A stretch of DNA of 64,000 nucleotides, from the IMG/VR virus record IMGVR_UViG_3300033076_000783; one strand, written 5' to 3'. The position numbers were made by a program, and so were the translations under genes. The stretch is from a virus. Of this stretch, positions 1 to 64,000 are shown piece after piece. The notes under the pieces are model-generated. The model searched no databases and had not been told where the DNA came from. It was given only the letters and a program-made list of their open reading frames with translations. Position 1 is the first letter of the stretch. Each line of letters begins with the position of its first letter.

Positions 1-58
1 CCTAAGATTATTTTCTTTGAGAAAATAGAGGGTAAATCAACTTCAAACATTTTAAAAT

Positions 59-802
59 ATGACAATAACAGTAATAGGTGAATTGTGTGACGATATCTTC
101 GTTTATGGTGATGCAAAAAGATTAAGTCCCGAAGCACCCGTACCAGTTTTAACACATACACATATTGAAAAGAATTTCGGTATGGCGGGAAATGTGATGG
201 AAAATTTAAAATCATTAGACCCAACATTACGTGTTGTTTTATTTCACCAAGAAACTAAAATAAAAAAAACAAGATACGTTGATGATAAATCAAATCATAT
301 GTTTTTGAGGGTTGATGAGGGTGAAGATAATATTGATACATTTAATTTAAACACATCAAAAACAAATGCAATTAAGAATTCAGATATTGTGATTATTAGT
401 GATTATAATAAAGGATTTTTAGATGTGGAAACATTGATTGAAATTGGTAAAAATTCTAAATTATCTATAATTGACACTAAGAAAAAATTAACTAAAGAAA
501 TTATAGATGCATTTAGTTTTATTAAATTAAATGAAATTGAATATAACACCAACGAATCTATTGCAGATGAAAATAAAGAAAAATTTATCATCACATTAGG
601 TATGAAAGGTGCTAAACACAATAACATTATATATCCATCACCAGCACCAAAACAAACTATGGATGTTAGTGGTGCCGGTGATACTTTCACGGCATCTTTT
701 ATTTTAAAATATAAAGAAACAAATAACATTTCAGAATCAATAATTTTCGCCAATTCAATGGCGGCAATTGTTGTATCAAAAAGAGGAGTAACCACACCAT
801 GA
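59..802 (+). CDS. D-glycero-beta-D-manno-heptose-7-phosphate kinase-like carbohydrate kinase (HldE domain I / RfaE, pfkB family)
   Basis: N-terminus VIGELCDDIFVYGDAKRLSPEAPVPV and NFGMAGNV resemble the HldE kinase domain. GAGDTF nucleotide-binding motif near the C-terminus. 247 aa is shorter than typical. Confidence 0.7.
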   Translation: MTITVIGELCDDIFVYGDAKRLSPEAPVPVLTHTHIEKNFGMAGNVMENLKSLDPTLRVVLFHQETKIKKTRYVDDKSNHMFLRVDEGEDNIDTFNLNTSKTNAIKNSDIVIISDYNKGFLDVETLIEIGKNSKLSIIDTKKKLTKEIIDAFSFIKLNEIEYNTNESIADENKEKFIITLGMKGAKHNNIIYPSPAPKQTMDVSGAGDTFTASFILKYKETNNISESIIFANSMAAIVVSKRGVTTP

Positions 803-1614
803 AAAGAGCAATAATAACCGGAACCAAAGGGTTTATTGGTAAAAATTTATTAGAAGAAATCAAAAATGATTTCCAAGTTTTTGAAATTAACGAAGATATT
901 TTTGACACAGATAATTGGGTGGATGTCTTAAATGGAATTTTGGACGATGTAAATCCTGATGTTATTTTTCATGTAGGTGCGTGTTCAGATACATTAGAAC
1001 AAGATGCGAATTACATGATGACAAGAAATTATGAGTTCACCAAAATATTATCAGAATATACATTAAGTAATGAATGTAAATTAATTTATTCATCATCTGC
1101 GGCAAGTTATGGTACAAACAATCTCTACCCTTCAAATTTATATGGGTGGAGCAAATATGTTGCAGAACAATTTGTTTTACAAAATGGAGGTATTGCATTA
1201 AGATATTTTAATGTCTACGGACCAGGTGAAGAACATAAAGGTAGAATGTCATCAGTTGCGTTACAAATGATAAATAAAGTTAAACAAGGTGAGTTTGTTA
1301 GATTATTTCCTGGCAAACCAAGAAGAGATTTTATTTACATTAAAGATGTTGTAAGTGCAAACATATTTGCATACGAAAATTATTCAGATCTTTCATATAG
1401 TTATTATGATGTAGGGTATGGTGAAGCAAGAAGTTTTGAAGATGTATTAAACATTTTAAATATTCCTTTCACATATTTCGATGAAAAAGATGTTCCTAAA
1501 GGATACCAATATTTTACACAATGTGATAAAAAGAAATGGTTAACAGGTTGGACTCCAAAATATAATTTAGAAACAGGATTAAACGAATATCTAAACAAAT
1601 TAAACAATGCATAA
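799..1614 (+). CDS. ADP-L-glycero-D-manno-heptose 6-epimerase-like NAD-dependent epimerase (HldD/RfaD-like)
   Basis: GTKGFIGKN Rossmann motif. FHVGACSDTLEQDANYMMTRNYEFTKIL and YSSSAASYG blocks resemble HldD. 4-nt overlap with the upstream kinase gene. Confidence 0.7.
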   Translation: MKRAIITGTKGFIGKNLLEEIKNDFQVFEINEDIFDTDNWVDVLNGILDDVNPDVIFHVGACSDTLEQDANYMMTRNYEFTKILSEYTLSNECKLIYSSSAASYGTNNLYPSNLYGWSKYVAEQFVLQNGGIALRYFNVYGPGEEHKGRMSSVALQMINKVKQGEFVRLFPGKPRRDFIYIKDVVSANIFAYENYSDLSYSYYDVGYGEARSFEDVLNILNIPFTYFDEKDVPKGYQYFTQCDKKKWLTGWTPKYNLETGLNEYLNKLNNA

Positions 1615-2620
1615 ATTCACTTATTACTTTGATTCACCCGAGAAAATAACTGAGAACGATAAAATTTTAATTGGTATTGGTGATAGTTTTTGTGCCGGCC
1701 GTGGTGCGTGTTCATTAGAATTGTGGAAAAAATATGATTGGGACATGGACAGAATGTACGGCGAGGGCGGAGTTGAAGTTAATAAATCAAATTATGAAAA
1801 TTCGTGGGTAAATCAACTTTGTAAAAATCATATGCCTGATTGGAAACCTGTTAATTTAGGAATGTCAGGTAAGGGTAATAGATTTGCAGTTAATGAATTA
1901 TTTGTGTCTCCATTACTTAATCTTGAAAAGGCAAAAGAAAAAATCGTGGTGTTTGCCGTTTCAGGTTTTGAAAGATTTGATTTAGTAAATAATTTAGTTA
2001 CCGAAGAACATTTTGTCACACAATGGCCAATTTTTGACGGATGGGGTGATGGTAGAAGGATTGGTTATGCTGAGTTAACTAAAGATATCGATAACAAATC
2101 GATATATGATGAAACGTTTGTCTTATGTGAATTTATTTTAAACATAATTCATTTAACTAATTGGTGTAAATTACATAATGCGAAACTTTTATTAATCAGT
2201 GCATTTACCCCTGAATTAAATGTTGATTATTTTAGAGAAGATTTCACCAAACATTCAGGTAATCCATTTACTGAAAAAGTTGTGTGTGAATTATTAAAAT
2301 TAGTTCCTTGGGGTAAAATAATTAGACCGATGGGTTTCAGTTGTATTACTGATATGTTAATGCATTTGGAAGGTTGGGATGAGTTTATGCCAAACTACGG
2401 ATTTAGAAATATGGACATTAAAACAGTTGGCCCAAACGAATATATGACTAAGTGCCAGCACCCAACTGAAAAGGGTCATAAATTATTAGCAGAAATAATC
2501 TATGAACATATTGTCAATTATGATAATTTGGAAGATGTAAAGATTGAACCGAATTTTAAAAAGTACTATCCCGATATTGATGATAAACCTAAAAATGGTT
2601 CAAACTTCAAATTGATTTAG
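1607..2620 (+). CDS. SGNH/GDSL-like hydrolase family protein (paralog 1 of 4)
   Basis: N-terminal IGIGDSFCAGRG (GDSx block I) and GMSGKGN (block II-like glycine). Coupled to the epimerase gene by an overlapping start. Confidence 0.4.
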   Translation: MHKFTYYFDSPEKITENDKILIGIGDSFCAGRGACSLELWKKYDWDMDRMYGEGGVEVNKSNYENSWVNQLCKNHMPDWKPVNLGMSGKGNRFAVNELFVSPLLNLEKAKEKIVVFAVSGFERFDLVNNLVTEEHFVTQWPIFDGWGDGRRIGYAELTKDIDNKSIYDETFVLCEFILNIIHLTNWCKLHNAKLLLISAFTPELNVDYFREDFTKHSGNPFTEKVVCELLKLVPWGKIIRPMGFSCITDMLMHLEGWDEFMPNYGFRNMDIKTVGPNEYMTKCQHPTEKGHKLLAEIIYEHIVNYDNLEDVKIEPNFKKYYPDIDDKPKNGSNFKLI

Positions 2621-2794
2621 AATATTGCTTTAAATAAACCGTACACCAATGTACATACGGTTCCCATTAAAAGTACAGCAACACCAATTGCAAATAGGTT
2701 TACTGCGAATTCAGCGATGTTTTCTTTATTGATTTTCATATGATTCAAATATAAACAAAAATTTTGATATTACCAAGATTTTGTCTCCAGTATA

Positions 2795-2852
2795 TTCTAG
2801 TATTATTTATTTCTAGTTATCTAGTACTAGTCTAGTTCTAGATAAATACTGG
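2795..2852. repeat. Cluster of 6-7 CTAG-containing short direct/inverted repeats (TCTAGT / ACTAGT / TCTAGA)
   Basis: ttctagtattatttatttctagttatctagtactagtctagttctaga lies at the junction of the + heptose block and the - block, immediately upstream of a bidirectional terminator. Confidence 0.5.
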
Positions 2853-2860
2853 GTAAAAAT

Positions 2861-2887
2861 AAAAAAACCCCTAAAAGGGGTTTCTTT
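2861..2887. terminator. Bidirectional intrinsic terminator
   Basis: aaaaaaaCCCCTaaaAGGGGtttcttt: GC stem flanked by an A-run and a T-run, between convergent genes. Confidence 0.6.
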
Positions 2888-2902
2888 GGTTATAAATGAA
2901 GT

Positions 2903-3106
2903 TTAAAGAAATCTTCTAAAATTTGATTTAATTTTTGAGATTGATTCATTGATTTCAGTTTCCTCAACATCAATTTTTTCTGCGTCGTCATCTTTTAGTT
3001 GATTCATCTCATCAAATGTTTCTTCATTCGCTGTTTCTTGGTAAGAATGTTTTCTTTCCATTATCATTTTCAGCTGGTTCTCAGTAATCTTAATCTTTTT
3101 TGACAT
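2903..3106 (-). CDS. hypothetical acidic protein
   Basis: ORF in the minus-strand block; no recognisable domain. Confidence 0.35.
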   Translation of the reverse strand: MSKKIKITENQLKMIMERKHSYQETANEETFDEMNQLKDDDAEKIDVEETEINESISKIKSNFRRFL

Positions 3107-3141
3107 GTCTATTGTATTTGTATATAAATATCGTTTATTCG

Positions 3142-3612
3142 TTAAAAATCGTAACGATCGTAACTATCATAGTTTCTTCTGTAAATCTCTTGAATGTCGT
3201 CATCAATCCAACTCGGCAAATGTTCCACAAATTTTGTGAAGTCCTTACCATCATAAATAACAACTTCTTCCCCTTCAAAATCTTTAGTGTATCTCAAATG
3301 TTGTGGTATTAATAACCAATAACCGTCACTACCTTCAGGTGGGTCATCATACGTACCCGGTGTATAGTATGGAGTCTCCTCAATCTCATTGTCAAAAGTG
3401 AATTCTAAGGTTTCATCTTTATATGCAATAACAATGTTATCGGAACTATAATCAATTACATCAATATCACTTTGTTTTTTATATTCTTCAACATTATTCA
3501 ATACTGAAGATATGTGTTGAGTTAAATTGGTTATGTTTCTAACCAATCTCTCAGATACTTCTTCGTTTTCAATTAAACGCAAATACTGGTCTTCTTTTAA
3601 GAGAATTCTCAT
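3142..3612 (-). CDS. hypothetical protein
   Basis: 156-aa ORF in coherent minus-strand gene order. Confidence 0.45.
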   Translation of the reverse strand: MRILLKEDQYLRLIENEEVSERLVRNITNLTQHISSVLNNVEEYKKQSDIDVIDYSSDNIVIAYKDETLEFTFDNEIEETPYYTPGTYDDPPEGSDGYWLLIPQHLRYTKDFEGEEVVIYDGKDFTKFVEHLPSWIDDDIQEIYRRNYDSYDRYDF

Positions 3613-3858
3613 AACTATAAATATTAATATTAACCAAAGAGGAACTTATATAAACTTTCGAAGAATAATAGGACTTTTCTTGGTTTTGTCTTAGAAAAGT
3701 GTTATTTATATTAAAAAAACACAATATGTTAAATTTATTTATAGGATTATTTTTAGTTTGTACAAGTTTGGGAGTGAGCTTGTCGAAATTTACAAAACAA
3801 ACATTTATTAGAGGAGAAAGAAAACATGATAGACCATTAACCATTGAACGAGACGTTC

Positions 3859-4077
3859 TTAGATAATTGGTGTGTAGTTGACTTTGTCTTCGTATTCTTT
3901 GATTTTTTCTTCTAGAAACTGCATTCTGTTACTTTCACCCATTAATGAATCATAACGGGTGTATTGTTTTACAAATGACTCAAGTCCATCTCTTTCGATA
4001 TGTTCTTTCATTTGTTCCACTGATGGTAATATACATTGATTAAATCCCATTGTGAAAATATATGAAAATCCTTCCAA
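3859..4077 (-). CDS. hypothetical protein
   Basis: 72-aa ORF, tightly spaced with its neighbours. Confidence 0.35.
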   Translation of the reverse strand: MEGFSYIFTMGFNQCILPSVEQMKEHIERDGLESFVKQYTRYDSLMGESNRMQFLEEKIKEYEDKVNYTPII

Positions 4078-4095
4078 TTACGGAAGGATTTTTAA

Positions 4096-4353
4096 TTATT
4101 CTTGATTTTTCTTATTTGCTAACCAGAAATTTGCGAGTTCTACTCTTGTGTTTTCATCTGACCACGCTTCCCATGAATTTTCACCTTCGGTACCTGCAAT
4201 TTGTAATACCATATCAGGATTAAATTGATCACCTCTAGTTACTTCATGAAAACTATCGTCAACTGCCGAGTTCTTAACTGTAACCACATCAGTTGCGTCA
4301 TCGTATGCAAAAGTAATTGTGTTGTTTGCTGAGTCTAAAATTGTTTGTTCCAT
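4096..4353 (-). CDS. hypothetical protein
   Basis: 85-aa ORF. Confidence 0.35.
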   Translation of the reverse strand: MEQTILDSANNTITFAYDDATDVVTVKNSAVDDSFHEVTRGDQFNPDMVLQIAGTEGENSWEAWSDENTRVELANFWLANKKNQE

Positions 4354-4378
4354 TGTATTAATTTTCTATATAAATATC

Positions 4379-4921
4379 TTATTTGTTATATAACTCCTCG
4401 TTGACCAATTTTATTAAACCGTATTGTCTATCAAACGCATCTTTCTCCCACGGTCTTTGAGTATATTCTATCGAATTAAGTTCCAACACATTTCCTTTCC
4501 ACGTTAATGTGTTATTTGAGTATATTAAATCTTTTGACACGTATTGGTCCATATGAATGACTTCGTGGGATAATACTTCAATTGCCTCACTTCTACCCAA
4601 ATCAATTGTATAAAGATAGAAATTATTATCTTGATATCTGATGTGTGCTTTCAACTCCCCATCAAATTGCCCTTTAGCATTATCACTAAGTGGGAGTAAA
4701 TAAACATCATGCCCCGATAAACCTGATTGTTCCATCGCTATGTTTACAATTGTATCATAGTATGATGGGAATTGACCGTTTACATTTGTAATTATATTAC
4801 TATCAGATAACTCGACTTTATTAAATGGTTTATCCTTAGAAGACTTGATTATAAGGATTGTAATTAGTATTATTACAATAACACCAATAACGACTAAAAT
4901 TACATTCTTTTTCATACCCAT
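4379..4921 (-). CDS. membrane-anchored protein with HExxH motif (putative Zn-metallopeptidase)
   Basis: N-terminal hydrophobic helix (ILVVIGVIVIILITILII). HEVIH motif followed by an acidic residue-rich tail. Confidence 0.35.
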   Translation of the reverse strand: MGMKKNVILVVIGVIVIILITILIIKSSKDKPFNKVELSDSNIITNVNGQFPSYYDTIVNIAMEQSGLSGHDVYLLPLSDNAKGQFDGELKAHIRYQDNNFYLYTIDLGRSEAIEVLSHEVIHMDQYVSKDLIYSNNTLTWKGNVLELNSIEYTQRPWEKDAFDRQYGLIKLVNEELYNK

Positions 4922-4930
4922 AAATATCTA

Positions 4931-5617
4931 ATGAACCCTATCTTCTGTTTTACCGCATATGGTGATGAACATATCAATGAATATAACGTATTGGTTGACA
5001 GTCTTTTAAAGATGAATGACCAAATCAAAGTTATTGTTACCACAGATGATAAAGAGAAGATAGATAATAGGACATATAAGGTCATTGAACTAAAGGAAAC
5101 ATTTAACTACAACCTTAAAAGGGTGTCCATAGAAGAAGCATTCAAAGAAACAGATACGGTAATTTATTTGGATACCGATATTATCTTTAGAAACAATATA
5201 GATTTTCGATTTTTAGACGATTTAAGACACGATTACCTCTACATAGAGGAATTATTCCACTTGGACCATTTCAGGGACAAGAAGGGGTCATTAAACTATC
5301 TTGGTGACTACATAACCACATTATCAAATATCCATCCTGAGTTATATTTAATTAATGAGGGGATGTTTATACTAAAGACCAATAGGGGATTGGAATTTAC
5401 AAGACATTGGAAGGAGATTGATGAACAAACTCGTGGGGTACAGAAGATGAATGACCAACATTACGGTGCAATGGAGGGGTTTATTATGTGGATATCGATG
5501 ATAAAGTCATCAATTGAACCATATATAACAAAAAAAGGTGATAATATATGGGAATTTTACAGAAATATGGTCCATACGGGTCAAGATAAACAGAAATACA
5601 ATAAAACATTAATATGA
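4931..5617 (+). CDS. putative nucleotide-sugar glycosyltransferase (DxD motif, GT8-like)
   Basis: YLDTDIIF block resembles the DxD motif of retaining glycosyltransferases. Weak; no second signature recognised. Confidence 0.25.
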   Translation: MNPIFCFTAYGDEHINEYNVLVDSLLKMNDQIKVIVTTDDKEKIDNRTYKVIELKETFNYNLKRVSIEEAFKETDTVIYLDTDIIFRNNIDFRFLDDLRHDYLYIEELFHLDHFRDKKGSLNYLGDYITTLSNIHPELYLINEGMFILKTNRGLEFTRHWKEIDEQTRGVQKMNDQHYGAMEGFIMWISMIKSSIEPYITKKGDNIWEFYRNMVHTGQDKQKYNKTLI

Positions 5618-6237
5618 GAACAGTTTGGGTGTTTGGTGATTCATTTTCTGTCGATTTTGACAAGAATCCAATCAAAAATTTCTATGATTACGGACAATAT
5701 AAGGGATATTACCCAAAAACATGGGGTAAATTATTATCTGAACACTTAAATTGTGACTACAAGAACTTTGCAAGGGGTGGATGGGACAATTATTCCATTC
5801 TTCAGACATTTTGTGATAATATTCACAATTTTGGTCCCGATGATTTGGTTTTTGTGGGGTGGTCACCAGAGGAGAGAATAAGACTTGTGGGTGGTCATGG
5901 TGGATGGGTTCCATTTAATTCAGCTCCACCGAATCCTGTATATGAGATTGACCCCAATATTGTTGCCACTTTATTGGTTTCAAGAACGGAAAAGACCTCT
6001 CACGGTTATCAGGCACATAAGATTGTTCGTGAGGAGGTATATTCATGGGAGAATATGATAAGACATTCACTAAAAGATAGATTTGTCCATATATGGAGAT
6101 GGTATAGTGAAGATATATTACCGAGACACTATGATACCATTCAAAAAGAAACGAACGGACAGATTAATGACACACACTGGTCGGAGAAGGGACATCTTCA
6201 ATACGTCACAGATTTAATCTCTGAATTAAACCTTTAA
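5614..6237 (+). CDS. SGNH/GDSL-like hydrolase family protein (paralog 2)
   Basis: VWVFGDSFSVDFD N-terminal block and the KTWGKLLSEHL...ARGGWDN block are shared with the ORFs at 35282 and 36052. Confidence 0.45.
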   Translation: MRTVWVFGDSFSVDFDKNPIKNFYDYGQYKGYYPKTWGKLLSEHLNCDYKNFARGGWDNYSILQTFCDNIHNFGPDDLVFVGWSPEERIRLVGGHGGWVPFNSAPPNPVYEIDPNIVATLLVSRTEKTSHGYQAHKIVREEVYSWENMIRHSLKDRFVHIWRWYSEDILPRHYDTIQKETNGQINDTHWSEKGHLQYVTDLISELNL

Positions 6238-6390
6238 ATTTTCCCGACCCGGCCCCGGCGGGGGTAACATTCATCAACTCCGGCGTCGGAGGTTTATAAA
6301 CAAAGAAGGGATGAGGTAGCGAATCCCCATCCCCAACGGGATATGTAACTAGTCCCGGTCCTAAGCAGGGTCTTCAAACCCTGGTTCTCT
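6238..6390. terminator. GC-rich hairpin cluster between convergent genes (bidirectional terminators / structured element)
   Basis: Hairpins CTCCGgcgtCGGAG-gttt, GGGATG-14nt-CATCCC and CAGGGTttgaagACCCTG in an otherwise AT-rich genome. Confidence 0.4.
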
Positions 6391-6732
6391 TTAATACTGT
6401 GAAGTATATGTAATGTTAGTTAAAGATTCACCGTCTTTATAGAACTGATATTTCTGATCCTTAGTGAGAACTTTATCCATGGCCATAAACAAGGCATTAA
6501 ATGTTTTCACATCATAGGAGGTTTTACCGGTATTCTTTTTCTCAAGGAGTTTCTGTGCCATAGGATATATGGTCTTAGAGTTAAACATAAGACTCTTCTT
6601 AAGTTGGTCCACTGGTGTGTTCTGGAACTCGTTACTGTCACCTTTAAGAATGTGGTTTAGGAAACCCAACAGGGTTTGTTCTCCCACATTAAGTTTAGGT
6701 GACTGTTCGTTAAGTATATCTAATAATTTCAT
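6391..6732 (-). CDS. hypothetical protein
   Basis: 113-aa ORF. Confidence 0.4.
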   Translation of the reverse strand: MKLLDILNEQSPKLNVGEQTLLGFLNHILKGDSNEFQNTPVDQLKKSLMFNSKTIYPMAQKLLEKKNTGKTSYDVKTFNALFMAMDKVLTKDQKYQFYKDGESLTNITYTSQY

Positions 6733-6738
6733 ATAGTA

Positions 6739-7335
6739 TTAGTAACCTTGTCCAAGGTTTTGTCCATCAATTTTCTTTGCTCTTGACCCTAAGTCCTGTA
6801 TGTTTGTGAACGATTTTTTCATTGGAGGAAGTTCTCCACTTTTAATTCCACCATTTAAATCAATCAAATGTCCGATAATAGATATAGGGACATATGGATA
6901 TACACTGTTATATGGATCATTTGTACCCATTGAACCGTCATCATTATAAACAACCGTTTGTTCAACGTATTTTAACAAATTTTCAGGAAGTACGGTATCC
7001 TTACTTGGGTAACCCAATTCCATCTTTGTATAAGGACCTTCATCGTTTCTTGGTTCACAATATGCTGTTCTACTTGCTTGAATGGATATACTTCCACCAT
7101 TGTTGAATACTACTCTCTTATATAAAGGTTTAAACTTAGAAACTTCTTCAGGTTCTTTATAGTCAGGGTCATAATCAGGATTAGGTTCATAGAAATCTTG
7201 TCCTGTTGGAGATGTTACTCTATTAAACTTGTTCCAAGTTGATTGTTCACTTAATGGTTTCTTATATCCGTGAGACTTATGTTGTTCCATAATTTGTTGT
7301 CTCTCTTCATCAGTTAGATTAAAGTTCTTATACAT
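6739..7335 (-). CDS. hypothetical protein
   Basis: 198-aa ORF. Confidence 0.45.
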   Translation of the reverse strand: MYKNFNLTDEERQQIMEQHKSHGYKKPLSEQSTWNKFNRVTSPTGQDFYEPNPDYDPDYKEPEEVSKFKPLYKRVVFNNGGSISIQASRTAYCEPRNDEGPYTKMELGYPSKDTVLPENLLKYVEQTVVYNDDGSMGTNDPYNSVYPYVPISIIGHLIDLNGGIKSGELPPMKKSFTNIQDLGSRAKKIDGQNLGQGY

Positions 7336-7374
7336 GTCTAATTCTTTTCTATATAAATATATTATTGGTAAAAT

Positions 7375-7406
7375 AAAAAACCCTCCGTAGTTGAGGGTTC
7401 TTTGTT
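7375..7406 (-). terminator. Intrinsic terminator
   Basis: aaaaaaCCCTCcgtagttGAGGGttctttgtttt (bidirectional shape), just after the stop of the 7407-7955 gene. Confidence 0.55.
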
Positions 7407-7955
7407 TTATACTTCTTCTTCCAAACGTTCAAGTAATGGTTGAATAACTTCGTCCCAATAACTACCATCAGGATTCTCCTGTTCAAACTCTTCCCACGTT
7501 ATTTCAGGTTCATCTTCGGATTCATCCGTATTACCGATACCATAAGACGCAAATGCTCCACACGGACTAAACGTCTCATCATAGTATGTTCCTTTTGCGT
7601 ATGAGTAGTCCTCATCATTTGGGTTAACATAATCTTCCCCTTCACTTAGTTGAGATAGTTTCTCTACCATACGTTCAATTAAATCTTTAGGGGGATACCA
7701 CGCACTTTCAAATGATATAGTATATCTGTCGTCATCTTTGTACCAGTCATTTAATCTAATCCATTTAGACCCCACGATGTCGATGATTCCAGTAATGGTT
7801 CCGTCGGGTTGGGTGTCAGATTCCATTCTGAATGAATTACCGAACGCGTCTGTGATGTTTTCCGAACCCTTGATTCTTTCGACCTCGGATTCTAACCAGT
7901 TAAGGGCCTTCTCAGAGGAGAAGAATTCCACTTTTGTTGTACAGTTGTTTGCCAT
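7407..7955 (-). CDS. hypothetical highly acidic protein
   Basis: 182 aa, rich in D/E, first gene of the minus-strand block. Confidence 0.45.
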   Translation of the reverse strand: MANNCTTKVEFFSSEKALNWLESEVERIKGSENITDAFGNSFRMESDTQPDGTITGIIDIVGSKWIRLNDWYKDDDRYTISFESAWYPPKDLIERMVEKLSQLSEGEDYVNPNDEDYSYAKGTYYDETFSPCGAFASYGIGNTDESEDEPEITWEEFEQENPDGSYWDEVIQPLLERLEEEV

Positions 7956-8346
7956 AGTAAATGTTATTAAAGTTTTACAAAGGAAATATACACATAATAG
8001 TCGAATTTCCCAAAAAATTCTGGAAAATTTTTTTTTCAGTTTTACCCAAAAAAAGTCGATTTTTGGAAAAATTTCCGGAAAAATTTCAGTTAGAGCATTG
8101 TCCCCCCTATACAGACGTCAAAATACCCCCTATATAAGGGGGGATACGGGAAGGGGGGAGGGGGTACCCTACATAGGGGGTGGGCCGTTCTTTATTCGAT
8201 CTGTTGAGGAAGGTTCACCAAACGTTAATTGTTAAAGTTTAGTTAATAGGTAAAAAAAAATTAAAAAAAAGTATAAAAATATTTGGATTATATATTTCTA
8301 TACCCTATCTTTGATGTATTAAATAACACATAAACATTTAAACATT
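7956..8346. promoter_or_regulatory. Divergent intergenic control region with G-tract cluster and short direct repeats
   Basis: Divergent promoters on both strands. Repeated GGAAAAATTT units. CCCCCTatataAGGGGG hairpin. GGGGGG/GGGGG/GGGGG/GGG tracts. A half-copy of the palindrome core (GGGCCGTTCTTTATT). Confidence 0.5.
8283..8314 (+). promoter_or_regulatory. Bacteroidetes-type promoter (TTTG -33 / TAnnTTTG -7)
   Basis: TTTGG ...20 nt... TATCTTTG upstream of the 8347 gene. Confidence 0.5.
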
Positions 8347-8880
8347 ATGAAAAATTCAGTAAACACAAATGAAATCAACGTTACCAAAGATGAATTGTTA
8401 TCAATCCTTATGGAAGTTGAAAAACCAACCTTTACAAACATTATGTACAAAGTAAAGGTAAAGATGAACAAAACAAACAATCCTTATTTGGATAAGGTAT
8501 TCAAAACTACCAAAGGAAATTTCTTTATCGGTGGAAGTTATGAAGATATGGTAAACGTTCAAATTGACAAACAAGGTTTGGAAATTGAATTTGAAAGTCA
8601 AGAATGTTCAGTAGGGGAAAAAATTTCAAAGTGTGTTCAGTTCAACGAAAACCACAACAAACATTACTTACAATATTTTACCTACAAAAATTCATATCAT
8701 TCAACCGAGTATGAATTTGAGGGAAGAAACATTGACCGAGAATTGTTTAAGTCCTTTGAGGTTAAGAAGTCCGAAAGTTCAAGACAACCACAAGACAACA
8801 AAGTAAAACCACAATCTTTGACAATAGACAATATTAAGAAGATTAGTTTATTCGGTAAAAGATATAACGTAGTAGGGTAA
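8347..8880 (+). CDS. hypothetical protein
   Basis: 177-aa ORF after a consensus promoter. Confidence 0.5.
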   Translation: MKNSVNTNEINVTKDELLSILMEVEKPTFTNIMYKVKVKMNKTNNPYLDKVFKTTKGNFFIGGSYEDMVNVQIDKQGLEIEFESQECSVGEKISKCVQFNENHNKHYLQYFTYKNSYHSTEYEFEGRNIDRELFKSFEVKKSESSRQPQDNKVKPQSLTIDNIKKISLFGKRYNVVG

Positions 8881-8959
8881 TCCTACTACATTTTCCCCCA
8901 CGAAAGTCCCTTACGAAAGTGAGGGATTTTTTTTTGACCACAGACCATCTCCGTCCCGT

Positions 8960-9074
8960 CTACAATAGTGAACGGCTCCGATAGACCATCAGGACGAGAA
9001 ATCCTTCAGGGAATAATGAACGGCCCCGAAGATTGTAATACACCATCGAGCCATTCTTATTTCCCACGGGGACG
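8960..9074. repeat. Complex imperfect palindrome (intergenic repeat family, copy A)
   Basis: AATAGTGAACGGCTCC, GAATAATGAACGGCCCC and CGAGCCATTCTTATTT half-sites plus complementary outer arms CCGTCCCGTC / CACGGGGACG. Confidence 0.7.
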
Positions 9075-9191
9075 TAACCTTACATCTACTTCATTTACGT
9101 TAAGAAAATTTTAACAAAATAAATTTGGTCATATAAAAGAATTAGTATTATATTTGTCATACAAATTCACTAACAAATAAACACAAGTATT

Positions 9192-9380
9192 ATGAAAGAG
9201 TTAATCAATCTTTATTTAGACATTTTCAATTCAATGGAAACATTTGAAAAAGTATTAGTAATCTTTTGGTCATTATGTGTGGTCATGTTTTATGTGTCAT
9301 TCCTTATGATTATAAAGAACGTAATACACGACACTATCAAATCATTCTTTGTAAAGAAACCTCAACCCCAACGATTTTAG
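9192..9380 (+). CDS. small membrane protein
   Basis: 62 aa with a central hydrophobic helix. Confidence 0.4.
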   Translation: MKELINLYLDIFNSMETFEKVLVIFWSLCVVMFYVSFLMIIKNVIHDTIKSFFVKKPQPQRF

Positions 9381-9471
9381 TTGTCATCAGTCGGTTAATA
9401 TGGGTAAAGTCCTCATCAGTAATGGTGGGGATTTTTTTTTGGTAAGAAGAAATGGTTTCAGCCCCTGATCC

Positions 9472-9585
9472 AGAAAATAATGAAGGGCTCGGAGCCGTTC
9501 TTTATTACCATCCGGATCAGCTTGGACCGGGTTCATTTATGAGCCCTTCATTATTACCATCCGGATCAGCTTGGACGAGGGTGGA
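9472..9585. repeat. Intergenic palindrome family, compound copy B with 21-bp direct repeat
   Basis: AATAATGAAGGGCTCGGAGCCGTTCTTTATT and TTCATTTATGAGCCCTTCATTATT, each followed by ACCATCCGGATCAGCTTGGAC. Confidence 0.75.
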
Positions 9586-9614
9586 AAAAATATCCTAAAA
9601 AAAATCAAAATATA

Positions 9615-9646
9615 TTTGGTGGAATAGAAAAGTTGTTATATCTTTG
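9615..9646 (+). promoter_or_regulatory. Bacteroidetes-type promoter
   Basis: TTTGG ...20 nt... TATCTTTG; consensus shared with more than 12 other intergenic regions. Confidence 0.55.
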
Positions 9647-9668
9647 TATCAACAAAATAAATAATGAT

Positions 9669-9884
9669 ATGGAAAAATTAAGAGTTAAAAAATCAGATTT
9701 CAAATCCGACCTCTCATTTAACGAGTGGTGTGAGAAGTACAATTTGGGTAAGGGTTATGTACAACCTACTCAATATTTTCAAGGACACAAAAATTGGTCA
9801 ATGGAACCTATCGGAGTGGCGAAATACATTCACGAAAGTCCTATTGAAAGATTATTTAGAGTTATAAAAAGAAAATTAAAATAA
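9669..9884 (+). CDS. hypothetical protein
   Basis: ORF-track start at 9633 lies in the promoter; first plausible ATG (MEKLRVKK) is at 9669. Confidence 0.45.
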   Translation: MEKLRVKKSDFKSDLSFNEWCEKYNLGKGYVQPTQYFQGHKNWSMEPIGVAKYIHESPIERLFRVIKRKLK

Positions 9885-9888
9885 TATT

Positions 9889-10194
9889 ATGTTAGTAAAA
9901 TTAACTTATTACGGAACAGACCGACCTACATTAGTCAATATGGACAATGTGGAAAGTATCTACCAAGTGTTTGACAAGTCGTCGAAAAGATATTCGACCA
10001 AGATATGTTTTAGTGGTAACGAAAGTTTCATCAATGTTGAGGAAGATTTACAGACGATATTAAGATTGGCTCAAGAAGTCAGTATGGGTAAGTTTCAATC
10101 ACACGATTGGGAAACACCAAGTATAGAAGAAAGAATGGCGGCGTCATTCCAACGTAAATACGATACTCAATTTAATGATACATTTAATTATTAA
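9889..10194 (+). CDS. hypothetical protein
   Basis: 101-aa ORF. Confidence 0.45.
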   Translation: MLVKLTYYGTDRPTLVNMDNVESIYQVFDKSSKRYSTKICFSGNESFINVEEDLQTILRLAQEVSMGKFQSHDWETPSIEERMAASFQRKYDTQFNDTFNY

Positions 10195-10384
10195 TCCTAT
10201 GAAAGAGATGTTAAGTGTTTTTAAAGAACAATGGAACGAAGACCCAAAAGAAATGATTGGTGGGATATTGTTTATGATTGGTTGGTGTGGTATGACATAT
10301 TTCCTACTTTGGTTTGGTGCGACGTTTTGTTACGATATGTGATGTGTTTTGTGTTTATAGTTTAATTGTTAGTTCCCCTAAGAC

Positions 10385-10410
10385 CCTATCAGAAATGGTA
10401 GGGTTTTTTG
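10385..10410 (+). terminator. Intrinsic terminator
   Basis: CCCTATCagaaatGGTAGGG+TTTTTT; near-identical to the terminator at 19870. Confidence 0.6.
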
Positions 10411-10458
10411 TTTTTCGGATAGACCACCCATCGACGGTTATGGACCGGGTAATAATGA

Positions 10459-10630
10459 ACGGCCCATTCGAACTCATTACTAATCAATCTGATGTGAATC
10501 CATTTATAACATTAGTGTGAATTCTATCTGCACAGATCCTGTAAATTAATGAACGGCTCGTATTACACAGAGGTGGGATTGTATTACATGGCCGTACATT
10601 ATTCATTCCCGTCGGAACAGGTGAGATGGT
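10459..10630. repeat. Intergenic palindrome family, copies C1/C2
   Basis: ATAATGAACGGCCCATTCGAACTCATTAC and AATTAATGAACGGCTC-gtattacacagaggtgggattgtattaca-TGGCCGTACATTATTC. Confidence 0.7.
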
Positions 10631-10722
10631 CAAGAAAAATAAATTAAAAAAAAGTTGTAAAAAAGTTTGGTGGGTAAAATATAATGATTATATTTGTATG
10701 AACAATTTAAACAAATACTATT

Positions 10723-11037
10723 ATGTCACAGAAACAAATTTTAATCGAGAACATTAGTGAAACTAATGATGTAAAGAAATTGGAAATGACAATTTCAATG
10801 TTAATGTTTGGTTGGGTTATGGACGACCACAACACAAAAGAGTACGAGGAACTTATTGAAGTATCCGTAAATCGTTTGAACATTCTTATGTTGATACGAG
10901 GAGAAGAACACCCATTACAAAATGTGGATTTGGTTAGAGATAGAGAGAGAATCGAAATGAGTGTGAAGTTGTCAATGATTAAAAGTGTTATGGATATGGA
11001 AAAAATGAATCCATTACACCAAATGAGTATGAATTAA
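10723..11037 (+). CDS. hypothetical protein
   Basis: 104-aa ORF preceded by a TTTGG...TATATTTG promoter-like sequence. Confidence 0.45.
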   Translation: MSQKQILIENISETNDVKKLEMTISMLMFGWVMDDHNTKEYEELIEVSVNRLNILMLIRGEEHPLQNVDLVRDRERIEMSVKLSMIKSVMDMEKMNPLHQMSMN

Positions 11038-11063
11038 ATCTTTTTCATTGTCGTTGTTAAAAG

Positions 11064-11092
11064 GGTAGGACTTTGTTCTACCTTTTTTTTTG
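11064..11092 (+). terminator. Intrinsic terminator
   Basis: GGTAGgactttgttCTACC+TTTTTTTTT. Confidence 0.6.
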
Positions 11093-11109
11093 TCCAAGAA
11101 TTCTTTTCG

Positions 11110-11175
11110 CGCAGATCATGTGAATTAATGAACGGCCCAAGCCATACATTATTCATCAGGGACCAGCTGGATCAC
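11110..11175. repeat. Intergenic palindrome family, copy D
   Basis: GCGCAGATCATGTGAATTAATGAACGGCCCAAGCCATACATTATTCAT with outer arm CTGGATCAC. Confidence 0.7.
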
Positions 11176-11295
11176 GGTGAAAATTCATTAGGAAAACTTT
11201 AACAAAAAAAGTTGACAAAATATTTGGTAAACTAATATTATTGTTATATCTTTACATCAACAAAACAATTATTAATCCTTTAAACATTTAAAAAA

Positions 11296-11736
11296 ATGGG
11301 AACAAGAAGCACTTATCGTTTTATCGAACAATACAAAGACGATAGAAACGACACAAACGAAAATCATTTAGCCTTAGTTTACTTTCAGTACGATGGTTAC
11401 CCAAGTGGACACCCAAGTGAAACCGCGGAATGGTTAGTATCTGGTGAAGTAGTTAATGGGTTCGGAATTGGAGTTGAAAAATTACAATTCAACGGAGCGG
11501 GTTGTTTAGTCGCTCAATTCATATCCAAGTACAAAAACGGAGTAGGCGGAGTTTATGTAAATTCATTAGATAGTAGGGGTAAATGTTGGGAAGACTATCT
11601 TTATGATGTTATTGTGAAGTTGGATAATTCGATTGAGTATGTGTGTTATGAAAACGACGAAACACCTCGTGAAATTTTCAGAGGAAGTCCAAAAGATTTT
11701 CTAACGAAATATAAAAGAGAAGTAGAAGTAGAATAG
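11296..11736 (+). CDS. hypothetical protein
   Basis: 146-aa ORF after a promoter (TTTGG...TATCTTTAC). Confidence 0.5.
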   Translation: MGTRSTYRFIEQYKDDRNDTNENHLALVYFQYDGYPSGHPSETAEWLVSGEVVNGFGIGVEKLQFNGAGCLVAQFISKYKNGVGGVYVNSLDSRGKCWEDYLYDVIVKLDNSIEYVCYENDETPREIFRGSPKDFLTKYKREVEVE

Positions 11737-11759
11737 GTTTAGTGTTATTAATAAGTAAA

Positions 11760-11787
11760 AGGGTGGGATTTTATCTCACCTTTTTTT
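11760..11787 (+). terminator. Intrinsic terminator
   Basis: GGGTGGGATtttATCTCACC+TTTTTTT. Confidence 0.55.
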
Positions 11788-11825
11788 ATGCGCCAAAGTT
11801 TGCGCCGTCATGCGCGCTGCGCACT

Positions 11826-11874
11826 GTGAATAATGAATGGCTTGTATTACACCAACGAGCCGTACATTATTTTA
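11826..11874. repeat. Intergenic palindrome family, copy E (GTATTAC loop insert)
   Basis: GTGAATAATGAATGGCTtgtattacaccaacGAGCCGTACATTATTTT. Confidence 0.7.
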
Positions 11875-11989
11875 CAGACTCAGCCGGGTGAATTCCTCAA
11901 GAAAAAATAATTTAAAAAAAAATGAAAATAAATTTGTTTTATAATAAAATAGTATTATCTTTATACCAACAAAACAAAACAAATACATT

Positions 11990-12211
11990 ATGGTAACAAC
12001 AACAATTAACCCTATCAAAACAAAAAGATTGTTTTGGGGAAAGAAAGGTAAAGAAGTAAGTGGTTGGTTAAAATTAGAAGACGGAACCAAAACACATTTC
12101 TTCATTGACAAAGATGGTACTTGGGAACAATGGGGTAACACTCGTGATAATCTTACGAAGTCGATTCCGTTCCTACACGACCTAACAACATTTCTCCTTT
12201 GTGGAGAGTAG
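11990..12211 (+). CDS. hypothetical protein
   Basis: 73-aa ORF. Confidence 0.4.
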   Translation: MVTTTINPIKTKRLFWGKKGKEVSGWLKLEDGTKTHFFIDKDGTWEQWGNTRDNLTKSIPFLHDLTTFLLCGE

Positions 12212-12287
12212 ACACTCATTTTAATAAGGGTTTAAAGATAATCCCTCGGACTTTTGGTTCGGGGGATTTTTGTTTACTGAAGAAACT

Positions 12288-12348
12288 GTTTTCGCGCAGA
12301 TCATGTGAATTATGAATGGCTCGAGCCGTTCTTTATTTTCTGGATCTG
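12288..12348. repeat. Intergenic palindrome family, copy F (near-perfect)
   Basis: CGCGCAGATCATGTGAATTATGAATGGCTCGAGCCGTTCTTTATTTTCTGGATCTGCACCG; core and outer arms are both self-complementary. Confidence 0.8.
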
Positions 12349-12450
12349 CACCGTCGAAGGTGAAGAAAAATATTTTAAAAAAAACAAAGAAAAATTTTGG
12401 ATATACAGATATAATTGTTATCTTTGTATAAACATTAAAACAAACACATT

Positions 12451-13035
12451 ATGAAAAGGTATGAATTAAAAGTCGTTCAAGACGAAAGTCCGATGAATCC
12501 AAGAACAGAATGGGATAACGTAACAACAATGTTATGTTTCCATAGACGTTATGATTTGGGTGACGAAACACATTATTGTTCCAACAATTATGATGGATGG
12601 GATGAATTCGAAGAACAAATTCGAAAAGACTACAATGTACTAATGTTGAAACCATTATATCTATACGACCATAGTGGGATAACTATTAGTACGAGTCCAT
12701 TTGGTTGTATATGGGATAGTGGTCAAATTGGTTTTATTTTGATAGAAGAAAAACAGTGGGAGAAAATGATGGGCCCCGACATGGATAGAAGTGAAGAAAG
12801 ATTAGAACGTATTATCAATGGAGAGGTTGAGGATTATGATAAGTATTTGAGAGGTGACGTTTGGGGTTTTAAGTTATACGAAGTTAATGAATGTAATTTA
12901 GGACATGAACACAAAGAATTGATTGAGAGTTGTTATGGGTTTTTTGATGAAGACGATTGTAGAAGTGAAGGTGAAAGTATGTTGGAGAGTTACGAAAAAG
13001 AAAGTTTAGTAAAGTCGTCCACATCGGTATTGTAA
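12451..13035 (+). CDS. hypothetical acidic protein
   Basis: 194 aa; conserved-looking YLYDHSGITISTSPFGC block; function unknown. Confidence 0.5.
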   Translation: MKRYELKVVQDESPMNPRTEWDNVTTMLCFHRRYDLGDETHYCSNNYDGWDEFEEQIRKDYNVLMLKPLYLYDHSGITISTSPFGCIWDSGQIGFILIEEKQWEKMMGPDMDRSEERLERIINGEVEDYDKYLRGDVWGFKLYEVNECNLGHEHKELIESCYGFFDEDDCRSEGESMLESYEKESLVKSSTSVL

Positions 13036-13065
13036 ATTTGTTTTGTGTTCATAGTGATAAAATTC

Positions 13066-13092
13066 CCTCGAAGAAATTCGGGGGTTTTTTAT
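13066..13092 (+). terminator. Intrinsic terminator
   Basis: CCCTCGAAgaaaTTCGGGGG+TTTTTT. Confidence 0.6.
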
Positions 13093-13099
13093 TTCCCAC

Positions 13100-13185
13100 A
13101 GATTTCCTGCCGAAGGTTCAGGGTGAATTATGAATGGCTCGAGCCGTACATTATTCATGATGGGATCGGCAGAATCAGGATGGAA
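13100..13185. repeat. Intergenic palindrome family, copy G
   Basis: CCACAGATTTCCTGCCGAAGG...GTGAATTATGAATGGCTCGAGCCGTACATTATTCATG...GGGATCGGCAGAA. Confidence 0.75.
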
Positions 13186-13279
13186 AATCTGTAACAAAAT
13201 TTTAACAAAAAAAAATTAAATAATATTTGGTGGAACGAATTTATTGTTATATATTTGTATTACACAAACAAACACTATT

Positions 13280-13474
13280 ATGGATTACAAAATTTTAACC
13301 TCGTCAAGTCCCGAAACACTTACATCGAATGTAAGATTATTAATCAATGAAGGGTGGAAACCTATCGGTGGTCATTCAGTAGTTGAAGTTCACCGACAAA
13401 ATAGATTTCGTGGTGACCAATTAGTTGATACTATTGTTAAAGTCGAATATTCACAAACCTTAATCAAAGATTAG
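13280..13474 (+). CDS. hypothetical protein
   Basis: Track ORF starts inside the promoter; first plausible ATG (MDYKIL) is at 13280. Confidence 0.4.
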   Translation: MDYKILTSSSPETLTSNVRLLINEGWKPIGGHSVVEVHRQNRFRGDQLVDTIVKVEYSQTLIKD

Positions 13475-13476
13475 TT

Positions 13477-13692
13477 ATGTTTATCGAATTAACCTCAATC
13501 GCATCGGTGGTGAATGATGAAACACTAATGATATATGCGAAATATCAAAATGGTGGTTTTGATGTGGATAGTGGTATTCATATCAAATTAATATCTAACA
13601 ACCTTTATAATTGTTTAAAGGGTATGGATAAATTTATTGTAGACGAATTATTGTATCAAACTAAAATTTATAATTATGAAAAAGGTATCTAA
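13477..13692 (+). CDS. hypothetical protein
   Basis: 71-aa ORF. Confidence 0.4.
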   Translation: MFIELTSIASVVNDETLMIYAKYQNGGFDVDSGIHIKLISNNLYNCLKGMDKFIVDELLYQTKIYNYEKGI

Positions 13693-13894
13693 AAAATGGA
13701 GAATATTATCCCCCGATGGATTTACTATTGAGTTCGGAGTTCCACACTATTCAAGTAGTGAAAAAATGTGGGAGAGTTTTGAAAAATGGAAAGAACGTTA
13801 TAGACAACAAGGTTATTATAGTTCAACCGAATATGGTAGAATACCTTTGGACGAATTGTTTGATTATTGTTTCGTATCATGTTTAGATAATTAA
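13676..13894 (+). CDS. hypothetical protein
   Basis: 72-aa ORF overlapping the upstream gene by 17 nt. Confidence 0.4.
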   Translation: MKKVSKKWRILSPDGFTIEFGVPHYSSSEKMWESFEKWKERYRQQGYYSSTEYGRIPLDELFDYCFVSCLDN

Positions 13895-13906
13895 AACCAT
13901 AAAACT

Positions 13907-14260
13907 ATGTTAAAAGTTAAAGACCACAACAAGTATCGTTTATTCGATTACGAAAATGAAATGTCATACACCTACCAATTGGGTGATGTACTATACAAGA
14001 AATATGAGGGTGACCAAAGTCCCGAGATTGGAGTTGTAATACAGACATTCTCTGATGGTGATTTCCGTACAGATATGTGGGGTATGAGTAGTGAGTCTGA
14101 AGTTCGAGTGGCGACACTGACAGATGTGAAAAATCACCGGCCCGATTTGTTGGGTGATTTAATCATTCAAGTTGGTGTGTACCATATGGAAAATGATAAT
14201 GGTGAAGTCGTGTATGACATAGAGGAGATGACTGATGAGTTTGTTAGATTGACCATTTAA
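13907..14260 (+). CDS. hypothetical protein
   Basis: 117-aa ORF. Confidence 0.45.
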   Translation: MLKVKDHNKYRLFDYENEMSYTYQLGDVLYKKYEGDQSPEIGVVIQTFSDGDFRTDMWGMSSESEVRVATLTDVKNHRPDLLGDLIIQVGVYHMENDNGEVVYDIEEMTDEFVRLTI

Positions 14261-14347
14261 AAATTTTATAACTAAACACTTGATAATACGAGTAATATAT
14301 TTTATATTTTATTAGTGTTCATAAGTGTTTAGTGTTTGTTTAAAGTT

Positions 14348-14377
14348 GGGAACGAGAGTGTCGTTCCCTTCTTTTTT
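14348..14377 (+). terminator. Intrinsic terminator
   Basis: GGGAACGAgagtgTCGTTCCC+TTCTTTTTT. Confidence 0.6.
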
Positions 14378-14410
14378 GTCCGAACCTTCCATGTGCATCT
14401 GAGATTATTC

Positions 14411-14458
14411 AAATTATGAACGGCTCAAAGCCATACATTATTCATTCCCGTCGGAACA
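14411..14458. repeat. Intergenic palindrome family, copy H
   Basis: CAAATTATGAACGGCTCAAAGCCATACATTATTCATTCCCGTCGGAAC; the 3' flank is identical to copy C2. Confidence 0.7.
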
Positions 14459-14536
14459 GAAATCACCGTAAAAAAATTGTCACAAAAAAATAAAATAATA
14501 TTTGGTGGAATGAATTTTATTTTATAATTTTATGTC

Positions 14537-14839
14537 ATGAACAAAACAACTAAACAAGAACTTTGGATGAGGGAATCAACCGAGTTCACAATGTCAGACG
14601 GTTCGACAGTAAATGGATACCGTATCAACTTTGTTAGATTTTTAGAAGAGGGTGAAACCTTGGAGGACATCGACGAAGAATTAGAGTTCGACGAAGTAGT
14701 AGGTGGTAGTGTGGTACCAACTAATGTAGATGAGGACTACAACGAGATTAACGATGATGAGATTGATGATGAGGATATTGATATGTTCAATCCGACATTC
14801 TACATTGGAGGTTTACACGGAGTACCAATAGAGGAATAG
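14537..14839 (+). CDS. hypothetical highly acidic protein
   Basis: 100 aa with D/E-rich tail (DEDYNEINDDEIDDEDIDMF). Confidence 0.45.
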   Translation: MNKTTKQELWMRESTEFTMSDGSTVNGYRINFVRFLEEGETLEDIDEELEFDEVVGGSVVPTNVDEDYNEINDDEIDDEDIDMFNPTFYIGGLHGVPIEE

Positions 14840-14925
14840 GTTTAGAACAAAGGTTGTCTTAAAAGGGTGGGAGTTTCTCTCACCTTTTTTTTATGTCTGA
14901 AGATACCGTTAGATCAACAACAGGT

Positions 14926-14966
14926 GGAATTATGAACGGCCCAAGCCACTCATTATCCTACCTGTG
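14926..14966. repeat. Intergenic palindrome family, copy I
   Basis: GGAATTATGAACGGCCCAAGCCACTCATTATCC. Confidence 0.65.
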
Positions 14967-15194
14967 ATCAGGATCCGGGCTTGAAAAAAAAATTAAATAA
15001 TATTTGGTGAAATGAAAATTGTTTTATAATATTGTATCAGAAAATAACTTTAAAGTTGTTTGACACCAAAACCCTTGAAAACACACCAAAATAAAGGGAA
15101 TAAAAAAAAATTAAAAAAATATTGAAAAAAATTTGGTGGAAAGAAAAAAACATTATATCTTTGTATCAACAAAACGGAATTATTATTAACAACC

Positions 15195-15218
15195 AAAACG
15201 GGGACAGGTAACTGAACA
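15195..15218 (+). promoter_or_regulatory. Conserved 24-nt 5'-leader element AAAACGGGGACAGGTAACTGAACA (copy 1)
   Basis: Exact duplicate at 21080-21103, each placed 10-12 nt upstream of an ATG. Confidence 0.5.
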
Positions 15219-15228
15219 AAAACTTACT

Positions 15229-15975
15229 ATGAACAAGATAATGTCAGGTAAAAAAGTCGGAGAAATTTTTGAAACAAAAGATTATTCAATCTTCAAGTTT
15301 CGTAATGACAATCGTGTGATTGATAACAATCACGTTAAGAAACTTTCTCGTAAGATGAAAGAGAAAGGTTGGTTATCAACTTCAATCGTTACCTTAAATG
15401 GTAGTGGTGATGTAATTGACGGACAACACAGAGTTAAAGCCGCTATGGCGGTAGGTTGTCCAATTCGTTACAAAGTTACTCGTGGAGCGGGTACTGATGA
15501 AATGACCGAAATGAATACTTTACAAAAAAATTGGAGTCCATTTGACCACCTACATAAATTTGTGGAGAGAGGAAATTCAAACTACATTACATTTGATAAA
15601 TTCGTTAAGGATTATCCAATGTTTAAGTACACTGAAATTTCAATGTTGTTGAATAACAATATGACCACAATTAAGAGAGATAGTTTTGAAAGTGGTAACT
15701 ATGTTGTTAAGAATGACAAAGTAGGTCGTGAGTGGGCGAATTACATATTAGAGTTGAAACCATACTTTGAGAAGTATTACAATAAGTCAATCTTCGTGAG
15801 AGGTTTCATCAAAGTAATATCTTCTAAACCCGAGTTCGTGTTTGAGGAGTTCTTACACAAAGTGAAGTTAAGACCAAATATGTTAGTACCTTGTGGAACG
15901 GTGGAACAATATGTTCAAATGATTGAGGACATTTACAACTATCGTAGAGGTGAAAAGGTTAATTTGAGATTTTAG
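15229..15975 (+). CDS. DGQHR-domain protein (DndB-like, ParB/Srx nuclease superfamily)
   Basis: VIDGQHRVKAAMAVG motif; 248 aa. Confidence 0.5.
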   Translation: MNKIMSGKKVGEIFETKDYSIFKFRNDNRVIDNNHVKKLSRKMKEKGWLSTSIVTLNGSGDVIDGQHRVKAAMAVGCPIRYKVTRGAGTDEMTEMNTLQKNWSPFDHLHKFVERGNSNYITFDKFVKDYPMFKYTEISMLLNNNMTTIKRDSFESGNYVVKNDKVGREWANYILELKPYFEKYYNKSIFVRGFIKVISSKPEFVFEEFLHKVKLRPNMLVPCGTVEQYVQMIEDIYNYRRGEKVNLRF

Positions 15976-16003
15976 GATTTTGGTTGGTTAGTAAATAAGA
16001 ATC

Positions 16004-16031
16004 GGGGGACAGAAATGTTCCCCTTTTTTTA
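16004..16031 (+). terminator. Intrinsic terminator
   Basis: GGGGGACAgaaaTGTTCCCC+TTTTTTT. Confidence 0.6.
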
Positions 16032-16068
16032 TGTATTACAAGAAGGTTCGAGCTCAGGAAGGTATCCG

Positions 16069-16093
16069 AATAATGAATGGCCCACGGTTTTGT
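16069..16093. repeat. Intergenic palindrome family, half-copy J
   Basis: GAATAATGAATGGCCCACGG only. Confidence 0.5.
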
Positions 16094-16222
16094 TTAGTAT
16101 TATATTGGTTTAATCATGTTTTGTTTAAACTTTCATAAAAAAGATTGCACAAATTAAATATTTTTATTGTTTATTCGATTTTTTGTATTACTTTTGCAGT
16201 CGAAATCAAACTACACAATTTT

Positions 16223-16462
16223 ATGGAAACTGATAGTAGAAACAAGGCGGATAATATCAACCTTGTGGATAAGTCAAAAAAAGTGTTTGTTAGAATCCAA
16301 TTAAGTAACAATCGTAAGTATTGGGAAAAATGGATATCTAAAGACAAAAAAGATTGGGAGTTGGACGGCAAGCTGAAGAGTCTCGAAGATGTGTTAAAGT
16401 CACAACAAGATGTTATAGATAGTAACTATAATAATCTCTTCAACTTATTAGTTAGGAAATAG
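16223..16462 (+). CDS. hypothetical protein
   Basis: Track ORF starts at 16145. A TACTTTTG -7-like box at about 16190 favours the METDSRNK start at 16223. Confidence 0.35.
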   Translation: METDSRNKADNINLVDKSKKVFVRIQLSNNRKYWEKWISKDKKDWELDGKLKSLEDVLKSQQDVIDSNYNNLFNLLVRK

Positions 16463-16525
16463 TTCCATTTTAATATTTGTTTTGTTAGAGTAAGGGTGTT
16501 AGTAAGTTTTGTTCAATCCCCCAAA

Positions 16526-16552
16526 CCCCACGAGAAATTGTGGGGTTTTTTT
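16526..16552 (+). terminator. Intrinsic terminator
   Basis: CCCCACgagaaattGTGGGG+TTTTTTT. Confidence 0.6.
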
Positions 16553-16565
16553 ATGTCCACAGATT

Positions 16566-16640
16566 TTCCTGCAGATCATGCTGCACATTATGAATGGCTC
16601 GAGGCCGTTCATTATTCCCTGGCAGCTGCAGATCAGATCA
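16566..16640. repeat. Intergenic palindrome family, copy K (perfect 30-bp core)
   Basis: CATTATGAATGGCTCGAGGCCGTTCATTATT flanked by CTGCAGATCA on both sides. Confidence 0.8.
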
Positions 16641-16732
16641 CGGAGAAAAAATAATTTATATTTCTTGAAAATAATTTTGGATTATATAAAATATTGTTTT
16701 ATCTTTGTAGTGTAACAAAACAATAATACATT

Positions 16733-17578
16733 ATGGAAAGAATTAAAGAAGTACTGAACACAACTGGTTTAAACTGGAATGTTCGCAGTGAAGAATTAAC
16801 TACTGAAAGTGGAATCATTTTAAGTGGTTACAAAGCAATTGTTCGTGATGACACTAATACTGCATTATCAGTAATGAGTGACACGTATGAACCGTTTCAA
16901 AATTATGACTTGGTCGAGTTGCTAGACAAGGTGTCAAATATGACAGGCTTGGAAGTAACAAGAGGTGGGACATTTAAAGATGGTGCTCGCGTGTATGTAC
17001 AATTAAAATCGGATAACCTTAAGTTGGGTGACGATAGAATCGAGGGATATTTGACTGGCATCAATTCATTCGATGGTTCAACGAGTTTAGCATTCGGACC
17101 TAGTAACATTACAATCAGTTGTCAAAATTCATTCTTCTCAGCATTTAGAGAAATGAAAACAAAAATTCGTCACACCAAAAACATGATGATTAAAGTGGAC
17201 GAAGTATGTAGAAGTTTAGAGAATGCATTAGTGGAAGAAAAGAAAATGTTTGATAGTATCGTTCAATTAAGTGAAATCCGTTATGATGATGTAATGAAGG
17301 ATAATGTTATTCGTAAGTTATTCGACATTAAGAAAGATGTGGATTTAAAAGATGTTGATTCTATTCATACGACTACACGAAATAGACTTAGTAGATTTTA
17401 TGTTGACCTTAACGGAGAGTTGCAACAAAAGGGAGATAATATGTGGGGTTTATTTAGTGGAGTAACAAAGTACACCACACATTCATTGAGTAAAGGCAAT
17501 AGTCTTGAAACTAAAATGATGGGGACTTATGGCAAGAGAGAAAGAGAAATCTTTAGTGATATGTTAGAGTTAGTGTAA
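16733..17578 (+). CDS. DUF932 / phage-plasmid-like protein (TIGR03299-like)
   Basis: GLNWNV, RDDTNTALSVMSDTYEPFQN, GARVYVQLK and SFDGSTS blocks resemble the DUF932 family. Confidence 0.5.
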   Translation: MERIKEVLNTTGLNWNVRSEELTTESGIILSGYKAIVRDDTNTALSVMSDTYEPFQNYDLVELLDKVSNMTGLEVTRGGTFKDGARVYVQLKSDNLKLGDDRIEGYLTGINSFDGSTSLAFGPSNITISCQNSFFSAFREMKTKIRHTKNMMIKVDEVCRSLENALVEEKKMFDSIVQLSEIRYDDVMKDNVIRKLFDIKKDVDLKDVDSIHTTTRNRLSRFYVDLNGELQQKGDNMWGLFSGVTKYTTHSLSKGNSLETKMMGTYGKREREIFSDMLELV

Positions 17579-17667
17579 TACACCAATATCCATTAGAGTT
17601 AATAACCCCGATGTTTTTACATTGGGGTTTTTTAATGCTTGCAATTTTGGTTGCTGTTGCACATGCG

Positions 17668-17715
17668 CTGAATTATGAACGGCTCAACACGTATTACGAG
17701 CCACTCATTATCCTG
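17668..17715. repeat. Intergenic palindrome family, copy L (GTATTAC loop insert)
   Basis: CTGAATTATGAACGGCTCaacacgtattacGAGCCACTCATTATCCTG. Confidence 0.7.
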
Positions 17716-17773
17716 ACTGGTCCATGCCTGGATCAGGGCTAAAAAAATAATTTGAAAAAAAAGTAAATAAAAT

Positions 17774-17804
17774 TTGGTGGAATGATTTTTTTGTTATATC
17801 TTTG
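17774..17804 (+). promoter_or_regulatory. Bacteroidetes-type promoter
   Basis: TTTGGTGG ...19 nt... TATCTTTG. Confidence 0.55.
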
Positions 17805-17825
17805 TATCAACAAAAACAAATTAAT

Positions 17826-18083
17826 ATGATTAAGAAAACAAAACACACTCTGTTGTTAGGTGAGGGAGTTCACCAACACACACTCTATGGTAAGTTCGCA
17901 ATCGGTGATGGTACTGATTTTGCTGAACTTGAAGTTACGGAAGAAAGTCTATTAAAACACGAACACCCTAACGGAAATTTTGGTGAACACCAAACATTGA
18001 AGATTGAGAAGGGTGATTGGGTTATGGGTAGACAAGTTGAGTTCAACCCAATGGATAGTAAGATAACAAGAGTTTGGGACTAA
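17826..18083 (+). CDS. hypothetical protein
   Basis: Start adjusted to MIKKTKH, downstream of the promoter. Confidence 0.45.
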   Translation: MIKKTKHTLLLGEGVHQHTLYGKFAIGDGTDFAELEVTEESLLKHEHPNGNFGEHQTLKIEKGDWVMGRQVEFNPMDSKITRVWD

Positions 18084-18098
18084 TTAAAATTTAGCAAA

Positions 18099-18503
18099 AT
18101 GGCAAATCCTTTAATACATTCAAAATCGTCTGTTAAAAGATGGGGTGGTAAGGTAGAAGATTATCTACCAATACACGAACTGATTGATAGCCCAAAGGCT
18201 ACAATGAATAATAATTCTGCGAGATTGATGACACACAATACTTGGTTCGCATATACTATTGTACCGAAGATATTTGGTTACAACATTACTAATAGTGATG
18301 GTAAAAGTGTAGACACGACAGATATTGCGATGTTACATATTGCGGAAGATTTTAGAATGAAGTTCGTTCCAACACCACAGGATTACTTGAAACATTTACA
18401 AGTACAACCCTGGATGAATAATGGAGTAAAGGAACTTGATACCGAAGAAGGAAAACTTATTGTAAAACAATTAAACGAAAAATTACATTATGAGCAAGTC
18501 TAA
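18099..18503 (+). CDS. hypothetical protein
   Basis: 134-aa ORF. Confidence 0.45.
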   Translation: MANPLIHSKSSVKRWGGKVEDYLPIHELIDSPKATMNNNSARLMTHNTWFAYTIVPKIFGYNITNSDGKSVDTTDIAMLHIAEDFRMKFVPTPQDYLKHLQVQPWMNNGVKELDTEEGKLIVKQLNEKLHYEQV

Positions 18504-19146
18504 TATAATCCAATTATGGAAAGAAAATAATGTTAGAGATGTTGTATTAACATTCTCTGCGGGTGGCGACTCTATGGGTGATATGGAGTGGGCAATCTAT
18601 AACAAAGACAATGAAACTATTGATTGTCAAGAGTTGGAAGTTTATTTTGAGAGTGAGGTATTCAAAGAGGTAGAGTTCTACGAAGTATCTGATGGTCAGT
18701 ATATGGGTGAGTTTGGTGAGGTAACGATTACACTTGAAGAAGATGAGGACGAAGAAGATGGTGGTATTTTTGTGTATGACAAAGAATCTCAATCGGAGTA
18801 TGAAGAAAGTTTCTTTGAAACCGCCACTTTGGAATTGTCTGATACTGAACTTGTATTACTTGAAACCAAAATTGACAATATCAATGGTGGTGGTTGGGAT
18901 AATGAGGGTAACATAAATTACAAAGATGATTGTGTTATTACCGACGAGGAAGATGAAGTATTACAATCATTGGTAGAAAAGATTAAATCCGTTGCCGACA
19001 ATCACGAGTTTGAATTTGCTGAGGGTGATGAACAAGATGAAAGTCGTACTTATGATACTGGTGATAATGGTGAGGGTTGTGAGATTGATGGTAACGTATT
19101 ACAAATACAAGTTTCCGCAAGGTTCTATATTGTTAAATCCGAATAA
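18490..19146 (+). CDS. hypothetical highly acidic protein (DNA-mimic candidate)
   Basis: 218 aa with long D/E runs (EEDEDEEDGG, TDEEDEV, AEGDEQDESRTYDTGDNGEG). Confidence 0.5.
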   Translation: MSKSNIIQLWKENNVRDVVLTFSAGGDSMGDMEWAIYNKDNETIDCQELEVYFESEVFKEVEFYEVSDGQYMGEFGEVTITLEEDEDEEDGGIFVYDKESQSEYEESFFETATLELSDTELVLLETKIDNINGGGWDNEGNINYKDDCVITDEEDEVLQSLVEKIKSVADNHEFEFAEGDEQDESRTYDTGDNGEGCEIDGNVLQIQVSARFYIVKSE

Positions 19147-19156
19147 ATAAAAGAAA

Positions 19157-19846
19157 ATGAAAATCATAATCAATAATACTGAATTTGAATACAACATTGG
19201 TTGTAAAATTATTAAAGCGAGAGATGGTGAAGATTGTCCTAAATGGTTTAATCAACCAGATATTTGGGACGACATTGAACCGATAACTTTCAAAGACATC
19301 GCAACACAGATTACTAATCTTGAACAAAGAAGAATTGCGATAAACGCATTGGGTTTAGAAAACTTGGTGAAGGAAGTTAATCCAAAAATGATTGGCTCAG
19401 AAACAATCAGTAAGACCACTACGTTTGTTACACCAGAAGGTGAGTTGGTTACACATAACTTTAACGACACTTATAATTTATTTCAAGTTAGTGCCGAATC
19501 ACTTGGATTACAGAATAGTTGGAATAACACGAACTACTACTACATTCAATGTAAAGACACATCAACGGATAGAGAGTATTTGATTTGGGTAGATGCGTTT
19601 GAAGTGTATAGAACTAATGATGAAAATGTGAGATGGCGTTCAAGTTCTGAAAACTATGGTGAGAAGATAAATCCTATTCAGGCGATTGCTTGGACTTTCC
19701 AAACGACTATTGAGAAAGGTGGTATTGAAAAGATTGTGAGGCAAGGTGATTGTATTCTACTTAAAAAGAATAGTACCGCTAAAATCGGAAGTCAAAGACA
19801 CCTTACTGAAAAAGAGTATAGAGAGTTATTGGTATTAGAAAGTTAA
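19157..19846 (+). CDS. hypothetical protein
   Basis: 229-aa ORF. Confidence 0.5.
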   Translation: MKIIINNTEFEYNIGCKIIKARDGEDCPKWFNQPDIWDDIEPITFKDIATQITNLEQRRIAINALGLENLVKEVNPKMIGSETISKTTTFVTPEGELVTHNFNDTYNLFQVSAESLGLQNSWNNTNYYYIQCKDTSTDREYLIWVDAFEVYRTNDENVRWRSSSENYGEKINPIQAIAWTFQTTIEKGGIEKIVRQGDCILLKKNSTAKIGSQRHLTEKEYRELLVLES

Positions 19847-19869
19847 TAGTGTGTTTTGTTCCCCTAAAG

Positions 19870-19896
19870 CCCTATCAGAAATGATAGGGTTTTTTT
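19870..19896 (+). terminator. Intrinsic terminator
   Basis: CCCTATCagaaatGATAGGG+TTTTTTT. Confidence 0.6.
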
Positions 19897-19928
19897 ATGT
19901 CCACAGATTTCCCGTCTTCTAGAATCTG

Positions 19929-20075
19929 AAATATGAATGGCTCAGGCCGTTCATTTTCACACAGCATGATCTGCGCATGATCTGCTAAAAATTGCGCAGA
20001 TCTTCGCGCTGATCACAGGGACGATTATGACTGGCTCGAGGCCGTTCATTATGTTCCGACGCCGGCAGATCAGAT
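19929..20075. repeat. Intergenic palindrome family, compound copy M (two cores around a GATCTGCGCA...TGCGCAGATC palindrome)
   Basis: CTGAAATATGAATGGCTCAGGCCGTTCATTTTC, then CATGATCTGCGCATGATCTGC...GCGCAGATCTTCGCGCTGATCAC, then GATTATGACTGGCTCGAGGCCGTTCATTATG. Confidence 0.75.
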
Positions 20076-20168
20076 CATGAAAAAATATTTTAAAAAAAGT
20101 TTAAAAAATATTTGGTAAAATGATATAAGTGTTATATCTTTGTATCGAACAAATAAAATAACACTATT

Positions 20169-20927
20169 ATGATTTACACAAACAAAGCAACCGCAAAAAG
20201 ATTAACAGGTATTAACTACTTAGGATCCGTTAATCTAACGACCAAACATCAGAAGGCGTACAAGTACGATGAGTTAACCTACAGTTTGTACCTGGCACCT
20301 GCAAAAATGAGTGGCTACGAAGTTTGTCCCATGAGAACAAAAGAATGTACAAAGTTATGTTTGAATGAATCGGGGATGAACACCATGAACATGAACGGTG
20401 ACAAAATTAATCAGTCACGTATAAAGAAAACTAAATTGTTTTTCGAACACCGTGAATTCTTTGTCAATTGGTTAATCGATGAAATTTATTCAGCTAAACT
20501 TAAGGCAGAAAAATTAGGATACCAATTCAGTGTTCGTCTGAATAATACATCAGATATTCCCCCGACATTATTTAGTGTGAACTATAAAGGAGAACAAAGA
20601 AACATCCTTGAAATATTTCCAATGGTTCAATTCTACGATTACACAAAAGTGTATAACAGAATCGAGTTAACAAAGAAGTATAAAAACTACGATTTAACAT
20701 TTAGTTACAGTGGCGAGAACTTAGACCATTGCCACCAAGCATTGAATAACAATGTGAGAGTTGCCGTTGTATTCAAGAAACTACCTACAGAGTTTTGGGG
20801 TCGTAAAGTTATCGATGGTGATGCATATGACATGAGATACAAAGATGATAAGGATGTTATTGTAGGTTTGAAGTTCAAACGTGTGAGAAACAAATTAGCA
20901 AGTACAAGTAAGTTTGTAATACAGTAA
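20169..20927 (+). CDS. hypothetical protein
   Basis: 252-aa ORF after a TTTGG...TATCTTTG promoter. Confidence 0.5.
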   Translation: MIYTNKATAKRLTGINYLGSVNLTTKHQKAYKYDELTYSLYLAPAKMSGYEVCPMRTKECTKLCLNESGMNTMNMNGDKINQSRIKKTKLFFEHREFFVNWLIDEIYSAKLKAEKLGYQFSVRLNNTSDIPPTLFSVNYKGEQRNILEIFPMVQFYDYTKVYNRIELTKKYKNYDLTFSYSGENLDHCHQALNNNVRVAVVFKKLPTEFWGRKVIDGDAYDMRYKDDKDVIVGLKFKRVRNKLASTSKFVIQ

Positions 20928-20928
20928 G

Positions 20929-21000
20929 ATCACGGGACGGTCACGAATATGACCGGCTCATGTATTACGGGCCGGTCATTTTTAACAGTGTGATCAGATC
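20929..21000. repeat. Intergenic palindrome family, variant copy N (ATGACCGGC core)
   Basis: GATCACGGGACGGTCACGAATATGACCGGCTCatgtattacGGGCCGGTCATTTTTAACAGTGTGATC; a near-perfect 70-bp palindrome. Confidence 0.7.
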
Positions 21001-21079
21001 CCTGAAAAAAATAAAAAAACTTTGAGAAAAATTTGGTGGAAGAATATAAATGTTATATCTTTGTACTGAACAAAACTTA

Positions 21080-21103
21080 AAAACGGGGACAGGTAACTGA
21101 ACA
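21080..21103 (+). promoter_or_regulatory. Conserved 24-nt 5'-leader element AAAACGGGGACAGGTAACTGAACA (copy 2)
   Basis: Identical to 15195-15218. Confidence 0.5.
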
Positions 21104-21112
21104 CTAAACACT

Positions 21113-21661
21113 ATGGGACTAGATATGTATTTGTCTAAAAAGACGTATGTTAAACGTTGGTCACACCAACAAAAGAAAGACCAATTTACTGTAACAGTTA
21201 AAAGAGGGTCAAAGAAGTTTGATAAGATTAACCCTGAACGTGTGTCATACATTGTTGAGGAAGTTATGTATTGGAGAAAGGCGAATCAAATTCATGGTTG
21301 GTTCGTGGATAACACAGAGGAAATCTCGGATAACGTGAAGTACTATGTTACTCATGAAGATTTGGTTAACTTGGTTGACACGTGTAAGAAGGTGGTCGAA
21401 ATTCTAAACAACACTCCTACTAAAAAGAAACAGGTGTGTGTGGGTTGGAAGAATGGTGAGGAGTGGTACGAGGATATAGATGTGTATGACAACGTGGATG
21501 AGGTTATGAAAATACTTCCTCCTACACGTGGATGTTTCTTTGGTTCGGATGAAATTGATAAATGGTACAAGGAAGAACTTGAAAACACTATCGAAGTTCT
21601 AACAAAGGAACTTGAAATTAGTGACAAGTACGATGAGTACGAGTACTACGCCTCATGGTAA
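21113..21661 (+). CDS. hypothetical protein
   Basis: 182-aa ORF. Confidence 0.5.
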   Translation: MGLDMYLSKKTYVKRWSHQQKKDQFTVTVKRGSKKFDKINPERVSYIVEEVMYWRKANQIHGWFVDNTEEISDNVKYYVTHEDLVNLVDTCKKVVEILNNTPTKKKQVCVGWKNGEEWYEDIDVYDNVDEVMKILPPTRGCFFGSDEIDKWYKEELENTIEVLTKELEISDKYDEYEYYASW

Positions 21662-21666
21662 ATCAT

Positions 21667-21691
21667 ATGGGGGAGAAATCCCCCAATTTTT
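21667..21691 (+). terminator. Intrinsic terminator
   Basis: GGGGGAgaaaTCCCCC+AATTTTT. Confidence 0.55.
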
Positions 21692-21705
21692 AAACTTCAA
21701 AATTA

Positions 21706-22005
21706 ATGATCATGGAATCAAGATTATCACTGGCCTTTAAGGACCTTAGAAAACATGGATATTTCGCTCGTCAAAACTTTATGTGTTGTCAATCATGTGG
21801 ATGGGCGGCTGTACCCGAGGGTAAAGAAGAAAAAGTAGTATTCTTTCACAATCAGGATAACGAAGAAAGAAAGAGAGGGTTACCACTTTATTTAGCGTGG
21901 AGTGGAGATGGTGAGATTATTAAATCTGTCTTTGAACACCACGGAATAGATGTGGAGTGGAATGGTAGTGAGTCCACAAGAATACGAGTATCGAATTATG
22001 TATAA
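21706..22005 (+). CDS. hypothetical protein
   Basis: 99-aa ORF with Cys cluster (CCQSCGW). Confidence 0.4.
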   Translation: MIMESRLSLAFKDLRKHGYFARQNFMCCQSCGWAAVPEGKEEKVVFFHNQDNEERKRGLPLYLAWSGDGEIIKSVFEHHGIDVEWNGSESTRIRVSNYV

Positions 22006-22061
22006 AATAATAACAGGGATATCGTTTGGTAAAATGGTATCCTTGTTTTAACTTTGCAAAA

Positions 22062-22448
22062 ATGAAGAGCATTAAAGTTAGATTCAATCTTGGGAGAGGT
22101 AAGAACTATATGAAGTGGAAGGTTATGTATCCTGACAAACCATCCGAGTACTTGGACCCGAGTCAGGTTCAATTGGTTATGACCGACTGTAGACTCAGGA
22201 ACAACAGGAGGACCGCAGAGAAGATTATGAGTGGCCAACACAAGACAGTGTGTGCGTGGGTTCTTTGTGAATCGATAGAATTAAAAACAGATGCGTATTA
22301 CACGGTCGACGATATGGTACCTCTGAAGTATAATCCAAGAGTTACCCCCAATTGGGTGTATGAAGGAACTCGTGGTCCCATGAATGTGGACAACATATAC
22401 TTCAGGTCAGTGGTATCTGATGGAAAGAAATTATTTTGTAAATTATAA
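22062..22448 (+). CDS. hypothetical protein
   Basis: Start adjusted to MKSIKV, downstream of the TTTGG...TAACTTTG promoter at about 22024-22058. Confidence 0.45.
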   Translation: MKSIKVRFNLGRGKNYMKWKVMYPDKPSEYLDPSQVQLVMTDCRLRNNRRTAEKIMSGQHKTVCAWVLCESIELKTDAYYTVDDMVPLKYNPRVTPNWVYEGTRGPMNVDNIYFRSVVSDGKKLFCKL

Positions 22449-22461
22449 AAACCAAATAAAC

Positions 22462-22944
22462 ATGGGTAGAGTGAACAAGTTGACAGAAGGGGTATTCACG
22501 GAGTTAGTGGGTACATCAACACAAATCAGTAAGTATGATGAATTCATCAACAACATCGGTGCGAAACCATCTAAGGAGTTGAAGTCTCTGAAGACGTCAT
22601 ATGTGGATGTAATCAACAAGAATAAGGAGATGTTCCGCAAATTAGCAATGACAGAGGAGGTGATCATGCAGATCAGATCAAGGGACGAGATTATGACCGG
22701 CTCAACTGATGATATCAAATTGTCATTGGTGCGTGAATATCTCTACGCACGTTTCCCGTTCTATAGAAAAGGGATGACCACTAAGGACATCAGGGTGATT
22801 GTGGACAAGTCAGAATTCTGGGGTGAGGATTTAAATATCCTAATCAAGAACAAGGACTTCATGACAAAGGCGAAAGAGAAGTTGTCTCAGGCGATGAGTG
22901 TGGAGATTAACAACAATCTACACGAACTCAAGAAGATCGGATGA
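22462..22944 (+). CDS. hypothetical protein
   Basis: Start adjusted to the internal MGRVNKL to avoid a 65-nt overlap. Confidence 0.45.
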   Translation: MGRVNKLTEGVFTELVGTSTQISKYDEFINNIGAKPSKELKSLKTSYVDVINKNKEMFRKLAMTEEVIMQIRSRDEIMTGSTDDIKLSLVREYLYARFPFYRKGMTTKDIRVIVDKSEFWGEDLNILIKNKDFMTKAKEKLSQAMSVEINNNLHELKKIG

Positions 22945-23032
22945 TCTACCTGTCGTGATTATGACTGGCCTTAAAAAAAATATCTCAAAAAAAATTTGGT
23001 ATATTCCAAAAAATCATTAAATTTACATCGTT

Positions 23033-23338
23033 ATGAGTTTAAGTAAGGAAGTATTGAGATTACGTGACACACTTCACTGTAATATTGTTCAGGAGGCAAC
23101 AGTTAGAAATTGTCTTAATGAAAAGGAATCAGGTGTTTTAAATCTGTTTGAACCCATAGAACTTCGTAACCACATTGTCGACGGTGTATGTTGTAATACA
23201 GGTTTATTACTATACGGTGAGGATAAGATAATTCCTTACAGGTTATTAACGTTGGAGGACCTCGCTGTAATACACAGACAGGTGGTGGAGTTGAAGTCAT
23301 ATGAAGTAGTCATCGATAAAACCCCACAATATGCATAA
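23033..23338 (+). CDS. hypothetical protein
   Basis: 101-aa ORF. Confidence 0.4.
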   Translation: MSLSKEVLRLRDTLHCNIVQEATVRNCLNEKESGVLNLFEPIELRNHIVDGVCCNTGLLLYGEDKIIPYRLLTLEDLAVIHRQVVELKSYEVVIDKTPQYA

Positions 23339-23522
23339 CGATTTATATATTAAGATTTGGGCCTCACAGAAGATTAGTGAGCTTGCCAGGGAATTCGAGG
23401 TGTGTAATACACTCAAGGAATCCTACATCATTGAAGGTAAGGTACAGCTCCTCCACCAAATGTTGGATGAGTTCGAACTTAACAAAGTAAAAGACGATAG
23501 TGTAATCCATAAAGATTTCTAA
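23331..23522 (+). CDS. hypothetical protein
   Basis: 63-aa ORF. Confidence 0.35.
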   Translation: MHNDLYIKIWASQKISELAREFEVCNTLKESYIIEGKVQLLHQMLDEFELNKVKDDSVIHKDF

Positions 23523-23523
23523 T

Positions 23524-24099
23524 ATGAATATCATCCATCTACAGAAAGAGGTAATGGTCAGTGACCCAACCTACAGCGAACCTACGTGGTGTCAAATCAA
23601 ATTGAAGACAGTTAAACCAGGTGAATACTATTCATTCTGTAAAACCCACGACACGGGTTTTGCTGGTGTGAGGAATTCAATGTTATTAGTTGTCCATAAG
23701 GACCATATCAATGACGTCCTACAGTGGAAGAAACATCAGGGTGAAGTGGGTGTTGACTCGGGTCAAGCAGGAATCTTTTCCTATGAGACCTACAGGAAGG
23801 ATGGATTGGAGATGGAAGTTCCGACGATCGGATACGACGGTAGGAATTTTGACTGGCTCGATTTACCTGGTGAAGTTATGCCAGGTGATGATTGGTACAA
23901 GAAGATGTGTAAGTTCACTTTAGCTGAATTGTCATATGGATCATATGATAATGGTATTGTATGTAGAAGTGGATTCGGGGACGGTGGATATGAACTATTC
24001 ACGGCGTCTAAGAGTAGAAAGATCATTGCAATGGCCATTGACTTCGGTGTGGAGGATGGACCATATATTGAATTTGACTGGTATAAAGAATTAGTATAA
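23524..24099 (+). CDS. hypothetical protein
   Basis: 191-aa ORF. Confidence 0.5.
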   Translation: MNIIHLQKEVMVSDPTYSEPTWCQIKLKTVKPGEYYSFCKTHDTGFAGVRNSMLLVVHKDHINDVLQWKKHQGEVGVDSGQAGIFSYETYRKDGLEMEVPTIGYDGRNFDWLDLPGEVMPGDDWYKKMCKFTLAELSYGSYDNGIVCRSGFGDGGYELFTASKSRKIIAMAIDFGVEDGPYIEFDWYKELV

Positions 24100-24134
24100 A
24101 CTTCAGGGTCCGATCATGATCACACTGTAGAATT

Positions 24135-24344
24135 ATGACCGGCCCATTAACCTTCACAGATCCTATGAAAAAATTATTAAAGAACCTCGAGTACTATTGG
24201 GACTACGTCGTAGTATATCTCATGTGTAATCCTCATTATCTCCACAGGTACCATCTATGGATGTACAAGAAGTGGGGTGAAAGATACTGCACCAAGGAAG
24301 ATCTTATGAATCACATCGAGTCTGATCAGGATCCTGAATTATGA
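24135..24344 (+). CDS. hypothetical small protein whose start and stop codons lie inside palindrome-repeat cores
   Basis: ATG is within ATTATGACCGGCCC (24128-24151). Stop TGA is within AATTATGAGTGGCCC (24336-). Confidence 0.3.
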   Translation: MTGPLTFTDPMKKLLKNLEYYWDYVVVYLMCNPHYLHRYHLWMYKKWGERYCTKEDLMNHIESDQDPEL

Positions 24345-24404
24345 GTGGCCCACACTCACCTTCGCAGATCACCTGAACCGATTATGACCGGCCCATTACT
24401 AACA
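24336..24404. repeat. Intergenic palindrome family, two tandem half-copies
   Basis: TGAATTATGAGTGGCCCAC...CGATTATGACCGGCCCATTACTAAC. Confidence 0.55.
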
Positions 24405-24420
24405 TTTAAAACATGACCAC

Positions 24421-24840
24421 ATGTATATACAAACATTGAAACCGTCCCAATGGACAAACCTTGGATATCTTATAGTAGGTATTGTCTTATCACCATTAGC
24501 GGGGGTATCCTTATTAATCCCAATATGGAAATACATAGAGACCTACTGTACCAAGTACGAATTCTACGAGGACCGAATAATATACCGAAGAGGAGTCTTC
24601 AGAGTAGTAACCGACGAGATCCTATTATACAGGGTAAAGGCAATCAACTTAGACGAACCCTTCCTATACAGATTGGTAAGTATTGCCAACATGAACCTAA
24701 TCACCTCAGACAGGTTCGTGGGTAGTATCACCCTAAAGGCCATACCCGTGGGAATAGAATTCAGAAACATCCTAAGGGAGATGGTAGAACACAACCGTAA
24801 TATCAAAGGTGTCAAGGAATTCGACCTATATGATCTGTAG
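24421..24840 (+). CDS. bPH_2 (bacterial PH-like, YdbS/YdbT-type) membrane protein
   Basis: Two N-terminal hydrophobic helices followed by YEDRIIYRRGVFRVVTDEILLYRVKAINLDEPFLYRL, typical of bPH_2. Confidence 0.45.
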   Translation: MYIQTLKPSQWTNLGYLIVGIVLSPLAGVSLLIPIWKYIETYCTKYEFYEDRIIYRRGVFRVVTDEILLYRVKAINLDEPFLYRLVSIANMNLITSDRFVGSITLKAIPVGIEFRNILREMVEHNRNIKGVKEFDLYDL

Positions 24841-24842
24841 TT

Positions 24843-24870
24843 CAATTATGAACGGCCTGTGTATTACACC
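24843..24870. repeat. Intergenic palindrome family, half-copy with GTATTAC
   Basis: TTCAATTATGAACGGCCtgtgtattacacc. Confidence 0.5.
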
Positions 24871-24950
24871 AAAAAATATTTTACGTCAGATTTTTTTTTA
24901 CGGAAGATAAAGGTTATATTTTAATATAAACTTAATAAATAATAAAAATT

Positions 24951-25142
24951 ATGGCAACAAAAACAAACTCAGGTTACACCAACCTTGGTAACAACATCTA
25001 CCAAGTGTCAACAGGTGTAGGTAATCGTTACCGTGTACGTGTATCGATTAATGGAACTCGTTACGATGAGTACTTCACAAGTAAGACTAAGGCTATGAAG
25101 TTCCGTAAAGAACTTTACAACCGTCGTAAGGCAACAGTTTAA
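24951..25142 (+). CDS. small AP2/integrase-type DNA-binding-domain-like protein
   Basis: YRVRVSINGTRYDEYFTSKTKAMKFRKEL resembles the AP2/Arm DNA-binding fold; 63 aa. Confidence 0.3.
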   Translation: MATKTNSGYTNLGNNIYQVSTGVGNRYRVRVSINGTRYDEYFTSKTKAMKFRKELYNRRKATV

Positions 25143-25929
25143 TATACCGTTGTTTTCCACAACATTAAGGTCCGGACCAGTAAGGGGGTTCGGACCTTTT
25201 TTGTTTAACCCTTACGTGTATTACTTAAACAAACCTAATCATTAAAGACCGGCTTCGGGCCAGTCTTATTTGTATTACGAATAGTTGTTACAACAACTAA
25301 ATTATGACCGGCCCATTTACTCTATTACGGGCCTCCCCTATCGGGTCGGCCCTTCATCCCGTATTACATCCCATATGTATAACATCCTATTGCGGGGGAC
25401 CTTCGGTCCCCCTTCATCCCGTATGTATGACACCGTATATGTAAGACATAAATAGGATTATTCTAAGGGACCTTAAAAAAATCCCTAAGGGTTTTTCTAA
25501 AAACCATAGTACTATTTCTAGAACACCCTGAAGGGCCGAACGAAGTGAGGCCCGTATAATGAAATAACTAATATATATGTATATAATATAAATGTATTAC
25601 ATGTATACTGTATGACATTATAATGATATAATCTGGATATTTTTTAAAACTAAGTCGTGATTCAGACAAGGGACAATCCCCCACTAATTAACACTTTCTC
25701 CCACTTTGTTTCAAAAATATGGCTGGTGTATATTAGAACGGGAATTTTGACTTGATCTGACAAAAAGTCTATATATAAAATGATCACGATAAAATATGTC
25801 AAAAAGACATACTAATTTTATGGTGTTTTTAGGGTTAAAAACGGGAATAAATTAGGGGTGTTTTTGTGGGTAATCTGGTACCCAATAGAGTATACGGGCC
25901 TCCCTTCGGTCGGCCCTTCAGGGGAGAAT
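25143..25929. other. 790-bp noncoding island between convergent gene blocks, with UUCG-loop GC hairpins and iterated CCTTCATCCCGTAT / GTATTAC motifs
   Basis: GGGGGACCttcgGTCCCCC (perfect hairpin). GGGCCTCCCttcggTCGGCCC and GGGCCTCCCctatcGGGTCGGCCC. CCCTTCATCCCGTAT twice. AT-rich TGTAT/ATACA mirror repeats. No ORF of 60 aa or more. Confidence 0.6.
25169..25202 (+). terminator. Intrinsic terminator
   Basis: GGTCCGgaccagtaagggggttCGGACC+TTTTTT. Confidence 0.55.
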
Positions 25930-26277
25930 TTAGGATAGATTATCTATTATAATAGGTTCATCACAGTGGGGACAATCCTTTAGTACAAGTAAATTATTCA
26001 TATGAAAACTCCACTTCTCTACTTGTGGTTTTTCCATGCTGGAGAGTTTTCTGAACCCATCCTGATTATCTACTTCACCATATATGTCATAGTACTTTCC
26101 CTTATACCTTGTGATGATATGATTCCCATTTGTGTATGGTATACAACCTTTATACATCTTACTTAAAAGGAGGTGAAACTTATAACAACCTCCTTTTGTA
26201 TAGATGTGATGAATATACCTATCAGTATTCCTTAGTTCATCTATGAAGTTTAGAATATTCATATTAATCCTTCCCAA
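25930..26277 (-). CDS. hypothetical protein
   Basis: 115-aa ORF, last gene of the long minus-strand block. Confidence 0.45.
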   Translation of the reverse strand: MGRINMNILNFIDELRNTDRYIHHIYTKGGCYKFHLLLSKMYKGCIPYTNGNHIITRYKGKYYDIYGEVDNQDGFRKLSSMEKPQVEKWSFHMNNLLVLKDCPHCDEPIIIDNLS

Positions 26278-27260
26278 TAGTCCATTTCTACTTCTGATTC
26301 TCCGGGTTCAGGTTTATATCTATCCAACCATTCATTCAACTCAATTCTTTCCCTATAACCCATATCCTCCCATGAATTCCATGGAGTTTTATTATCATGT
26401 GAATACTTAAAATTATTTACCGCAATTGCAATATCTATTGCCTCATCCAATTCTTTAATATGACCATCCATTTCCTTATATTCAAAGATTTTATTTTTGG
26501 TCTCCTTTGTTTCGATAATAACTTTAAATCCACCGAAACCAATATAATCTACATATGTTCTAACCTTTTCAATATTGATTGGGGTCATTAGATAGTTTGT
26601 TTGGGTATGATATGTACGGTATTCTATTCCGTCCTCCGTCTTCTCAACATCCCATTTATACTCTTGACTCTTATTAATCGGTTTATGAAATATAATTAAA
26701 TGAGAAAATCTCTTAACGTTATGTGAACAAAGATAATCCACAAAATGTAAGAAGTTTATATCATTTCTACCACAAAAGGATTTAACATTATCCCCCACGA
26801 TTTTTTCACCACAAACAAATAACATGTCATCAAATGTCATCTCCGTTTTATATCTAATATATAATAACCTGGAATGAATTCCCGCCAACCATTTACCCGA
26901 ATTCTTTATATCCTCAATGATTAAATCCAATTCCTTGAAAACAATCTGAACAAATATCTTTGATAACACATTCGAATACTTTACCTTAAAAAATGGTCCC
27001 TCTATCCCATCTACTTTTTTAACCACGGTTGCCGTCTTTTGGTCAAAATATAACCCCTGACATGTAAAATCACCACGATTAGACGATTTATTATCTGTTT
27101 TAACCATCCTATAAAAATAGTCCAAACATATTTCCTCCGCGGTAGAAGAATCAAAAGTTTTGTGGGCAACAAATTCTTTACCATATACCTCATGCAAATC
27201 AACCGTCTTAAAAAATTCTAACGGTTTCTTTAATCCAAATATTTTTTCGGGTAGTGCCAT
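26259..27260 (-). CDS. hypothetical protein
   Basis: 333-aa ORF; no domain recognised. Confidence 0.5.
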   Translation of the reverse strand: MALPEKIFGLKKPLEFFKTVDLHEVYGKEFVAHKTFDSSTAEEICLDYFYRMVKTDNKSSNRGDFTCQGLYFDQKTATVVKKVDGIEGPFFKVKYSNVLSKIFVQIVFKELDLIIEDIKNSGKWLAGIHSRLLYIRYKTEMTFDDMLFVCGEKIVGDNVKSFCGRNDINFLHFVDYLCSHNVKRFSHLIIFHKPINKSQEYKWDVEKTEDGIEYRTYHTQTNYLMTPINIEKVRTYVDYIGFGGFKVIIETKETKNKIFEYKEMDGHIKELDEAIDIAIAVNNFKYSHDNKTPWNSWEDMGYRERIELNEWLDRYKPEPGESEVEMDYWEGLI

Positions 27261-27424
27261 GTTGTTTAATTGTTTTATACCACAAATATATAATATATTT
27301 TAGTATATTCCAAAAAATAATGAATGAATATATGACCCACCGGAACCGGGTCTGAAATTAATACACAAAAATATTTGTCATTTAAAATATATTGTTTAAC
27401 TTTACATTATAAAACTTAAACAAA

Positions 27425-27607
27425 ATGAAAGGAATATCATACCGACCATTATCCGATATGCACACTGATGGTGTATACTTTGACAAAGATGAATTACTTC
27501 AGTTAGGTGACGAATCCTTATGTCAATACAGTGGATTACCCTCCGTACAATCCTATGTGGAAGAAGAAAAGAAAGAAGAATACTACTTAGAGTTAGGTCA
27601 CTCTTAA
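27425..27607 (+). CDS. hypothetical small acidic protein
   Basis: 60-aa ORF; lone plus-strand ORF in the minus block. Confidence 0.25.
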   Translation: MKGISYRPLSDMHTDGVYFDKDELLQLGDESLCQYSGLPSVQSYVEEEKKEEYYLELGHS

Positions 27608-27912
27608 AATAAACTCTGTAAAATAAACGATAGTTTATATCCCGTGAATGCCCCGAGAGCTGAGGGTATTGGGAACACGATTAACTTACCGAGGTCCGTA
27701 ATATACCTGGGTCTGTTCTGTATTCTACCTAACATATAGTAATAAGAAAGATAACCCACTAATACCATGACATCGACTCTGGTGGAGATGAATACCACAA
27801 TCGTCGCACCCAAGAATCCAAAGAAAAAGTTATCCCTTATACCTACCCAAACTTCCATAGGTGTTGCCTCGTTCCATTCCTTTACAATCTTCTGTAGTTT
27901 CTTTTTTGCCAT
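27604..27912 (-). CDS. small membrane protein
   Basis: 102 aa with two hydrophobic segments. Confidence 0.4.
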   Translation of the reverse strand: MAKKKLQKIVKEWNEATPMEVWVGIRDNFFFGFLGATIVVFISTRVDVMVLVGYLSYYYMLGRIQNRPRYITDLGKLIVFPIPSALGAFTGYKLSFILQSLF

Positions 27913-27918
27913 AATGTT

Positions 27919-28278
27919 TTATTGTTCCCTACTTAACATATACCTATGATATGTTTCCTCTATTATTACTTCGTGTAGTTGATCATCAATTGGGTCATAT
28001 GTGTTTAAATCCACACCCAAATCTATTAATACGTTTTCAAGACTAAGTCTATAATAACTTCTAATTTCACTAAACTCTGTTAACAAACCCTGACTAATAA
28101 ATTCTGTGGTTGTATTGTACACATCCAACACAATGTTGTAATGTTCGTAGTCATATCTTATTTCAAATAGTTCCTCATACCTATCATGAAGAATCCTATG
28201 ATATTCCCTTAGTAAAGTATTGTTGGAGATTAGTCTTATCTCCTCTGTTATCCCTCTGAAAAATTTGAAATTATCCAT
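27919..28278 (-). CDS. hypothetical protein
   Basis: 119-aa ORF. Confidence 0.4.
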   Translation of the reverse strand: MDNFKFFRGITEEIRLISNNTLLREYHRILHDRYEELFEIRYDYEHYNIVLDVYNTTTEFISQGLLTEFSEIRSYYRLSLENVLIDLGVDLNTYDPIDDQLHEVIIEETYHRYMLSREQ

Positions 28279-29674
28279 TTACCACCGTCGGATTCTCTTT
28301 ACCCTCTTTATACCACTTGGATGTTCTCTTATTACTTGCTTGTGTCTGAGCATCGGCCCATCTACAATTCCCTGGTTCGTAGTTACCGTCAGGATTGATT
28401 CTATCATTGGTTAAGTCCCACGATTCAGGAATCCCCATATCCTCAATGAAATTATATGGTGACTCCCTCCATCTCTCACATACTTCAATACCTCTTGCCC
28501 CATAATGTTTGTAACCTGGGTCCCTTTCATTATAACATCTATTCATCATTCCCTTCCACCTCTGATACATACGTCTTTGTTCCTCCGTCCCATGTAAATC
28601 CCAAGTCGAAGTGTGACTCTTACATCCACAAGACTTTACATAATGTAACAATATATCCTTATACCTATACGTTTCAACACTACCACAATCACATTCACAC
28701 TCCACCATCCTTTGAATATAATCCTTCCCATCTTTATCTGTGTAGTATACCTCAGACTCAACCTCCCTTACAATCTTTAAACTATGATACTTCTCCTTAT
28801 GAATCTCCTGTGATGAAAGTTTATCAATGGTTGTCTTGGTTATTAAACAACCACAATGATCAGGATTGGATTCGTGCATGAATCTTCTTAGTGTCATCTC
28901 CTCCACATGGTCACAACTATTACATTTAACCATCACATATCTTATGGTCGATAATACCCCACCATTTTTTGGATTAATCTTTGTTACCTTCTCCGTCTCT
29001 TCTAACAATACCAAATGACCTCTTGATTGTCCAATCTCAATATCAAATGAGTTTACCTCACTGGACTTCTCACGAGCGTAACAACCACAAGAGGTTGTCT
29101 TCCCACTTGTTAAATCTCCCACCCTTATTTTCTTTACAACACCACACTCACATTTACATTCCAATACTCTGGCAATTGAACCACCAGCCTTTCTTGCACC
29201 ATCCACTTCCCTAATAACTGTTAGTCTACCAAACACCTTCCCATCATATAGGATTTTTCCCTTTCTCTCACTGTTGTTTAACTTATTACATCCACACGAT
29301 TTCGAATTACCTGTTCTCAATGATACCAACGATAATTCTATTACGTTTCCACAATCACATTGTGCTCTTACCCATCTAGTAGATGCATTGAAAGTATTCC
29401 TTCTTCTTGGTAACTCCTCTAAGATGGTAAACTTATGATACCTATCACCTGGTTTAACCTCCACACTGGGTCCCTTTCTTCCTGTTTGACACCCACAAGA
29501 TTTAGTGTCCCCTCGGGAAACACATCCTATTCTTTTTTCTGTAACTTTACCACATGAACATTCGAACTCACCCATACGGGAAAATTTACCGTTGGATTCT
29601 ATTTTCGGTTCAGTCTCTTTAATGAAGGTTAACTCTCCGAAGATATCCCCCGGATTCATGATAATTTTGGCCAT
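28271..29674 (-). CDS. Cys-rich zinc-ribbon-repeat protein with C-terminal HNH-type nuclease-associated module
   Basis: Four or more repeats of C-x-C-G-x(14-18)-SCGC (for example CSCGKVTEKRIGCVSRGDTKSCGC). C-terminus MMNRCYNERDPGYKHYGARGIEVCERW...DRINPDGNYEPGNCRWA matches the phage HNH endonuclease-associated signature. Confidence 0.55.
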   Translation of the reverse strand: MAKIIMNPGDIFGELTFIKETEPKIESNGKFSRMGEFECSCGKVTEKRIGCVSRGDTKSCGCQTGRKGPSVEVKPGDRYHKFTILEELPRRRNTFNASTRWVRAQCDCGNVIELSLVSLRTGNSKSCGCNKLNNSERKGKILYDGKVFGRLTVIREVDGARKAGGSIARVLECKCECGVVKKIRVGDLTSGKTTSCGCYAREKSSEVNSFDIEIGQSRGHLVLLEETEKVTKINPKNGGVLSTIRYVMVKCNSCDHVEEMTLRRFMHESNPDHCGCLITKTTIDKLSSQEIHKEKYHSLKIVREVESEVYYTDKDGKDYIQRMVECECDCGSVETYRYKDILLHYVKSCGCKSHTSTWDLHGTEEQRRMYQRWKGMMNRCYNERDPGYKHYGARGIEVCERWRESPYNFIEDMGIPESWDLTNDRINPDGNYEPGNCRWADAQTQASNKRTSKWYKEGKENPTVVNG

Positions 29675-29737
29675 AAAAAAATCGTATATGAAAATAATAT
29701 ACGATTTTATTTTGATAAAAACAAGTAGGCTCGAACG

Positions 29738-30472
29738 TTATTTTTTAATCGATAATTGAATGTTAGTTATGTTAAAATGTTTTAATAGTTTGTTCACATT
29801 CTTTACCTTCACCTCATTATTATTACCCGTAAAAATAAAATGATTCTCATATGGTTTTAGTTGTGCTGGGTTGGCACTTGGATTTCTCTCCGATAACTCC
29901 TTTAAATTCTTTGTTACCCTTATCTCTTTCTCCATCACCTTGTCCCATCCAACAACATCAGCAATTAGTTTGTGGACCAACATATAAGTTTCTGTTGAAT
30001 TCTCTTGTGAAATATCCTCACCATTATGGATTAATGATAGTCTAGTCTTAGAGTTTCTAAATGTATTGATGATTTTTGCCTTATCAATATCATTAATATC
30101 GGTATCTTGTTTGATATCCTCAGTTAAATCTATCTCAGTAGTGTTGGGTAGATTTTTAATTAATTTATCTATTCGATTATATAATACTTCTTCATCGTCA
30201 ACATAAAACCATTCAGTTCTTTTCTTTTTCTTATCGTCATATACCATAACGATTCTATAATCCTCGAAACATGTGTGAAGAATGGCTTCGGTCGACGCCA
30301 TGTTATCAGTTCCAAATACTCTAACCAATAAGACATCGAACGGCATGTTGGTTGAGTTAAGTTGTTTCTCCCTAATGGAGTATTGTTTTGATTTACCTAA
30401 TTTATAATATCCTTCTAAAAATTCATTCTTGTGGTTTAGTAATCTAGCAACGTAAACGTACTGTTCATTCAT
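29738..30472 (-). CDS. T5orf172 (GIY-YIG-like) domain protein
   Basis: YYKLGKSKQYSIREKQL...AILHTCFEDYRI...EWFYV pattern of the T5orf172/MUG113 family. Confidence 0.5.
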   Translation of the reverse strand: MNEQYVYVARLLNHKNEFLEGYYKLGKSKQYSIREKQLNSTNMPFDVLLVRVFGTDNMASTEAILHTCFEDYRIVMVYDDKKKKRTEWFYVDDEEVLYNRIDKLIKNLPNTTEIDLTEDIKQDTDINDIDKAKIINTFRNSKTRLSLIHNGEDISQENSTETYMLVHKLIADVVGWDKVMEKEIRVTKNLKELSERNPSANPAQLKPYENHFIFTGNNNEVKVKNVNKLLKHFNITNIQLSIKK

Positions 30473-31026
30473 ATTAAATTTAAATTATTCCTATATCTTT
30501 TATCATTATTAAACATATCCAAATATCTTGCTTCGTCTATCTTAAATTTATCCATTACTCTATAGAGATCTTGATTTGTTTTATACAAACCTTCATATGT
30601 AATTTGAAAAGAGTCTTTGATGTTTCTAGTGTAATCACTCATCAATCTTAATACCACACAATCCATTTCGATTGCTTCGGAATTATCCTCAATCCATTTA
30701 TTATCTATATTATATGGTTTAATGAAATTATTTGTTTGTTTTGCCTTTGCGAAACTAATTGCACTATCCATAACATCTACTCTAGTTAGTCCAATGATTA
30801 CATCAAACCTTTCAAATAGTTCTTCATCAAAAAGTACATTCTCCCACTCCCTCGGAACTACTTTAACAACTACATTGTCCATAGTCATTACATGTTCCAT
30901 ATTAAAAATTTGTGCGTGGTTAGGATTAAATGGTTCGTGAACCCAACGATAGTTAAGTTCATCACTTAACCATCTAGAGAATGTTCTCCCTCCTGTCCTT
31001 GCTGGTGCGACAACTAATATTCTCAT
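30469..31026 (-). CDS. P-loop protein, sulfotransferase-like (putative PAPS-binding 5'-PSB and 3'-PB motifs)
   Basis: VVAPARTGGRTFSRWL resembles PKSGTTW. LTRVDVMDSAIS resembles the RxxxDxxxS 3'-PB motif. Tentative. Confidence 0.3.
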   Translation of the reverse strand: MRILVVAPARTGGRTFSRWLSDELNYRWVHEPFNPNHAQIFNMEHVMTMDNVVVKVVPREWENVLFDEELFERFDVIIGLTRVDVMDSAISFAKAKQTNNFIKPYNIDNKWIEDNSEAIEMDCVVLRLMSDYTRNIKDSFQITYEGLYKTNQDLYRVMDKFKIDEARYLDMFNNDKRYRNNLNLI

Positions 31027-31340
31027 TACCCCGCTTCACATGTTTGGTGGTTATAGTCTTCGACTACTTCTTCAATATATGGTTGGTCACCTAACTTCTC
31101 AATAACAATATTGATTGCTTCGGGATAATGTGTGTCACCACCTCGAAAGTATATACCCACTAATCCTAACACCTCATTGTTAATGTAGTGACGATTCTTA
31201 CCTTTACCATTCACAATCTCGTGATCCATTGAAACATCATTCCAATCTTCCAACACACATTCGTGACCACCTTTGATTTTGTAATGTAATCTCACAATAT
31301 TATTGTGAGAGAACTGTTTGATGAATTCTCCTAATTTCAT
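31026..31340 (-). CDS. hypothetical protein
   Basis: 104-aa ORF. Confidence 0.4.
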   Translation of the reverse strand: MKLGEFIKQFSHNNIVRLHYKIKGGHECVLEDWNDVSMDHEIVNGKGKNRHYINNEVLGLVGIYFRGGDTHYPEAINIVIEKLGDQPYIEEVVEDYNHQTCEAG

Positions 31341-31498
31341 ATTATAATTTTAATCGGTTACGTCAACGTGAAAGAATAATGAATCAAATTTCGAATGGGC
31401 CATAAAACGTGTTCCATCTTTACATTCATAAAGATTAACATCTCTACCATTCACAATGTCTGTGAATCTATACTCTATGAACTTTGCAAATAATCTTT

Positions 31499-31747
31499 TC
31501 ATTTTTTCTCTTCTTCTCTTTCATATATTAATGTGTAGTCACCATTAATACATACGTTTCTTTTTTCTACATCCCTGAAGTAAATGGTGTTTCCCGTTAC
31601 TTGGAATTCATTACAATAATATATCTTATTTGCTGCATAAATTGTATACTTTGCGGGTTTTTCTGAGAAAAATAATGATACGATTTTGATAAACACAAAA
31701 AAGATTGCAATAACCATTACTGGTATTAACATTTTTCTTACGAACAT
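31499..31747 (-). CDS. small membrane protein
   Basis: 82 aa with an N-terminal hydrophobic helix. Confidence 0.35.
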   Translation of the reverse strand: MFVRKMLIPVMVIAIFFVFIKIVSLFFSEKPAKYTIYAANKIYYCNEFQVTGNTIYFRDVEKRNVCINGDYTLIYEREEEKK

Positions 31748-31773
31748 GATTTTTTTGTTAAATGTTTCTGAAA

Positions 31774-31962
31774 TTAACCAAATATTTGCAACATCTCAAT
31801 GTGTCTTTCAACCACCTCAAGTGTCACCTCTTCTTCAGATAGAACTCTGAAAGGTCTCTCGGGAAATGATTCCGATGTTACCTTATAATGTTTAAGGGAA
31901 CCGTCTTCATCTAAAACCTCTTCAATTTGGACTGTATGTTGTCCTAATGTCTTTTGTGTCAT
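31774..31962 (-). CDS. hypothetical protein
   Basis: 62-aa ORF. Confidence 0.35.
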   Translation of the reverse strand: MTQKTLGQHTVQIEEVLDEDGSLKHYKVTSESFPERPFRVLSEEEVTLEVVERHIEMLQIFG

Positions 31963-31973
31963 AATAATAAATA

Positions 31974-32639
31974 TTAGTAAAACTTTCTTAATACTTCAAT
32001 AACATCCCAAGCATCTTCCAATGCGTTATGGGTAACAATACCGGTTACACCTGAACGTTCTTTACATTGTGTTAAGTTTGGTAAAGAAGTGTCATTCTTC
32101 CAATCAACACACAGAATTGCGGGATCCAATACTCTTTGACGAGTACGAATTAACTTTTGCCACCAGGGTAGTTCTTGTAAGAATAACTTATCGAATGTTC
32201 CAAAGTTTTTACCTGCAACATTTAATGTGATGGGTTTGGTACCGTTATTAATTGCTGGTCTCATATATCCATCGTTCATTGTGATATAACCACCGCTATT
32301 ATTTGGTTGGAAATATCCATTGGACTCTAACCACCAATAAAACTCTTTAACGATTTCATCCTTCTCATAAAAACTATAATCAGAATGTGTCTGAAGATTT
32401 TGTCTAGTCTCATCGTCACCCTCAAGATATAATCCAATCATTGAAATTAAGTCTTTATTCATTGTGATGGCACGTGGTGAACCAACAATCTCTCTTTGAA
32501 GAATTACTCCGTTGAACTTAGGACATTCTTCATATGGTAATTTTTTCTCGGTGTCCTCAATGATGGCACCAATTGAAAGTACACAATTCTTTTCGTGGTC
32601 TAATCCACTTGTCTCGATGTCTATTGAAACATAAATCAT
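31974..32639 (-). CDS. DnaQ-like 3'-5' exonuclease (DEDDh family)
   Basis: Exo I motif VSIDIETSGLD. Exo III motif HNALEDAWDV. Confidence 0.6.
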   Translation of the reverse strand: MIYVSIDIETSGLDHEKNCVLSIGAIIEDTEKKLPYEECPKFNGVILQREIVGSPRAITMNKDLISMIGLYLEGDDETRQNLQTHSDYSFYEKDEIVKEFYWWLESNGYFQPNNSGGYITMNDGYMRPAINNGTKPITLNVAGKNFGTFDKLFLQELPWWQKLIRTRQRVLDPAILCVDWKNDTSLPNLTQCKERSGVTGIVTHNALEDAWDVIEVLRKFY

Positions 32640-32649
32640 ATATTATAGT

Positions 32650-32907
32650 TTAAGGTTTAATTTTTTTGTATTGAACAATCGGTACATCTTCACCATACAT
32701 TTGTTTGTAGATGAATAACTCCGCAGAATTTACATCAACAAACATCTCCCTATCAAAATCTTCCCATTCAAATAATGTTCTTTTCTGTGGGAAATAATAT
32801 TTCTGTTCACCACTCGTTATGATTTTTAATCTGTAACTTGTGCAAGATTGTAATGTTAATACTCCCATCAACATCACCAACAAGAAATGTTTTATGTTAT
32901 TCTTCAT
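32650..32907 (-). CDS. putative lipoprotein
   Basis: Signal peptide with LTLQSC lipobox. Confidence 0.4.
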   Translation of the reverse strand: MKNNIKHFLLVMLMGVLTLQSCTSYRLKIITSGEQKYYFPQKRTLFEWEDFDREMFVDVNSAELFIYKQMYGEDVPIVQYKKIKP

Positions 32908-33075
32908 CTTCTTTTTTAGACAACATTAAGAACCAACCAAACAACAGTAAAGTTGTTATCCATCTGTATGCCTCAATTGGCTCATTGTATTTAAATTCTT
33001 TTGTTATATACACACCTAACAAAATCGCCAAACCATATGACAATAACGTAGCAACCTTTTTCATTTTAATTAAAT

Positions 33076-33588
33076 TTAAAGTTTGATATAACTGATTCCA
33101 CCTTGAGTTCCTTTCAGTGGATCACTATACTTTCTTTCCGCAACATCTCTAGGTATCATCTTACCATTCTTATGAAACAATGCCCACTTCCACTCTTTGT
33201 TAGGTCTGTAACCTGGTCCCTTCCAATGGTGATGAACACTCTTCTCATATTTTTCTAATTTGGTAATTGTTGCCTCTAATACGTAATCATCCGCAATTTC
33301 TAAATAAACCATACCTTCATAAATCTTATCTCTCTTAGGACAATTATACATAACAGCATAACCACAACCTTTAGAGATATCTAAGTCTTCATTACTACGA
33401 CCACTAATCACAATTGCAAGTTGGTCGTGAGTAACCTCAACTTTTTTCTTAGTAACTTTAGGTAGAACTTCAACCAATTTAGAAATGTTACCTCTGTGTG
33501 CTCTCAAGGCATCTTGTCTGGTTTCATACAACTGTGGTGATGTTGAACCATTTAACAACACGACTTGATAAAGTTTTTCTTGTATCAT
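33076..33588 (-). CDS. hypothetical protein
   Basis: 170-aa ORF. Confidence 0.45.
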   Translation of the reverse strand: MIQEKLYQVVLLNGSTSPQLYETRQDALRAHRGNISKLVEVLPKVTKKKVEVTHDQLAIVISGRSNEDLDISKGCGYAVMYNCPKRDKIYEGMVYLEIADDYVLEATITKLEKYEKSVHHHWKGPGYRPNKEWKWALFHKNGKMIPRDVAERKYSDPLKGTQGGISYIKL

Positions 33589-33594
33589 GATATT

Positions 33595-34047
33595 TTATTT
33601 TAAAAGTGTAACTTTCACGTTTGATAATTTAATCGGACTCCTTTCTTCACCAACCAAGACGTCAATTCTTTTACGATGTCTTTTATTCATAACGTCTTTA
33701 ATAGTGTAAACACCATTGTATCTTCCTGCACCTTTTATTCTTACTTTCTTATTGAATTTCCAACCTCTTCTTTTAAGATCCCTTGAGACTGCAATGATTT
33801 TATGTTTACCAGGATTATTTTTATCAATTTTAAAACCTGATGCCGTTATGTTTGGCGTTGAATCTGTTTCAGATTCTGAAGGTGAATATGTCGTCAATGT
33901 TACAACTTCAGATGGTAATTCGTACACCTTCTTTTCTTCAATTTTTGGTTCGGGTAAAAAGTTTAAATTGTCACCCATACTTCCATTATTGATTGATAAT
34001 GGTAAGAAAACCAGAAATAAATTAATTATTCTCATACGATTTTTCAT
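33595..34047 (-). CDS. secreted 3D-domain protein (MltA-like cell-wall-binding / lytic fold)
   Basis: Signal peptide. NITASGF...IIAVSRDL...VRIKGAGRYNGVYTIKDVMNKRHRKRIDVLV matches the 3D domain. Confidence 0.5.
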   Translation of the reverse strand: MKNRMRIINLFLVFLPLSINNGSMGDNLNFLPEPKIEEKKVYELPSEVVTLTTYSPSESETDSTPNITASGFKIDKNNPGKHKIIAVSRDLKRRGWKFNKKVRIKGAGRYNGVYTIKDVMNKRHRKRIDVLVGEERSPIKLSNVKVTLLK

Positions 34048-34110
34048 TTATTTACTAGATTACAATACAAAGATAACGAATTTTTTTTGATATTCCAAAA
34101 AAAATCGCGA
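34048..34110 (-). promoter_or_regulatory. Bacteroidetes-type promoter (minus strand)
   Basis: Reverse complement reads TTTTGGAATATCAAAAAAAATTCGTTATCTTTGTATTG (TTTGG...TATCTTTG). Confidence 0.5.
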
Positions 34111-34111
34111 T

Positions 34112-34144
34112 AAAAAAACCCCGAGAGTTTCGGGGTTATATTTT
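34112..34144 (-). terminator. Intrinsic terminator
   Basis: aaaaaaaCCCCGAgagtttCGGGGttatatttt. Confidence 0.55.
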
Positions 34145-34158
34145 GGGGGAATTAGTGT

Positions 34159-34458
34159 TTATTTTTGTTTGGGTTTTCTACCTTTTTTTGGTTTACCCGC
34201 CGCCGCGTCGGCTACTTCATTAACTTCTTTAACTACTTTTTTTGCTACTTTTGCAACGTCTTTTACTTCTTTTGCTACGTTTTTCGCTCTTTTCTTAACC
34301 TCAACGATTACTTCTTTAGCTTCCTCAATTTTTTCTTCTACTTTATCGGGGATACCATTCTTATCTTCGTCTTTAAATAGATTTAAGTATTTGGTTGCAA
34401 CGAATACTCCGATTGCCCCCACTGCGATTACAATTAAAATAATTAACGATGTTTCCAT
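34159..34458 (-). CDS. membrane-anchored K/E-rich low-complexity protein
   Basis: N-terminal TM (LIILIVIAVGAIGVFVA) then VKEVKDVAKVAKKVVKEV repeats. Opposite-strand ORFs here are low-complexity artefacts. Confidence 0.4.
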   Translation of the reverse strand: METSLIILIVIAVGAIGVFVATKYLNLFKDEDKNGIPDKVEEKIEEAKEVIVEVKKRAKNVAKEVKDVAKVAKKVVKEVNEVADAAAGKPKKGRKPKQK

Positions 34459-34684
34459 ATATTATATTTTTATATAAATATACGAAAAAATGGTTAAAGT
34501 TCCAAATCCTAACCAACAAACATCTCCTCGACAAGTTTGTCCCCCTTAAATTCTTTTCTAACCAAGTAACAATCCAACTCCGAAGATCTTAGTGATTTCA
34601 CCTTTTTTTCCGCCTGTTCGAGTGATTCACATTCGATAATCTCTTCCCCGTTTACTACCTCGTATTTATATTTTATTTTGATTT

Positions 34685-35230
34685 TCACGACTTATATAAT
34701 CTTAAATTGTTATAGTATGCTACCGAATTTTCTTCTGCAATTAATCCATATTCATTTTTAACATTATCATAAATGGTTTCGGTGTTCTCATTTATGTATT
34801 TTGAAATAATGTTAACAAATCCGTAATTTGATTCGTCGACAACTTCTTGTGGTGTACCAGGTAAACCACAGTAACTCGCCTCACCAACCTCACTGATGAA
34901 CATCCCACTATAAAACCCCTTCAATTGATATTGATTAACGAATCTATCGGCGTTACACCAAATAAACACATTATCGGTTTTCTTTTCTAAATGTGGAACA
35001 AGTGATTGGTCAATGATGTACCCATTTGAAGTATCAAATCGACCAACTGAGAATAGTCCGAATGGTGAACCGTGCCCCATCATCATAATTCTATCGTGAG
35101 ATTCAATTAAATCAACTAACTCTTTTTTAGAAATCCCACCAGTGATTATGGTTTTGTTTTCTATTGTTTGATAAACGATATCCAAAAAGGATGTCGATTC
35201 ATCTTTCGGATGTATAATTAATGTTTTCAT
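34685..35230 (-). CDS. hypothetical protein
   Basis: 181-aa ORF. Confidence 0.45.
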   Translation of the reverse strand: MKTLIIHPKDESTSFLDIVYQTIENKTIITGGISKKELVDLIESHDRIMMMGHGSPFGLFSVGRFDTSNGYIIDQSLVPHLEKKTDNVFIWCNADRFVNQYQLKGFYSGMFISEVGEASYCGLPGTPQEVVDESNYGFVNIISKYINENTETIYDNVKNEYGLIAEENSVAYYNNLRLYKS

Positions 35231-35281
35231 ACCACAAAGATAATAATATTTTTGAATATACCAAAAAAATTCTAGTATTTT

Positions 35282-36052
35282 TTAAATAATTTGTTTTGTA
35301 TTGATTTTCAAATAGTTAGTGATATAATCATAAAACAAATTTGCTTGAACTTGGTGTCCTGATTCTCCCATATGACCACCATCATGAATAGTAAAATTTG
35401 TTTCCTCCTCAATCGTTTTTCCGCCATGTTTTTTTATGACGTCAAACAGAGTTCTAACTTTATCATGGTGTATGTTAAGTGGTGGTATTTTAACTATTTC
35501 ATCATTTAAAATATATTTGTCATTAAGTAATTCTTTATTCGGTAAACAATTGATAATATCAACATCTGCTGACCAAAAAAATAAATGAAACTTTTTTACT
35601 GATGCATATTCCAATAAGAGTTTTTGATATGAATATATTTCATCAATTTGAATTTGGTGGATTCGGTTTGATGCAATGGCCTCTCTAACATTTTCATCTA
35701 TGTACCTTCCGTCAGTTTTGGATAATGAGAATCTTCTCCATCGATATTCGAAAAGATCGTCATCCCAAGTGACCCATCTGAATCTATGATTAAATGTCCA
35801 ATTAACTATCACAATGTCACCAAAACCAAACTCGTGTGATTTTTCACATATTGTATTGAATATTTCGGGATTAGACATACCAGCAACCGCGTTATTGAGT
35901 ACATTCATATTCAATTTGATTGACAATATATCGGACCAAGGTAACGGTAAATCGGTACCACGATATTCTCTCCATTCTTTATATGGTGGGAAAGTTGTAT
36001 CAAGTAAATGACCTTGTGTGTAACTATCCCCAAACAAATGTAAACGAGTCAT
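35282..36052 (-). CDS. SGNH/GDSL-like hydrolase family protein (paralog 3)
   Basis: HLFGDSYTQGHLLD N-terminus and LPWSDILSIKLNMNVLNNAVAGMSNPEIF, aligned to the ORFs at 5614 and 36052. Confidence 0.45.
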   Translation of the reverse strand: MTRLHLFGDSYTQGHLLDTTFPPYKEWREYRGTDLPLPWSDILSIKLNMNVLNNAVAGMSNPEIFNTICEKSHEFGFGDIVIVNWTFNHRFRWVTWDDDLFEYRWRRFSLSKTDGRYIDENVREAIASNRIHQIQIDEIYSYQKLLLEYASVKKFHLFFWSADVDIINCLPNKELLNDKYILNDEIVKIPPLNIHHDKVRTLFDVIKKHGGKTIEEETNFTIHDGGHMGESGHQVQANLFYDYITNYLKINTKQII

Positions 36053-36765
36053 TATTGATTATTAGTTATGTGTTCCAAAAATAAATCACATTGAATTTGA
36101 TGTCCGGTTTCTCCCATATGTAAATCAAATATCAAGTCATTAGTTTCTTCTTTTATTCTTTGTCCTCCCCTTCTAAAAATTTCGTTAAAGATACTATCAT
36201 CGTCATCATCAACAAAATAGTCTAAACATAAATAATGTTTTTTCGTATCGTCACCAATATTATTGTAATAGTTTTTATCAACACCACCAGACCAAAAAAA
36301 CACATCAAATCCACAAGATTTAGATAGTGAAAGAATCATATTTTCAAAGTCACGTAATTGATAGTAATATTGTATATTTTCTCTATTAATACATATTTCA
36401 GAATTTGTAACCTCACTAAGAAATTGTTTTTCGAGTTCACCATAATGTGGTGAAAATCTTAACCAATGGTCGTGAATTTTAGGATGTGCCCATCTATATC
36501 TGGTCATATATGTCCAACCAATTATTACAACATCTCCCCTTTTAAATTCATTCGATTTATTACAAATTCTTTGGAATATTTCATCATTACCGATGCCTCC
36601 CGTGGCATAATTTACATGATTTAAATTTAATTTTTCAGATAATAATTCCGACCATGTTTTAGGAAAATTACCCCCTCTAAATTTTTTATATTCCACATAT
36701 GGTTTATATAAGTAATCTTCATATCCTGCAGTGTAACTACAACCAAATAAAAATAAATCGTTCAT
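36052..36765 (-). CDS. SGNH/GDSL-like hydrolase family protein (paralog 4)
   Basis: FLFGCSYTAGYEDYL and KTWSELLSEKLNLNHVNYATGGIGNDEIF; tandem with paralog 3 (ATGA start/stop overlap). Confidence 0.45.
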   Translation of the reverse strand: MNDLFLFGCSYTAGYEDYLYKPYVEYKKFRGGNFPKTWSELLSEKLNLNHVNYATGGIGNDEIFQRICNKSNEFKRGDVVIIGWTYMTRYRWAHPKIHDHWLRFSPHYGELEKQFLSEVTNSEICINRENIQYYYQLRDFENMILSLSKSCGFDVFFWSGGVDKNYYNNIGDDTKKHYLCLDYFVDDDDDSIFNEIFRRGGQRIKEETNDLIFDLHMGETGHQIQCDLFLEHITNNQ

Positions 36766-36768
36766 AAA

Positions 36769-38178
36769 TTATTTAAGTAATTCTTTTGGAACAGTAATTT
36801 CATAAATCCCAATTCTATTGGCTGCGAAATCACTTTTTGTCCCTATAAATTTAAATACTCCATTAACCATATATCCTTTTAAAAAATCGGGGTTAACGTT
36901 TTTAACTTCTATTTTGGTTTGCAATTGTGAAAATTTAGTACCATCATTTCTCCAAAATAAATTCTCCAAGTACACGGATGTTTTATCTGAACTTCTAAAT
37001 TTTTTACCATTATGAAATGGATTAAGAACAACATCCAAATCACCATCATTATCGAAATCTACTAAATTAAATTCTCTAAATTCCATGTCACCCATTGGAT
37101 CAGAATTAGTTGGCGAATTGAATTTCAATATGTCATCAGAACTTGTTGTAAAATTAAAATTACCGTTGTTTCTATAAATTTGGATTCCTGTGTATTCTCC
37201 CTCGAATGCTAATGCTAAATCAATATCACCATCTTTATCAAAGTCATTTGCTTGAATCGATGTTGTACCGATATTTGGGTTATCATAAATTCCTAATTGT
37301 GTTGTTTCAGAAACTACTTCATATTGTCCTGATGATTTATTAAAAGAATAAATTAAAATACTATATCTTTTTTCAGAATTAATTTTACCATATGTTGCCT
37401 TTATAATTTCAGGTCTACCATCATTATTCAAATCTTGAACTTGGATTGCACCATTACTATTGTACCAATTATAACCACCCTTGTCATGGTTTACTAAATT
37501 TCTATTTTCAACAAATTTTCCGTCAGTTGTTTGTGTGAACGTGTGAAATGTTGCACCCCAGTCATGGTTTTTGATTCCCATATGGATACCAACAACATCA
37601 GTCAAACCATCACCATTTATGTCACCGGTTGATACATCATGATAAAAACTTTTTCCATTCCCAACTGATATTTTAGTCCAATTGATGTCTCCATTATTAA
37701 ACTTACCATAGTATAAATCACCAAATGGTCTTGGTTCACCTTCATACCCATGGTCAGCATATACAATACCATCTCTAGTAAACTCATAGTTCCTACCAAT
37801 ACCCATTTGACAATCGTTAAATGTTTTTGAGTTAGTCCATACCCCGTTTACTTTTTTCAATTGAATTGTGGGATATGAAACCGTTGAACTAGATGCTGTT
37901 CTACTTAAAAGAATGTATTCGTTACCACCATCTTGATAATATGTCATCGGACTAACGTGATGAGCATAATCACTATTGATTTCCCCCGGTACATCAACAT
38001 AAAAAACAGTTGGGGAAGTTGTTGAGGTTTTTGTTGTATCTGTTACCTGAATCGGTGTGGGTACTATTGGTTGAATGTCGTCTTTCTCACAACCAAATAA
38101 TACTAACGAAATGAAGATAAATAAAAATGTTCTCATCTTTTGTTTTTTTGTTGGTACAAAGATAAGAACATTTTTCAA
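36769..38178 (-). CDS. lipoprotein with FG-GAP/VCBS-type beta-propeller repeats
   Basis: Lipobox LVLFGC. Repeated DINGDGLTDVV, DLNNDGRPEI, DFDKDGDIDLA, DFDNDGDLDVV calcium-binding FG-GAP motifs. Confidence 0.55.
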   Translation of the reverse strand: MKNVLIFVPTKKQKMRTFLFIFISLVLFGCEKDDIQPIVPTPIQVTDTTKTSTTSPTVFYVDVPGEINSDYAHHVSPMTYYQDGGNEYILLSRTASSSTVSYPTIQLKKVNGVWTNSKTFNDCQMGIGRNYEFTRDGIVYADHGYEGEPRPFGDLYYGKFNNGDINWTKISVGNGKSFYHDVSTGDINGDGLTDVVGIHMGIKNHDWGATFHTFTQTTDGKFVENRNLVNHDKGGYNWYNSNGAIQVQDLNNDGRPEIIKATYGKINSEKRYSILIYSFNKSSGQYEVVSETTQLGIYDNPNIGTTSIQANDFDKDGDIDLALAFEGEYTGIQIYRNNGNFNFTTSSDDILKFNSPTNSDPMGDMEFREFNLVDFDNDGDLDVVLNPFHNGKKFRSSDKTSVYLENLFWRNDGTKFSQLQTKIEVKNVNPDFLKGYMVNGVFKFIGTKSDFAANRIGIYEITVPKELLK

Positions 38179-38205
38179 TATATTCCAAAAAAATCTAGAA
38201 TATTT

Positions 38206-38571
38206 TTATACTTTTGAACGTATCTCGTTGATAATCAATTCAGTATGTTTTTTATATTCCGGTTCAGTTTCACATCTATTTTGATGTGTTCTCAAAGAAT
38301 GGATTGCCGTTGTGTGGTCTCTTCCACCCACCATTTCACCAACAGATTCGAATGTATATCCGAATTCTTTCTTCATTATTGAACAATAAATGTGTCTTGC
38401 TTCAACAATAGTACCCTTTCTTGACCTTGAAAGTACTTGTTCGGGTGTGACACCACAATATTCAGAGATGATCTCTAAAATGACCTTAGAATTAACTCTG
38501 GACCTTTTGTGGGTTTTTAATACGGGTAAATCTTTAGATTTAATACCTGGAAATACATAGGGACTTATCAT
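38206..38571 (-). CDS. DnaA C-terminal domain IV-like DNA-binding protein (stand-alone)
   Basis: SRSRKGTIVEARHIYCSIMKKEFGYTFESVGEMVGGRDHTTAIHSLRT matches the Bac_DnaA_C helix-turn-helix; only 121 aa. Confidence 0.55.
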   Translation of the reverse strand: MISPYVFPGIKSKDLPVLKTHKRSRVNSKVILEIISEYCGVTPEQVLSRSRKGTIVEARHIYCSIMKKEFGYTFESVGEMVGGRDHTTAIHSLRTHQNRCETEPEYKKHTELIINEIRSKV

Positions 38572-38602
38572 ACGTTTTGTTTTGAACGAAGATAAGGTAT
38601 TT

Positions 38603-38836
38603 TTAGTATTGACCGGTCAAAAATACATAAATAACTTCAGGAATTTTTGTACAAATAACTTCGTTACCTTCTTTGTCTGTACAAGGTATAAAGGGTAAAT
38701 CCTTTACGAACTTTCTAAGTTCTCTTGGACCTCTTCTAATTCTATCAACCACATAGTTTCTACTATACAGTTTTTCAGAATCATAGTATTCCAAAATCAA
38801 GGAATTATATTGTTCTTCAGATAAGATAATTTTCAT
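38603..38836 (-). CDS. hypothetical protein
   Basis: 77-aa ORF. Confidence 0.35.
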   Translation of the reverse strand: MKIILSEEQYNSLILEYYDSEKLYSRNYVVDRIRRGPRELRKFVKDLPFIPCTDKEGNEVICTKIPEVIYVFLTGQY

Positions 38837-38856
38837 ACCTATAAATATATCTATCC

Positions 38857-39870
38857 TTATAAGTTTTCACTACCATCCCTAAATACTATGTCACCTTCAC
38901 CCATACCCGACAATGTTGAGGTTATTAAATGGTTATCCACCTCTTCCTCTGTAACCTCTCTCACCAACTCGTCGTATGCTCTTTCAGTTGCACGTCTAAT
39001 ATAATTAGTTCTTGGTGCTTCTTCCATAACAGGTTCAATCGGTTCTTTATGTCCGATTGAAAAATGTCTCAATAATTTTTCTTCTTTATTTCTTTCTTCG
39101 TCAGATAATAAAAAACGATTGGTTTTTGCGTCCTTAGATTTAGATTCATTATAAATTATTTTTCTTAATTCATCTGTTAGCTCAGTATCTAATGAATCAA
39201 CTCTCGAATCTTTTTGATTCCAAAAAGAAAATTCGGGATCTCCTTTATCTAATGAATAAAATGATGCAACTTTATAACCCGTTTCTTTATTGATGCAATA
39301 AATCAAGACCCCTCTTTTTGAATATTTTAAAAAGTAATCAGGATTATTTTCTGTGGTTGTACACCACTTAGTATTGGAACCGTATTTTTTTGATGAGTGA
39401 TAAGTTAATGGTCGAAGTAATAACCACGTATCATCTTCATAAACAATTTTAATTTGTTTCTCCAAATCTTTGTGGTCACTAATTAATTCGGCAAGACTTA
39501 GTGAATTCATCACCTCATCAAATGAATTGTATTTACTTAAATCATTTTGTTTTATTAAACCTCGTTCATTTAAATCACAAAACTTAATAAACGACTTTAA
39601 ATCTGACATATTGAACATATCTATCATTCGATAGAAGAGTAACAATTCCATTTTTTCCAAACCATCAAACACCGACTTATCAATACCCAAATCGTGTTGC
39701 AACCTTTCTTTGACCTCCGCTGAATATCTTTCAATATCGGGTGTCTTTTTAATAATTCTAAGTAATGTTTCGGTATACTTAGTTTTTTGTTCTGGTACCA
39801 ATGTGGATAACACTTTAAATAAATTAATGTTATTCTCAGGTAATGTTTTTAAGTCTTTTGTTCTTGACAT
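38857..39870 (-). CDS. hypothetical protein
   Basis: 337-aa ORF. Confidence 0.5.
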   Translation of the reverse strand: MSRTKDLKTLPENNINLFKVLSTLVPEQKTKYTETLLRIIKKTPDIERYSAEVKERLQHDLGIDKSVFDGLEKMELLLFYRMIDMFNMSDLKSFIKFCDLNERGLIKQNDLSKYNSFDEVMNSLSLAELISDHKDLEKQIKIVYEDDTWLLLRPLTYHSSKKYGSNTKWCTTTENNPDYFLKYSKRGVLIYCINKETGYKVASFYSLDKGDPEFSFWNQKDSRVDSLDTELTDELRKIIYNESKSKDAKTNRFLLSDEERNKEEKLLRHFSIGHKEPIEPVMEEAPRTNYIRRATERAYDELVREVTEEEVDNHLITSTLSGMGEGDIVFRDGSENL

Positions 39871-39872
39871 AA

Positions 39873-40193
39873 TTAAAACTTTTTGGGGTTATACTTTAAT
39901 CCATAAAATTCATAATTTTTGTGTACTGATTCCTCGTCACCAAAAAATATTGCATCTTTCTCCGTTGGGTATATTGCATCAACTGGACATTCGGGTACAC
40001 ATGCACCACAATCAATACATAAGTCGGGGTTGATATAAAGTTGTTTTCCTACTTTTTCAACATTCGACATGGTATCTAATTCTTGTGCCATTTTATCTGT
40101 GTAGATTGGTCCATTGATACAATCAATGGGACAAACAGTTACACATGCACCGTCAATACAACTAATACATTTATTACCGATTATATATGACAT
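39873..40193 (-). CDS. 2x[4Fe-4S] ferredoxin
   Basis: CISCIDGACVTVCP and CIDCGACVPECP cluster-binding motifs. Confidence 0.75.
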   Translation of the reverse strand: MSYIIGNKCISCIDGACVTVCPIDCINGPIYTDKMAQELDTMSNVEKVGKQLYINPDLCIDCGACVPECPVDAIYPTEKDAIFFGDEESVHKNYEFYGLKYNPKKF

Positions 40194-40194
40194 A

Positions 40195-40701
40195 TTACAA
40201 ATTTAATACTTTTAATTGATCTAATGTGTGTTTAGTATTCACATGATGAATACCTATTCCACCTGAGTCCCTCCAACCTTGAATGTTTTCCAATCTATCA
40301 TCAATCAAGATAGCGTTTTTTTCTGCTAAATCCTTTTTATTTTTAGCATACTTTAAAATTAATTCGGTGCCAGGTAACTCCCTCTCAACCCACTGAATTT
40401 TACCGATTCTAGATTCAACATGTCTAGATGGTGCAGACAATATTTTAGGGTTATGTTTCTTTATATAATTCCACAATCTTTTACCATCATTCTTCCAATC
40501 CATTTCAGACCAGAAACCCACACCGGCCTTGTTTATTGGGTCCCAAAATTCGGGTCCATCGTGAAATTTATTACCGATATCAATACCCGTTAATTTCTGA
40601 TATGCCTTATCAAAGTCAGTTAAAACTCCGTCAAGATCACAATAAATTTTATATGTTTCATCCATATTATAAAATATAATAAAAAAAAATTTAAAAAACA
40701 A
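40195..40701 (-). CDS. HAD-superfamily 5'(3')-deoxyribonucleotidase-like (NT5C family)
   Basis: IYCDLDGVLTDFD (motif I DxDGV) and ILIDDR block resemble NT5C. Confidence 0.55.
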   Translation of the reverse strand: MFFKFFFIIFYNMDETYKIYCDLDGVLTDFDKAYQKLTGIDIGNKFHDGPEFWDPINKAGVGFWSEMDWKNDGKRLWNYIKKHNPKILSAPSRHVESRIGKIQWVERELPGTELILKYAKNKKDLAEKNAILIDDRLENIQGWRDSGGIGIHHVNTKHTLDQLKVLNL

Positions 40702-40727
40702 AAAAACCCCAAAAAAATTGGGGTTTT
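40701..40727 (-). terminator. Intrinsic terminator
   Basis: aaaaaaCCCCAaaaaaaTTGGGGtttt. Confidence 0.55.
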
Positions 40728-40749
40728 AATATAATAGGAATAATTTTAT

Positions 40750-41007
40750 TTATTTTGTTTTCAATACTATTTCAGGATTTTCTTCGTCGCCATTTTTCAT
40801 AACGTAGAAATTACCGTCCGCGTCCTGACCTAAAGATAATTCAACTTGTGCCTCGTATTCATCGGCACCTGGTGCTTCCTCAGGTCCTTGTTGTCCTAAT
40901 TGCATAATTTCGGGGTCAGTTGAACCCTTCCATTCTTCATTTTCCTTTAAAATGTTCTCAACAATCTTTTGAATATCGGATTGTTTTAATTTTATAACTT
41001 TAGCCAT
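40750..41007 (-). CDS. hypothetical acidic protein
   Basis: 85-aa ORF. Confidence 0.4.
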   Translation of the reverse strand: MAKVIKLKQSDIQKIVENILKENEEWKGSTDPEIMQLGQQGPEEAPGADEYEAQVELSLGQDADGNFYVMKNGDEENPEIVLKTK

Positions 41008-41162
41008 ATCATTAATCTTTATATATAAATACTACAAATTAGGACTTCTTTCTGTGTAAACCTTTTTTTTGGTTTAGTTTTCTCGACGTTTTAGCCATTT
41101 TAATCCTATTCTTATCTTTTTTTTCTCTTTTTGTCATGTAAATAAATATAACCAAAGAGTAT

Positions 41163-41202
41163 AAAAAACCCCGATTTACATGTCATAATCGGGGTTTATT
41201 TT
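41163..41202 (-). terminator. Intrinsic terminator
   Basis: aaaaaaCCCCGATTtacatgtcatAATCGGGGtttatttt. Confidence 0.55.
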
Positions 41203-41204
41203 AA

Positions 41205-42119
41205 TTAATTTATACCTTTAAATAATTGTGGTGTTTGACCATATACAGGAAGTTTACCATCCCACTTCTCAATCCACAATTGTTGTAATAATAACGAATT
41301 CAAAGTGGATTGTTTCATTCTGTTTGCCTCAGATTCAGCCTTAGCCGTTGTTAACATTGCCTGAGCATTACCTTCGGCGGTTGCAACTTTAATCTTTGCC
41401 TCAGCCTCGGCCTGTTTAACTTTGTTCTCGGCCATTAATGCTGCTTGAACTGCGTTGTTTTTAGCATTAATTGCGTTCTTAAATGATTCGGGATATAATA
41501 AATTAGATGTAAATTGGTTTACCACAAACCCCTCATGTAACAATTGACCCTCCAATAATTTGCGAACTTCGATTTCAAATTGTGCACGATTACTAATTAA
41601 TTCATCGGCCGTGTATTTGTTTGTTGCCAATCTAAATGCATCAAACACTGCTGTCTTTAAGAATCCTTCTTCAATTTGTTCTAAACTTCTACGGTACTTA
41701 GCAAAAATTGATGGTACTTTTTCTCTTTGTACTGAGTAGTTGATAATTGGGGACACATGGAATTCACTACCGTCTCTACTGTTAACAATGAATGAGTTAT
41801 CACCAGTATATTCTTTATGTTGAATAAAGGTTGGAAACTCGTAAATGTTGTGTGTGATTGGATTAAAGAATACCATACCAGTGACTTCCGTCACATCACT
41901 AACACCTTTGTTATCACCATAAAGGTTTACTTTAACACCAACGTGTCCTGCGTCAATTCTCTCACAAGAGAAGAATAAAAATGTTAATGTAAAAAATCCG
42001 ATAACTCCTAATAAAATGTTTCTCATAATTTGTTTTTGTTTAATTTTTGTTAATAATTCTCTTTCTTCTCGTTCTTTTTCTTGACGAGCATATCTTTCTT
42101 CAAATGTTTCGTATGCCAT
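41205..42119 (-). CDS. SPFH/band-7 (stomatin/prohibitin-like) membrane protein
   Basis: N-terminal TM, GHVGVKVNLYG SPFH core, C-terminal Ala/Lys/Glu coiled-coil (AEAEAKIKVATAEGNAQAM). Confidence 0.55.
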   Translation of the reverse strand: MAYETFEERYARQEKEREERELLTKIKQKQIMRNILLGVIGFFTLTFLFFSCERIDAGHVGVKVNLYGDNKGVSDVTEVTGMVFFNPITHNIYEFPTFIQHKEYTGDNSFIVNSRDGSEFHVSPIINYSVQREKVPSIFAKYRRSLEQIEEGFLKTAVFDAFRLATNKYTADELISNRAQFEIEVRKLLEGQLLHEGFVVNQFTSNLLYPESFKNAINAKNNAVQAALMAENKVKQAEAEAKIKVATAEGNAQAMLTTAKAESEANRMKQSTLNSLLLQQLWIEKWDGKLPVYGQTPQLFKGIN

Positions 42120-42124
42120 ATTAT

Positions 42125-42502
42125 TTAAAATTTATTTGTTTTTAATCTTTTAGTGTTTTCTCTCACCAATTCATGTGAGTATCTTTCCTTCATCCCAATT
42201 ATTCGATGAAAATCTCTATATGCAACCGGGTGATAATCTTTTAAATAAGATAACCCCATTTCATATTCTGAAATAACATCTTCATATCTTCTTTCCCTAC
42301 TATCGAATCCATCTTCTTGGAATTCCAATTCGGTGTTCAATGAATCTATAACATATTCTAAAGAATCAACCTTTAACACCAATTGATCGTAGTGTGATGG
42401 TGTTGGTAATTCCTCAACACGGTTTTCGGTTGTATAAATAACAACACCAAGACCAGATAATACGATAATGAATATTGCTAATAATAAATCACTTGGTTTC
42501 AT
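42125..42502 (-). CDS. small membrane protein (upstream of SPFH gene)
   Basis: N-terminal TM helix; overlaps the next gene by 14 nt. Confidence 0.4.
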   Translation of the reverse strand: MKPSDLLLAIFIIVLSGLGVVIYTTENRVEELPTPSHYDQLVLKVDSLEYVIDSLNTELEFQEDGFDSRERRYEDVISEYEMGLSYLKDYHPVAYRDFHRIIGMKERYSHELVRENTKRLKTNKF

Positions 42503-42845
42503 TTTTTTTTCTTGGTTGATGTGGTGGCATTGGAAATTCAGATTTAGTCACTTTCTTTTTTTTCTTTTTCTTAGTTACTTTTTCAATGTCTTCTTTTGGA
42601 ATGTAATCTAATTCTGTTTCACCTGGATGAATTGATATTGGTGTGAAAAATCTATCACCATCGATATAAAAGAAAAGAAAAAGTAATGTGATTGCCCCAA
42701 TAACCCCACCTAAAATATTCAATATGGTGTTAGATGCTGTTAAAAACGGAAAAACCGCAAATGTGAATATAGAGAATACAATTATACCTACACTAAGTGA
42801 AACTGCAATTTTTGTACAGAAAATTTTTTTAATAATATTTTTCAT
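42489..42845 (-). CDS. small multi-TM membrane protein (possible NfeD-like partner)
   Basis: 2-3 hydrophobic helices then a short soluble C-terminal segment and Lys-run; directly upstream of the SPFH gene. Confidence 0.35.
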   Translation of the reverse strand: MKNIIKKIFCTKIAVSLSVGIIVFSIFTFAVFPFLTASNTILNILGGVIGAITLLFLFFYIDGDRFFTPISIHPGETELDYIPKEDIEKVTKKKKKKKVTKSEFPMPPHQPRKKNETK

Positions 42846-43062
42846 TTTGTTTTGTTTAGAGTATGGTTGGGTTCAAAATTTCAATTAAATAAATCTTAAA
42901 GGAGTTTTAAAGTTTGACGATTAACTGTTGACTTGTTGATTTTTAATTTTTGAATTCATAAACATCATCAAGTTATCAGACTTTAGCAGATAGTATGTTT
43001 CAAATGATACGAGACCATTCGTCTTGATTTATTAATCTCCACTTATCCCCCAACCAATATTT

Positions 43063-43500
43063 TTAATCAATCAACGTGTTGTGATTCCATTGGTCTAACT
43101 CATCTTGTAAAGATTCAATTCTTGCTTCCAAGTTTTTAACCATTTTATCTTTCTCAACGATGTTGATTTCCGCATGTTTAACCACTGGTTCACCTTCACC
43201 CCATCTTCCACCATTTACCTTACCTGATGTACAATTAAGTAATTTCAAGTGTTTAACTTGGTTCTTTAATTCTGACAACTCAAAAATTTTATCATAAACC
43301 GGAAGATTTGCTTTATGAATTTGAGTTTTTAAAACGATTAAATCGTTTGTTAATTCCATCCACCTACCAATTGATTCTGTTGCAGAATATGGACGTGGGT
43401 TACCTTCATCAACAACATTATATTGTGATGCTTTCTGAAACTCCTCGTTAATCATTCCAACGAGTTTGTTTTTCTTTTTTAATGCCTGTTTAATATTCAT
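43063..43500 (-). CDS. hypothetical protein
   Basis: 145-aa ORF. Confidence 0.45.
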   Translation of the reverse strand: MNIKQALKKKNKLVGMINEEFQKASQYNVVDEGNPRPYSATESIGRWMELTNDLIVLKTQIHKANLPVYDKIFELSELKNQVKHLKLLNCTSGKVNGGRWGEGEPVVKHAEINIVEKDKMVKNLEARIESLQDELDQWNHNTLID

Positions 43501-43509
43501 GATTCTATT

Positions 43510-43845
43510 TTAAATTACTTCTGTTAATATTCTCCATTCTTTTAACATCATACCATCAAACGAACACTCAACAGGTATTCCTTTTAATTGGTCAACACTA
43601 CTTACTTTGGCCTCTTTCAATAATTTAGAAAGAAATCTCATGGTGTCCGCATATGATTTATCTCTTTCTTCCTCACTCCATTTACTATATTCACTATGTT
43701 TAATTAATTCGGCATCCCAACCACCTTTGAAATCACCAACACCCCATCCTTTTGCGGATAATGTGACAGATAAACCAAGACAAGCGTCTTGATATCCTCC
43801 GTGTCCAAATCTAACTGATTCAATTTTACCTAATTTCTTTTCCAT
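43510..43845 (-). CDS. hypothetical protein
   Basis: 111-aa ORF. Confidence 0.45.
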   Translation of the reverse strand: MEKKLGKIESVRFGHGGYQDACLGLSVTLSAKGWGVGDFKGGWDAELIKHSEYSKWSEEERDKSYADTMRFLSKLLKEAKVSSVDQLKGIPVECSFDGMMLKEWRILTEVI

Positions 43846-43880
43846 ATTAAAATATAATAAAATTATTTGAAATAAAAAAA

Positions 43881-44534
43881 TTATCTATCAACATTTTGCA
43901 TATCATCCATGTGATGATCTAACGGACCCAACTCACTTCCGATTTGTTTCTTCTTCAGGAGTTTAATAACTTCACTTAATTCATATGGTTCAAAGTCTGG
44001 ATGCCCATCCATACCAATATCCATTCTCCTACCATTAGTAATTTTTTGACTATGTGGTAAATGGCAATGACCATGTAAGTGAATTCTACCTTTGCGTAAA
44101 CTATTCCAACTAGAGATTGGGTAATGGCACATTTCAATAGTGTCACCTTGATACTCAAATTGGTCGAACCAACTCACTGTCTTAAATAATTTTCTAACAT
44201 CACCACGATTTCTATCAATGTGGTGGTCGTGGTTACCAAGAATTAAATGTATGTTCTTACATATTAATCTGTTGTGAAACTCTTCAATATTTTCAAAACC
44301 ACCAAAAGACCAATCACCTAAATGAATTAACACATCATCTTGACCAACACAATTATTAATGTTATTAACAATTGCACTGTTCATTCTTTCTATTGTTTCA
44401 AAGGGACGTGTTTGTGCTTCAGGAATATCACCATTTGGTAATCTCCAATTAGTCGTCCCTCTACATATATTCTTATGAGAATAGTGTGTATCGGATGTTA
44501 TCCATACTTTTATATTATTATCTATTTTTATCAT
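43881..44534 (-). CDS. calcineurin-like metallophosphoesterase
   Basis: WITSDTHYSH, IHLGDWSFGG, ILGNHDHH and GHCH metal-binding motifs. Confidence 0.7.
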   Translation of the reverse strand: MIKIDNNIKVWITSDTHYSHKNICRGTTNWRLPNGDIPEAQTRPFETIERMNSAIVNNINNCVGQDDVLIHLGDWSFGGFENIEEFHNRLICKNIHLILGNHDHHIDRNRGDVRKLFKTVSWFDQFEYQGDTIEMCHYPISSWNSLRKGRIHLHGHCHLPHSQKITNGRRMDIGMDGHPDFEPYELSEVIKLLKKKQIGSELGPLDHHMDDMQNVDR

Positions 44535-45405
44535 TCTCTAATGTTTTAAAATAATCTTTAATCAGCAAGTTTCCCCATTTAGTTTTATCCCCACTTCTAC
44601 TTGATGGTGAGAAATATTTTTCAACCGCATTAATATAAAATGAATGCTCACCCTGATTAAACTCTTCCCATTTATCATCTGTTAGGAAACGTTTAATGTT
44701 AAGTTGTTCGAGTCCTAAGTTATCAAACGACACAACATCTTTTGTATCAATCAATTTCTTAACCCACCAATACCATTGCTGAATGTTTTTCTTAACTTCG
44801 TCCGAATAGTATTCAACACCAAATCCAAATGTCTTGTAACCTAATACAAGAACTTTCTTAATTGGATTTACAATAATGTCATCCACGCTATCAATGCCAG
44901 CAATAACATGAAGAACGACGCGAGGATGATTAACAAAATATCCATCAATTCCAAAAGGATAATCTTTACGGTATGAAATACCGAGACCATAAATTGTTTC
45001 ATCTTCTAATAAACTTCTAAGTACAACTCTATCTCTATTCATGTGGAGATGATTAACAGTAAGATTACAAATGTATCCTTCGTTCTTCGCCCACGTTAAA
45101 AAATTAATCAACCCTAATGTAATTTTGTTACCACCAATTGCAAGTTCAATACCTTTAGGTAAACCTTGGAGTTTGTCTTTTAATTCTTGATAATCACATT
45201 CTTCACCATCGGTTCTTGCCGATTCGTGACAGAAAGAACACGTTGCTTTTCCTGTCTTAGGATTATACCCTAATGAACATGCAGTGCTAACACGAATATC
45301 GATGTTCAAAGGATATTCCAATTGAAGTTCATCTTCAAATGAAATAATCCTTGTTCCATCGTGGTGTAATTCCACAAAACTATTACCGTTTTGATATTGT
45401 ATCAT
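44518..45405 (-). CDS. hypothetical protein with Cx12CxxC cluster (radical-SAM-like, QueE-variant-like?)
   Basis: IRVSTACSLGYNPKTGKATCSFCHE resembles the Cx14CxxC radical-SAM variant; weak. Confidence 0.3.
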   Translation of the reverse strand: MIQYQNGNSFVELHHDGTRIISFEDELQLEYPLNIDIRVSTACSLGYNPKTGKATCSFCHESARTDGEECDYQELKDKLQGLPKGIELAIGGNKITLGLINFLTWAKNEGYICNLTVNHLHMNRDRVVLRSLLEDETIYGLGISYRKDYPFGIDGYFVNHPRVVLHVIAGIDSVDDIIVNPIKKVLVLGYKTFGFGVEYYSDEVKKNIQQWYWWVKKLIDTKDVVSFDNLGLEQLNIKRFLTDDKWEEFNQGEHSFYINAVEKYFSPSSRSGDKTKWGNLLIKDYFKTLENDKNR

Positions 45406-45611
45406 TTTTTTAATCTTATTACTGTTTGTTCCAACAATGATGCTAGTTGTCCCACTTCTTCAAATGTGAGATATATACTACTTTCTGAGGTACCGTCCAT
45501 TTCCGATGTACGTAAAATTACTCCGTTATCAGTTTCATTTGGTTGAATTGACACAATTTGTTCTGTGTCAGTAAACATTCTTGTTTCTATAAATGCCATC
45601 TTATAATTCAT
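45402..45611 (-). CDS. hypothetical protein
   Basis: 69-aa ORF, overlap-coupled. Confidence 0.35.
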   Translation of the reverse strand: MNYKMAFIETRMFTDTEQIVSIQPNETDNGVILRTSEMDGTSESSIYLTFEEVGQLASLLEQTVIRLKK

Positions 45612-46575
45612 TTAAGGTGAACTTCTTAATTAACGTAACCCCATCAAGTTTTCTCATTTCTTCTGAAACAACTTTATGTTTTTCATCATAATTCAAACCG
45701 GTTAACTTATCTTCAATCTGTTTTTCAAATTGATAATCGTTGAATGATTCTTGAAATAGAATAATCTCATTATTAGAATAGTCTTGATATCTATACCCAA
45801 GTTGGAACATGTTTCGTTGTCTCGTAACTTGCCAAATGATATTGTTATCCATGTTAGATGGTTGACCGTTACCATAGAACATTTCATTACCAATCAAAGA
45901 TTCAATACCAACACGAAGATCTTCTTCTGTTGGGTAAGTTAAGTACTTGGTAGTTTTATTAACACCTTCAATAACTAACTCGTATTTGTATTCAGGAAGA
46001 ATTACTTTACCTTCACGAATTTCAGGTACATGATAGAATGTCGGGTCAGCTTCAGAATTATCGTTACCACCAAACAACCAAGAGTTCTTATTGAAAATGA
46101 AGTTCTTTAATTCATATGCACTTTTACCAACAATACCATATGATTCGTGGTCAACATAACCATCATTAAGTCCTTCAAAGATTACTCTTTTGGCCCCTGT
46201 TTGTTCTTTGATAACATATTCCAATGTTTCTAACGCGTTGTCGTCATTGGCAAATTGTTGTGCCGCATATGAGGCTTTGGTTTCAGCATCATTATGTTTA
46301 AACCATTCCCAACCAAACTCATCACCACGAACAATAATTGTCCCGTGTTGGTCCGGATAGATAGTATCAAGAACAAACTCTTTGTCCTCTGTTGCAATCG
46401 CAATCGAATGTGCCGACGAACTATTTGTCTCGAACACCCCTTTTCTAATTAGTTTTTTCATATTAATAAATTCCGTATTTACCTTTAATTTTAAAGAAAA
46501 TTGAATACCCGAATAATCTGATACCTTGGTATCCGTTCCTTCTCGAAAATATACAATCCTCAAGTTTCTTAACAC
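45601..46575 (-). CDS. hypothetical protein
   Basis: 324-aa ORF; FETNSSSAHS block. Confidence 0.5.
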   Translation of the reverse strand: MLRNLRIVYFREGTDTKVSDYSGIQFSLKLKVNTEFINMKKLIRKGVFETNSSSAHSIAIATEDKEFVLDTIYPDQHGTIIVRGDEFGWEWFKHNDAETKASYAAQQFANDDNALETLEYVIKEQTGAKRVIFEGLNDGYVDHESYGIVGKSAYELKNFIFNKNSWLFGGNDNSEADPTFYHVPEIREGKVILPEYKYELVIEGVNKTTKYLTYPTEEDLRVGIESLIGNEMFYGNGQPSNMDNNIIWQVTRQRNMFQLGYRYQDYSNNEIILFQESFNDYQFEKQIEDKLTGLNYDEKHKVVSEEMRKLDGVTLIKKFTLNEL

Positions 46576-46589
46576 TAAAGAAAAAAATT

Positions 46590-46874
46590 CTATTGTTGAT
46601 TTCCATCACTTTGATGATTTTTACAATTACCTTTATGACATAAAACCGTACCATTTCCCCAAGGACCGTATAGATATTCACAACTATCTATAACCACAAC
46701 AGTTAAGGGAATAGAACTAAACTCAACTTCAATATTTCTCGGTATGTTTAATGAATCTTTCTTTGTTGAATCTGTTGATTCGGGGTGATTAACAGGATAA
46801 CCAACATTAGGTTCAACACACGATATTAATGATAGTAAAATCAACCCTACAATAATACCAAATAATGTTTTCAT
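46590..46874 (-). CDS. putative lipoprotein
   Basis: Signal peptide plus LSLISC lipobox. Confidence 0.4.
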   Translation of the reverse strand: MKTLFGIIVGLILLSLISCVEPNVGYPVNHPESTDSTKKDSLNIPRNIEVEFSSIPLTVVVIDSCEYLYGPWGNGTVLCHKGNCKNHQSDGNQQ

Positions 46875-46875
46875 A

Positions 46876-47220
46876 TTAACCTTCTTTAATTGTGATATTG
46901 TTTGTTGTATACGTCACTTTGCGTCTATCTTTTAATTCTGACCACCCACGAACATAACGTTTAGAAGGTATTAAACCAAATAAACTTGGTCGTGATGTGA
47001 AAACATGATTATCAATAACCTTATTAACCACTTCAGGATTGAATTCATCATAAAGAAAACAATCCCACTTTGATTGTTCTGCTGTTATGGTATAAACATC
47101 ATTGTTTTTTTCAACAATGACATTGTAATGTCTAAGTGTTGCTTGATAATGATTAACATTAATTTCAACACCAGATTCACTTGAGTACACTCCAGCATCG
47201 TCCGATTTAAAAATAACCAT
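46876..47220 (-). CDS. hypothetical protein
   Basis: 114-aa ORF. Confidence 0.4.
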   Translation of the reverse strand: MVIFKSDDAGVYSSESGVEINVNHYQATLRHYNVIVEKNNDVYTITAEQSKWDCFLYDEFNPEVVNKVIDNHVFTSRPSLFGLIPSKRYVRGWSELKDRRKVTYTTNNITIKEG

Positions 47221-47221
47221 A

Positions 47222-47416
47222 TTAAGAATCTTTTATTAATGCGTTTATTGTTCCTGTTGTTGAACTAAATGCAAACATTAAGTATAAAATTTTAGTGAAC
47301 CAATGCCATTCGAATAGACTTGGTTGATTAGTCAAAAACCAAAATATGAGATACCAAAACCCAAATCCAAAAATGAATCCGAGAATAAATAAAAATATTA
47401 CTTTTATTGTTTCCAT
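47222..47416 (-). CDS. small membrane protein
   Basis: 64 aa, two hydrophobic helices. Confidence 0.35.
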   Translation of the reverse strand: METIKVIFLFILGFIFGFGFWYLIFWFLTNQPSLFEWHWFTKILYLMFAFSSTTGTINALIKDS

Positions 47417-47422
47417 ATTAAT

Positions 47423-47722
47423 TTATTTACCACAACCACAATCAACATAGAATGTTGCCGGTTGTGTAATAGTATCTATTTTAGTTTCCCAACCTAATAA
47501 TGATTTGGTTCTCGTTTCTTTTGTTTCCCATTTCATTATTACGTTTTTACCTTCACGAGGTTGGATTCCCGATTGTGAAATTTCAGTATCATTTAATTCA
47601 CGTTCGTGTTTACGATACTTAACTTCTTCACTACCTGATTTGTATGTTGCAGTTGCCTTAACCACAAGGAATGTCAATAAGAACATCCCAACAAAGTAAC
47701 TTCCGATGATTATCTTTTTCAT
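47423..47722 (-). CDS. secreted/membrane-anchored protein
   Basis: N-terminal hydrophobic helix. Confidence 0.4.
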   Translation of the reverse strand: MKKIIIGSYFVGMFLLTFLVVKATATYKSGSEEVKYRKHERELNDTEISQSGIQPREGKNVIMKWETKETRTKSLLGWETKIDTITQPATFYVDCGCGK

Positions 47723-48549
47723 TATCTTGTTAATTTTTTATCTGAATTCCAATTTGTTTTACTAAAAAATCCTCCAATTGCTTCGAACTCATCTTGTTTC
47801 CAAACACCAAAACACAAATGTGCAAACACAAAACTAAATAAAGAAATTGCCAACGTATTTGCAATATAATGATTTTCAAACTGAGCCGCAGGGGTTTCAA
47901 AACACATAAACCAAATGAATGCAACAATTGGCATCAACATTACAGTGTTAAACAATTGATGTGACCACCAAGATTTCCAACGAAACCCTTCAATCAATCT
48001 AAAGATTGTAAAATCATCACCCCATTTATGAATCAAACGATAATGTTTCTCGTCAATTTGATAAAAAATTGCTGGATCTTGTCTTCTTCTTATTTCAGCT
48101 TTTGAAATATATTTTTCAGTTGTCAATTGAAACATTTCTTTAGGTGCCATCATAAAGAATCTTCTTTCCAATGACCACTCATCAATCGATGTGTTAGTTG
48201 TTTTTGAAAAATCTTTAATCTTTGCTGCAACTTCTACATCATATGAACCTGTATAAAATCTACTTTGTAGAAATCTTAAACGATAGTCAACACAAAGTTT
48301 TTCGATTTGGTCAATCGTAAACACCTTACCATCGTATTCGTTTTCGATGTTCTCTAATTCTAATTGTTTACCTCTAAGGTTTTCAATTCGATTGAAGTGT
48401 GAGTTTTTAGATAAACCTCTTAGAATTCTGGCGTCTTCTGTTGCGTTACCTTCTAAAAGTAATTTAACTTCGTTTAATGGGTCAAGAGTAAACTTTTGTT
48501 TATCCTCTTGTGAAACTTTTTCAAGTTCTTTTTCAATTGATACTTTCAT
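47722..48549 (-). CDS. hypothetical protein with C-terminal membrane segments
   Basis: 275-aa ORF; the C-terminal third is hydrophobic. Confidence 0.45.
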   Translation of the reverse strand: MKVSIEKELEKVSQEDKQKFTLDPLNEVKLLLEGNATEDARILRGLSKNSHFNRIENLRGKQLELENIENEYDGKVFTIDQIEKLCVDYRLRFLQSRFYTGSYDVEVAAKIKDFSKTTNTSIDEWSLERRFFMMAPKEMFQLTTEKYISKAEIRRRQDPAIFYQIDEKHYRLIHKWGDDFTIFRLIEGFRWKSWWSHQLFNTVMLMPIVAFIWFMCFETPAAQFENHYIANTLAISLFSFVFAHLCFGVWKQDEFEAIGGFFSKTNWNSDKKLTR

Positions 48550-48560
48550 ATGTTTTAGTT

Positions 48561-49016
48561 TTAAATTTCTACTTCAATTTCTTTAATTTCGTGAATGATG
48601 GTTCTATTGACAGGATAACACCCTATATATTTTGTTTCCCCGTTGTTACTTTCCCTATCGATAAAATAATAATATCCACTACTACTCGCATCGTATTTGT
48701 CACATTCTATTTCAATTTCATCAGTGTGAAATCCTGACAACCACAGTGTTATTCTTTTCTTTCGAATTGTTTTTTTCTTTGGTTCGGGTTTAGAATTTGA
48801 TTCAGATGCAACATACGGAACAGCCCATCTATATGGGAATTCATGTGTATTCTCAATATGGAAGTCGACTTCATGTAGATTTTGCAAATATACACCTACA
48901 CGATTCAAATCGTCAATTCGACCAGGTCTAACATCAATGAGGATTGTTCTACCATCTTCATTATATTCAACCACCCATTTTTTTGAATCCTCATCAAAAT
49001 ATAAAACACCTTTCAT
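48561..49016 (-). CDS. hypothetical protein
   Basis: 151-aa ORF. Confidence 0.45.
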   Translation of the reverse strand: MKGVLYFDEDSKKWVVEYNEDGRTILIDVRPGRIDDLNRVGVYLQNLHEVDFHIENTHEFPYRWAVPYVASESNSKPEPKKKTIRKKRITLWLSGFHTDEIEIECDKYDASSSGYYYFIDRESNNGETKYIGCYPVNRTIIHEIKEIEVEI

Positions 49017-49069
49017 AAAACAAAATTAAACTTTTAATTTGATAAAATATTCAGTATTTATACTGAATT

Positions 49070-49570
49070 TTAACAGAATTCTGTCGCTGAAGAAACTCGT
49101 AATCCGTCAATGATTATGTCATCATATCTTGGGTCATCAAAGAATGAACCTTTACCTTTCATTCTTTCTGATTTACGATACTTTTCGTCAACAATTAAAC
49201 CATCGGGTTCCCCCCATTCAAGCGCCATTGTGATAAACTCTTCAACATTCTGTTCTTCACCATACTCATCAACCACACGACCATTCCGAATGAAATCAAG
49301 AAGTTCGTCTTTGTTTGAATAGTACTTATTCTTATGAAAGTTCCAACAAAATTTCCACCCACTACTCCGTTTACCAAGATGTATGTTGGTGTCTTCTAAA
49401 AACATTTCCCACGGTGAAAACCATTCCCATTCTTTTCTTGGACTAATGAATCTAAATCCACCCTCAATGTTCTCCGGTGATAATTCAAGGTTATTGATAA
49501 ATCCAATTAAAACCTCTTTACGAGTAACCATTTCCTCGTGTTTTGGTATTCTATAATAATTTGTCCCCAT
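49070..49570 (-). CDS. hypothetical protein
   Basis: 166-aa ORF. Confidence 0.45.
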   Translation of the reverse strand: MGTNYYRIPKHEEMVTRKEVLIGFINNLELSPENIEGGFRFISPRKEWEWFSPWEMFLEDTNIHLGKRSSGWKFCWNFHKNKYYSNKDELLDFIRNGRVVDEYGEEQNVEEFITMALEWGEPDGLIVDEKYRKSERMKGKGSFFDDPRYDDIIIDGLRVSSATEFC

Positions 49571-49631
49571 TTGTTAGTAAGTTCTTTTGGTACAAATATA
49601 GATATTTTTTTTGATATTCCAAAAAATTTCA

Positions 49632-49658
49632 AAAAAAAATCCCCACATTTCTGTGGGG
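49632..49658 (-). terminator. Intrinsic terminator
   Basis: aaaaaaaaaTCCCCACAtttcTGTGGGGA; T-run on the minus strand. Confidence 0.5.
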
Positions 49659-49712
49659 ATATTACTTACATCCAATTCGGATCAATCACTGACAAGTAGT
49701 CAGGACAGGTAA

Positions 49713-50987
49713 CTATTTTTTATTTTGTTTGATTATGTCTTTAATTAAACTATCAAACATACCTTCATTCATTCTTCTTCTACCACCCTCAATCTCGGAT
49801 CTTGTTGGTGTTGCTTTTCTTAACACACTCTCAGGGCTGATTTGTGACATTTTAGATTTAAATTGATTAATTGCTTCAACCAAACCTTCCACAATTTCAG
49901 GATTATCCATTATTGTATATTGCGGTGTGAATTGTATACCTGGTTCAAGTTGAACGTTCTTAATTGCACTAACTTGTTTACCGTCAACTAACGAACCTGG
50001 GTTATATTCTACAGGTTCCAATCTTCCATCAACACGACTCGATTGTGGTTTTCTTCTGGCAAACTTATTAACTAAAATAATTGTCCATACAAAGGAGTTA
50101 TCACCAACCATTTCACCCACAACTCTAAATGTCATTTCCAAGAATACTTCGTTCTCACTTCCCTCAACATAACCATATTTACGTTGTTTATATACGTCAG
50201 TAACTCCATAATCTTGTGTACTTCCTTTCTTTTCCTCAGCATCCCAACGAGAATATTCTGTATTGAATTGTCTAGCTAAGTGTTGTGTATCCATTTCTGG
50301 AGTATCTTCACCGAAGATTCTATCTGCAACCAATTGGTTGAATTCTTCGTTAGACTTATACACATTGTAACTTAAAGTAGTAAATTCTACTTTTGTGTTA
50401 GTCCATATATCAGTATGTCTATCGAAATATTTTCTATTATCAAGTTCAATACCTGGTACACTTCTTTGGTTTAAAACTTTATTGAAGTTATCTTCTGATC
50501 TTGTAATGTTATTTCTAAGTGCAGATAATAATTTTGTTTTGATTCTTGTTGAACCTTCTAATTTTTTACCTGTTGAAACATCTTTAGATGTTTGTTTAAT
50601 TGTACTAATAGGTTCACCTTCCTCACCTGGTAATGGTTTACCAACTCTCACATCTCTGTGTGGTCTATCTGATGGACATTTTGTATCTGACCATTTAAAT
50701 GTACCAAAGTCATTCTTAAGTTTCTCAACAACATCTGGATGTTGTTCTAAAAATGATTGGATATCACAAGTGAAAACAATTTGAACCCTCTCAGAATCAG
50801 GGTCTTCACTAAATGGGTCAACCATCATATCGTAACCAATTAGATTACCGTCATTGTCATATAGTTTACTTGATGCAACCTTTTTACCTGGTTGTTTCTT
50901 CGACCAATATCTCGCCATTTCATCGATATCGGCGATATAGTTGTTTTCAGATAACAAGGAAATAAGTTTTTCTTTAGAAATTTCCAT
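49713..50987 (-). CDS. hypothetical protein
   Basis: Start trimmed to the internal MEISKEKL to remove a 170-nt overlap with the upstream gene; 424 aa. Confidence 0.45.
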   Translation of the reverse strand: MEISKEKLISLLSENNYIADIDEMARYWSKKQPGKKVASSKLYDNDGNLIGYDMMVDPFSEDPDSERVQIVFTCDIQSFLEQHPDVVEKLKNDFGTFKWSDTKCPSDRPHRDVRVGKPLPGEEGEPISTIKQTSKDVSTGKKLEGSTRIKTKLLSALRNNITRSEDNFNKVLNQRSVPGIELDNRKYFDRHTDIWTNTKVEFTTLSYNVYKSNEEFNQLVADRIFGEDTPEMDTQHLARQFNTEYSRWDAEEKKGSTQDYGVTDVYKQRKYGYVEGSENEVFLEMTFRVVGEMVGDNSFVWTIILVNKFARRKPQSSRVDGRLEPVEYNPGSLVDGKQVSAIKNVQLEPGIQFTPQYTIMDNPEIVEGLVEAINQFKSKMSQISPESVLRKATPTRSEIEGGRRRMNEGMFDSLIKDIIKQNKK

Positions 50988-51015
50988 TATAATTCGTATT
51001 TTATTTATATAAATA

Positions 51016-51510
51016 TTAAGAAAACCAATTAGGGACCACCCCATTTTTCCATTTACTAAAATGTTTTTTCTCCGTGAGATAATAATTTCTGTAAGATAGG
51101 ATTGCACTGTCCCCAATTTTACAATAATCAGGCATGGCCAAAGGAGGTTCGAAAAATTTACCATCTGGTAAATTCGGTACATTATCACAACACCATAGTA
51201 TCACTTGATATGATTTATGTGTTTTCAAGTATCTTCTTCTATATTCCCATGATAACTCAATACCCAACATACATAACCAACGATATGTTTCAATGTTAGT
51301 TCTTGTCCAAATTGCACAGGGGTGGTTAATGTGTGAGGGTTTATATGGTGCTTCTGAACCAGTTGCCCAATGGGCACCACAAAGGAGTTGTGCGGTTTCT
51401 AATATCATTTTGACTACGTGTTTATCATTGTGATATTTTGCACATACACGAGGATTCTTATCTAAAAAGAATATATTCATTATTTTTTCAATTCTGAGTT
51501 TAAAATACAA
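51016..51510 (-). CDS. conserved hypothetical protein
   Basis: 164-aa ORF. An alternative start MNIFFLD at 51480 would give a TAATG coupling with the upstream gene. Confidence 0.45.
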   Translation of the reverse strand: MYFKLRIEKIMNIFFLDKNPRVCAKYHNDKHVVKMILETAQLLCGAHWATGSEAPYKPSHINHPCAIWTRTNIETYRWLCMLGIELSWEYRRRYLKTHKSYQVILWCCDNVPNLPDGKFFEPPLAMPDYCKIGDSAILSYRNYYLTEKKHFSKWKNGVVPNWFS

Positions 51511-51725
51511 GAAATATGATCGGTACCACTTAGGTAATCGTATTCAACTTCGGAAGTTGGGTTGCCACATAAAGAACAAATCATATCAGGTTCACGTAAA
51601 TTAAATGTAGACCAATAACGATTCCTAACAAATGCACCTAATTCGTTATCGTTTGATTTGTTAATTATTTCCTCCCCTGAAATTGTGATGTGACTTAATC
51701 TATGTTTCATTAATTCATTTGACAT
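51480..51725 (-). CDS. small zinc-ribbon protein
   Basis: CSLCGNP plus upstream Cys/His residues. Confidence 0.35.
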   Translation of the reverse strand: MSNELMKHRLSHITISGEEIINKSNDNELGAFVRNRYWSTFNLREPDMICSLCGNPTSEVEYDYLSGTDHISCILNSELKK

Positions 51726-51784
51726 AATGGTTATTTTAATGTAAAAATAACTAATATATCTTAAAAAAACAATAAATATTTTAA

Positions 51785-53194
51785 TTATGCAGAAACAACT
51801 TGTTGTGAAATCTTGTTAACGTCACCAGATATTTTACCTAACATTTGTTCGTAACTACCTGCAGATGCATATCTGTTACCACTTTTGTTAACGAAATTGT
51901 TCACCAAGTCTTTAGCGGTTTTACCACCACGTAAGTAATCTTTAGCAATTAAATCGTAATATCTGTCAATACCGTCTTGTACCGAACCTGCATTCCAATT
52001 AGCACCACTATCGGTGTTACCTACATTAAATGGGTTCTTTGTTTTGATTGGTCTTGCATTAGGGTCATTTGAGAATCCACCCTCCGTTGTTAATTGTGCA
52101 AGTGCCAATTCAGGTGGTACATATTTGTGATGTCTTTCAAACGCTTTAATTGCACCTGACGCCATCATTGCACCTGTTATGTTTAATAAATTACTTTGTT
52201 TTGTTGATATATATTTTTGACAGATTTCAGCATACATTCTTTTACCTTCGTCTGTTGTTAAATCTAAGTCAGTAAATTGTGCACCTCCACCTGTTGCAAC
52301 TGTGTCGATGTATTTCTTTAAATCTTCTGATGTTATTCCTTTTTGTTGTAAAAGTTCTATCAACTTATTTAACATTTCAGGTGTTGCCGTTTCACCTTTT
52401 ACAGATGAAGATACTGACCCACCATATTGTAAATGAAAATGTCCTCCAGTTGATGCTGATGATGGATTAGTATATTCGTCAATATAATTAAATTTACTAT
52501 TTTTACTTTTGTAGGAATTTAATATGTTTTTGAATGTTGTTGCGTTGTCACTATTATATGGTTGTAAAACTAAATCCACAGCGTTACCTTCACTATGTTT
52601 ACTAGTGTAACCAACATTCTTATGGAACTTATCATTACCCGATGTCACCACAACTTTCACATCTGGTTTTTGTGCTTTAAAATCTTTTAAAATCTTATCA
52701 ACAATTGAACTAATATCATCTGTGATATTACCACCAGATGTTAACTGACCATTTTTTTCACTATATCCTAATGATGATAAAGTACTTCTTAATTCACTTG
52801 CATCTTCATTTAATATTGAGTTATCAGATTTGAATTTTTTAACCACAGCTCCTGTTTCAGGACCAAATAAACCATCTATACCATATTTTGGTAATTGATA
52901 TCCTAAATGAACTAAACCTATTTGCATGGATTCAACTTCCTTTTGGAAATTCATTGAACCTCTTTCTTGTTGTGAAATACCTCCATCAGCAGCCGCCTTT
53001 TGAAGTGTGTCAAAAAACACCTTAACATCGTCACTAACCAAATCAGCCTTCTTAGGGTCATCAACCTTTTTATTGTCACCCTTAAGTCCAACACCTTTAA
53101 GTATTCTATCTAATAACCCTTGTTCTTCGATAACTTCTTTACCGTAGGTTATTGTGTGTATTCTCTCTAATTCTTCTGATATGGTCCTTTTCAT
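51785..53194 (-). CDS. peptidoglycan hydrolase: PG_binding_1 domain + M15 (VanY / L-Ala-D-Glu peptidase-like) domain
   Basis: LVHLGYQLPKYGIDGLFGPETGAVVKKFKSDN (PG_binding_1). SKHSEGNAVDL and GGHFHLQ (M15 SxHxxGxAxD / H-x-H). Confidence 0.55.
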   Translation of the reverse strand: MKRTISEELERIHTITYGKEVIEEQGLLDRILKGVGLKGDNKKVDDPKKADLVSDDVKVFFDTLQKAAADGGISQQERGSMNFQKEVESMQIGLVHLGYQLPKYGIDGLFGPETGAVVKKFKSDNSILNEDASELRSTLSSLGYSEKNGQLTSGGNITDDISSIVDKILKDFKAQKPDVKVVVTSGNDKFHKNVGYTSKHSEGNAVDLVLQPYNSDNATTFKNILNSYKSKNSKFNYIDEYTNPSSASTGGHFHLQYGGSVSSSVKGETATPEMLNKLIELLQQKGITSEDLKKYIDTVATGGGAQFTDLDLTTDEGKRMYAEICQKYISTKQSNLLNITGAMMASGAIKAFERHHKYVPPELALAQLTTEGGFSNDPNARPIKTKNPFNVGNTDSGANWNAGSVQDGIDRYYDLIAKDYLRGGKTAKDLVNNFVNKSGNRYASAGSYEQMLGKISGDVNKISQQVVSA

Positions 53195-53209
53195 ATTAAT
53201 ATAAATATT

Positions 53210-53611
53210 TCATATATCTACTTTCACCCATTTTTGTGTGGAATCTAATTTAAAAGATCCAATATACTTTTTATTCCATAGATTTGGGGCTATTAATGAT
53301 AGAAATGTTGTATCATCATCTTTTATGTAAAGATGGTATATTTCATTCATTACAGGAATAAAAGAATAAGACGATGAATATACCATGTCATTCCAATTAA
53401 CCTCATCAATAAGTTTACGAAACTCTTCTTTAAGTTCGTCATATTTTGATTTGAATTGTTTATTTGCAACATTGGCCTGCATTTGTTTCCAACCACCAAC
53501 GTCTTCTAATTTAATCGCGGGTGCTCCTTGATTACTACCATAGGTTAGTTCTCTTTGATAATACCCCTTCTCTTCATCCCATACTACTAAATCCGGTTTC
53601 TTTTTACCCAT
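53210..53611 (-). CDS. hypothetical protein
   Basis: 133-aa ORF. Confidence 0.45.
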   Translation of the reverse strand: MGKKKPDLVVWDEEKGYYQRELTYGSNQGAPAIKLEDVGGWKQMQANVANKQFKSKYDELKEEFRKLIDEVNWNDMVYSSSYSFIPVMNEIYHLYIKDDDTTFLSLIAPNLWNKKYIGSFKLDSTQKWVKVDI

Positions 53612-53784
53612 TACCTATTTGATTTTTATCATTCTCATCAAACTCACCAAACAAATCGTCACCCTTATAATCGGGATGATTCTTCATCATGTAATCGATA
53701 CCAACAACCCATCTCCAAGAGATGAATACTACCACGATAAACATTACAACAAACACAATTAAATGTTCCATTTTATATTTTAGT

Positions 53785-53970
53785 TTAAGATATATCTTCT
53801 TCCCAAGAATAAATGTCAGTTTCGATTGGATTTGATACGCCAGGTATATATTCGGGATTCTTTACAGACTTCCATTTCATACCACACCTTTTACACACAC
53901 ATTTTGACGGCATCCACCCAAAGTTGTAAGAATACTTGTGTCCGAATACTTTACAAATCAACTTCTTCAT
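53785..53970 (-). CDS. small zinc-ribbon protein
   Basis: CxxC...CVCKRC pattern. Confidence 0.35.
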   Translation of the reverse strand: MKKLICKVFGHKYSYNFGWMPSKCVCKRCGMKWKSVKNPEYIPGVSNPIETDIYSWEEDIS

Positions 53971-54563
53971 TATTGTAAAAACTTTAAAACCTTTTCTTTA
54001 ATTCCACTTTGTTTTATGCCTTCAGAACCTAAAGGAGTTTCAACAAAATTATCTAAACCCCATTCATGTTCATATGAAATTGAAAAATCTAAACCGGTTT
54101 TACCCATTCTTAAATCGTCAATCGAAACCCAATGAGTTATTTCAGGATGGTCATGTAGATATTGTTTAATCTCAATACATCTTGTTTGTTCTAATTCCCA
54201 TGCTCTAGACCAAATAAATCCTGCAGGATATGCACCAATATACCATGTACATTGTCCTAAGTTAGGTGTGAAGTCTATTGGTTTCTTTTTGATTCCTTGC
54301 GACTCATAATATTCACCCATCTCCTCAACGTCCGCCCATCTTTTCCAATCAGATGAGACAACAATTTCGGCACCTGTTTCTTCCAATATTTCATTTAAAA
54401 CCTTGATTGCCTTTTTATTAAAGTTATCAAAACGGGACATCACCGGTAATGACGCAACAGATTGTGATAGTTTCCTACCAGCCTCTCTTTGTTTTTTAAA
54501 CCTACCTCCCCATTCTGTCGATAAACAAATCACACCGTCGTGATCAAGAAATATTACTTTCAT
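53970..54563 (-). CDS. HAD-like hydrolase
   Basis: KVIFLDHDGVICL motif I (DxDG). Confidence 0.4.
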   Translation of the reverse strand: MKVIFLDHDGVICLSTEWGGRFKKQREAGRKLSQSVASLPVMSRFDNFNKKAIKVLNEILEETGAEIVVSSDWKRWADVEEMGEYYESQGIKKKPIDFTPNLGQCTWYIGAYPAGFIWSRAWELEQTRCIEIKQYLHDHPEITHWVSIDDLRMGKTGLDFSISYEHEWGLDNFVETPLGSEGIKQSGIKEKVLKFLQ

Positions 54564-54879
54564 CTTCCCTTTTTATTAATATTCTAAATGTATTAAAAAT
54601 TCCTAACAACATAAAGATTTGCACAGGCCAAAATGGTAAATTTTGTAACTCATGCAACATCCAAAATATATTCATGAATACCCATGACGTTAATGTGATG
54701 TTAGTATTTCTATTGTTTTTTTCTGTTATCAGAATATAAATGGTTAAAATTGATGTTGGGATGGCCATAAAAGTGGCGAACCAAGTTAACTTAAGACACC
54801 AAAATATATCTTTTAACAACCACGAAGTTACGTGAATTTCTTGTATATTCCAATTTTTTCTAGGATATTTCATCAACAT
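54544..54879 (-). CDS. membrane protein
   Basis: 111 aa, three hydrophobic helices. Confidence 0.4.
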   Translation of the reverse strand: MLMKYPRKNWNIQEIHVTSWLLKDIFWCLKLTWFATFMAIPTSILTIYILITEKNNRNTNITLTSWVFMNIFWMLHELQNLPFWPVQIFMLLGIFNTFRILIKREDESNIS

Positions 54880-55285
54880 ATCCCAATTGTGGGTTCCAAA
54901 ATCCTTCGGATATTACTTTAGGTGAATCATTTCTATCAATCATTACCCACTCATATTTAACAATTCCCCATGGTTCGAATTGTTCTAACACATCCTCCAA
55001 ACTAAAACATTTACAACTGTAGATGTCAAACTGAGCCATTGCTGGTTCATGATGATCCCATATGTGAATTGATGAGTGTGATGTTGCCAATGTTACAGTT
55101 CCTGTTAATCCTTCATTACCCGGATAATCAACATAAACACTTGTTGGTCCACCAACAACTTCCATCTTTACTTTGTGGACTAAATCAATAAACCATTTAT
55201 TAAGAACATCCACCTCTTTTGGTGGGTTAGTAATCCAAATCTTCATTAAAAGATGTTGGTGAAACGGTACAAACTCTTCTTGCAT
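54860..55285 (-). CDS. speD: S-adenosylmethionine decarboxylase proenzyme (pyruvoyl-dependent, SpeD/SpeH class)
   Basis: GLTGTVTLATSHSSIHIWDHH matches the self-processing-site region G-V-[ST]-G-V-V-x-[IL]-[AS]-E-SH-[IL]-[ST]-IH-[TS]-[WF]-PE-x. DIYSCK corresponds to the DVYTCG block. Confidence 0.6.
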   Translation of the reverse strand: MQEEFVPFHQHLLMKIWITNPPKEVDVLNKWFIDLVHKVKMEVVGGPTSVYVDYPGNEGLTGTVTLATSHSSIHIWDHHEPAMAQFDIYSCKCFSLEDVLEQFEPWGIVKYEWVMIDRNDSPKVISEGFWNPQLGYVDEIS

Positions 55286-55335
55286 TATATGTATTTTACT
55301 AATACATATATATCACAAAATAGGATTTTTTCAAG

Positions 55336-55686
55336 TTATCTAAAATAAATATGTTTTGGGAAATAGTCACCAAAAACATACTTAGTTACATCACATAACC
55401 ACATCTCCAAATCATATCTTATACCCTTATAATTTTTACAAACGTACCAAGCACCTTCACCTAACTCCCATCCCTCTAATCTACCAAACTTGGTAAAAAT
55501 TAAACAATCCGAACCTTCAAATGGTGTTGAGGATAATGTTAAATAAAAATCATTTTCACCTTGTGCAATTATATCACAAAAAGTATCTGCACCTGAAACC
55601 ATTTGTAACTCAGATTTAGTAAATCCTGCACCTGGTAAATCTATAAACCATCCTAAATCATCTTTATAAAATCTATAGATTCTCAT
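55336..55686 (-). CDS. hypothetical protein
   Basis: 116-aa ORF. Confidence 0.4.
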   Translation of the reverse strand: MRIYRFYKDDLGWFIDLPGAGFTKSELQMVSGADTFCDIIAQGENDFYLTLSSTPFEGSDCLIFTKFGRLEGWELGEGAWYVCKNYKGIRYDLEMWLCDVTKYVFGDYFPKHIYFR

Positions 55687-56369
55687 TTTCTAAATTCTTT
55701 GAATATTTTTATGAATGGTTTTTCATATTTTTCAATCTCTTTAATATCTAAACCATTATAAAGACCGGTTGATAGAAATGCTTGTGCCTCATCATCTAAA
55801 ATCTTTCTATCATTTACATAACCCATTTTGATGAGTTTCTTGTCTATTTTATCCATAGTCTTTTTAGGGATTAAAGATAATTGATACGTCATTCTTAATT
55901 TATATTCTTTATTTGTGTAATATAAACCATGAGCAATCTCGTGATTCATAGTACCTTTATCTTTAGAACTTGCACCAATCAAATACCAATCATGTCTTGT
56001 CCCATTATTTTTATTTTGAGCATCTAACGCACAATGAAAATAAATGTCGTTCATGATTGTATCATATTCAGTTTCTTTATAAAACTTATCATGAGCATGT
56101 TCTAAAACATCAGATGGGATATTATAACCAGACCAATCTTCAGGATATGTGAATGTCTTTTTTTTCCAAAAATCTTTATAGAACCTCATATATTCCATCC
56201 ATGTGAAATATTTTCCTCTGAATTGTTTATATGGTGATTCATAAAATTCTTGGTAACGACAAAACAACATTGCTCTGTCGTAGTTGTCATCAACCTCAAC
56301 ACAATAGATAAATGGTTTTATTTCTTTTACTATTCCTTTAACTAAAGGATGTTTGATTTTCATAGGCAA
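55683..56369 (-). CDS. hypothetical protein with HExxH motif
   Basis: NHEIAHGLYY; possible metallopeptidase. Confidence 0.3.
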   Translation of the reverse strand: MPMKIKHPLVKGIVKEIKPFIYCVEVDDNYDRAMLFCRYQEFYESPYKQFRGKYFTWMEYMRFYKDFWKKKTFTYPEDWSGYNIPSDVLEHAHDKFYKETEYDTIMNDIYFHCALDAQNKNNGTRHDWYLIGASSKDKGTMNHEIAHGLYYTNKEYKLRMTYQLSLIPKKTMDKIDKKLIKMGYVNDRKILDDEAQAFLSTGLYNGLDIKEIEKYEKPFIKIFKEFRK

Positions 56370-56974
56370 CTTTTTAAAACTTCATAACAAAGTTCATCAG
56401 GTATTTTACTTCTTTCATATGGATTTGATCTACCTTGTGTTCCTGTTCTACTTCCTCTTGGTGCTGCAACGTGACACGGGTCACCATTCTTACACATCTT
56501 ACGAGGAACCCACACATCACTGTTTGTCCATATATCAGTTGGTTTCATTCTGTCATCACCATATTGACAATATGTGACAGTATTCCGTTTCAAATCTTTT
56601 ACCACATCCATTTTTCTAAGGACACCTCTTGGGTTCTCCATAAACCAATACTTTGGTTTGTAGTAATCAATAATCTCCAACGTCTTCTTAACCAATTCAA
56701 TACCTAATCTCGCAGTGTCGGTTTTAGGTACGTATGCACCTTTTCCCCCACCCCAATGATGACCGATTGCAGCAACACTAAAACCAGTACATGGTGGTGA
56801 TGCCCAAATTACATCAGGAATAAATGGTACCTTAGAGTAATCAAATTCTAAAATATTAACAACATAGTTAATACCTTCGAAATCGTTGATATCCGATGAG
56901 AACACCTCCATTCCCAACGATTCGGCTTGTTTACCGATGGATCTACTTCCGGCAAATAACTCTAAAACTTTCAT
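56360..56974 (-). CDS. short atypical C5-cytosine methyltransferase-like protein
   Basis: Motif I LELFAGSRS. Motif IV ASPPCTGFS (PCT instead of PCQ). Motif VI-like FMENPRG. 204 aa; no obvious target-recognition domain. Confidence 0.45.
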   Translation of the reverse strand: MKVLELFAGSRSIGKQAESLGMEVFSSDINDFEGINYVVNILEFDYSKVPFIPDVIWASPPCTGFSVAAIGHHWGGGKGAYVPKTDTARLGIELVKKTLEIIDYYKPKYWFMENPRGVLRKMDVVKDLKRNTVTYCQYGDDRMKPTDIWTNSDVWVPRKMCKNGDPCHVAAPRGSRTGTQGRSNPYERSKIPDELCYEVLKSCL

Positions 56975-57255
56975 TAACGGATGTGTTGGAATTTATTTGC
57001 TAAATTATTGATGAAGTTTTCTTCTTCTAATGATAGAAGATCCCTACACTTTGCTAATTTATCAAGACTTTCCCAAAAACGTTGGTCGTTAATGTTTGGT
57101 CTACGAACACCATTACTACCGTTTCTTGTGTCTTGGTCTGGTTGGATGTCACCATCTTCGATAAGGATTTCTACTAATCTTTGTCTTTCTCTTCTACTAC
57201 AAGAGTCAACAAATTCACTTGGATCAACGTCCACTTCTGCTGTAAATTCTGGCAT
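56974..57255 (-). CDS. hypothetical protein
   Basis: 93-aa ORF. Confidence 0.35.
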   Translation of the reverse strand: MPEFTAEVDVDPSEFVDSCSRRERQRLVEILIEDGDIQPDQDTRNGSNGVRRPNINDQRFWESLDKLAKCRDLLSLEEENFINNLANKFQHIR

Positions 57256-57509
57256 GATATTATGTTTTATTGTTTAATAAAAATATACAGAAAATTTTTG
57301 ATAAAAAAAAATAAACGGTCTCCCGTTTATTTAATTTTATTAACTAAAGAATCAAGTGTTTTTTTATCTGTCTTAATTTCTTTAACGACCTGTGATTCTT
57401 TTCTTAATCTTGCTAACTCTCTTTGTTGAAAGTAACATATTAACAAGAGTACTAACGCGGCACCCATTGTTACGTTCTTTTGGTTTTTTTTAAAAAATTC
57501 TATCATAAT

Positions 57510-57770
57510 TTATTCTATTAAATCTTCAATGTCAATATTATGGTCGCTGATTGTTTTAAGTATGTTATCCATACACATATCAATAACATCATAAACCTCA
57601 ACGTCCTCATTTTTAAACTCTTTGAATTCTAATTCTCTTTCGAGTCTCTTTCTTAGATTCATTTCAATCTCCCAAAGAGCAAGTGCTAGGTCTGTTGATT
57701 TGATAGCACGTTTGTGTGCCATTTTATCATCATGGTCATTTAAGTCAAACTCTAAAATCGCTTTCGCCAT
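57510..57770 (-). CDS. hypothetical protein
   Basis: 86-aa ORF. Confidence 0.35.
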   Translation of the reverse strand: MAKAILEFDLNDHDDKMAHKRAIKSTDLALALWEIEMNLRKRLERELEFKEFKNEDVEVYDVIDMCMDNILKTISDHNIDIEDLIE

Positions 57771-57899
57771 AGGTCACTTATTTTTTTACCTGGTTTAATT
57801 ATTTTACCTGTTTCTTCGTCCATCATTGGTGCTCTCCACATTTCGAAGGCAATCCAAAGTCCAACAAATATTAGGGTTACTGCTAGTACTTTCATAATT

Positions 57900-58214
57900 T
57901 TAACTTTGTAATGTGGTGTATTTTGATTTCCAAAATTGCCACCATTTTCTTTCAACAATAGGTTTACACTCTGAAAAAGGATTATCCCCAAATGAGGCCT
58001 TGTTCATATATTTTGATGTTAATACGTTGTAAAAAATCTCGTGATGTTTTTTATCTATGGTGGCAAAATCTGCCAACACTTCAACATTTAAACTTACGGG
58101 ACCATCTTCAGTATAAACAATGAATTGTTCATACAATTTAACAACGTTAGTGGTTTTAATGTTAATAAACTGACCATTCCCAATATGGAATTCCTGTTCA
58201 TTTTTTTTACTCAT
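57900..58214 (-). CDS. hypothetical protein
   Basis: 104-aa ORF. Confidence 0.35.
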   Translation of the reverse strand: MSKKNEQEFHIGNGQFINIKTTNVVKLYEQFIVYTEDGPVSLNVEVLADFATIDKKHHEIFYNVLTSKYMNKASFGDNPFSECKPIVERKWWQFWKSKYTTLQS

Positions 58215-58215
58215 T

Positions 58216-58533
58216 TTACTCTGTTTGTGTTGTTAATATTAATTCGAACTCATCGGCTGCCTTTTGATTTTTTTCCTTTAAAATTTCTAAAGCAATTTCA
58301 TAACGACCAACCTCTGTTGATTTAATGAATAACTCATTTTGTAAACTATCCACAGTTTCTTGTAGATTTGCCTTTTGGATATCACCGCCCAAAACAAATC
58401 CTTTATCGGTTTGACATTTTTTTAATTCATCAATCGTGTTTACATATTTGATTGATATTACCGTAAACCCTATTAAAAGACTTACGATGTAAAATTTTAC
58501 TTGTGATGACATTTTATAAATTTTGTATTTCAA
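58216..58533 (-). CDS. membrane-anchored coiled-coil protein
   Basis: N-terminal TM then heptad-like region. Confidence 0.35.
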   Translation of the reverse strand: MKYKIYKMSSQVKFYIVSLLIGFTVISIKYVNTIDELKKCQTDKGFVLGGDIQKANLQETVDSLQNELFIKSTEVGRYEIALEILKEKNQKAADEFELILTTQTE

Positions 58534-58846
58534 TTAATAATTCACTTACTTCATCTTCTGATAGATGTCCTCTTACATCGCCTTGAGCAACCGGATTCTC
58601 ATAGTGTAATTCACCTTCAGAATCTAAAACCGCCAACTCATATAAACCAAGTGAACCCCCATAAGAATATGTGTGAGATACAACGGATGCCCCCCAACCA
58701 TTTTCGAAAGTTACTCGGCATCTTTTTCCTTTGATGAATTCATCCGATATATCTTCAAACTCTAAGTCTTTAAATGTTTTCATTTTAATTTTTTTTACGA
58801 ATGCTCGTGTTAAATAAAAGTTCATACTAAAATATTTCTTCGGCAA
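58514..58846 (-). CDS. hypothetical protein
   Basis: 110-aa ORF. Confidence 0.35.
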   Translation of the reverse strand: MPKKYFSMNFYLTRAFVKKIKMKTFKDLEFEDISDEFIKGKRCRVTFENGWGASVVSHTYSYGGSLGLYELAVLDSEGELHYENPVAQGDVRGHLSEDEVSELLIEIQNL

Positions 58847-59032
58847 TACCTAAGGATTCTGCCACCCCTAATAAAATTGCAGCAACTTCTAAATGTCCTT
58901 GGAAAAGTGAAAAACAGGCACCAAATCTGATGCCTGATTTTACAATACTTATCCAAAAATGACTATTCGATTTCGATTCTTTTGGTTGTATCATGATAAT
59001 AATATACTTAAAATAATTGAAAATTCAAAAAA

Positions 59033-59992
59033 TTATTTATCCTTCAATAAACTTTTAATAACGTGTGATCCTACAGGAATTGACCATCCATTTCCACACA
59101 TTTTTTCTCTTGCGGTTTTTGTAATCCCATCAACATGAGTGTGACCAGGTTTTAAACCCATTAACATTTCACCTTGTTCTATTGTTAATTTATGGATTTT
59201 ATTTCTTTTATCAACATAATATCCGGTACCATGACCCTGTCCATTAGTAACATTAGAACCAAATTTTGTAACAACACAATTTGATTTGTTATCTTTTCTA
59301 ACGGTAAGAGGGTAACTATAAAAGTCTTGTTTGTTCATTTTTCTTCCTCTGAAACCCGCACCGTTTACTGCGTTTTCGATTACATCACTTAGAGATATTC
59401 CTTTATCTTTAGGAATGGTGATTGTTGGTCTACTACCCCAAAACAATCTAACTCTACTTTGTGCACTTAATAATGCTGCATCTATTTTGACAGGTTTAAC
59501 ACCTAATGCCGAACTAAGTATGTTCTCCCATTTTTTAGTCATTTTAACATTCTCAACCACAAAGTCTGCAACAGGTAATCCCTTTTTCTTTTGTAATTTG
59601 GTGATTCCTTTGATAAGTCTATCAACTTCCCAAAACAAATATGATTGTCCTTCAAATTCAAAACCCTCTGCCTTTAATTTTTCATATTGTTCTAAAGTGT
59701 AGACCTCAACATTTGTGGTTGTTGACATTCCCTTTCTTTTACCCGCCATTGAAAATGATTGACATGGTGAACCCGCACATATTAGATTCACATCTAAAAA
59801 ATCTTTTGGGTTTAAGTTTCTAACATCACCGACGAAAACCGCCTTAGGGAAATTCTTTTTAAGAACTTTAAGTGCGTTAGGGTCAATTTCACTAATATAA
59901 CTTTTAGTGATTTTGAATCCCGCCGATTTTACGGACAATTCTGCTCCGCCATAACCAGCGAATAAGTCAAGAAGTACGATTTCTTTTTTCAT
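59033..59992 (-). CDS. DNA (cytosine-5)-methyltransferase
   Basis: Motif I LLDLFAGYGG. Motif IV ICAGSPCQSFSMAG. Motif VI FVVENV. C-terminal GNGWSIPV. Start set to MKKEIV, downstream of a TTTG...TAGATTTG promoter. Confidence 0.8.
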   Translation of the reverse strand: MKKEIVLLDLFAGYGGAELSVKSAGFKITKSYISEIDPNALKVLKKNFPKAVFVGDVRNLNPKDFLDVNLICAGSPCQSFSMAGKRKGMSTTTNVEVYTLEQYEKLKAEGFEFEGQSYLFWEVDRLIKGITKLQKKKGLPVADFVVENVKMTKKWENILSSALGVKPVKIDAALLSAQSRVRLFWGSRPTITIPKDKGISLSDVIENAVNGAGFRGRKMNKQDFYSYPLTVRKDNKSNCVVTKFGSNVTNGQGHGTGYYVDKRNKIHKLTIEQGEMLMGLKPGHTHVDGITKTAREKMCGNGWSIPVGSHVIKSLLKDK

Positions 59993-60082
59993 GTTGTTAT
60001 AAGTTTTGTTTGTACGATACAAATCTACGAATATTTTTTAATATACAAAAATATTTTTAAAAAAATTATAACTAACTGATTA

Positions 60083-61591
60083 TTAGGAATTTATATTGTC
60101 GTATTTGGTTTTAACCCACTTAATATCACCGTATTTTTTGAATTTTTTGTTTAAAATATCGATGAAACCTAAAAATATACTAGGTGTTGTGGTATTTGTC
60201 TTTCCATATGACTGAACTAATTCACCTTTTCTATACTGTAAATTAATTGTCTTTTTGTTGTGGGTTGCGGTTAAATAAACATATAATAAACCGTTTGAAA
60301 ATTGTTTGGACATACAGTTTTTCATCTTAAAACCTTCTTGGATAAATTCTTCTTCAGTTGTTAATATTTTAACATTAAAGACTAAATCATTTATCTTTAT
60401 TTCGGTTTCAATGTCTTTAACAAATTCATCAGGATATGAATATTTTAATTTATATCCTCTTTTATAATATTGTTTTAGGTTTGTTAATCTATCGAATGTG
60501 TTATTAAACTGTGCATCATTTTTAGGTGTTAGTTTAATATCTAATCCATATTTTTCTAAATCAGACCTCAACATAAGAAGTTTCTCGATACTATAAAATA
60601 ATGGATCTAAATTTATTTCACCCTTACTCCAATTATTAATTAGTTTTACAAAACTATTCTTTTCAAATTCATTCTTCAGTTCTTGAATTTTTAATCTCGG
60701 TTGATATACGTCTACACAATGTGATTTCCAATCCATCTTTTTTAAGTAGTCTAAATGATTATCACCAAATAGTTTACAGAAGTATTTTACCGCGGTTATA
60801 TTAAGTGGTATTTCGGATGTGTTTAACTCTTTGATTAGATATTTTGATTTAATACCGTATGAATCTAAAACCGCAGGTAGGAATTTATTATCATTGTTTT
60901 TTAAATGTTTCTTTGTTGGGTATACATCCATTATGTCGAAGTAAACATAATCATGTCCTTTAATGTTTTTTTGATTTAAATGAAAGTCGACGATGATATC
61001 AAACAATTCATTAACGGAGTTTTTGTTTTTATATGACTTAGTTGAATAAAAATCTTCTTTAAATTTCGTTTTTAATTTATTGGTGATTAACAACACGATA
61101 TTGTTTAATGCTCTTTCGTATTTAACTCCCCAATAGTTTAATCTTTTCTCACCTCTATAAAATCCATTATCAATCAATTCACCCAACATTTTAAAATCAT
61201 TCTTTTTGATTTTTTGTGTTGATTTAAAAGATTTTTCATCTGTCAAATTATTGTTATCAATTTTATATGTGACATCAATGTCTCCTGTGTTTAAATTGAT
61301 TTCTAATTTATGAATGAACGTAACGTGTTTTTTTGTTCCGTATCTATGATATTCTAAATTAAAATCACAACACAAAATAACTACATCATCTCCACCGAAT
61401 AATTTCAAATCACAGATGGAAGTTGCACTACTCTTTCTATCTTTTTTATTTTGATTATGTCTAAATAATAAATCCACATATAAAATATATGTGGATTTAT
61501 TTACAAAGTATATAGTTAAGTTATTGTAAAAAGTCTTCAAAGGTATAACCGAATAAACTCGTTGGGGTTTCTTTTTTAACCTCAATTCCAT
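60083..61591 (-). CDS. large hypothetical protein (paralog of the upstream gene)
   Basis: Shares YPTKKHLKNNDNKFLPAVLDSYGIKSKYLIKEL and C-terminal TEEEFIQEGFKMKNC blocks with the 61521-63386 product. Confidence 0.45.
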   Translation of the reverse strand: MELRLKKKPQRVYSVIPLKTFYNNLTIYFVNKSTYILYVDLLFRHNQNKKDRKSSATSICDLKLFGGDDVVILCCDFNLEYHRYGTKKHVTFIHKLEINLNTGDIDVTYKIDNNNLTDEKSFKSTQKIKKNDFKMLGELIDNGFYRGEKRLNYWGVKYERALNNIVLLITNKLKTKFKEDFYSTKSYKNKNSVNELFDIIVDFHLNQKNIKGHDYVYFDIMDVYPTKKHLKNNDNKFLPAVLDSYGIKSKYLIKELNTSEIPLNITAVKYFCKLFGDNHLDYLKKMDWKSHCVDVYQPRLKIQELKNEFEKNSFVKLINNWSKGEINLDPLFYSIEKLLMLRSDLEKYGLDIKLTPKNDAQFNNTFDRLTNLKQYYKRGYKLKYSYPDEFVKDIETEIKINDLVFNVKILTTEEEFIQEGFKMKNCMSKQFSNGLLYVYLTATHNKKTINLQYRKGELVQSYGKTNTTTPSIFLGFIDILNKKFKKYGDIKWVKTKYDNINS

Positions 61592-63386
61592 TAATTTTAA
61601 CAGGTACCTTAATTTTTTCTGATGCGTGTAGTAGACCTAATCTTGCATATCTTTTCACTTTTGGTGATAAGTCATTTATGATGACGTGTTCAATATCTGC
61701 AGGTGGTTGTTTATTACAAAAATGTCTAGCTTGAATTAACATACCATCTTGACAATTAAATTCACACGTAACTCTGTCTGTACCATCTTCAGTTCTTACT
61801 GATATAATAATTGATCTGTCCTTATCAGAATATGATGCAACACAGTGATGCATGAAATCACCCTCTTCAATATACTCTTCTTCTCTCTTCAATATTGTTG
61901 GGTAAAATGAAACACCTAAGTCTTCACCATATATTGGTTCAACTTCCGTCCCTAAATTTACTTTTAATGGTATTGGTTTCTCAACATCCTCAACCATTTT
62001 TTCATTAAACTTGTATTCAATGACCCAACCTTTTTTAATTGCTTGGATTATTTTTGTTAACTCTCTATGTTCATCATGAAATTCACCAATGGTTCTGGCA
62101 TTCATTCTAATATTTTCTTGATATGGTCTAATTTTTTCTATCATATTAAAATGGTCAACAATCAATTGGATATTTCTCTGTGAAATAAAAGTCGTGGTTC
62201 CATAAGTGCCCGAATTAATTATCTTTATAAGATTTTCTTTTTCAATCGGAGTTAGTTTTAAATTAGTCGGTGTACTATTCAATAAGATTTGTTTATTATT
62301 ATAATCCGATTCGATGGTTGATCTAACTGAATTATATTCAAAAATTAAAGGATTTATATTACCAACATACTTTGGGAAATCGTCACCTAAAATTTTACAA
62401 ATCATATATAGACCATATAAACTCATGTCAGTATTGCTGTGTAAAATTTTGTTTGTTATTTTACTTTTTATACCTAAACAGTCTAATATAGAAACTAATA
62501 ATTTTCTGTCGTTTTTCTTCAAATATTTTTCTGTGGGATAGAAATTTGTTAACCAACTGTGGTAGTCACCATTTGGTAATTTAATTTCTTTCTTTTTAAC
62601 AAACCATTCTGTGAAATCAACAAAGAATTGTTTTTGATTAGATGCATATGATGGAACCCCTAAACTCACACCTAAAATATTTTGAAATTTTTGACTGAAC
62701 TCTATGTTATCAAAAATTTTCTCATACTCCGATTTTAAATTTTTTTCACTGATGAGTGAATGTATATTAAAAACTTGGTCGATTAGAACTAAACGCCCAA
62801 ATGAATTTGTTCTAAAAGTATTTGATTGTGCTCCACGTATTTTATTTGATGATAAAATGGTGAAATTACCATTTACTAAATTAATCGTGATTGACGTTAC
62901 TTGGAAACTTTTCTTAAAATAAATCGAATTAAACCCTCGGCTCTTTGTTCCTATGTAAATTTTTAAGGTTACTTTATCTCCGTGTTGTCTAATCGACCTC
63001 TCAATGGTTTTAATCGTTATTGAAGAAAATGGTCTACCGTAATGGTTTTTGATATGTCTATTCGATGTTGTATGAAAGGAGGTACGATTATTTTTATCAA
63101 TGTAGGCATAATCCAAAACAAAATTTTCTTGTACGTCATCGTCAGTACTAAAATAATTTACTTTTCTTTTTTTTCTTTTTGGTAACGAATAAATTCTACC
63201 ACCTATTTTATTTGATAGTTTTTCTCTATCGGTAAAGAATGTAATTTCATTATCGTCGGAATCTGATAAATTTGGGAGTTCATCGTTAATTCTTCGAATA
63301 TTTCTCTTTCTCTCATCTAATCTACAATAATCTCTATATGAAAGTATTGTTGCCACCGTGATTTTCTGTGTTATAATATCCACCAT
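61521..63386 (-). CDS. large hypothetical protein (paralog)
   Basis: YPTEKYLKKNDRKLLVSILDCLGIKSKITNKIL and REEEYIEEGDFMHHC blocks; 621 aa. Confidence 0.45.
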   Translation of the reverse strand: MVDIITQKITVATILSYRDYCRLDERKRNIRRINDELPNLSDSDDNEITFFTDREKLSNKIGGRIYSLPKRKKRKVNYFSTDDDVQENFVLDYAYIDKNNRTSFHTTSNRHIKNHYGRPFSSITIKTIERSIRQHGDKVTLKIYIGTKSRGFNSIYFKKSFQVTSITINLVNGNFTILSSNKIRGAQSNTFRTNSFGRLVLIDQVFNIHSLISEKNLKSEYEKIFDNIEFSQKFQNILGVSLGVPSYASNQKQFFVDFTEWFVKKKEIKLPNGDYHSWLTNFYPTEKYLKKNDRKLLVSILDCLGIKSKITNKILHSNTDMSLYGLYMICKILGDDFPKYVGNINPLIFEYNSVRSTIESDYNNKQILLNSTPTNLKLTPIEKENLIKIINSGTYGTTTFISQRNIQLIVDHFNMIEKIRPYQENIRMNARTIGEFHDEHRELTKIIQAIKKGWVIEYKFNEKMVEDVEKPIPLKVNLGTEVEPIYGEDLGVSFYPTILKREEEYIEEGDFMHHCVASYSDKDRSIIISVRTEDGTDRVTCEFNCQDGMLIQARHFCNKQPPADIEHVIINDLSPKVKRYARLGLLHASEKIKVPVKINGIEVKKETPTSLFGYTFEDFLQ

Positions 63387-63465
63387 ATCTAATATTTGTA
63401 TGTTTTGTTCGTGACAAATATAATGAAAAAATTTAGAATATATGTATTTATATAGAAAAATATTA

Positions 63466-63597
63466 TGGCAAAGGCAAAAGGATCATCCTCAAACTCAATG
63501 AAGATTTCTTTCGGTAAGAAAGGTAAGGGTAAATTTAAAAAATCTTACGGACCAAAGTCCCAAAAACCAAAAAGATACAGGGGTCAGGGTCGTTAAT
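63466..63597 (+). CDS. small highly basic protein (Lys/Gly-rich)
   Basis: ATG..TAA ORF of 43 aa, MAKAKGSSSNSMKISFGKKGKGKFKKSYGPKSQKPKRYRGQGR. Opposite strand to its neighbours; not in the 60-aa-minimum ORF track. Confidence 0.25.
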
Positions 63598-63991
63598 TTA
63601 AACGACCACCTCCTTTAAAGTTGTTTTTGTAACGGGGTTCGGATAAGGAACTTATTTTGACCCCTTCACTTTTGTTTGCTGCATGTACAAATGTGTCTTC
63701 CCCTAAGTAAATTCCACAATGCCAACCACTAGGACTTTGTCTACTTCTAAAAAAAACGATGTCCCCAACCACCAAACTATCTCTTTTAATTCTTTGAGTT
63801 TGATTCCATTGTTTAGAACAATTGTCACCTAATTTTTTATTGTACACCTCACCATATAATTTCTTAGTGAATTGGGAACAGTCAATACCTTTTTTGGTTG
63901 ACCCACCTAATCTATATTTAACACCATACCACTCCATAACAAAGGAATGTAATGGTTTTGTTGTTTGACCATAACAAGTCATAACAACCAT
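63593..63991 (-). CDS. NlpC/P60 family cell-wall peptidase
   Basis: GIDCSQFT (catalytic Cys) and WHCGIYLGEDTFVHAA (His block). Confidence 0.7.
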   Translation of the reverse strand: MVVMTCYGQTTKPLHSFVMEWYGVKYRLGGSTKKGIDCSQFTKKLYGEVYNKKLGDNCSKQWNQTQRIKRDSLVVGDIVFFRSRQSPSGWHCGIYLGEDTFVHAANKSEGVKISSLSEPRYKNNFKGGGRLN

Positions 63992-64000
63992 GAACAGTAC

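Follow-up and report, generated by a model that had tools for sequence, protein, structure and literature searches.

A five-gene operon of a large phage

The window, by which we mean the whole 64-kb stretch examined (IMG/VR virus record IMGVR_UViG_3300033076_000783), comes from a large uncultivated phage lineage distinct from the cyanophages. The carrier has no DNA match to GenBank phages, and its genome may be ~326 kb, the length of the longest contig of a sister lineage. The region described here (Table 1) covers the 3′ four-fifths of an operon of five phage genes in the order cupin, HldC-like nucleotidyltransferase, HldA-like kinase, HldD-like epimerase, and SGNH-fold protein (ORF3). The ORF coordinates of the preliminary description were all borne out. 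Three overlapping genes, coding for the kinase, the epimerase, and ORF3, occupy positions 59–2620. As read from the sequence, the first two overlap by ATGA (799–802) and the last two by 8 nt (1607–1614), in agreement with the translational coupling proposed earlier. Adjacent genes of the whole operon overlap by 1 to 23 nt, the longest overlap being that of the nucleotidyltransferase 3′ end with the kinase start. The upstream genes were read from near-identical metagenome contigs (L004–L009). Just 5′ of the cupin gene are a terminator-like hairpin and a promoter-like site (11/12 match), and an endolysin gene also lies on that side. A bidirectional hairpin lies 3′ of ORF3, the last gene, its minus-strand form having a stem of 12 pairs and then a T run (2861–2887), and its plus-strand form a stem of 8 pairs (2865–2883). 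The region is surrounded by accessory genes without assigned function.

Table 1. Features of the locus, with window coordinates
Feature	Position	Strand	Basis
HldC/HldE-domain-II-like nucleotidyltransferase gene, 3′ end	1..81	+	last 26 codons and stop
HldA/HldE-domain-I-like kinase (PfkB), 247 aa	59..802	+	TIGR02198, 4e84, phrog_8133
HldD-like SDR epimerase (ADP-glyceromanno-heptose 6-epimerase), 271 aa	799..1614	+	TIGR02197, PDB matches
ORF3, stand-alone SGNH/GDSL-fold protein, 337 aa, final operon gene	1607..2620	+	alignment A1, AF2 model, Foldseek
Bidirectional terminator-like hairpin, between operon and convergent minus-strand genes	2861..2887	.	consensus match only
GT-A fold glycosyltransferase-like protein, GT6/GT8-like, 228 aa	4931..5617	+	DTD motif, AF2 model, Foldseek
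SGNH-like protein coupled to the glycosyltransferase, 207 aa	5614..6237	+	alignment A3, hhalign against A1
Terminator-like hairpin, for convergent gene 6391–6732	6307..6334	-	10 pairs, 6 GC, then T-rich tail

Three proteins resemble enzymes of heptose activation

The kinase matches Pfam PfkB at 4.1e-15. Its top NCBIfam model is TIGR02198 (rfaE_dom_I, 1e-36), with ribokinase second (2e-11), and its top PDB match is HldA (4e84). Compared with HldA or HldE domain I it is short by ~60 residues, and it keeps GAGD (residues 205–208) and, at residue 23, SPEAPVPV, the N-terminal motif of HldA/HldE. The epimerase has TIGR02197 as its top model (heptose_epim, 1.3e-58; GalE, 1.4e-13), and its four top PDB matches (1eq2, 2x6t, 3sxp, and 4ej0; 4e-34 to 3e-30) are all ADP-heptose 6-epimerases. 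Residues 8–14 form GxxGxxG, and the catalytic Y140, K144, and K178 of E. coli HldD align with Y115, K119, and K147, respectively. The last of these, the HldD-specific second base, lies inside an HKGxMxSV motif. The earlier calls of an HldE-kinase-like and an HldD-epimerase-like protein therefore stand, as both proteins land in heptose-specific families and neither in a generic sugar-kinase family or the GalE family. Sister phages that carry the heptose module lack the epimerase, so the module can do without L,D-heptose.

An adenylyltransferase had been suggested to lie just upstream of the window, and its last 26 codons turned out to lie within it. Positions 1–81 read in frame 1 as PKIIFFEKIEGKSTSNILKYDNNSNR*, which is identical to the C-terminus of a 133-aa protein encoded at 3454–3855 of contig L004, and the entire gene is present in L004–L009. 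The top NCBIfam model of this protein is TIGR02199 (rfaE_dom_II, 3.6e-29), and NGxFDxLHxGH is conserved. The top PDB match (2.7e-16) is 5x9q, deposited under the title 'putative cytidylyltransferase', which we take to be B. pseudomallei HldC.

All three family scores are below the curated equivalog cutoffs (126.7 against 345 bits for the kinase, 198.6 against 274.6 for the epimerase, and 101.5 against 181.5 for the nucleotidyltransferase), which counts against the heptose reading. These scores would fit a different substrate, such as a hexose, a pentose, or another phosphosugar, with the likeness to HldA, HldC, and HldD reflecting ancestry and not present specificity. The truncation of the kinase to 247 aa, the absence of GmhA and GmhB, and the generic assignment of the cupin point the same way, and phage arabinose pathways reuse the same enzyme logic for other sugars. 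We nevertheless regard a non-heptose substrate as unlikely, since three separate enzymes each prefer a heptose-specific NCBIfam model by 12 to 45 orders of magnitude, and since the epimerase keeps the counterpart of Lys178 and the kinase keeps SPEAPVPV.

Two steps lack an operon gene

Neither a SIS-type GmhA nor a HAD-type GmhB gene was found in the operon, including the upstream contigs, so two pathway steps are without an operon gene. Among the upstream genes predicted earlier, an hldE-II-like gene was thus found while gmhA and gmhB were not; the remaining operon gene codes for a 127-aa metal-binding cupin and precedes the nucleotidyltransferase gene in the near-identical contigs. The family matches of this cupin are generic (Cupin_2, 1.9e-7; WbuC-like, E 0.003), and D-lyxose isomerase is matched weakly (E 0.006). 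The cupin is found in 31/31 GenBank phage records holding the kinase, and SIS-type GmhA is absent from the cyanophages among them. On the basis of this co-occurrence and the weak match to D-lyxose isomerase, the cupin may be a heptose-pathway isomerase.

ORF3 is an SGNH-fold protein of a virus-only family

The ORF3 protein of the window has no Pfam match, and weak Lipase_GDSL matches were obtained from 10 of 60 relatives. In an alignment of the family (A1, 60 sequences), G25, S27, R123, and H285 are present in every sequence, N83, G85, and G88 in 58, N91 in 56, and D125 in 54. At position 283, two residues ahead of the catalytic His, 56 sequences have Cys and 4 have Asp. All four SGNH blocks are present, with a predicted Ser-His active site. 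The top Foldseek PDB matches of the AF2 model (pLDDT 89.3) are all GDSL/SGNH esterases, namely GDSL lipases, acetyl xylan esterases, AOAH, and TesA, and the BFVD matches are viral SGNH proteins. Conserved blocks and PDB matches agree in supporting the SGNH-like hydrolase assignment of the preliminary description.

The fold and the Ser/Gly/Asn/His blocks are common to ORF3 and the SGNH/GDSL carbohydrate esterases and O-acetyltransferases (acetyl xylan esterases, PatB, AOAH, and phage tail-fibre SGNH domains). Different from the minimal SGNH fold, ORF3 is ~130 residues longer; different from known SGNH enzymes, it has [C/D]-x-H where they have D-x-x-H, and additional invariant R123 and D125. It also departs from known SGNH carbohydrate esterases in having neither a signal peptide nor a tail-fibre domain, and in being virus-only and embedded in sugar-nucleotide operons. 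The family members come from 49 IMG/VR loci and one 2.5-kb MAG contig, with none in GenBank phages, and judged from these members the family is virus-only. It adjoins heptose genes only in the window clade, where the joining of an ORF3-type virus-only SGNH protein to heptose genes in one operon is new. More distant relatives sit in other sugar-nucleotide clusters, with radical-SAM, SDR, DegT aminotransferase, and 2OG-oxygenase neighbours. Because in other phages the family accompanies sugar-nucleotide modules of unrelated kinds, ORF3 would tailor the heptose or a derived glycan, by adding or removing an O-acyl group, and would not take part in nucleotide-sugar synthesis.

Could ORF3 instead fill a missing step by taking the 7-phosphate off heptose-1,7-bisphosphate? 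Cyanophage heptose modules also carry a small HAD-like protein (114 aa, annotated 'phosphoheptose isomerase', matching TIGR01689 at 1e-8) that the window clade lacks, and ORF3, an additional conserved gene of this clade, might occupy the slot of that small HAD phosphatase. Such a role is very unlikely, however. SGNH enzymes are carboxyl-ester/thioester hydrolases or acyltransferases, the structural matches (Foldseek PDB, BFVD) include no phosphatase, and some clusters with a gene of the ORF3 family contain no kinase. Moreover, GmhB loss in E. coli is partly compensated by other phosphatases, which we count against the phosphatase role.

The downstream glycosyltransferase is weakly linked to the heptose genes

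The glycosyltransferase gene lies 2.3 kb downstream of the operon, and its start is 9 nt from that of a divergent minus-strand gene (4379–4921). Its product matches Pfam Glyco_transf_8 at E 0.0012 with 18.9 bits, below the cutoff of 24.3. The motif D81-T82-D83 (DTD) is invariant in 4/4 sequences aligned, and the AF2 model (pLDDT 83.4) matches alpha-1,3-GalT, GTA/GTB, BoGT6a (TM 0.60/0.58), and LgtC in the PDB at ~E 1e-7. The invariant DTD and the GT6/GT8 GT-A structural matches uphold the earlier DxD glycosyltransferase call. The proposed link to the heptose genes is weak: known heptosyltransferases have a GT-B fold, only 3 homologues were found in 5.8 billion proteins, and the gene is absent from the sister-phage loci that keep the heptose module (L010–L014).

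The gene of the 207-aa protein overlaps that of the glycosyltransferase by ATGA (5614–5617, read from the sequence). It had been described as a second SGNH paralog, and the SGNH motifs were found: its family alignment (A3, 21 sequences) keeps G8 D9 S10 F11 (GDSF), N51, G55 G56, N59, and D186-x-H188 in 19–21 sequences. Its remote paralogy to ORF3 is only partly confirmed, as hhalign of A1 against A3 gave a probability of 79.6% (E 1.5e-5) over 92 columns covering blocks I–III only, and BLASTP against ORF3 gave nothing significant. In sister-phage loci L010–L012, the heptose module is followed, 2.5 to 4 kb downstream, by paralogs of this protein. The hairpin at 6307–6334 forms the 3′ boundary of the pair, and an additional hairpin is on the plus strand (6366–6383).

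Comparison with known modules

In sequence, the cupin, nucleotidyltransferase, kinase, and epimerase match the 'LPS genes' T4-GC 307, 304, 305, and 308 of T4-like cyanophages, with identities of 43–50%, 38–40%, 34–45%, and 28–32%, respectively. The cyanophage families are annotated as 'cysteine dioxygenase' cupin, nucleotidyltransferase, carbohydrate kinase, and nucleotide-sugar epimerase in the same order. Their co-occurrence has already been noted (Sullivan et al., 2010; PMC3037559), and the set is discussed in PMC1079782, PMC3037559, and PMC7378029. As the same four-gene set is annotated in ~30 cyanophage records, the novelty was overstated in the preliminary description; the putative heptose module is of a kind already known from marine cyanophages, here in another phage lineage. 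The same four protein families cluster in P-SSM2 (PSSM2_309–313), P-TIM68 (gp191–195), and S-SM2 (SSM2_200–207). All three group kinase, transferase, and an epimerase together; in P-TIM68 and P-SSM2 the cupin belongs to this group, and in S-SM2 it follows ~7 kb later. The cyanophage kinases are compact like the window kinase (phrog_8133). Whereas the cyanophage modules are inside larger sugar clusters and have no ORF3-type SGNH protein, the window genes form one compact operon ending in such a protein.

A 'stuffer DNA' possibility has been raised for the cyanophage LPS clusters (PMC3037559). Likewise, the operon could be cargo with no adaptive role, made up of bacterial LPS genes captured recently; the literature demonstrates a function for no phage heptose module, and the neighbouring accessory genes would suit this idea. 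It is extremely improbable given the intact, translationally coupled ORFs, their conserved catalytic residues, and a kinase identity of 68% between phage lineages and 100% among six independent metagenome contigs. By its matches, the kinase is part of a phage-specific clade (phrog_8133, 5.9e-68; 45% identity to S-SM2 and 25% to Salmonella RfaE).

The bacterial ADP-L-glycero-beta-D-manno-heptose pathway (GmhA, HldE or HldA plus HldC, GmhB, and HldD) is represented in the operon by homologues of the kinase, adenylyltransferase, and epimerase with intact catalytic motifs. The phage operon differs in having a metal cupin instead of SIS-type GmhA and HAD-type GmhB, in its separate and shortened kinase and transferase with scores below the equivalog cutoffs, and in that no GT9-type heptosyltransferase or other heptose acceptor system was identified near it or elsewhere within the 64 kb.

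The phage cluster 'contig 53' (HAD/APH kinase, cytidylyltransferase, GT-B) is also a phage-encoded route to nucleotide-activated heptose with a cytidylyltransferase-fold enzyme, and makes mono- and di-heptosyl-5-methylcytosine in E. coli (bioRxiv 10.1101/2023.12.21.572611). It is the only experimentally shown heptose use by phage genes that we found in the literature. In contig 53 the kinase is a bifunctional HAD/APH-type enzyme, the DNA glycosyltransferase is of GT-B type, and a C5-methyltransferase and a 5mYOX are encoded next to them, whereas the window has a PfkB-type kinase, an HldD-like epimerase, and SGNH proteins, with 5mYOX and GT-B not seen. By analogy, activated heptose could be placed onto hydroxymethylated cytosines of the phage genome, blocking host nucleases, with the GT-A and SGNH proteins building and tailoring the DNA-linked glycan. 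GT8-like GT-A enzymes extend DNA-linked glycans (bioRxiv 10.1101/2023.12.21.572611), phage arabinosyl-DNA pathways follow the same isomerase, kinase, HAD phosphatase, and nucleotidyltransferase logic (PMC13326640), and the window encodes C5-cytosine methyltransferases (59033–60022 and 56360–56974). Those genes are >50 kb from the operon, however, while intact DNA-hypermodification pathways are usually clustered (bioRxiv 10.1101/2023.12.21.572611). Among the 30 Pfam-scanned window ORFs, a set leaving out most small ORFs, no 5mYOX/TET, thymidylate-synthase-like hydroxymethylase, or GT-B DNA glycosyltransferase was found, and the glycosyltransferase is not conserved alongside the heptose genes. 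Use in DNA hypermodification is hence doubtful.

A predicted route to activated heptose

With a probability of about 0.6, the five-gene operon would make nucleotide-activated heptose in the infected cell, as the large-phage counterpart of the cyanomyovirus T4-GC 304/305/307/308 module. Beyond the preference for heptose-specific models, the catalytic motifs are kept in the kinase (GAGD and SPEAPVPV), the transferase (HxGH), and the epimerase (GxxGxxG, Y115/K119, and K147). Sedoheptulose-7-P would be converted to D-glycero-D-manno-heptose-7-P by the metal cupin or host GmhA. The kinase, by its family membership and conserved motifs, would phosphorylate C1, and a host phosphatase or some phage phosphatase would remove the 7-phosphate, as the operon has no GmhB-like gene. 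The nucleotidyltransferase would then yield ADP-D,D-heptose, which the epimerase, having both E. coli HldD catalytic bases, would turn into ADP-L-glycero-beta-D-manno-heptose. ORF3 may act on this heptose or its glycan. The sugar would most likely end up in a phage-directed glycoconjugate, carried by the host envelope or the virion.

Gene organization around the operon

The window has a G+C content of ~32% and densely packed short ORFs. At its left end, four plus-strand frames follow one another, each overlapping its neighbour (see the table). The genes listed in the preliminary description are present, and the ATGA and 8-nt overlaps between them can be read from the sequence. That description also suggested an adenylyltransferase just upstream, which is borne out, as its tail occupies the first positions of the window and the whole gene is found in six metagenome contigs (L004-L009) carrying an identical kinase. 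In all six, the nucleotidyltransferase gene lies directly upstream of the kinase gene, and in the five reaching that far it is preceded by a complete gene for a 127-aa cupin. Next in the upstream direction comes the gene of a GH19 endolysin that carries a peptidoglycan-binding domain. A terminator-like hairpin and then an 11-of-12 promoter-like site stand immediately before the cupin ATG. Based on this gene order, the hairpin, and the promoter-like site, the cupin, nucleotidyltransferase, kinase, epimerase, and ORF3 (an SGNH-fold protein) genes appear to form one transcription unit. In this promoter-like site, 6 nt separate the end of the −10 hexamer from the cupin ATG (L004 3036-3071); if the site is real, the operon mRNA would therefore be leaderless or nearly so. 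Window 1-7000 contains 41 sigma-70 promoter-like sites versus 40.5 expected from shuffling, and such matches are suggestive only as positions of individual sites.

Scans of the region for tRNAs, Rfam families, and tandem repeats found none, and PADLOC gave no defence-system match among ten of its proteins. Neither megablast of window 1-6500 nor tblastn of ORF3 and two large window ORFs matched GenBank phages. No virion structural family was recognisable among the window ORFs scanned. Long ORFs are on the plus strand at 8-24 kb and on the minus strand at 26-64 kb; because of this change of strand, transcription converges at ~24000-26000, where cumulative GC skew also peaks.

Features of the window and of related loci (window coordinates unless a locus is named)
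Feature	Position	Strand	Remarks
Nucleotidyltransferase gene tail	1-81	+	ORF enters from beyond window start; reads PKIIFFEKIEGKSTSNILKYDNNSNR*
Kinase	59-802	+	247 aa
Epimerase	799-1614	+	271 aa; ATGA overlap with kinase gene
ORF3	1607-2620	+	337 aa; 8-nt overlap with epimerase gene
Bidirectional terminator-like hairpin	2861-2887	.	Between operon genes and six small minus-strand ORFs
HEVIH protein	4379-4921	-	180 aa
Glycosyltransferase (GT)	4931-5617	+	228 aa
207-aa ORF	5614-6237	+	ATGA overlap with GT gene
DUF932 protein	16733-17578		
GP88 protein	20169-20927		
HNH endonuclease beside T5orf172/MUG113 protein; FG-GAP repeat protein; SPFH/Band 7 protein	28271-30472; 36769-38178; 41205-42119		
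HAD_SAK_2 domain protein	53970-54563	-	50 kb from operon
228-aa ORF	55683-56369		No match in PDB sequence search
Second methyltransferase ORF	56360-56974	-	Apparently N-terminal part only; overlaps 228-aa ORF
C5-cytosine DNA methyltransferase	59033-60022	-	
Adjacent large ORFs	60083-63386	-	502 and 621 aa, each with C-terminal PcfJ-like domain
Cupin	L004 3071-3454		Just upstream of window sequence
Cyanophage HAD-like 'phosphoheptose isomerase'	L003 7719-8063 (P-SSM2 PSSM2_311); L001 11972-12283; L002 8269-8607		HAD phosphatase models
Three tandem ORF3 paralogs	L026 7867-10369	-	Starting GGCSFTWGQG

Kinase, nucleotidyltransferase, and epimerase

The kinase is a PfkB protein (Pfam, 4.1e-15). Among curated models, TIGR02198, which describes the heptose-7-P kinase domain, matches best (1e-36), and ribokinase is the next distinct family (2e-11). 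Its score of 126.7 bits is below the curated equivalog cutoff of 345 bits, and its 247 aa compare with ~315 aa for the full domain, making it ~60 residues shorter than HldA. The closest solved structure is Burkholderia HldA (PDB 4e84), to which the catalytic GAGD at residues 205-208 and the N-terminal SPEAPVPV at residue 23 can be aligned. Judged by the best curated model, the kinase is predicted to be a member of the heptose-7-P O1 (beta anomer) kinase family. The nucleotidyltransferase, complete in the near-identical metagenome contigs, is a 133-aa cytidylyltransferase-fold protein. Its best model is TIGR02199, the heptose-1-P adenylyltransferase domain (3.6e-29, against 2.4e-17 for TagD), with 101.5 bits lying below the cutoff of 181.5; its HxGH motif, in NGTFDVLHIGH, aligns to PDB 5x9q.

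The epimerase is an SDR protein matched best by TIGR02197, the model for ADP-glyceromanno-heptose 6-epimerase (1.3e-58, against 1.4e-13 for GalE), again below the cutoff (198.6 versus 274.6 bits), and its N-terminal NADP-binding region is ~16 residues shorter. HldD/AGME enzymes account for the top four PDB matches (1eq2, 2x6t, 3sxp, and 4ej0; 4e-34 to 3e-30), and the fifth is a UDP-glucose 4-epimerase (4e-13). Counted along the 1eq2 alignment, Y115, K119, and K147 correspond to Tyr140, Lys144, and Lys178 of the E. coli enzyme, of which Tyr140 and Lys178 are the two catalytic bases of HldD, and GxxGxxG spans G8-G14. The earlier call of a heptose-type kinase and epimerase is thus upheld, with both proteins placed outside the generic sugar-kinase and GalE families. 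With a shortened kinase and all three scores short of the NCBIfam cutoffs for equivalogs, the three proteins are best described from their profiles as divergent relatives and cannot be certified as equivalogs. What looked like a deletion in the epimerase gene of L004 proved to be a run of N in the scaffold and no real variant.

The cupin and the missing GmhA and GmhB

GmhA and GmhB had been expected upstream as well. Instead, the upstream genes are those of the cupin and the endolysin; no SIS-domain GmhA is found in or beside the operon, and no HAD-type GmhB in it. The cupin sequence has the full metal-binding cupin motifs and matches Pfam Cupin_2 (1.9e-7), with D-lyxose isomerase as a weak match (0.006). 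Every one of the 31 kinase-bearing GenBank phage records also has the cupin. A GmhA query that is 97% identical to an E. coli-derived record found no homologue in the cyanophage records. Because of this co-occurrence and the negative GmhA search, we favour the cupin as a candidate non-orthologous sedoheptulose-7-P isomerase. Isomerisation of sedoheptulose-7-P is the seven-carbon analogue of the reaction of cupin-type mannose-6-phosphate isomerases. In cyanophages, the cupin is labelled 'cysteine dioxygenase'.

The cyanophage protein annotated as 'phosphoheptose isomerase' (~104-114 aa) matches TIGR01689 (1e-8), the BT0820 family, and HAD-IIIA, and has no GmhA match. From these profile matches, it is probably a misnamed GmhB-like 7-phosphatase belonging to the module. 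This HAD-like protein has no match in the loci of the window's phage or of its sister lineage.

Relation to cyanophages and sister phages

The preliminary description overrated the novelty of heptose genes in a phage, since the module is already annotated in ~30 cyanophage records. Identity between the kinase and the 'putative carbohydrate kinase' of these T4-like phages is 34-45%, and in S-SM2, P-TIM68, and P-SSM2 its gene is clustered with those of the corresponding transferase and an epimerase. P-TIM68 and P-SSM2 have the cupin homologue (44-48% identical) inside the cluster; in S-SM2, it follows at a distance of ~7 kb. Two S-SM2 hypothetical proteins considered as ORF3 counterparts, SSM2_199 and SSM2_201, are unrelated to ORF3. 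The label 'LPS genes' for the cyanophage clusters dates from their first description in 2005 (PMC1079782); the module genes are T4-like gene clusters (T4-GCs) 304, 305, 307, and 308, whose co-occurrence was noted by Sullivan et al. 2010 (PMC3037559). Published gene lists also include heptose genes for SynMITS9220M01 (PMC7378029) and rfaE for pelagimyophages (PMC7029224). Given these publications, the heptose module is of a kind already known in phages, its function being predicted from genes. Our search of the literature turned up no functional work on a heptose module of the PfkB/HldD type in phages.

The closest sister lineage (L010-L014), which has 326-kb contigs such as IMGVR_UViG_3300027804_002812 (326,291 bp), carries an operon of cupin, transferase, kinase, and an ORF3 homologue, without the epimerase. 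Amino-acid identities to the window's phage are 87-88% for the cupin, 45-46% for the transferase, 68% for the kinase, and 62-66% for ORF3. By these comparisons, the operon is mosaic between the two lineages, with the epimerase gene only in the window's phage, and the constant partner in this clade is ORF3, not the epimerase.

More distant ORF3 homologues (≤50% identity) were collected from 44 IMG/VR loci in a search run with nine sequences. They generally lie away from heptose genes, with a kinase gene only in L018, 2.5 kb away. Four annotated loci (L021, L035, L040, and L059) have ORF3 homologues beside radical-SAM, SDR epimerase/dehydratase, DegT aminotransferase, 2OG oxygenase, or B12-radical-SAM genes. 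In these loci and L026, the ORF3 homologues come after a conserved pair of ~440-485 aa and an unknown ~380-450 aa; the former is weakly radical-SAM-like and absent from L021. SDR, DegT, 2OG-oxygenase, or B12-radical-SAM genes accompany the pair with its ORF3 homologue in L021, L040, and L059. L026 carries three tandem ORF3 paralogs.

ORF3 and the 207-aa ORF

ORF3 matched no family in Pfam, NCBIfam, or PHROG. It has 205 relatives in a set of 5.8 billion proteins, on contigs of up to 326 kb, and clustering at 50% identity leaves 146 representatives. In an alignment of 60 family members, SGNH blocks I, II, III, and V are recognisable: G25, S27, and H285 are conserved in 60/60, N83, G85, and G88 in 58/60, and N91 in 56/60 sequences. 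R123 (60/60) and D125 (54/60) are conserved as well. The His is preceded as in [C/D]-x-H-P, with Cys (56/60) or Asp (4/60) at position 283 and a variable position 282; the catalytic Asp of a DxxH motif is thus not conserved at that variable position. The AlphaFold model has a pLDDT of 89.3 and a pTM of 0.88. Its top 25 Foldseek matches in the PDB are all GDSL/SGNH proteins (probability 0.98-1.00; target-normalised TM up to 0.64); the leading matches include 1z8h (a GDSL lipase from Nostoc), acetyl xylan esterase, acyloxyacyl hydrolase, and TesA. Against a viral structure library, almost every match with a name is an SGNH hydrolase, and the others are mostly uncharacterised. Sequence profiles detect the fold weakly, with Lipase_GDSL matches in 10 of 60 relatives and marginal SGNH matches to PDB sequences (E 0.025). 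The conserved blocks, the confident model, and the PDB fold matches sustain the SGNH-like hydrolase call, and ORF3 is predicted to have an SGNH alpha/beta/alpha fold. GenBank phages yielded no member of the family, and a set of 185,579 species genomes yielded one, located on a MAG contig of 2.5 kb; the family is essentially viral.

The 207-aa ORF had been described as a second SGNH paralog, which its motifs and a family-profile signal partly support, but pairwise similarity to ORF3 does not. Its 21-sequence family keeps GDSF, N51..G55 G56..N59, and D186-x-H188, and the spacing before the His is as in ORF3. BLASTP between the two proteins was not significant, nor was the ORF3 family profile against the single 207-aa sequence. 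The signal comes only from comparing the two family profiles (hhalign, 80% probability, E 1.5e-5), and covers blocks I-III in the N-terminal half. One of the 21 members has a weak Pfam match, and a PDB sequence search with the family gave none. The 207-aa ORF is a probable remote paralog of ORF3.

The glycosyltransferase

The protein database contains only three relatives of GT, among which the DTD (DxD) motif is invariant. Its score against Pfam Glyco_transf_8 is 18.9 bits, below the gathering score of 24.3, and a PDB sequence search gave no match. Fold matches of the model (pLDDT 83.4) are to retaining GT-A glycosyltransferases in GT6 and GT8 (~1e-7). The earlier assignment as a glycosyltransferase therefore stands with respect to the DxD motif and the GT-A fold, but its link to heptose is weak, as the fold is not GT-B and the gene is missing from sister phages that retain the heptose genes. 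Known ADP-heptose-dependent heptosyltransferases, including those of GT9, are GT-B enzymes, and so the fold of GT gives no support for heptose as the donor. No GT-B fold heptosyltransferase of the GT9 WaaC/WaaF type is present in the region, whose sole glycosyltransferase is GT. Divergent from the GT gene is that of a protein with an N-terminal hydrophobic segment and an HEVIH (HExxH) motif, which has weak PHROG matches of unknown function and is absent from sister phages.

Proposed pathway and fate of the sugar

The best-supported reading of these sequences is that the phage operon makes ADP-heptose. The kinase, adenylyltransferase, and 6-epimerase would each carry out the step indicated by homology and by retained catalytic residues, and the isomerase step would be performed by the cupin, as favoured here. 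Because the window's clade is without the small HAD-like protein of cyanophages, the simplest assumption is that a host enzyme would remove the 7-phosphate. ORF3 may add or remove an acyl group on the sugar or glycan. As its family accompanies several unrelated sugar modules, it would seem to act in tailoring or further downstream, and not in a step confined to making heptose. A pathway that is self-sufficient and partly non-orthologous seems improbable to us; here the metal cupin would replace SIS-type GmhA, in cyanophages too, the virus-only SGNH-fold enzyme would do a step without bacterial counterpart (7-dephosphorylation or O-acyl tailoring), and the product would decorate phage DNA or virion proteins, not host LPS.

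For the ADP-heptose predicted from the operon, we lean towards a glycoconjugate rather than DNA as the acceptor, since the structural neighbours of ORF3 include enzymes acting on O-acetylated carbohydrates, beside lipases and thioesterases, GT has an LPS-type GT-A fold, and no DNA-base-modifying genes are adjacent. DNA hypermodification, in which heptose is put on phage DNA, was shown for a different phage cluster (bioRxiv 10.1101/2023.12.21.572611), and C5 methyltransferases are encoded in the window, 50 kb from the operon. However, at >50 kb from the sugar genes these base-modifying enzymes are not clustered with them as in phage cytosine-glycosylation clusters (C5-MT + 5mYOX or hydroxymethylase + DNA GT), and no 5mYOX or ThyS-like protein was found among the window ORFs scanned, a set of the larger ORFs; we consider this fate of the sugar unlikely.

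Implications

The locus adds a new member to the phage heptose modules already known, carried by a new phage lineage and joined to a virus-specific SGNH protein. Annotation of heptose genes in marine cyanophages goes back twenty years. Large uncultivated phages of an unrelated lineage share their cupin, transferase, kinase, and epimerase set, and because the module is here reduced to one compact operon, it offers a clean object for expression and biochemistry. Two testable ideas arise. The cupin, found with the kinase in every phage record, may be the isomerase, while the cyanophage 'phosphoheptose isomerase' looks like a phosphatase; and sugar-nucleotide modules of phages may have the virus-only SGNH family as a repeated partner. 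ADP-heptose acts as an agonist of innate immunity. Other phage clusters have yielded heptosylated DNA (bioRxiv 10.1101/2023.12.21.572611). For both reasons, the identity of the heptose acceptor is of wider interest.

Follow-up and report, generated by a model that had tools for sequence, protein, structure and literature searches.

Candidate Bacteroidota-type promoters at the ends of composite intergenic modules in a gene array of an uncultured jumbo-phage lineage

The 64,000-nt stretch of viral DNA analyzed here (IMG/VR record IMGVR_UViG_3300033076_000783; hereafter, the window) contains a 17 kb array (8.3-25.1 kb) of 32 small genes, all on the plus strand and most of them without known function. 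Based on sequence comparison, we consider it probable (roughly 0.75) that a bipartite signal repeated along this array represents promoters read by the host RNAP with the Bacteroidota sigma-ABfr, and that these promoters end composite intergenic modules that split the array. Although the promoter signal as such is already well known, its setting in a composite module and the palindromic element found there are new details. Each conserved module, of ~250 nt, starts at a stop codon, followed by a strong intrinsic terminator and a GC- and GATC-rich palindromic element, continues with three A-tracts spaced about one helical turn apart, and reaches at its downstream end a candidate promoter of the form -33 TTTG(G), 19-21 nt spacer and -7 TA(no G)(no G)TTTG, before a short A-rich leader lacking a Shine-Dalgarno sequence and the ATG.

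A search of both strands of the whole window for TTTG-N19-21-TAnnTTTG yielded 20 sites, as against 2.5 +/- 1.6 (maximum 8) in 200 dinucleotide-preserving shuffles, with spacers of 20 nt in 11 sites, 19 nt in five and 21 nt in four. Thirteen strict plus-strand sites, all intergenic, fall within 8282-22056, and relaxing the -7 box adds sites at 11223, 11933, 14501, 15003, 16167 and 22995. The 18 plus-strand sites in 8282-23025 are as follows (N, spacer length; distances, -7 box to ATG):

P1, 8282-8313 (+): TTTG-N20-TATCTTTG; ATG 8347 at 33 nt
P2, 9124-9156 (+): TTTG-N21-TATATTTG; ATG 9192 at 35 nt
P3, 9615-9646 (+): N20, TATCTTTG; ATG 9669 at 22 nt; first of a 3-gene unit
P4, 10666-10696 (+): N19, TATATTTG; ATG 10723 at 26 nt
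P5, 11223-11254 (+): N20, TATCTTTA, final base A; ATG 11296 at 41 nt
P6, 11933-11963 (+): N19, TATCTTTA; ATG 11990 at 26 nt
P7, 12396-12426 (+): N19, TATCTTTG; ATG 12451 at 24 nt
P8, 13226-13257 (+): N20, TATATTTG; ATG 13280 at 22 nt; first of a 4-gene unit
P9, 14501-14532 (+): N20, TAATTTTA; ATG 14537 at 4 nt
P10, 15003-15034 (+): N20, TAATATTG; orphan block, no ORF ahead of the next promoter
P11, 15132-15163 (+): N20, TATCTTTG; ATG 15229 (ParB-like gene) at 65 nt; long leader with GGGGACAGGT motif
P12, weak, 16167-16196 (+): -33 only TTG; N19, TACTTTTG; ATG 16223 at 26 nt
P13, 16676-16707 (+): N20, TATCTTTG; ATG 16733 (DUF932 gene) at 25 nt
P14, 17773-17804 (+): N20, TATCTTTG; ATG 17826 at 21 nt; first of a 4-gene unit
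P15, 20111-20142 (+): N20, TATCTTTG; ATG 20169 (GP88-family gene) at 26 nt
P16, 21032-21063 (+): N20, TATCTTTG; ATG 21113 at 49 nt; leader with GGGGACAGGT motif
P17, 22025-22056 (+): N20, TAACTTTG; ATG 22062 at 5 nt
P18, 22995-23025 (+): N19, TAAATTTA; ATG 23033 at 7 nt
15196-15218 (+): leader motif AAAACGGGGACAGGTAACTGAAC, ~30 nt ahead of the ATG of the ParB-like gene
21081-21103 (+): second copy of leader motif AAAACGGGGACAGGTAACTGAAC, ahead of the 182-aa gene (ATG 21113)

All 18 are intergenic, point in the direction of the next gene and lie 3' of a terminator. A first-pass annotation of this DNA had reported the signal in at least 14 intergenic regions, each 15-40 nt before an ATG. The count holds for the consensus, but the long strings quoted with it fit only 12 sites: AATATTTGGTGGAA occurs eight times in the array at up to two mismatches, and the quoted 26-mer only four times at up to three. 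Twelve sites also share an 80-nt block (repeat search; nhmmer E <= 3e-7). The distance is 21-41 nt at 12 sites, 49 and 65 nt at two others and 4-7 nt at three. For P9, at 4 nt, the mRNA may be leaderless or the true start may be ATG 14567.

The genome has a G+C content of 33%, and TAnnTTTG by itself occurs 98 times against 97.6 expected, as it would if the matches arose by chance in AT-rich DNA or were functionless low-complexity repeats. Such an origin is contradicted by the eight-fold enrichment of the bipartite pattern, whose observed count no shuffle reached, by the strict placement and orientation of the sites, and by their conservation in relatives with protein identities as low as 66%; we regard it as having almost no chance of being correct.

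The sites agree with the published sigma-ABfr consensus of Bacteroidota, -33 TTTG and -7 TAnnTTTG (PMC6847099), in their boxes (TTTG/TANNTTTG), spacing, orientation, position and G at -5, bearing out the earlier assignment to this class. The two variable -7 bases are TC, TA, CC, CA or AC, never G, across 33 sites from the window phage and two relatives, in agreement with the refined form TAHHTTTG. Sigma-70-type sites show no enrichment (72 versus 75 +/- 9.8 expected). Published work places the start site of this promoter type 4-5 nt past the -7 box (PMC6847099), not about 7 nt as had been proposed, and it is at this shorter distance that the host RNAP would be expected to initiate in the array.

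Translation signals were compared with those of Bacteroidota (PMC6847099). A Shine-Dalgarno core (GGAG, GAGG or AGGA at -20 to -4) precedes only four of 104 genes, against a random background of 7.4%, while A occupies position -3 in 64% and positions -10 to -13 in about 61% of these genes, matching the Flavobacterium johnsoniae determinants A-3, A-6, A-12 and A-13. In tblastn searches against cultured-phage records, the ParB-like protein best matches Flavobacterium phages (33.5% identity, E = 1e-34), which gives an outside hint to the host; most other proteins match phages of unrelated hosts. The promoter and translation features, together with the absence of sigma-70 enrichment, thus fit the Bacteroidetes host named in the first-pass annotation, although scanning genome contigs for the host returned no matches, and we infer that the host is a member of the Bacteroidota. 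The proposed trimming of ORF starts was also correct: TTG-start ORFs at 9633, 13244, 17802, 16145 and 22026 begin within promoter blocks, and in-frame ATGs at 9669, 13280, 17826, 16223 and 22062 yield clean ORFs, the first four with matching product lengths in metagenome gene calls on strain-level contigs.

Upstream of the promoters, terminator-like sites are enriched in the 8-26 kb region (29 versus 9.5 +/- 4.1 expected):

8906-8936 (+): intrinsic terminator 3' of gene 8347-8880; 7-bp stem, GAAA loop, T9; read directly
9406-9444 (+): terminator 3' of 9192-9380
10380-10416 (+): terminator 3' of unit 9669-10342
11059-11096 (+): terminator 3' of 10723-11037
11756-11790 (+): terminator 3' of 11296-11736; also a repeat-search match
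12240-12276 (+): terminator 3' of 11990-12211
13065-13094 (+): terminator 3' of 12451-13035
14348-14378 (+): terminator 3' of unit 13280-14260
14861-14897 (+): terminator 3' of 14537-14839
16004-16032 (+): terminator 3' of 15229-15975
16523-16556 (+): terminator 3' of 16223-16462
17604-17637 (+): terminator 3' of 16733-17578
19866-19901 (+): terminator 3' of unit 17826-19846
21668-21695 (+): weak terminator or attenuator 3' of 21113-21661; no promoter next
25167-25208 (+): terminator ending the array, 3' of 24951-25142

With its own start and stop signals, each cassette would form an insulated unit. About 19 units can be delimited, one of them a promoter without an ORF. The description of the array as one-gene transcription units applies to 12-13 of the ~18 protein-coding units; five or six carry 2-4 genes, among them 9669-10342, 13280-14260 and 17826-19846 (3-4 genes each) and 22062-22944 and 23033-24099 (2-3 genes each). 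Early expression of the array is an assumption, as it was in the first-pass annotation; against it, the genes under host-RNAP promoters in phi14:2, which infects Bacteroidota, are middle and late ones (bioRxiv 10.1101/2020.03.07.982082).

Six further sites lie on the minus strand, each 4-27 nt ahead of an ORF's ATG and preceding minus-strand operons. Both examples cited previously (34099-34068 and 60049-60020) proved real, and four are additional:

60020-60049 (-): ATG 59992 (C5 methylase gene) at 27 nt
49593-49623 (-): TTTGGAATAT flavour; ATG 49570 at 22 nt
38157-38189 (-): ATG 38136 (FG-GAP protein) at 20 nt
35235-35265 (-): ATG 35230 at 4 nt
34068-34099 (-): ATG 34047 at 20 nt
27283-27314 (-): ATG 27260 at 22 nt

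Relatives, found on contigs of 321-334 kb, place the source phage in an uncultured jumbo-phage lineage. The same bipartite promoter was found in contigs L013 (333.6 kb) and L015 (320.9 kb), whose DUF932 proteins share 86% and 66% identity with that of the window phage and which carry 13 and 21 strict sites per ~20 kb, respectively, as well as at 16 sites in 11.6 kb of a more distant phage contig (L001). In orthologous promoters the boxes are kept while the spacers have diverged, indicating that the boxes are under selection; even the terminal A of the P6 -7 box is retained in L013 and L015, and the P10 orphan block is conserved in L013 at 13269.

Conservation nevertheless reaches well past the two boxes (TTTGGTGGAATGA..., ...TGTTATATCTTTGTA and A-tracts). 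Contact with sigma would not by itself demand this, and it could be explained by an extra factor or by concerted evolution through recombination. A phage-encoded apparatus (a virion or non-virion RNAP like those of phiKZ or AR9, or else a sigma factor or co-activator of phage origin), to which the host likeness would be partial or coincidental, would account for such an extension, and RNAP-encoding jumbo phages do have a phage-specific AT-rich motif before early operons (PMC7598289). Jumbo-phage vRNAP motifs, however, are single blocks of ~10 nt near -10 (PMC7598289), whereas here two boxes at host spacing are common to three lineages even where, as in L001, the rest of the module differs. The same signal also precedes the operons of the other strand, and no RNAP or sigma family appears among the best 25 of the 36 Pfam families matched by 73 proteins outside the array. 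We therefore consider a phage-encoded apparatus improbable and retain the host-read promoters as the preferred reading.

Between each terminator and promoter lies the directional palindromic element, whose core varies between lineages in a compensatory manner:

8936-9090 (+): GC-rich module; core ATGAACGGC at 9016
9441-9584 (+): GC-rich module; double core (9480, 9543); CCGGATCAGCTTGGAC repeated
10412-10634 (+): GC-rich module; half-core 10455; full core 10549/10591, two GTATTAC in loop
11092-11190 (+): GC-rich module; core 11128/11141
11788-11900 (+): GC-rich module; core 11833/11859, GTATTAC loop; DNA fold z = -3.4
12272-12365 (+): GC-rich module; core 12312/12325; both outer arms with GATC
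13092-13195 (+): GC-rich module; core 13130/13143; z = -3.1
14378-14470 (+): GC-rich module; core 14416/14430
14893-14988 (+): GC-rich module; core 14932/14945
16030-16110 (+): GC-rich module; left half-core only (16073)
16552-16650 (+): GC-rich module; core 16590/16604
17634-17742 (+): GC-rich module; core 17675/17700, GTATTAC loop
19897-20082 (+): GC-rich module; two cores (19933/19946, 20027/20041); six GATC
20928-21006 (+): GC-rich module adjoining the GP88 stop codon; core ATGACCGGC/GCCGGTCAT (compensatory variant), GTATTAC loop; z = -3.0
22945-22975 (+): left half-core only (22961), ~20 nt ahead of the P18 -33 box; same layout in L013 17808-17895
24345-24420 (+): GC-rich segment; half-core 24384
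24841-24880 (+): half-core (24848) then GTATTAC; conserved in L013 19711-19836

Similarities of the left and right arms among copies are uncorrelated (r = 0.13), which makes the copies mosaics with their junction at the core. Comparison of the window with L013 and L015 shows cassettes in different orders but on an unchanged strand: cassettes 7-8-9 are found as 9-8-7, the ParB-like cassette sits elsewhere, and GP88 is missing from L013. We infer that recombination between modules caused this reshuffling; the repeated modules supply homology through which cassettes could change place, disappear or be acquired while adjacent ones stay intact.

The modules might then be mainly recombination or mobility linkers with promoter activity as one role only, their extra conservation arising by gene conversion and by cassette exchange, either homologous, as in PeSL cassettes, or site-specific at the core, as at integron attC. 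The mosaic copies, the shuffled order with constant orientation, the N gaps of contig L007, where assemblers break at ATTATGAACGGC repeats, and the PeSL precedent with its mini-circles speak for this possibility. Against it, no recombinase was found adjoining the array, and the only strain-level rearrangement seen (L011 versus the window) has its breakpoint in the 3' end of the GP88 gene rather than in a module. Within the array, the closely related pairs L013/L014 and L015/L016 show no clean cassette insertion or deletion, being identical except for one intergenic indel of ~60 nt in L015/L016. A primary linker role is thus conceivable but the less likely account, and it is compatible with promoter function.

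Among known systems, the composite module of the window phage resembles the promoter-early stem-loop (PeSL) cassettes of T4-like phages. The likeness extends to P17, where the -33 box lies inside the loop of a stem-loop (22012-22047) in a compact, PeSL-like layout that is retained in L013 and L015.

Scanning the window with the literature consensus alone, and not with its own repeats, for the strict pattern TTTG-N19-21-TAnnTTTG (whose boxes we call -33 and -7) returned 20 sites on the two strands, whereas 200 shuffles that preserve dinucleotides gave 2.5 ± 1.6 (maximum 8), a difference that excludes an origin by chance. The spacer measures 20 nt in 11 of these sites (the mode), 19 nt in five and 21 nt in four. 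TAnnTTTG by itself is found at chance level (98 occurrences, 97.6 expected), and sigma-70-type sites show no enrichment (72 versus 75 ± 9.8 expected). Thirteen strict sites lie on the plus strand between 8282 and 22056, all of them intergenic, within an array of small genes spanning 8.3-25.1 kb in which six further sites (11223, 11933, 14501, 15003, 16167 and 22995) carry one non-consensus box; an 80-nt block is common to 12 sites (repeat family D1; nhmmer E ≤ 3e-7). Promoters come at about 1 per kb in the array, compared with about one every 6 kb from 26 to 64 kb. Six sites, including the two examples singled out in the first-pass annotation, map to the minus strand, each 4-27 nt upstream of the ATG of an ORF. 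That annotation had matched the signal to the Bacteroidetes sigma-A consensus, an assignment borne out by the excess of strict sites, by their correct spacing and by the absence of G from the variable positions of the -7 box (0 of 33 sites in the phage of the window and two relatives). Its figure of at least 14 intergenic regions holds for the consensus and not for the literal strings it quoted, since in the array the 14-mer recurs eight times (≤2 mismatches) and the 26-mer four times (≤3 mismatches). Twelve array sites have their -7 box 21-41 nt from the ATG, largely in line with the proposed placement 15-40 nt upstream; two stand at 49 and 65 nt, and three at 4-7 nt, where the mRNAs may have little or no leader.

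Bayley et al. 2000 and Chen et al. 2007 are said to give a spacer range of 19-21 nt for Bacteroidota promoters. The consensus of sigma-ABfr, the primary sigma factor of the phylum, is -33 TTTG / -7 TAnnTTTG, with TAHHTTTG as its refined form in Flavobacterium johnsoniae and a start site 4-5 nt 3' of the -7 element (PMC6847099). The phage sites resemble sigma-ABfr promoters in possessing both boxes and A/T-rich flanks, in having 19-21 nt spacers that agree with the -33/-7 numbering (T-12...G-5, other box centred near -33), and in the A-rich leaders downstream, which lack Shine-Dalgarno (SD) sequences and have A at -3. They differ in that the -33 box of the array, TTTGG and often TTTGGTGGAATGA, is strongly conserved, much more so than in the genome-wide promoter set of F. 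johnsoniae, where this element is weak (PMC6847099), and in carrying three phased upstream A-tracts and a conserved predicted initial transcribed region, GTAnnnAACAAAAC.

An exact-protein look-up identified strain-level contigs at 97.5-99.5% identity, and homologues of the DUF932 protein are encoded on two other contigs, L013 (IMGVR_UViG_3300027804_000001; JGI 3300027804, Ga0209358_10000005; 333,612 bp; 86% protein identity) and L015 (320,920 bp; 66%). Because these relatives sit on much larger contigs, we place the window in an uncultured jumbo-phage lineage, of which the 180.8-kb contig L002 is a further relative. The bipartite promoter is kept in all three (strict sites: L013, 13; L015, 21; L002, 12); orthologous promoters have conserved boxes and diverged spacers, and the weaker TA..TTTA box of one gene is kept in all three phages compared (window, L013, L015). 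The more distant contig L001 (IMGVR_UViG_3300021225_000313; 53.6 kb), with three cassette proteins in common at 32-50% identity, shows the same core promoter at 16 strict sites over 11.6 kb, while a conserved upstream motif, (C/A)CTGCCAAAGAA, replaces the palindromic element, whose core is missing. The strongest argument that the boxes form a functional promoter is that a host-type pair at host spacing is the common denominator across lineages. At positions 1-8600 of L001 the array is even more regular, with a terminator and (C/A)CTGCCAAAGAA ahead of each promoter.

The window is phage-like, with 33% G+C, and the 32 small genes of its array all lie on the plus strand, most of them encoding proteins without a Pfam or PHROG function, with long minus-strand operons in 26-64 kb. 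The left end (59-2620 and 4931-6237) holds genes of sugar-metabolism type, encoding a PfkB-family kinase, an NAD-dependent epimerase/dehydratase and a weak match to glycosyltransferase family 8, and proteins with SPFH/Band 7, NlpC/P60, S-adenosylmethionine decarboxylase, 4Fe-4S ferredoxin and Bac_DnaA_C domains are encoded elsewhere. The long intergenic regions of the array (185-389 nt) follow one common plan, in which the stop codon is succeeded by a strong intrinsic terminator (loops such as GAAA or AGAAAT, a run of 6-9 T, and often GTCCACAGATTT or GTCCAAGAA directly 3' of it), a GC-rich segment (45% G+C), three A-tracts spaced by about 11-12 nt, the promoter (TTTGG(T/A)(G/A)... and, further 3', ...TGTTATATCTTTGTA) and an A-rich leader (AACAAAAC...) that ends at the ATG. 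Terminator-like sites in 8-26 kb number 29, versus 9.5 ± 4.1 expected. A DnaA-box reading of GTCCACAGATTT was rejected, the motif having only 4-5 copies and no enrichment. Counting promoters, terminators and short gene junctions, the array resolves into about 19 units, 12-13 of them monocistronic; the units at 9669-10342, 13280-14260 and 17826-19846 hold three or four genes each, and two or three others hold two or three each. The earlier picture of one-gene units is accordingly accurate for about two-thirds of the units (~40% of the genes) and overstated for those with two to four genes. The five TTG-start ORFs named for trimming all begin inside promoter blocks, in-frame ATGs restore clean genes, and four of the five trimmed starts match the product lengths of gene calls on strain-level contigs.

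The full promoter block at 15003 is followed by no ORF before the next promoter. The 70-90 nt that follow it (15003-15100) hold short hairpins (AACTTTAAAGTT; CCCTT...AAGGG), the arrangement is kept in L013 at 13269-13400, and the block may be a small non-coding RNA gene. Two genes only, those with the unusually long leaders, carry the motif AAAACGGGGACAGGTWWCTGAAC (also written GGGGACAGGTAACTGAAC) about 30 nt upstream of the ATG, and a compact overlap of terminator and promoter is present in three phages:

15196-15218, plus strand, leader motif in the 65-nt leader of the gene for the ParB-like 248-aa protein
21081-21103, plus strand, leader motif in the 49-nt leader of a 182-aa gene
L013 13478, 14979; L015 13396, 17234; L002 9471, 10972 (minus strand), leader motif in relatives
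Window 22012-22056; L013 16860-16919; L015 17808-17881, compact terminator/promoter overlap

The leader motif, kept in all four phages (window, L013, L015, L002), may act as an operator or in the control of translation. At 22012-22056 the stem-loop GGGATATC...GGTATCC holds the -33 TTTGG in its loop, and its stem covaries among the window, L013 and L015; a gap of 4-5 nt separates the end of the -7 box from the ATG, and this mRNA may therefore be leaderless.

We propose, with a probability of about 0.75, that the sites are promoters that host RNA polymerase with sigma-ABfr would read, embedded in composite linkers resembling the promoter-early stem-loop (PeSL) cassettes of T4-like phages. That a phage polymerase or phage sigma factor is served instead would be in keeping with the jumbo-phage setting and with conservation that extends past the boxes, and the array does resemble jumbo-phage virion RNA polymerase systems in having a conserved motif ahead of many small early-region operons. 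The early motifs of those systems are, however, single AT-rich blocks of ~10 nt at -10, read by the virion RNA polymerase (PMC7598289), whereas the array motif is bipartite, host-type and at host spacing; no polymerase or sigma family occurs among the best 25 of 36 Pfam families of the window, and we judge this alternative very unlikely.

A Bacteroidota host, which we regard as probable, fits three independent features: promoter type, translation signals and the best match of the ParB-like protein. The SD cores GGAG, GAGG or AGGA occur at -20 to -4 of 4 of 104 genes, below the 7.4% background, and A reaches frequencies of 64% at -3, 50% at -6 and ~61% at -10 to -13; A at such upstream positions promotes SD-independent initiation in F. 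johnsoniae (PMC6847099). The ParB-like protein (15229-15975) finds its best tblastn matches in cultured-phage records among Flavobacterium phages (33.5% identity, E = 1e-34), and is the one exception to protein searches that otherwise yielded distant, host-uninformative matches spread over unrelated hosts. A near-identity DNA search of 50,697 phage records gave no match, GTDB genomes searched with the epimerase and with the DUF932 alignment yielded no relatives, the window has no tRNA genes, and the proteins scanned, including the best 25 of 36 Pfam families, contain no T9SS or other phylum-marker domain.

The GC-rich segments, 17 in number and 1,822 nt in total (8936-25400), lie between terminator and A-tracts and contain a palindromic element; a GC- and GATC-rich element is also present in intergenic regions of L013, L015 and L002. 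The directional core, RAWTATGAMYGGCY (also written ATTATGAACGGCTC), has 22 copies, on the plus strand, and none in 26-64 kb. An inverted partner, RGCCRTWCATTAT, follows 2-53 nt after about 14 copies, seven copies are half-sites only (two of them also half-sites in L013), and a GTATTACA box often stands 3' of the core. GTATTAC occurs 20 times on the plus and nine times on the minus strand, always at or below 25.6 kb, with no copy in 26-64 kb versus ~8.7 estimated from base composition; core and GTATTAC are restricted to the array and its flanks and missing from the other 38 kb of the window. GTATTAC resembles what we take to be the phiKZ early-promoter motif, a resemblance not used as evidence. 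An IMG/VR scan with the hairpin core gave five single matches, about the chance number, two of which (L002 and L006) are true relatives. Two large non-coding regions flank the array, 7956-8346 and 25143-26260, and are kept in L013 (2199-2582 and 20044-20725, respectively): the left has runs of CCCCCCTATA / GGGGGGATACGGGA(A/G)GGGGGGAGGGGGTA and, at 8184, a solitary right half-core (GCCGTTCTTTATT + GATC), and in the right GTATTAC, GTATGACA and TTATGACCGGCC repeats are densely packed together with GC hairpins. These regions might serve as boundary elements, in packaging or as an origin.

The core reads ATGAACGGC/GCCGTTCAT in the window and L013, ATGTTTGGC/GCCAAACAT in L015 and, in a variant at 20949, ATGACCGGC/GCCGGTCAT; the change between lineages is compensatory (AAC:GTT to TTT:AAA). 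The middle core pair is formed in 95% of copies versus 44% with shuffled partners, and 13 of 14 copies fold better as single-strand DNA than their shuffles (z -0.5 to -3.4). In the outer arms, in-register pairing is no higher than in the control and gapped duplex energies show a weak preference for cognate over non-cognate arms (p = 0.027); between copies, similarity of the left arms does not correlate with that of the right arms (r = 0.13), indicating mosaic copies joined at the core. GATC is 3.7-fold over-represented in the segments versus 0.32-fold in the rest of the window, and 11 of the 12 GCGC sites fall in them, an enrichment and depletion from which we conclude that these sites are retained in the segments and purged elsewhere. 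Short palindromes are strongly avoided over the window as a whole (observed/expected: AGCT 0.11, CTAG 0.21, GCGC 0.25, GATC 0.44), and two proteins of the C5-cytosine methylase family are encoded in it, one of them at 59033-59992. Rfam returned no family at gathering thresholds and only chance-level matches at E < 1. A micro-ORF reading of the core (ATG AAC GGC... = MNGS...) was discarded, since beyond the first 3-4 residues the peptides agree neither in length nor in sequence, and since the palindrome persists in L015 although its core reads MFG.

Because it lies 3' of strong terminators and 5' of promoters, the element is probably little transcribed, and on that ground a role at the DNA level is favoured, whether in recombination, in protein binding, as a cruciform or as the promoter of another polymerase. 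The narrower proposal of a lineage-specific functional DNA site, either a crossover site for cassette exchange or a second promoter/operator, we consider unlikely; both of its versions are left standing by the compensatory core, the confinement to the array, the retention of GATC and GCGC and the mosaic copies. By analogy, an exchange site may belong to a dedicated jumbo-phage system, attC-like but with self-expressing cassettes. As a second control site, the element may be read by a phage-encoded polymerase or regulator, placing every cassette under dual control. An element that keeps restriction-type sites against a genome-wide purge is a concrete experimental target.

When the 32 array proteins were mapped onto L013 and L015, their order was found to be rearranged and their strand kept. 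Cassettes 7-8-9 of the window become 9-8-7 in L013, the ParB-like gene and the adjacent 79-aa cassette precede the DUF932 block in the window and follow it in L013, the GP88 cassette is missing from L013, and order is scrambled further in L015. Shuffling with strand kept is a prediction of recombination between directly repeated linkers and, together with the mosaic element copies, speaks for a "linkers first" reading of the modules, compatible with the promoter reading; no recombinase was found next to the array, and we rate this reading as rather unlikely. The close pairs compared offer no clean cassette insertion or deletion (identity is 100% between L013 and L014, and small indels are the only differences between L015 and L016), divergence blurs the breakpoints between the window and L013 or L015, and the sole close-relative breakpoint, between the window and contig L011, falls within the GP88 gene, in its 3' end. 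An apparent three-gene deletion in contig L007 proved to be a scaffold gap of Ns at a repeat, and apparent differences in gene content between L013 and L014 and between L015 and L016 were gene-calling artefacts. L007, a scaffold from a public metagenome that belongs to the same phage, has 100-N gaps (2817-2915 and 7580-7679) precisely at ATTATGAACGGC repeats, and one gap conceals ~730 bp and three genes; such repeats break short-read assemblies.

Early expression of the array, as given in the first-pass annotation, is an assumption. In phage phi14:2, genes of the middle and late classes are driven by host promoters (bioRxiv 10.1101/2020.03.07.982082). A second promoter-like motif in the window, TATTTATATA(g/a)AAA, has eight copies versus ~2 expected and no -33 TTTG, and seven of the eight lie 19-28 nt before the ATG of ORFs outside the plus-strand array:

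51015, 41031, 34480, 7359, 4376 and 3130, minus strand, second promoter-like motif
63445, plus strand, second promoter-like motif

This motif may represent a distinct, phage-specific promoter class, late or middle. More than one temporal promoter class may thus exist, which would fit, without proving, separate timing for the array.

The promoter consensus is already known, and a phage infecting Bacteroidota would be expected to have it; by itself it serves as an annotation aid for an uncultured jumbo phage without a cultured relative, pointing to gene starts, transcription units and host phylum. What is new, on our reading of the sequence, is a PeSL-like architecture built on a predicted sigma-ABfr promoter, in an uncultured jumbo-phage lineage and one further phage, along with the length and richness of the conserved linker and the directional palindromic element. 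PeSL-type portable cassettes with repeated linkers are not limited to T4-like phages of Proteobacteria, and their recurrence with another sigma type in several uncultured lineages supports this design as a route by which large phages in general gain genome plasticity. The strong and conserved promoters and terminators are, in addition, potential genetic tools for Flavobacteriia and Bacteroidia.

Among known systems, the morons of lambdoid phages are single genes with their own promoter and terminator, inserted in isolation and with unrelated flanking signals. The array shares with them autonomous promoter-gene-terminator units, and differs in that its flanking signals form one repeated family and its units a contiguous array. 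Integron cassettes are promoterless, relying on Pc and on an adjacent tyrosine-recombinase integrase, and their attC sites are conserved at the outer R/L boxes. As in integron arrays, small genes of the same orientation are split by imperfect palindromes that vary in length and have a conserved core, and order is shuffled without inversion. Unlike in integrons, each phage cassette has its own promoter and terminator, the conserved part of the element is the inner core and not the outer ends, and there is no integrase among the best 25 of 36 Pfam families of window proteins. PMC2839356 takes up both systems, discussing morons and drawing a comparison with integron arrays.

PeSL are composite intergenic cassettes of T4-like phages, for which cassette shuffling has been described (PMC2839356, PMC4122927). 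The array appears to work like PeSL, yet we would not count it as a member of the T4 PeSL family, since sigma-70 sites are unenriched, SD sequences are absent and no T4-like hallmark was seen in the window, including the best 25 of 36 Pfam families. PeSL have a sigma-70 promoter and an SD sequence at the 3' end. The predicted promoter type of the array is sigma-ABfr and not sigma-70, its module is longer (~250 nt versus ~100) and contains the extra GC/GATC-rich palindromic element, and its terminator is mostly a separate upstream hairpin that does not overlap the promoter. Other PeSL traits are excised cassette mini-circles, and insertions, deletions and replacements that map to the motifs when related phages are compared. 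As in PeSL, the linker brings together a terminator stem-loop, AT-rich upstream DNA and a promoter of host-sigma type, occurs at high density where small genes without a known function form a hyperplastic region, and separates cassettes whose content and order vary among related phages; at 22012-22056, as in the commonest PeSL subclass, the stem-loop stands between the -33 and -7 boxes.

Follow-up and report, generated by a model that had tools for sequence, protein, structure and literature searches.

A repeated, lineage-specific core motif at the boundaries of shuffled gene cassettes in uncultured phages

Within the 64,000-nucleotide stretch of viral DNA that we analysed (the window), the plus-strand array of small genes is punctuated by a repeated composite element. 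With up to two mismatches allowed, its 14-nt core (ATTATGAnnGGCYC) was matched 37 times, compared to 1.51 ± 1.3 matches in shuffled sequences, and no shuffle reached the observed count, so the copies are not a chance similarity of AT-rich DNA. The matches are confined to 8.1–25.4 kb, the sole exception being a chance-level match at 41734. Dozens of uncultured phage contigs (100–330 kb) in IMG/VR share this architecture. In the best reading, to which we give an even chance of being right, the elements are PeSL-like boundaries of mobile regulatory cassettes and, in addition, bear an operator-like site that is dispersed and differs between lineages.

A boundary module of these early-gene cassettes comprises an intrinsic terminator, a GC-rich arm with GATC, one or two 14-bp half-sites, often the clade-wide motif GTAT(T/G)AC, a second arm, and an A-rich stretch with a Bacteroidota-type promoter. 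The half-sites, either single and co-oriented with transcription or arranged head-to-head, match the expectation for targets of a DNA-binding protein encoded by the phage. We infer that such a protein may bind the core and thereby regulate the early promoters, in which case the putative dispersed operator would control the early array. Recombination between modules would delete, insert and permute whole promoter-gene-terminator units without inversion, the role that PeSLs have in T4-type phages.

The observation behind the original prediction was partly confirmed and its interpretation partly supported. All 20 of the copies it named lie no more than 25 nt from a real core half-site (8965, 9477, 10452, 10546, 11125, 11830, 12309, 13127, 14413, 14929, 16070, 16587, 17672, 19930, 20946, 22958, 24132, 24338, 24845 and 25301), and further copies had been overlooked at 9013, 20024, 24381, 22690 (intragenic) and 8182 (minus strand), together with a degenerate pair at 25242. 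The copies had all been taken for nested palindromes; 14 are indeed head-to-head pairs, but about nine are single half-sites. The proposed order of terminator, arm, core, centre, core, arm and promoter holds for about 14 junctions. The intrinsic terminators (29 terminator-like sites versus 9.5 expected) and Bacteroidetes-type promoters (22 matches to TTTG-N17-21-TAnnTTTG versus 4.1 expected) are confirmed too. The box TTTTTTATGTCCACAGATTTCC, said to be present often, was found in only two copies at up to three mismatches, the rest being loose variants. Nor is the centre freely variable from 0 to about 30 nt: it measures 0–2 nt in nine of 14 elements and 9–29 nt, always with GTATTAC, in the others. 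Across four genomes, GTATKAC is present in 18 of 19 spacers of at least 7 nt, and the motif is approximately 6-fold over-represented in the array and under-represented elsewhere.

The left half (ATTATGAA) is consistently distinct from the right one (ATAATGTA), and half-sites on the plus strand outnumber those on the minus strand about 2:1 in four genomes (24:11, 20:7, 26:12 and 24:12). Most promoters (60 of 91, from 16 loci) have their −33 element 51–69 nt from the right core. In full palindromes about 95 nt separate the paired cores from the start site downstream, a long distance for a simple repressor and a point against the operator reading. The seven host-type promoters on the minus strand at 27–60 kb all lack a core, indicating that it is not a general promoter part.

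The array opens with a lone right-type core, GGGCCGTTCTTTAT, and a GATC arm on the minus strand (8182..8206), upstream of the first promoter (8282–8313), an arrangement common to the window and L003, a genome with which we compared it. All junctions that follow are on the plus strand. E1 (8940..9075) has left cores at 8965 and 9013 and a right core at 9048, with a 21-nt centre containing GTATTAC on the minus strand. In E2 (9455..9580) the left core at 9477 and right core at 9492 are followed by a second copy of the right core and its arm (right core 9541), a 49-bp tandem duplication that is missing in the near-identical contig L114. The composite junction E3 (10418..10632) combines a lone left core (10452) with a left core at 10546 and a right core at 10589, contains two GTATTAC motifs, and has long outer arms that pair in the fold. 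E4 (11100..11180; left core 11125, right core 11140) carries a GCAGATCATG arm, and E5 (11790..11895) has a left core at 11830, a GTATTAC centre, a right core at 11857 and a GCGC-rich left arm, with a fold z of −3.67; this type of centre is retained upstream of g11990 homologues in other lineages. Left and right cores abut in both E6 (12285..12360; 12309 and 12323, GCAGATC/GATCTGC arms) and E7 (13100..13182; 13127 and 13141, CTGCCGA/TCGGCAG arms, fold z = −3.33). E8 (14380..14460) pairs a left core at 14413 with a degenerate right core at 14429. The metagenome scaffold L113 breaks at this junction. E9 (14905..14982; left core 14929, right core 14944) has GATC arms and is followed by a tandem promoter pair (14984–15170).

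Further downstream, E10 (16040..16095) is a lone left core at 16070 with GTATTAC at 16033, and the equivalent place in L003 also has a lone left core. E11 (16562..16645; left core 16587, right core 16602) has GATC in both arms, which is retained in L003 where the arms have diverged. GTATTAC centres recur in E12 (17655..17742; left core 17672, right core 17698) and in E14 (20926..21004; left core 20946, right core 20969, GATC arms, fold z = −2.6); between them, E13 (19900..20082) contains two palindromes (19930/19944 and 20024/20039) with nested GCAGATC/GATCTGC repeats in between. A half-site with a GATCAGATC arm (22662..22703) lies within the coding sequence of the 22462–22944 gene. The remaining junctions have lone left cores. 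That of E15 (22930..22971; core 22958, two GATC sites), which is conserved in L003, ends 24 nt upstream of the −33 TTTG. E16 (24107..24165; core 24132, GATC arms) has neither promoter nor terminator, and the ATG at 24165 is 20 nt downstream. E17 (24320..24394) has tandem cores at 24338 and 24381 with GATC arms, and E18 (24828..24870) has a core at 24845 followed by GTATTAC, as in L003. The array ends (25218..25330) with GTATTAC, the degenerate palindrome (25242), GTATTAC, a small hairpin, the lone left core at 25301 and TATTAC.

The palindromes had been attributed to selection for a hairpin or cruciform over a protein-bound operator. This claim is unsupported, given the absence of copy-level compensation, the single half-sites and the modest folding scores. 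Left cores matched the reverse complement of the right core of their own element (10.21 of 14 positions) no better than those of other elements (10.42 of 14; p = 0.85, n = 33), and the variable central triplet was likewise uncompensated (1.55 versus 1.57). Outer arms were said to differ between copies while staying mutually complementary; own-versus-cross permutation gave no sign of such copy-specific pairing, whether by duplex energy (p = 0.21) or with register taken into account (p = 0.55). Arms do outscore mononucleotide shuffles (12.07 versus 10.07 ± 0.69) because of common self-complementary GATC motifs such as that of E4. When the elements were folded as DNA, z ranged from +0.75 to −3.7, with eight of ten beating most shuffles (−1.7 to −3.7) and two failing to do so.

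It is quite unlikely that selection makes the palindrome fold, whether in extruded DNA or in read-through RNA, into a signal for processing, replication priming or recombination. In favour of such folding are the 14 head-to-head pairs, the better-than-shuffled arms, the lowest fold scores, the position of the universal GTATKAC in the would-be loop and the joint change of the two halves between lineages (TTGTTTGGCA with TGCCAAACAA, TTACTGGGG with CCCCAGTAA); this joint change, which a hairpin would predict too, and the eight well-folding elements count against the operator reading. However, compensation is missing in cores and arms alike, and the systematic left/right difference puts conserved mismatches into any stem, with the same A·A and T·T recurring in many. 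Moreover, two of ten elements fold no better than shuffles, about nine conserved half-sites have no partner, no Rfam family matched the element, and its location between terminator and promoter means that it is mostly untranscribed. The half-sites look like independent copies of one motif rather than the paired strands of a selected hairpin, and the fallback suggestion of a regulator-binding or recombination site is closer to the data.

The element is clade-wide and its core changes with lineage (TTGTTTGGCA, TTGTGTGGCA, TGTTTGGCT, TTACTGGGG and TTCTGTGGCA among the examples). It had no match in 185,579 reference genomes. Where junctions of L003 and the window are orthologous, conservation is greatest in the cores (79% and 71% identity); identity falls to 60% and 51% in the arms, 59% in the promoter and 55% in the terminator. 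Single half-sites are retained at the same places. Such conservation in otherwise diverged spacers, together with the direct orientation of the cores along the array, would lead to unit-wise recombination without inversion.

To judge from the genomes compared, related phages have gained, lost and reordered genes through recombination at the repeats. The possibility that relatives share one gene order and lack indels bounded by repeats is decisively rejected: 35 non-redundant relatives have permuted gene orders, and of 13 recent indels, nine begin or end at or within a core. Two crossovers fall inside a right core (L122 versus L124 and L044 versus L040). An 850-nt cassette in L063, missing from L005 although the flanks are 100% and 99.95% identical, is bounded on both sides by a direct repeat of 81 nt whose end coincides exactly with GTATGAC. 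Neighbour adjacency was kept in 12 of 93 cases across full palindromes versus 53 of 87 without an element. These cases lack phylogenetic independence, and no mechanism could leave surviving rearrangements anywhere but at cassette boundaries; both points count against the best reading.

These rearrangements could in principle reflect site-specific exchange, in which a dedicated recombinase or transposase recognises the cores and GTATKAC is the crossover or target site, by analogy with integron attC sites, the ends of IS200/IS605 and REP elements, or terminal-inverted-repeat cassettes. Each cassette has a right-type core 5′ and a left-type core 3′ that are mutual inverted repeats, and in the window and L003 the array runs from a lone right core (8182) to a lone left core (25301). 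GTATTAC, in direct orientation and often twice, abuts the outer face of the cores, GTATKAC is roughly 6-fold enriched in the array, and one cassette repeat terminates exactly at GTATGAC. Furthermore, the indel between L122 and L124 is exactly one right-core-to-left-core unit, and GATC in subterminal arms resembles the Dam-regulated ends of IS10 and IS50. We nevertheless consider this explanation improbable. Breakpoints are scattered over the right core, the position just past the left core, terminators, promoters and leaders, no cassette is inverted (1010 of 1010 homologues have the same orientation), and the L122 array starts with a full palindrome. In addition, the cassettes have their own promoters, unlike those of integrons, the element is absent from the reference genomes, and no integrase, transposase or HUH protein was among the 25 best Pfam/PHROG families listed for the 104 ORFs of the 64-kb window. 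Like attC sites, the elements are imperfect palindromes in which a variable centre lies between conserved outer boxes; there is one for each small gene cassette, and all cassettes point the same way. The differences are that cassettes here also carry terminators, that crossovers are not at one fixed point, that the core is unrelated to RYYYAAC/GTTRRRY, and that neither an attI site nor, among the same listed families, an IntI-type integrase was seen.

Alternatively, the repeats may need no trans-acting factor, the modules being PeSL-like terminator-promoter homology blocks and the core a passenger, homogenised by gene conversion, that supplies recombination homology. Crossovers and the ends of repeats occur at no fixed point, be it in cores, promoters, terminators or 5′ leaders, neighbouring copies share long identical stretches (24 nt in E4 and E6), and there is a polymorphic 49-bp local duplication. 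The core is lineage-specific and the candidate binding proteins are not; concerted evolution among copies could produce such cores without a protein. We find this explanation doubtful, if credible, since cores are better conserved than promoters and terminators at orthologous junctions, single half-sites are conserved in promoter-less spacers, the plus-strand bias is alike in four genomes, and the AWWWTG-NNN-GGC form, inverted pairing, GATC arms and GTATKAC persist despite core replacement.

For the operator-like reading, a candidate binder is encoded inside the array. The plus-strand gene at 15229..15975 (phrog_12305, E = 8e-26) specifies a ParB/KorB/Noc-like protein whose AlphaFold2 model (pLDDT 90.6) matched ParB-CTP, KorB and Noc in Foldseek with probability 1.0, and which has a GxxRxxA box at G65-A72. 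It is only a candidate for the trans-acting protein that would bind the cores. It is 60–83% identical across lineages, and the beta-sheet of a 63-residue basic protein is almost invariant; the failure of these conserved DNA-binding candidates to follow the change of the core counts against a core-binding protein.

The proposed parallel with PeSLs is strongly supported, since terminator-promoter modules flank single small ORFs and mediate modular shuffling. PeSLs combine a terminator stem-loop with an early host-type promoter and are repeated among small ORFs of a plastic region (PMC2839356, PMC4122927). As here, these composite motifs accompany small ORFs without annotated function, their sequence varies between phage groups, close relatives differ in the genes flanked, and recombination of tandem copies accounts for indels (PMC2839356, PMC4122927). 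Unlike PeSLs, however, the element described here has an extra 60–200-bp unit between terminator and promoter, with lineage-specific inverted 14-bp cores, GATC-rich arms and GTATKAC. Its promoter is of the Bacteroidota −33/−7 type rather than sigma-70, and these phages form a clade with no relation to T4. For PeSLs, excised mini-circles have been shown.

As dispersed sites, the cores resemble three operator systems. In phage P1, some of the C1 operators form inverted pairs that overlap. P1 has 22 dispersed asymmetric 17-bp C1 sites (PMC8546580), and shares with our phages sites that are single or in inverted pairs and a large genome also encoding a ParB-type protein; the sequences are unrelated, C1 sites overlap promoters rather than lying upstream like the paired cores, and the P1 binder is known rather than predicted. 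The stoperators of Cluster A mycobacteriophages (L5 gp71-type repressors) are likewise more than 20 asymmetric 13–14-bp sites in short intergenic spaces; their orientation tracks transcription, and related phage groups have different versions of the sequence (PMC9283540, PMC6550527). Stoperators are single sites with near-absolute strand bias and a known monomeric repressor in temperate phages; in our phages head-to-head pairs make up most of the sites, the bias is 2:1, the binder is only predicted, and no repressor or integrase was seen among the 25 best families listed for the window. Finally, the OB operators of plasmid RK2 KorB, a ParB-family CTP-dependent sliding clamp, represent one fixed 13-bp palindrome, unlike the variably spaced and sometimes lone half-sites described here, whose core is lineage-specific while the ParB-like protein, the putative binder, is conserved. 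OB sites are also scattered palindromes on a mobile genome, some of them located tens to hundreds of bp ahead of the promoters under their control (PMC11790492), and a predicted ParB/KorB-like protein is similarly encoded in the same array here.

The repeated element in the spacers of the 8.1–25.4 kb plus-strand array is real and highly non-random. A search for the core ATTATGAAYGGCYC with at most two mismatches returned 37 matches in the window, compared to 1.51 ± 1.30 in shuffled sequence; when up to three mismatches were allowed, 41 of the 42 matches in the window fell within 8182–25314. All 20 copy positions of the original prediction are real half-sites, that is, instances of the 14-nt motif ATTATGAnnGGCYC, and further copies absent from its list lie at 9013, 20024, 24381 and 25242, within a gene (22690) and on the minus strand (8182). 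The elements occupy spacers between the approximately 32 small genes of the array. Terminator-like sites are enriched in the window (29 versus 9.5 expected), with plus-strand terminators upstream of 12 junctions, as are Bacteroidota-type promoters of the form TTTG-N17–21-TAnnTTTG (22 versus 4.1 expected); 12 promoters of this form are found on the plus strand of the array between 8.2 and 22.1 kb. Sigma-70-like sites are not enriched (72 versus 75 expected). In 16 loci, 60 of 91 promoters have their −33 element 51–69 nt away from the right core. The core is absent from the seven host-type promoters on the minus strand elsewhere in the window. We rejected the idea that a phage RNA polymerase uses the core as its promoter, since copies are missing beyond the array, which is already supplied with host-type promoters.

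The predicted order of terminator, arm, core, centre, second core, second arm and promoter is true of about 14 junctions, while several details had to be revised. The long box thought often to follow the terminator is rare, with only two copies matching at three or fewer mismatches. The centre does not vary freely but is bimodal, being 0–2 nt long in 9 of 14 window elements and otherwise 9–29 nt long, and every one of these longer centres contains GTATTAC. In four genomes the heptamer GTAT(T/G)AC (GTATKAC) is present in 18 of 19 spacers of at least 7 nt; core-to-core spacing ranges from 0 to 32 nt, and the heptamer is frequently doubled in direct orientation, with one copy abutting each core. 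Of its 38 occurrences in the window, 35 are in the array region (9–25.6 kb), on both strands and also within genes, and the remaining 47 kb holds only three compared to approximately 16 estimated from base composition. Finally, not all copies are palindromic: about nine are single half-sites, almost all of them on the plus strand.

Three local peculiarities of the array were also observed. Directly before its first core lies an unusual region of G-runs and C-runs (8080–8182, ccccctatataaggggggatacgggaaggggggagggggtaccctacatagggggt) that is kept in L003, a related uncultured phage contig. A 49-bp tandem duplication of right core plus arm (9492–9540) is missing from contig L114, which is otherwise 97–98% identical. 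Two promoter modules (families D1 and D2) stand in tandem, 129 nt apart, at 14984–15170, 5′ of a gene for a ParB-like protein, and L003 shares this arrangement.

Core halves and outer arms had been predicted to stay complementary within each copy, as expected of selection for a hairpin or cruciform, and this idea failed when tested directly. For 33 paired elements from the window and two relatives (L003 and L122), we compared left cores with reverse-complemented right cores: agreement was 10.21 of 14 positions within an element and 10.42 of 14 between elements (p = 0.85), and compensation is absent from the variable central triplet (1.55 versus 1.57). For the outer arms, too, pairing with partners from other elements is as good as pairing within an element (p = 0.21 and p = 0.55); arm pairing does exceed that of shuffles (12.07 versus 10.07 ± 0.69), because the arms have common self-complementary GATC motifs, typically GCAGATCATG. 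Since the left (ATTATGAA) and right (ATAATGTA) halves differ systematically, identical mismatches recur in many would-be stems. DNA folding of 10 elements gave z-scores from +0.75 to −3.67: for two elements one or none of the shuffles was as stable, and two others were no better than shuffles. Scans of the sequence with Rfam and for tRNAs returned no matches. With compensatory pairing within copies absent, we consider a selected hairpin or cruciform improbable.

The half-sites favour the plus strand over the minus strand in the window and in three relatives (24:11, 20:7, 26:12 and 24:12). Single half-sites with GATC arms occur at matching junctions in the window and L003, even in spacers without a promoter or terminator, and the cores are the best-conserved part of orthologous junctions (79% and 71% identity, compared to 51–60% for arms, promoters and terminators). 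Taken together with the lack of core compensation, these results indicate that the halves behave as separate instances of a single motif, independent of each other. As in a dispersed asymmetric operator, there are many copies of one asymmetric intergenic site, oriented with transcription. To judge from its sequence, the pattern resembles sites read by a protein and is unlike a stem maintained by pairing.

A DNA-level search for near-identity found no match among GenBank phages. Array proteins (DUF932, GP88 and the ParB-like protein) retrieved approximately 110 loci on IMG/VR contigs, many of them 100–330 kb long, as well as near-identical metagenome contigs (98–99.5% identity). The architecture of the element is common to all related loci, and the core sequence varies by lineage: ATGAACGGC in the window, ATGACTGGC in L003, ATGACCGGC in L122, TGTTTGGCT in L008, TTGTTTGGCA in L005, TTGTGTGGCA in L025, TTCTGTGGCA in L047, AGTTTGGCG in L053, TTACTGGGG in L042 and TTACTGGAG in L021, with the general form AWWWTG-NNN-GGC. 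Between lineages the left and right halves change in concert. GTATKAC is universal across lineages and is found upstream of homologues of the gene at 11990 regardless of the lineage core or the upstream neighbour. That the copies are passenger repeats held uniform by gene conversion is an explanation we regard as unlikely, if worth keeping in view. The palindrome pattern has no match in 185,579 reference genomes, which led us to discard a host REP-like origin; mimicry of CRISPR repeats was rejected for lack of a host match and because neither the copy number nor the form is suitable.

Gene order varies among 35 non-redundant loci. The order 11296–11990–12451 of the window becomes 12451–11990–11296 in L003, where the block 15229–16223 comes after 16733–19846, while the operon 17826–19157 is free of internal elements and always relocates as a unit, with its gene pairs adjacent in 13–14 of 14 loci. 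In counts that are not phylogenetically independent, the locus-pairs whose neighbours are still adjacent number 12 of 93 across full palindromes, 53 of 87 without an element and 21 of 21 across lone half-sites. None of 1010 homologue matches is inverted; all are co-oriented. Among loci that are at least 88% identical, cassettes have been gained, lost or replaced (L122 versus L124 and other pairs), and 9 of 13 relevant recent indels have a boundary at or in the core. In a three-way alignment (A2), the L124 junction consists of the left side of one L122 element (arm, left core and GTATTAC) and the right side of another; the switch lies within the right core, AGCCRTACATTATT, and exactly one promoter-gene-terminator unit has been removed. 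A switch within the right core, CCAGTAAT, likewise distinguishes L044 from L040. L063 has an 850-nt cassette that L005 lacks; it is bracketed by 81-nt direct repeats terminating precisely at GTATGAC, with flanks 100% and 99.95% identical.

Taking all events together, indel ends map to the right core, to sites following the left core or GTATGAC, and to terminators, promoters and 5′ leaders. As some events end in these last three parts, the whole module probably serves as portable homology, with the core as its most frequent site. A site-specific cassette system working at GTATKAC is an improbable alternative, given that breakpoints are not at one fixed core position. In the reading that we hold at even chances, the modules would delimit mobile early-gene cassettes, would carry a dispersed, lineage-specific, operator-like half-site, singly or in inverted pairs, and would be the favoured substrate for recombination that preserves orientation.

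Movement is not confined to the elements themselves. A 30-nt inverted repeat (14271–14333) lies in the 3′ UTR of the gene at 13907, before its terminator, and L003 has a close counterpart of this segment, with a terminator, upstream of the element of the DUF932 gene instead; thus 3′ modules move too. Contig L113 is a public metagenome scaffold for the same phage; its apparent indels were rejected as events, being runs of N set by the scaffolder at ATTATG repeats. The two 100-N gaps (2816–2915 and 7580–7679, at ATTATG(A) repeats) correspond to window positions 8976–9017 and 13678–14413, and one hides 735 bp and two genes. The element repeats thus break or mislead short-read assembly and lead to mis-scaffolding of phages of this clade.

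The GATC motifs of the arms stand out against a depleted background. The window contains 86 GATC sites, compared to 216 expected under a first-order model; 38 of the 86 are in the 3.2 kb surrounding cores, and coding sequence between 8347 and 20168 contains none. GATC is clustered in the arms with an approximately 4-fold enrichment over composition, which the G+C content of the arms does not explain. It does largely explain an enrichment of GCGC (11 of 12 copies in the arms, which are ~50% G+C), and GCGC was therefore set aside. Arm GATC is also enriched in L003, L008, L021, L022, L025 and L042, and at orthologous junctions it is kept despite divergence of the remaining arm; L012, L019 and L053 have no GATC over 20 kb, and in L025 CATG is absent. 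The window encodes a C5 methyltransferase (59033–60022, PF00145) and a second DNA methyltransferase (56360–56974).

Three proteins are repressor candidates, none of which co-varies with the core. The first, encoded within the array at 15229–15975, is a ParB/KorB/Noc-like protein (phrog_12305, E = 8e-26) with the CTP-binding GxxRxxA box of the ParB fold, present as GQHRVKAA, and a helical DNA-binding domain. Foldseek matched its model (pLDDT 90.6) with probability 1.0 to ParB-CTP, KorB and Noc structures (best 7bnk, 6sdk, 8qa9 and 7ng0), at a TM of just 0.3–0.38 because the domains are oriented differently. The second is a 63-residue basic protein (24951–25142) with a near-invariant SYRVRVSVNGTKYSKNFS segment, and the third a stand-alone DnaA-domain-IV protein of 121 residues (38206–38571, minus strand) with a helix-turn-helix (PF08299, E = 6e-18) and the motif GGRDHTTAIHS. 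The ParB-like protein is 60–83% identical across lineages with different cores, so it probably does not determine core specificity; it might recognize some universal part of the element. Both it and the 63-residue protein were rejected as specificity determinants on account of this conservation. The post-terminator box as a set of DnaA boxes for the DnaA-domain-IV protein was also dismissed (34 versus 30 expected, with the long box found only twice). No integrase, transposase or HUH family is present among the best 25 Pfam and PHROG families listed for the 104 window ORFs. GTATTAC matches the last 7 nt of circovirus TAGTATTAC; an HUH/Rep nick site was rejected, as neither HUH nor Y1 is among those 25 families.

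An identical 21-nt leader, ACGGGGACAGGTAACTGAACA, is found at 15198–15218 and 21083–21103, just 5′ of the ParB-like gene and the gene at 21113 (no such duplicate is expected by chance), and in L003 a near-identical leader (...GGTTTACTGAACA) precedes homologues of both genes. The two genes may share this leader as a site of translational or RNA-level control. Just beyond the array, the minus strand encodes an HNH endonuclease (28271–29674, phrog_374, E = 5e-77) and, adjoining it, a T5orf172/MUG113 (GIY-YIG-like) protein (29738–30472); these may be free-standing homing nucleases.

Among known systems, the parallel originally drawn with PeSLs (promoter-early stem-loops) has survived, given the permuted gene orders and core-bounded indels. 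Like PeSLs, the window elements are many-copy composites in which a terminator stem-loop is combined with a host-type early promoter; they are confined to a plastic region and flank small ORFs that vary among close relatives, and indels are explained by recombination between tandem copies (alignment A2 and the L063 repeat). PeSLs, however, are found in T4-type myoviruses and use a sigma-70 early promoter, whereas the promoters here are of the Bacteroidota type and no GenBank phage is similar in its DNA. The elements are thus a PeSL analogue, not a PeSL member. Unlike ParB-parS and KorB-OB, which use one fixed-spacing palindrome, they have variable spacing and lone half-sites, and the ParB-like protein is conserved while the cores differ. 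MITE/TIR transposons occur in either orientation at unrelated loci, including those of the host, whereas the elements here lie in one array with co-oriented genes and their palindrome is absent from the reference genomes. The same absence separates them from REP/BIME palindromes, which reside in host chromosomes with a Y1 (HUH) RAYT transposase; Y1_Tnp is not among the best 25 families listed.

Integron attC cassettes lack promoters and depend on IntI, attI and Pc, with a single fixed crossover position. Here, in contrast, most cassettes come with a promoter and terminator of their own, boundaries are spread over the module and no integrase is seen among the best 25 families listed. We have strong doubts about the array as a phage-borne integron-like system, in which units would be bounded by inverted 14-bp cores, a putative site-specific enzyme would act at GTAT(T/G)AC, clustered GATC in a genome otherwise purged of it would form a methylation-sensitive switch, and an accessory role would fall to the ParB-like CTPase or the small basic protein. 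Were it true, large Bacteroidota phages would have dedicated machinery for swapping early or anti-defence genes. A literature search found no description of this element family. Its nearest analogues are PeSLs, stoperators, P1 C1 operators and KorB operators, none of which combines all the parts seen here.

In large phages, anti-defence and host-takeover functions have their fastest turnover among the small early genes, and the way in which these are exchanged has been worked out in detail only in the T4 type, via PeSLs. The window shows that an uncultured, unrelated clade (100–330 kb contigs with Bacteroidota-type promoters) uses this solution too, with breakpoints at nucleotide resolution. 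It also has a layer beyond PeSLs, namely a lineage-specific operator-like inverted repeat, the clade-wide GTATKAC and GATC clusters in a GATC-depleted genome. The cores provide a sequence handle to delimit cassettes in metagenomic phage genomes, aid the prediction of co-regulated early genes and may point toward the factor that reads them.

Between the array and the minus-strand genes lies an 800-nt non-coding region (25150–25950) with six GTATKAC motifs, a 33-nt inverted repeat (25526–25558 and 25891–25923, 94% complementary) and GC-rich hairpins that have CCCTTCATCCCGTAT(G)TAKAC after each one. Its counterpart in L003 and L122 contains cores of another lineage's type (GCCAGACAA ... GTATTAC ... 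TTGTTTGGCA). This region might serve as an origin or a centromere-like site, or might encode a cluster of small RNAs.
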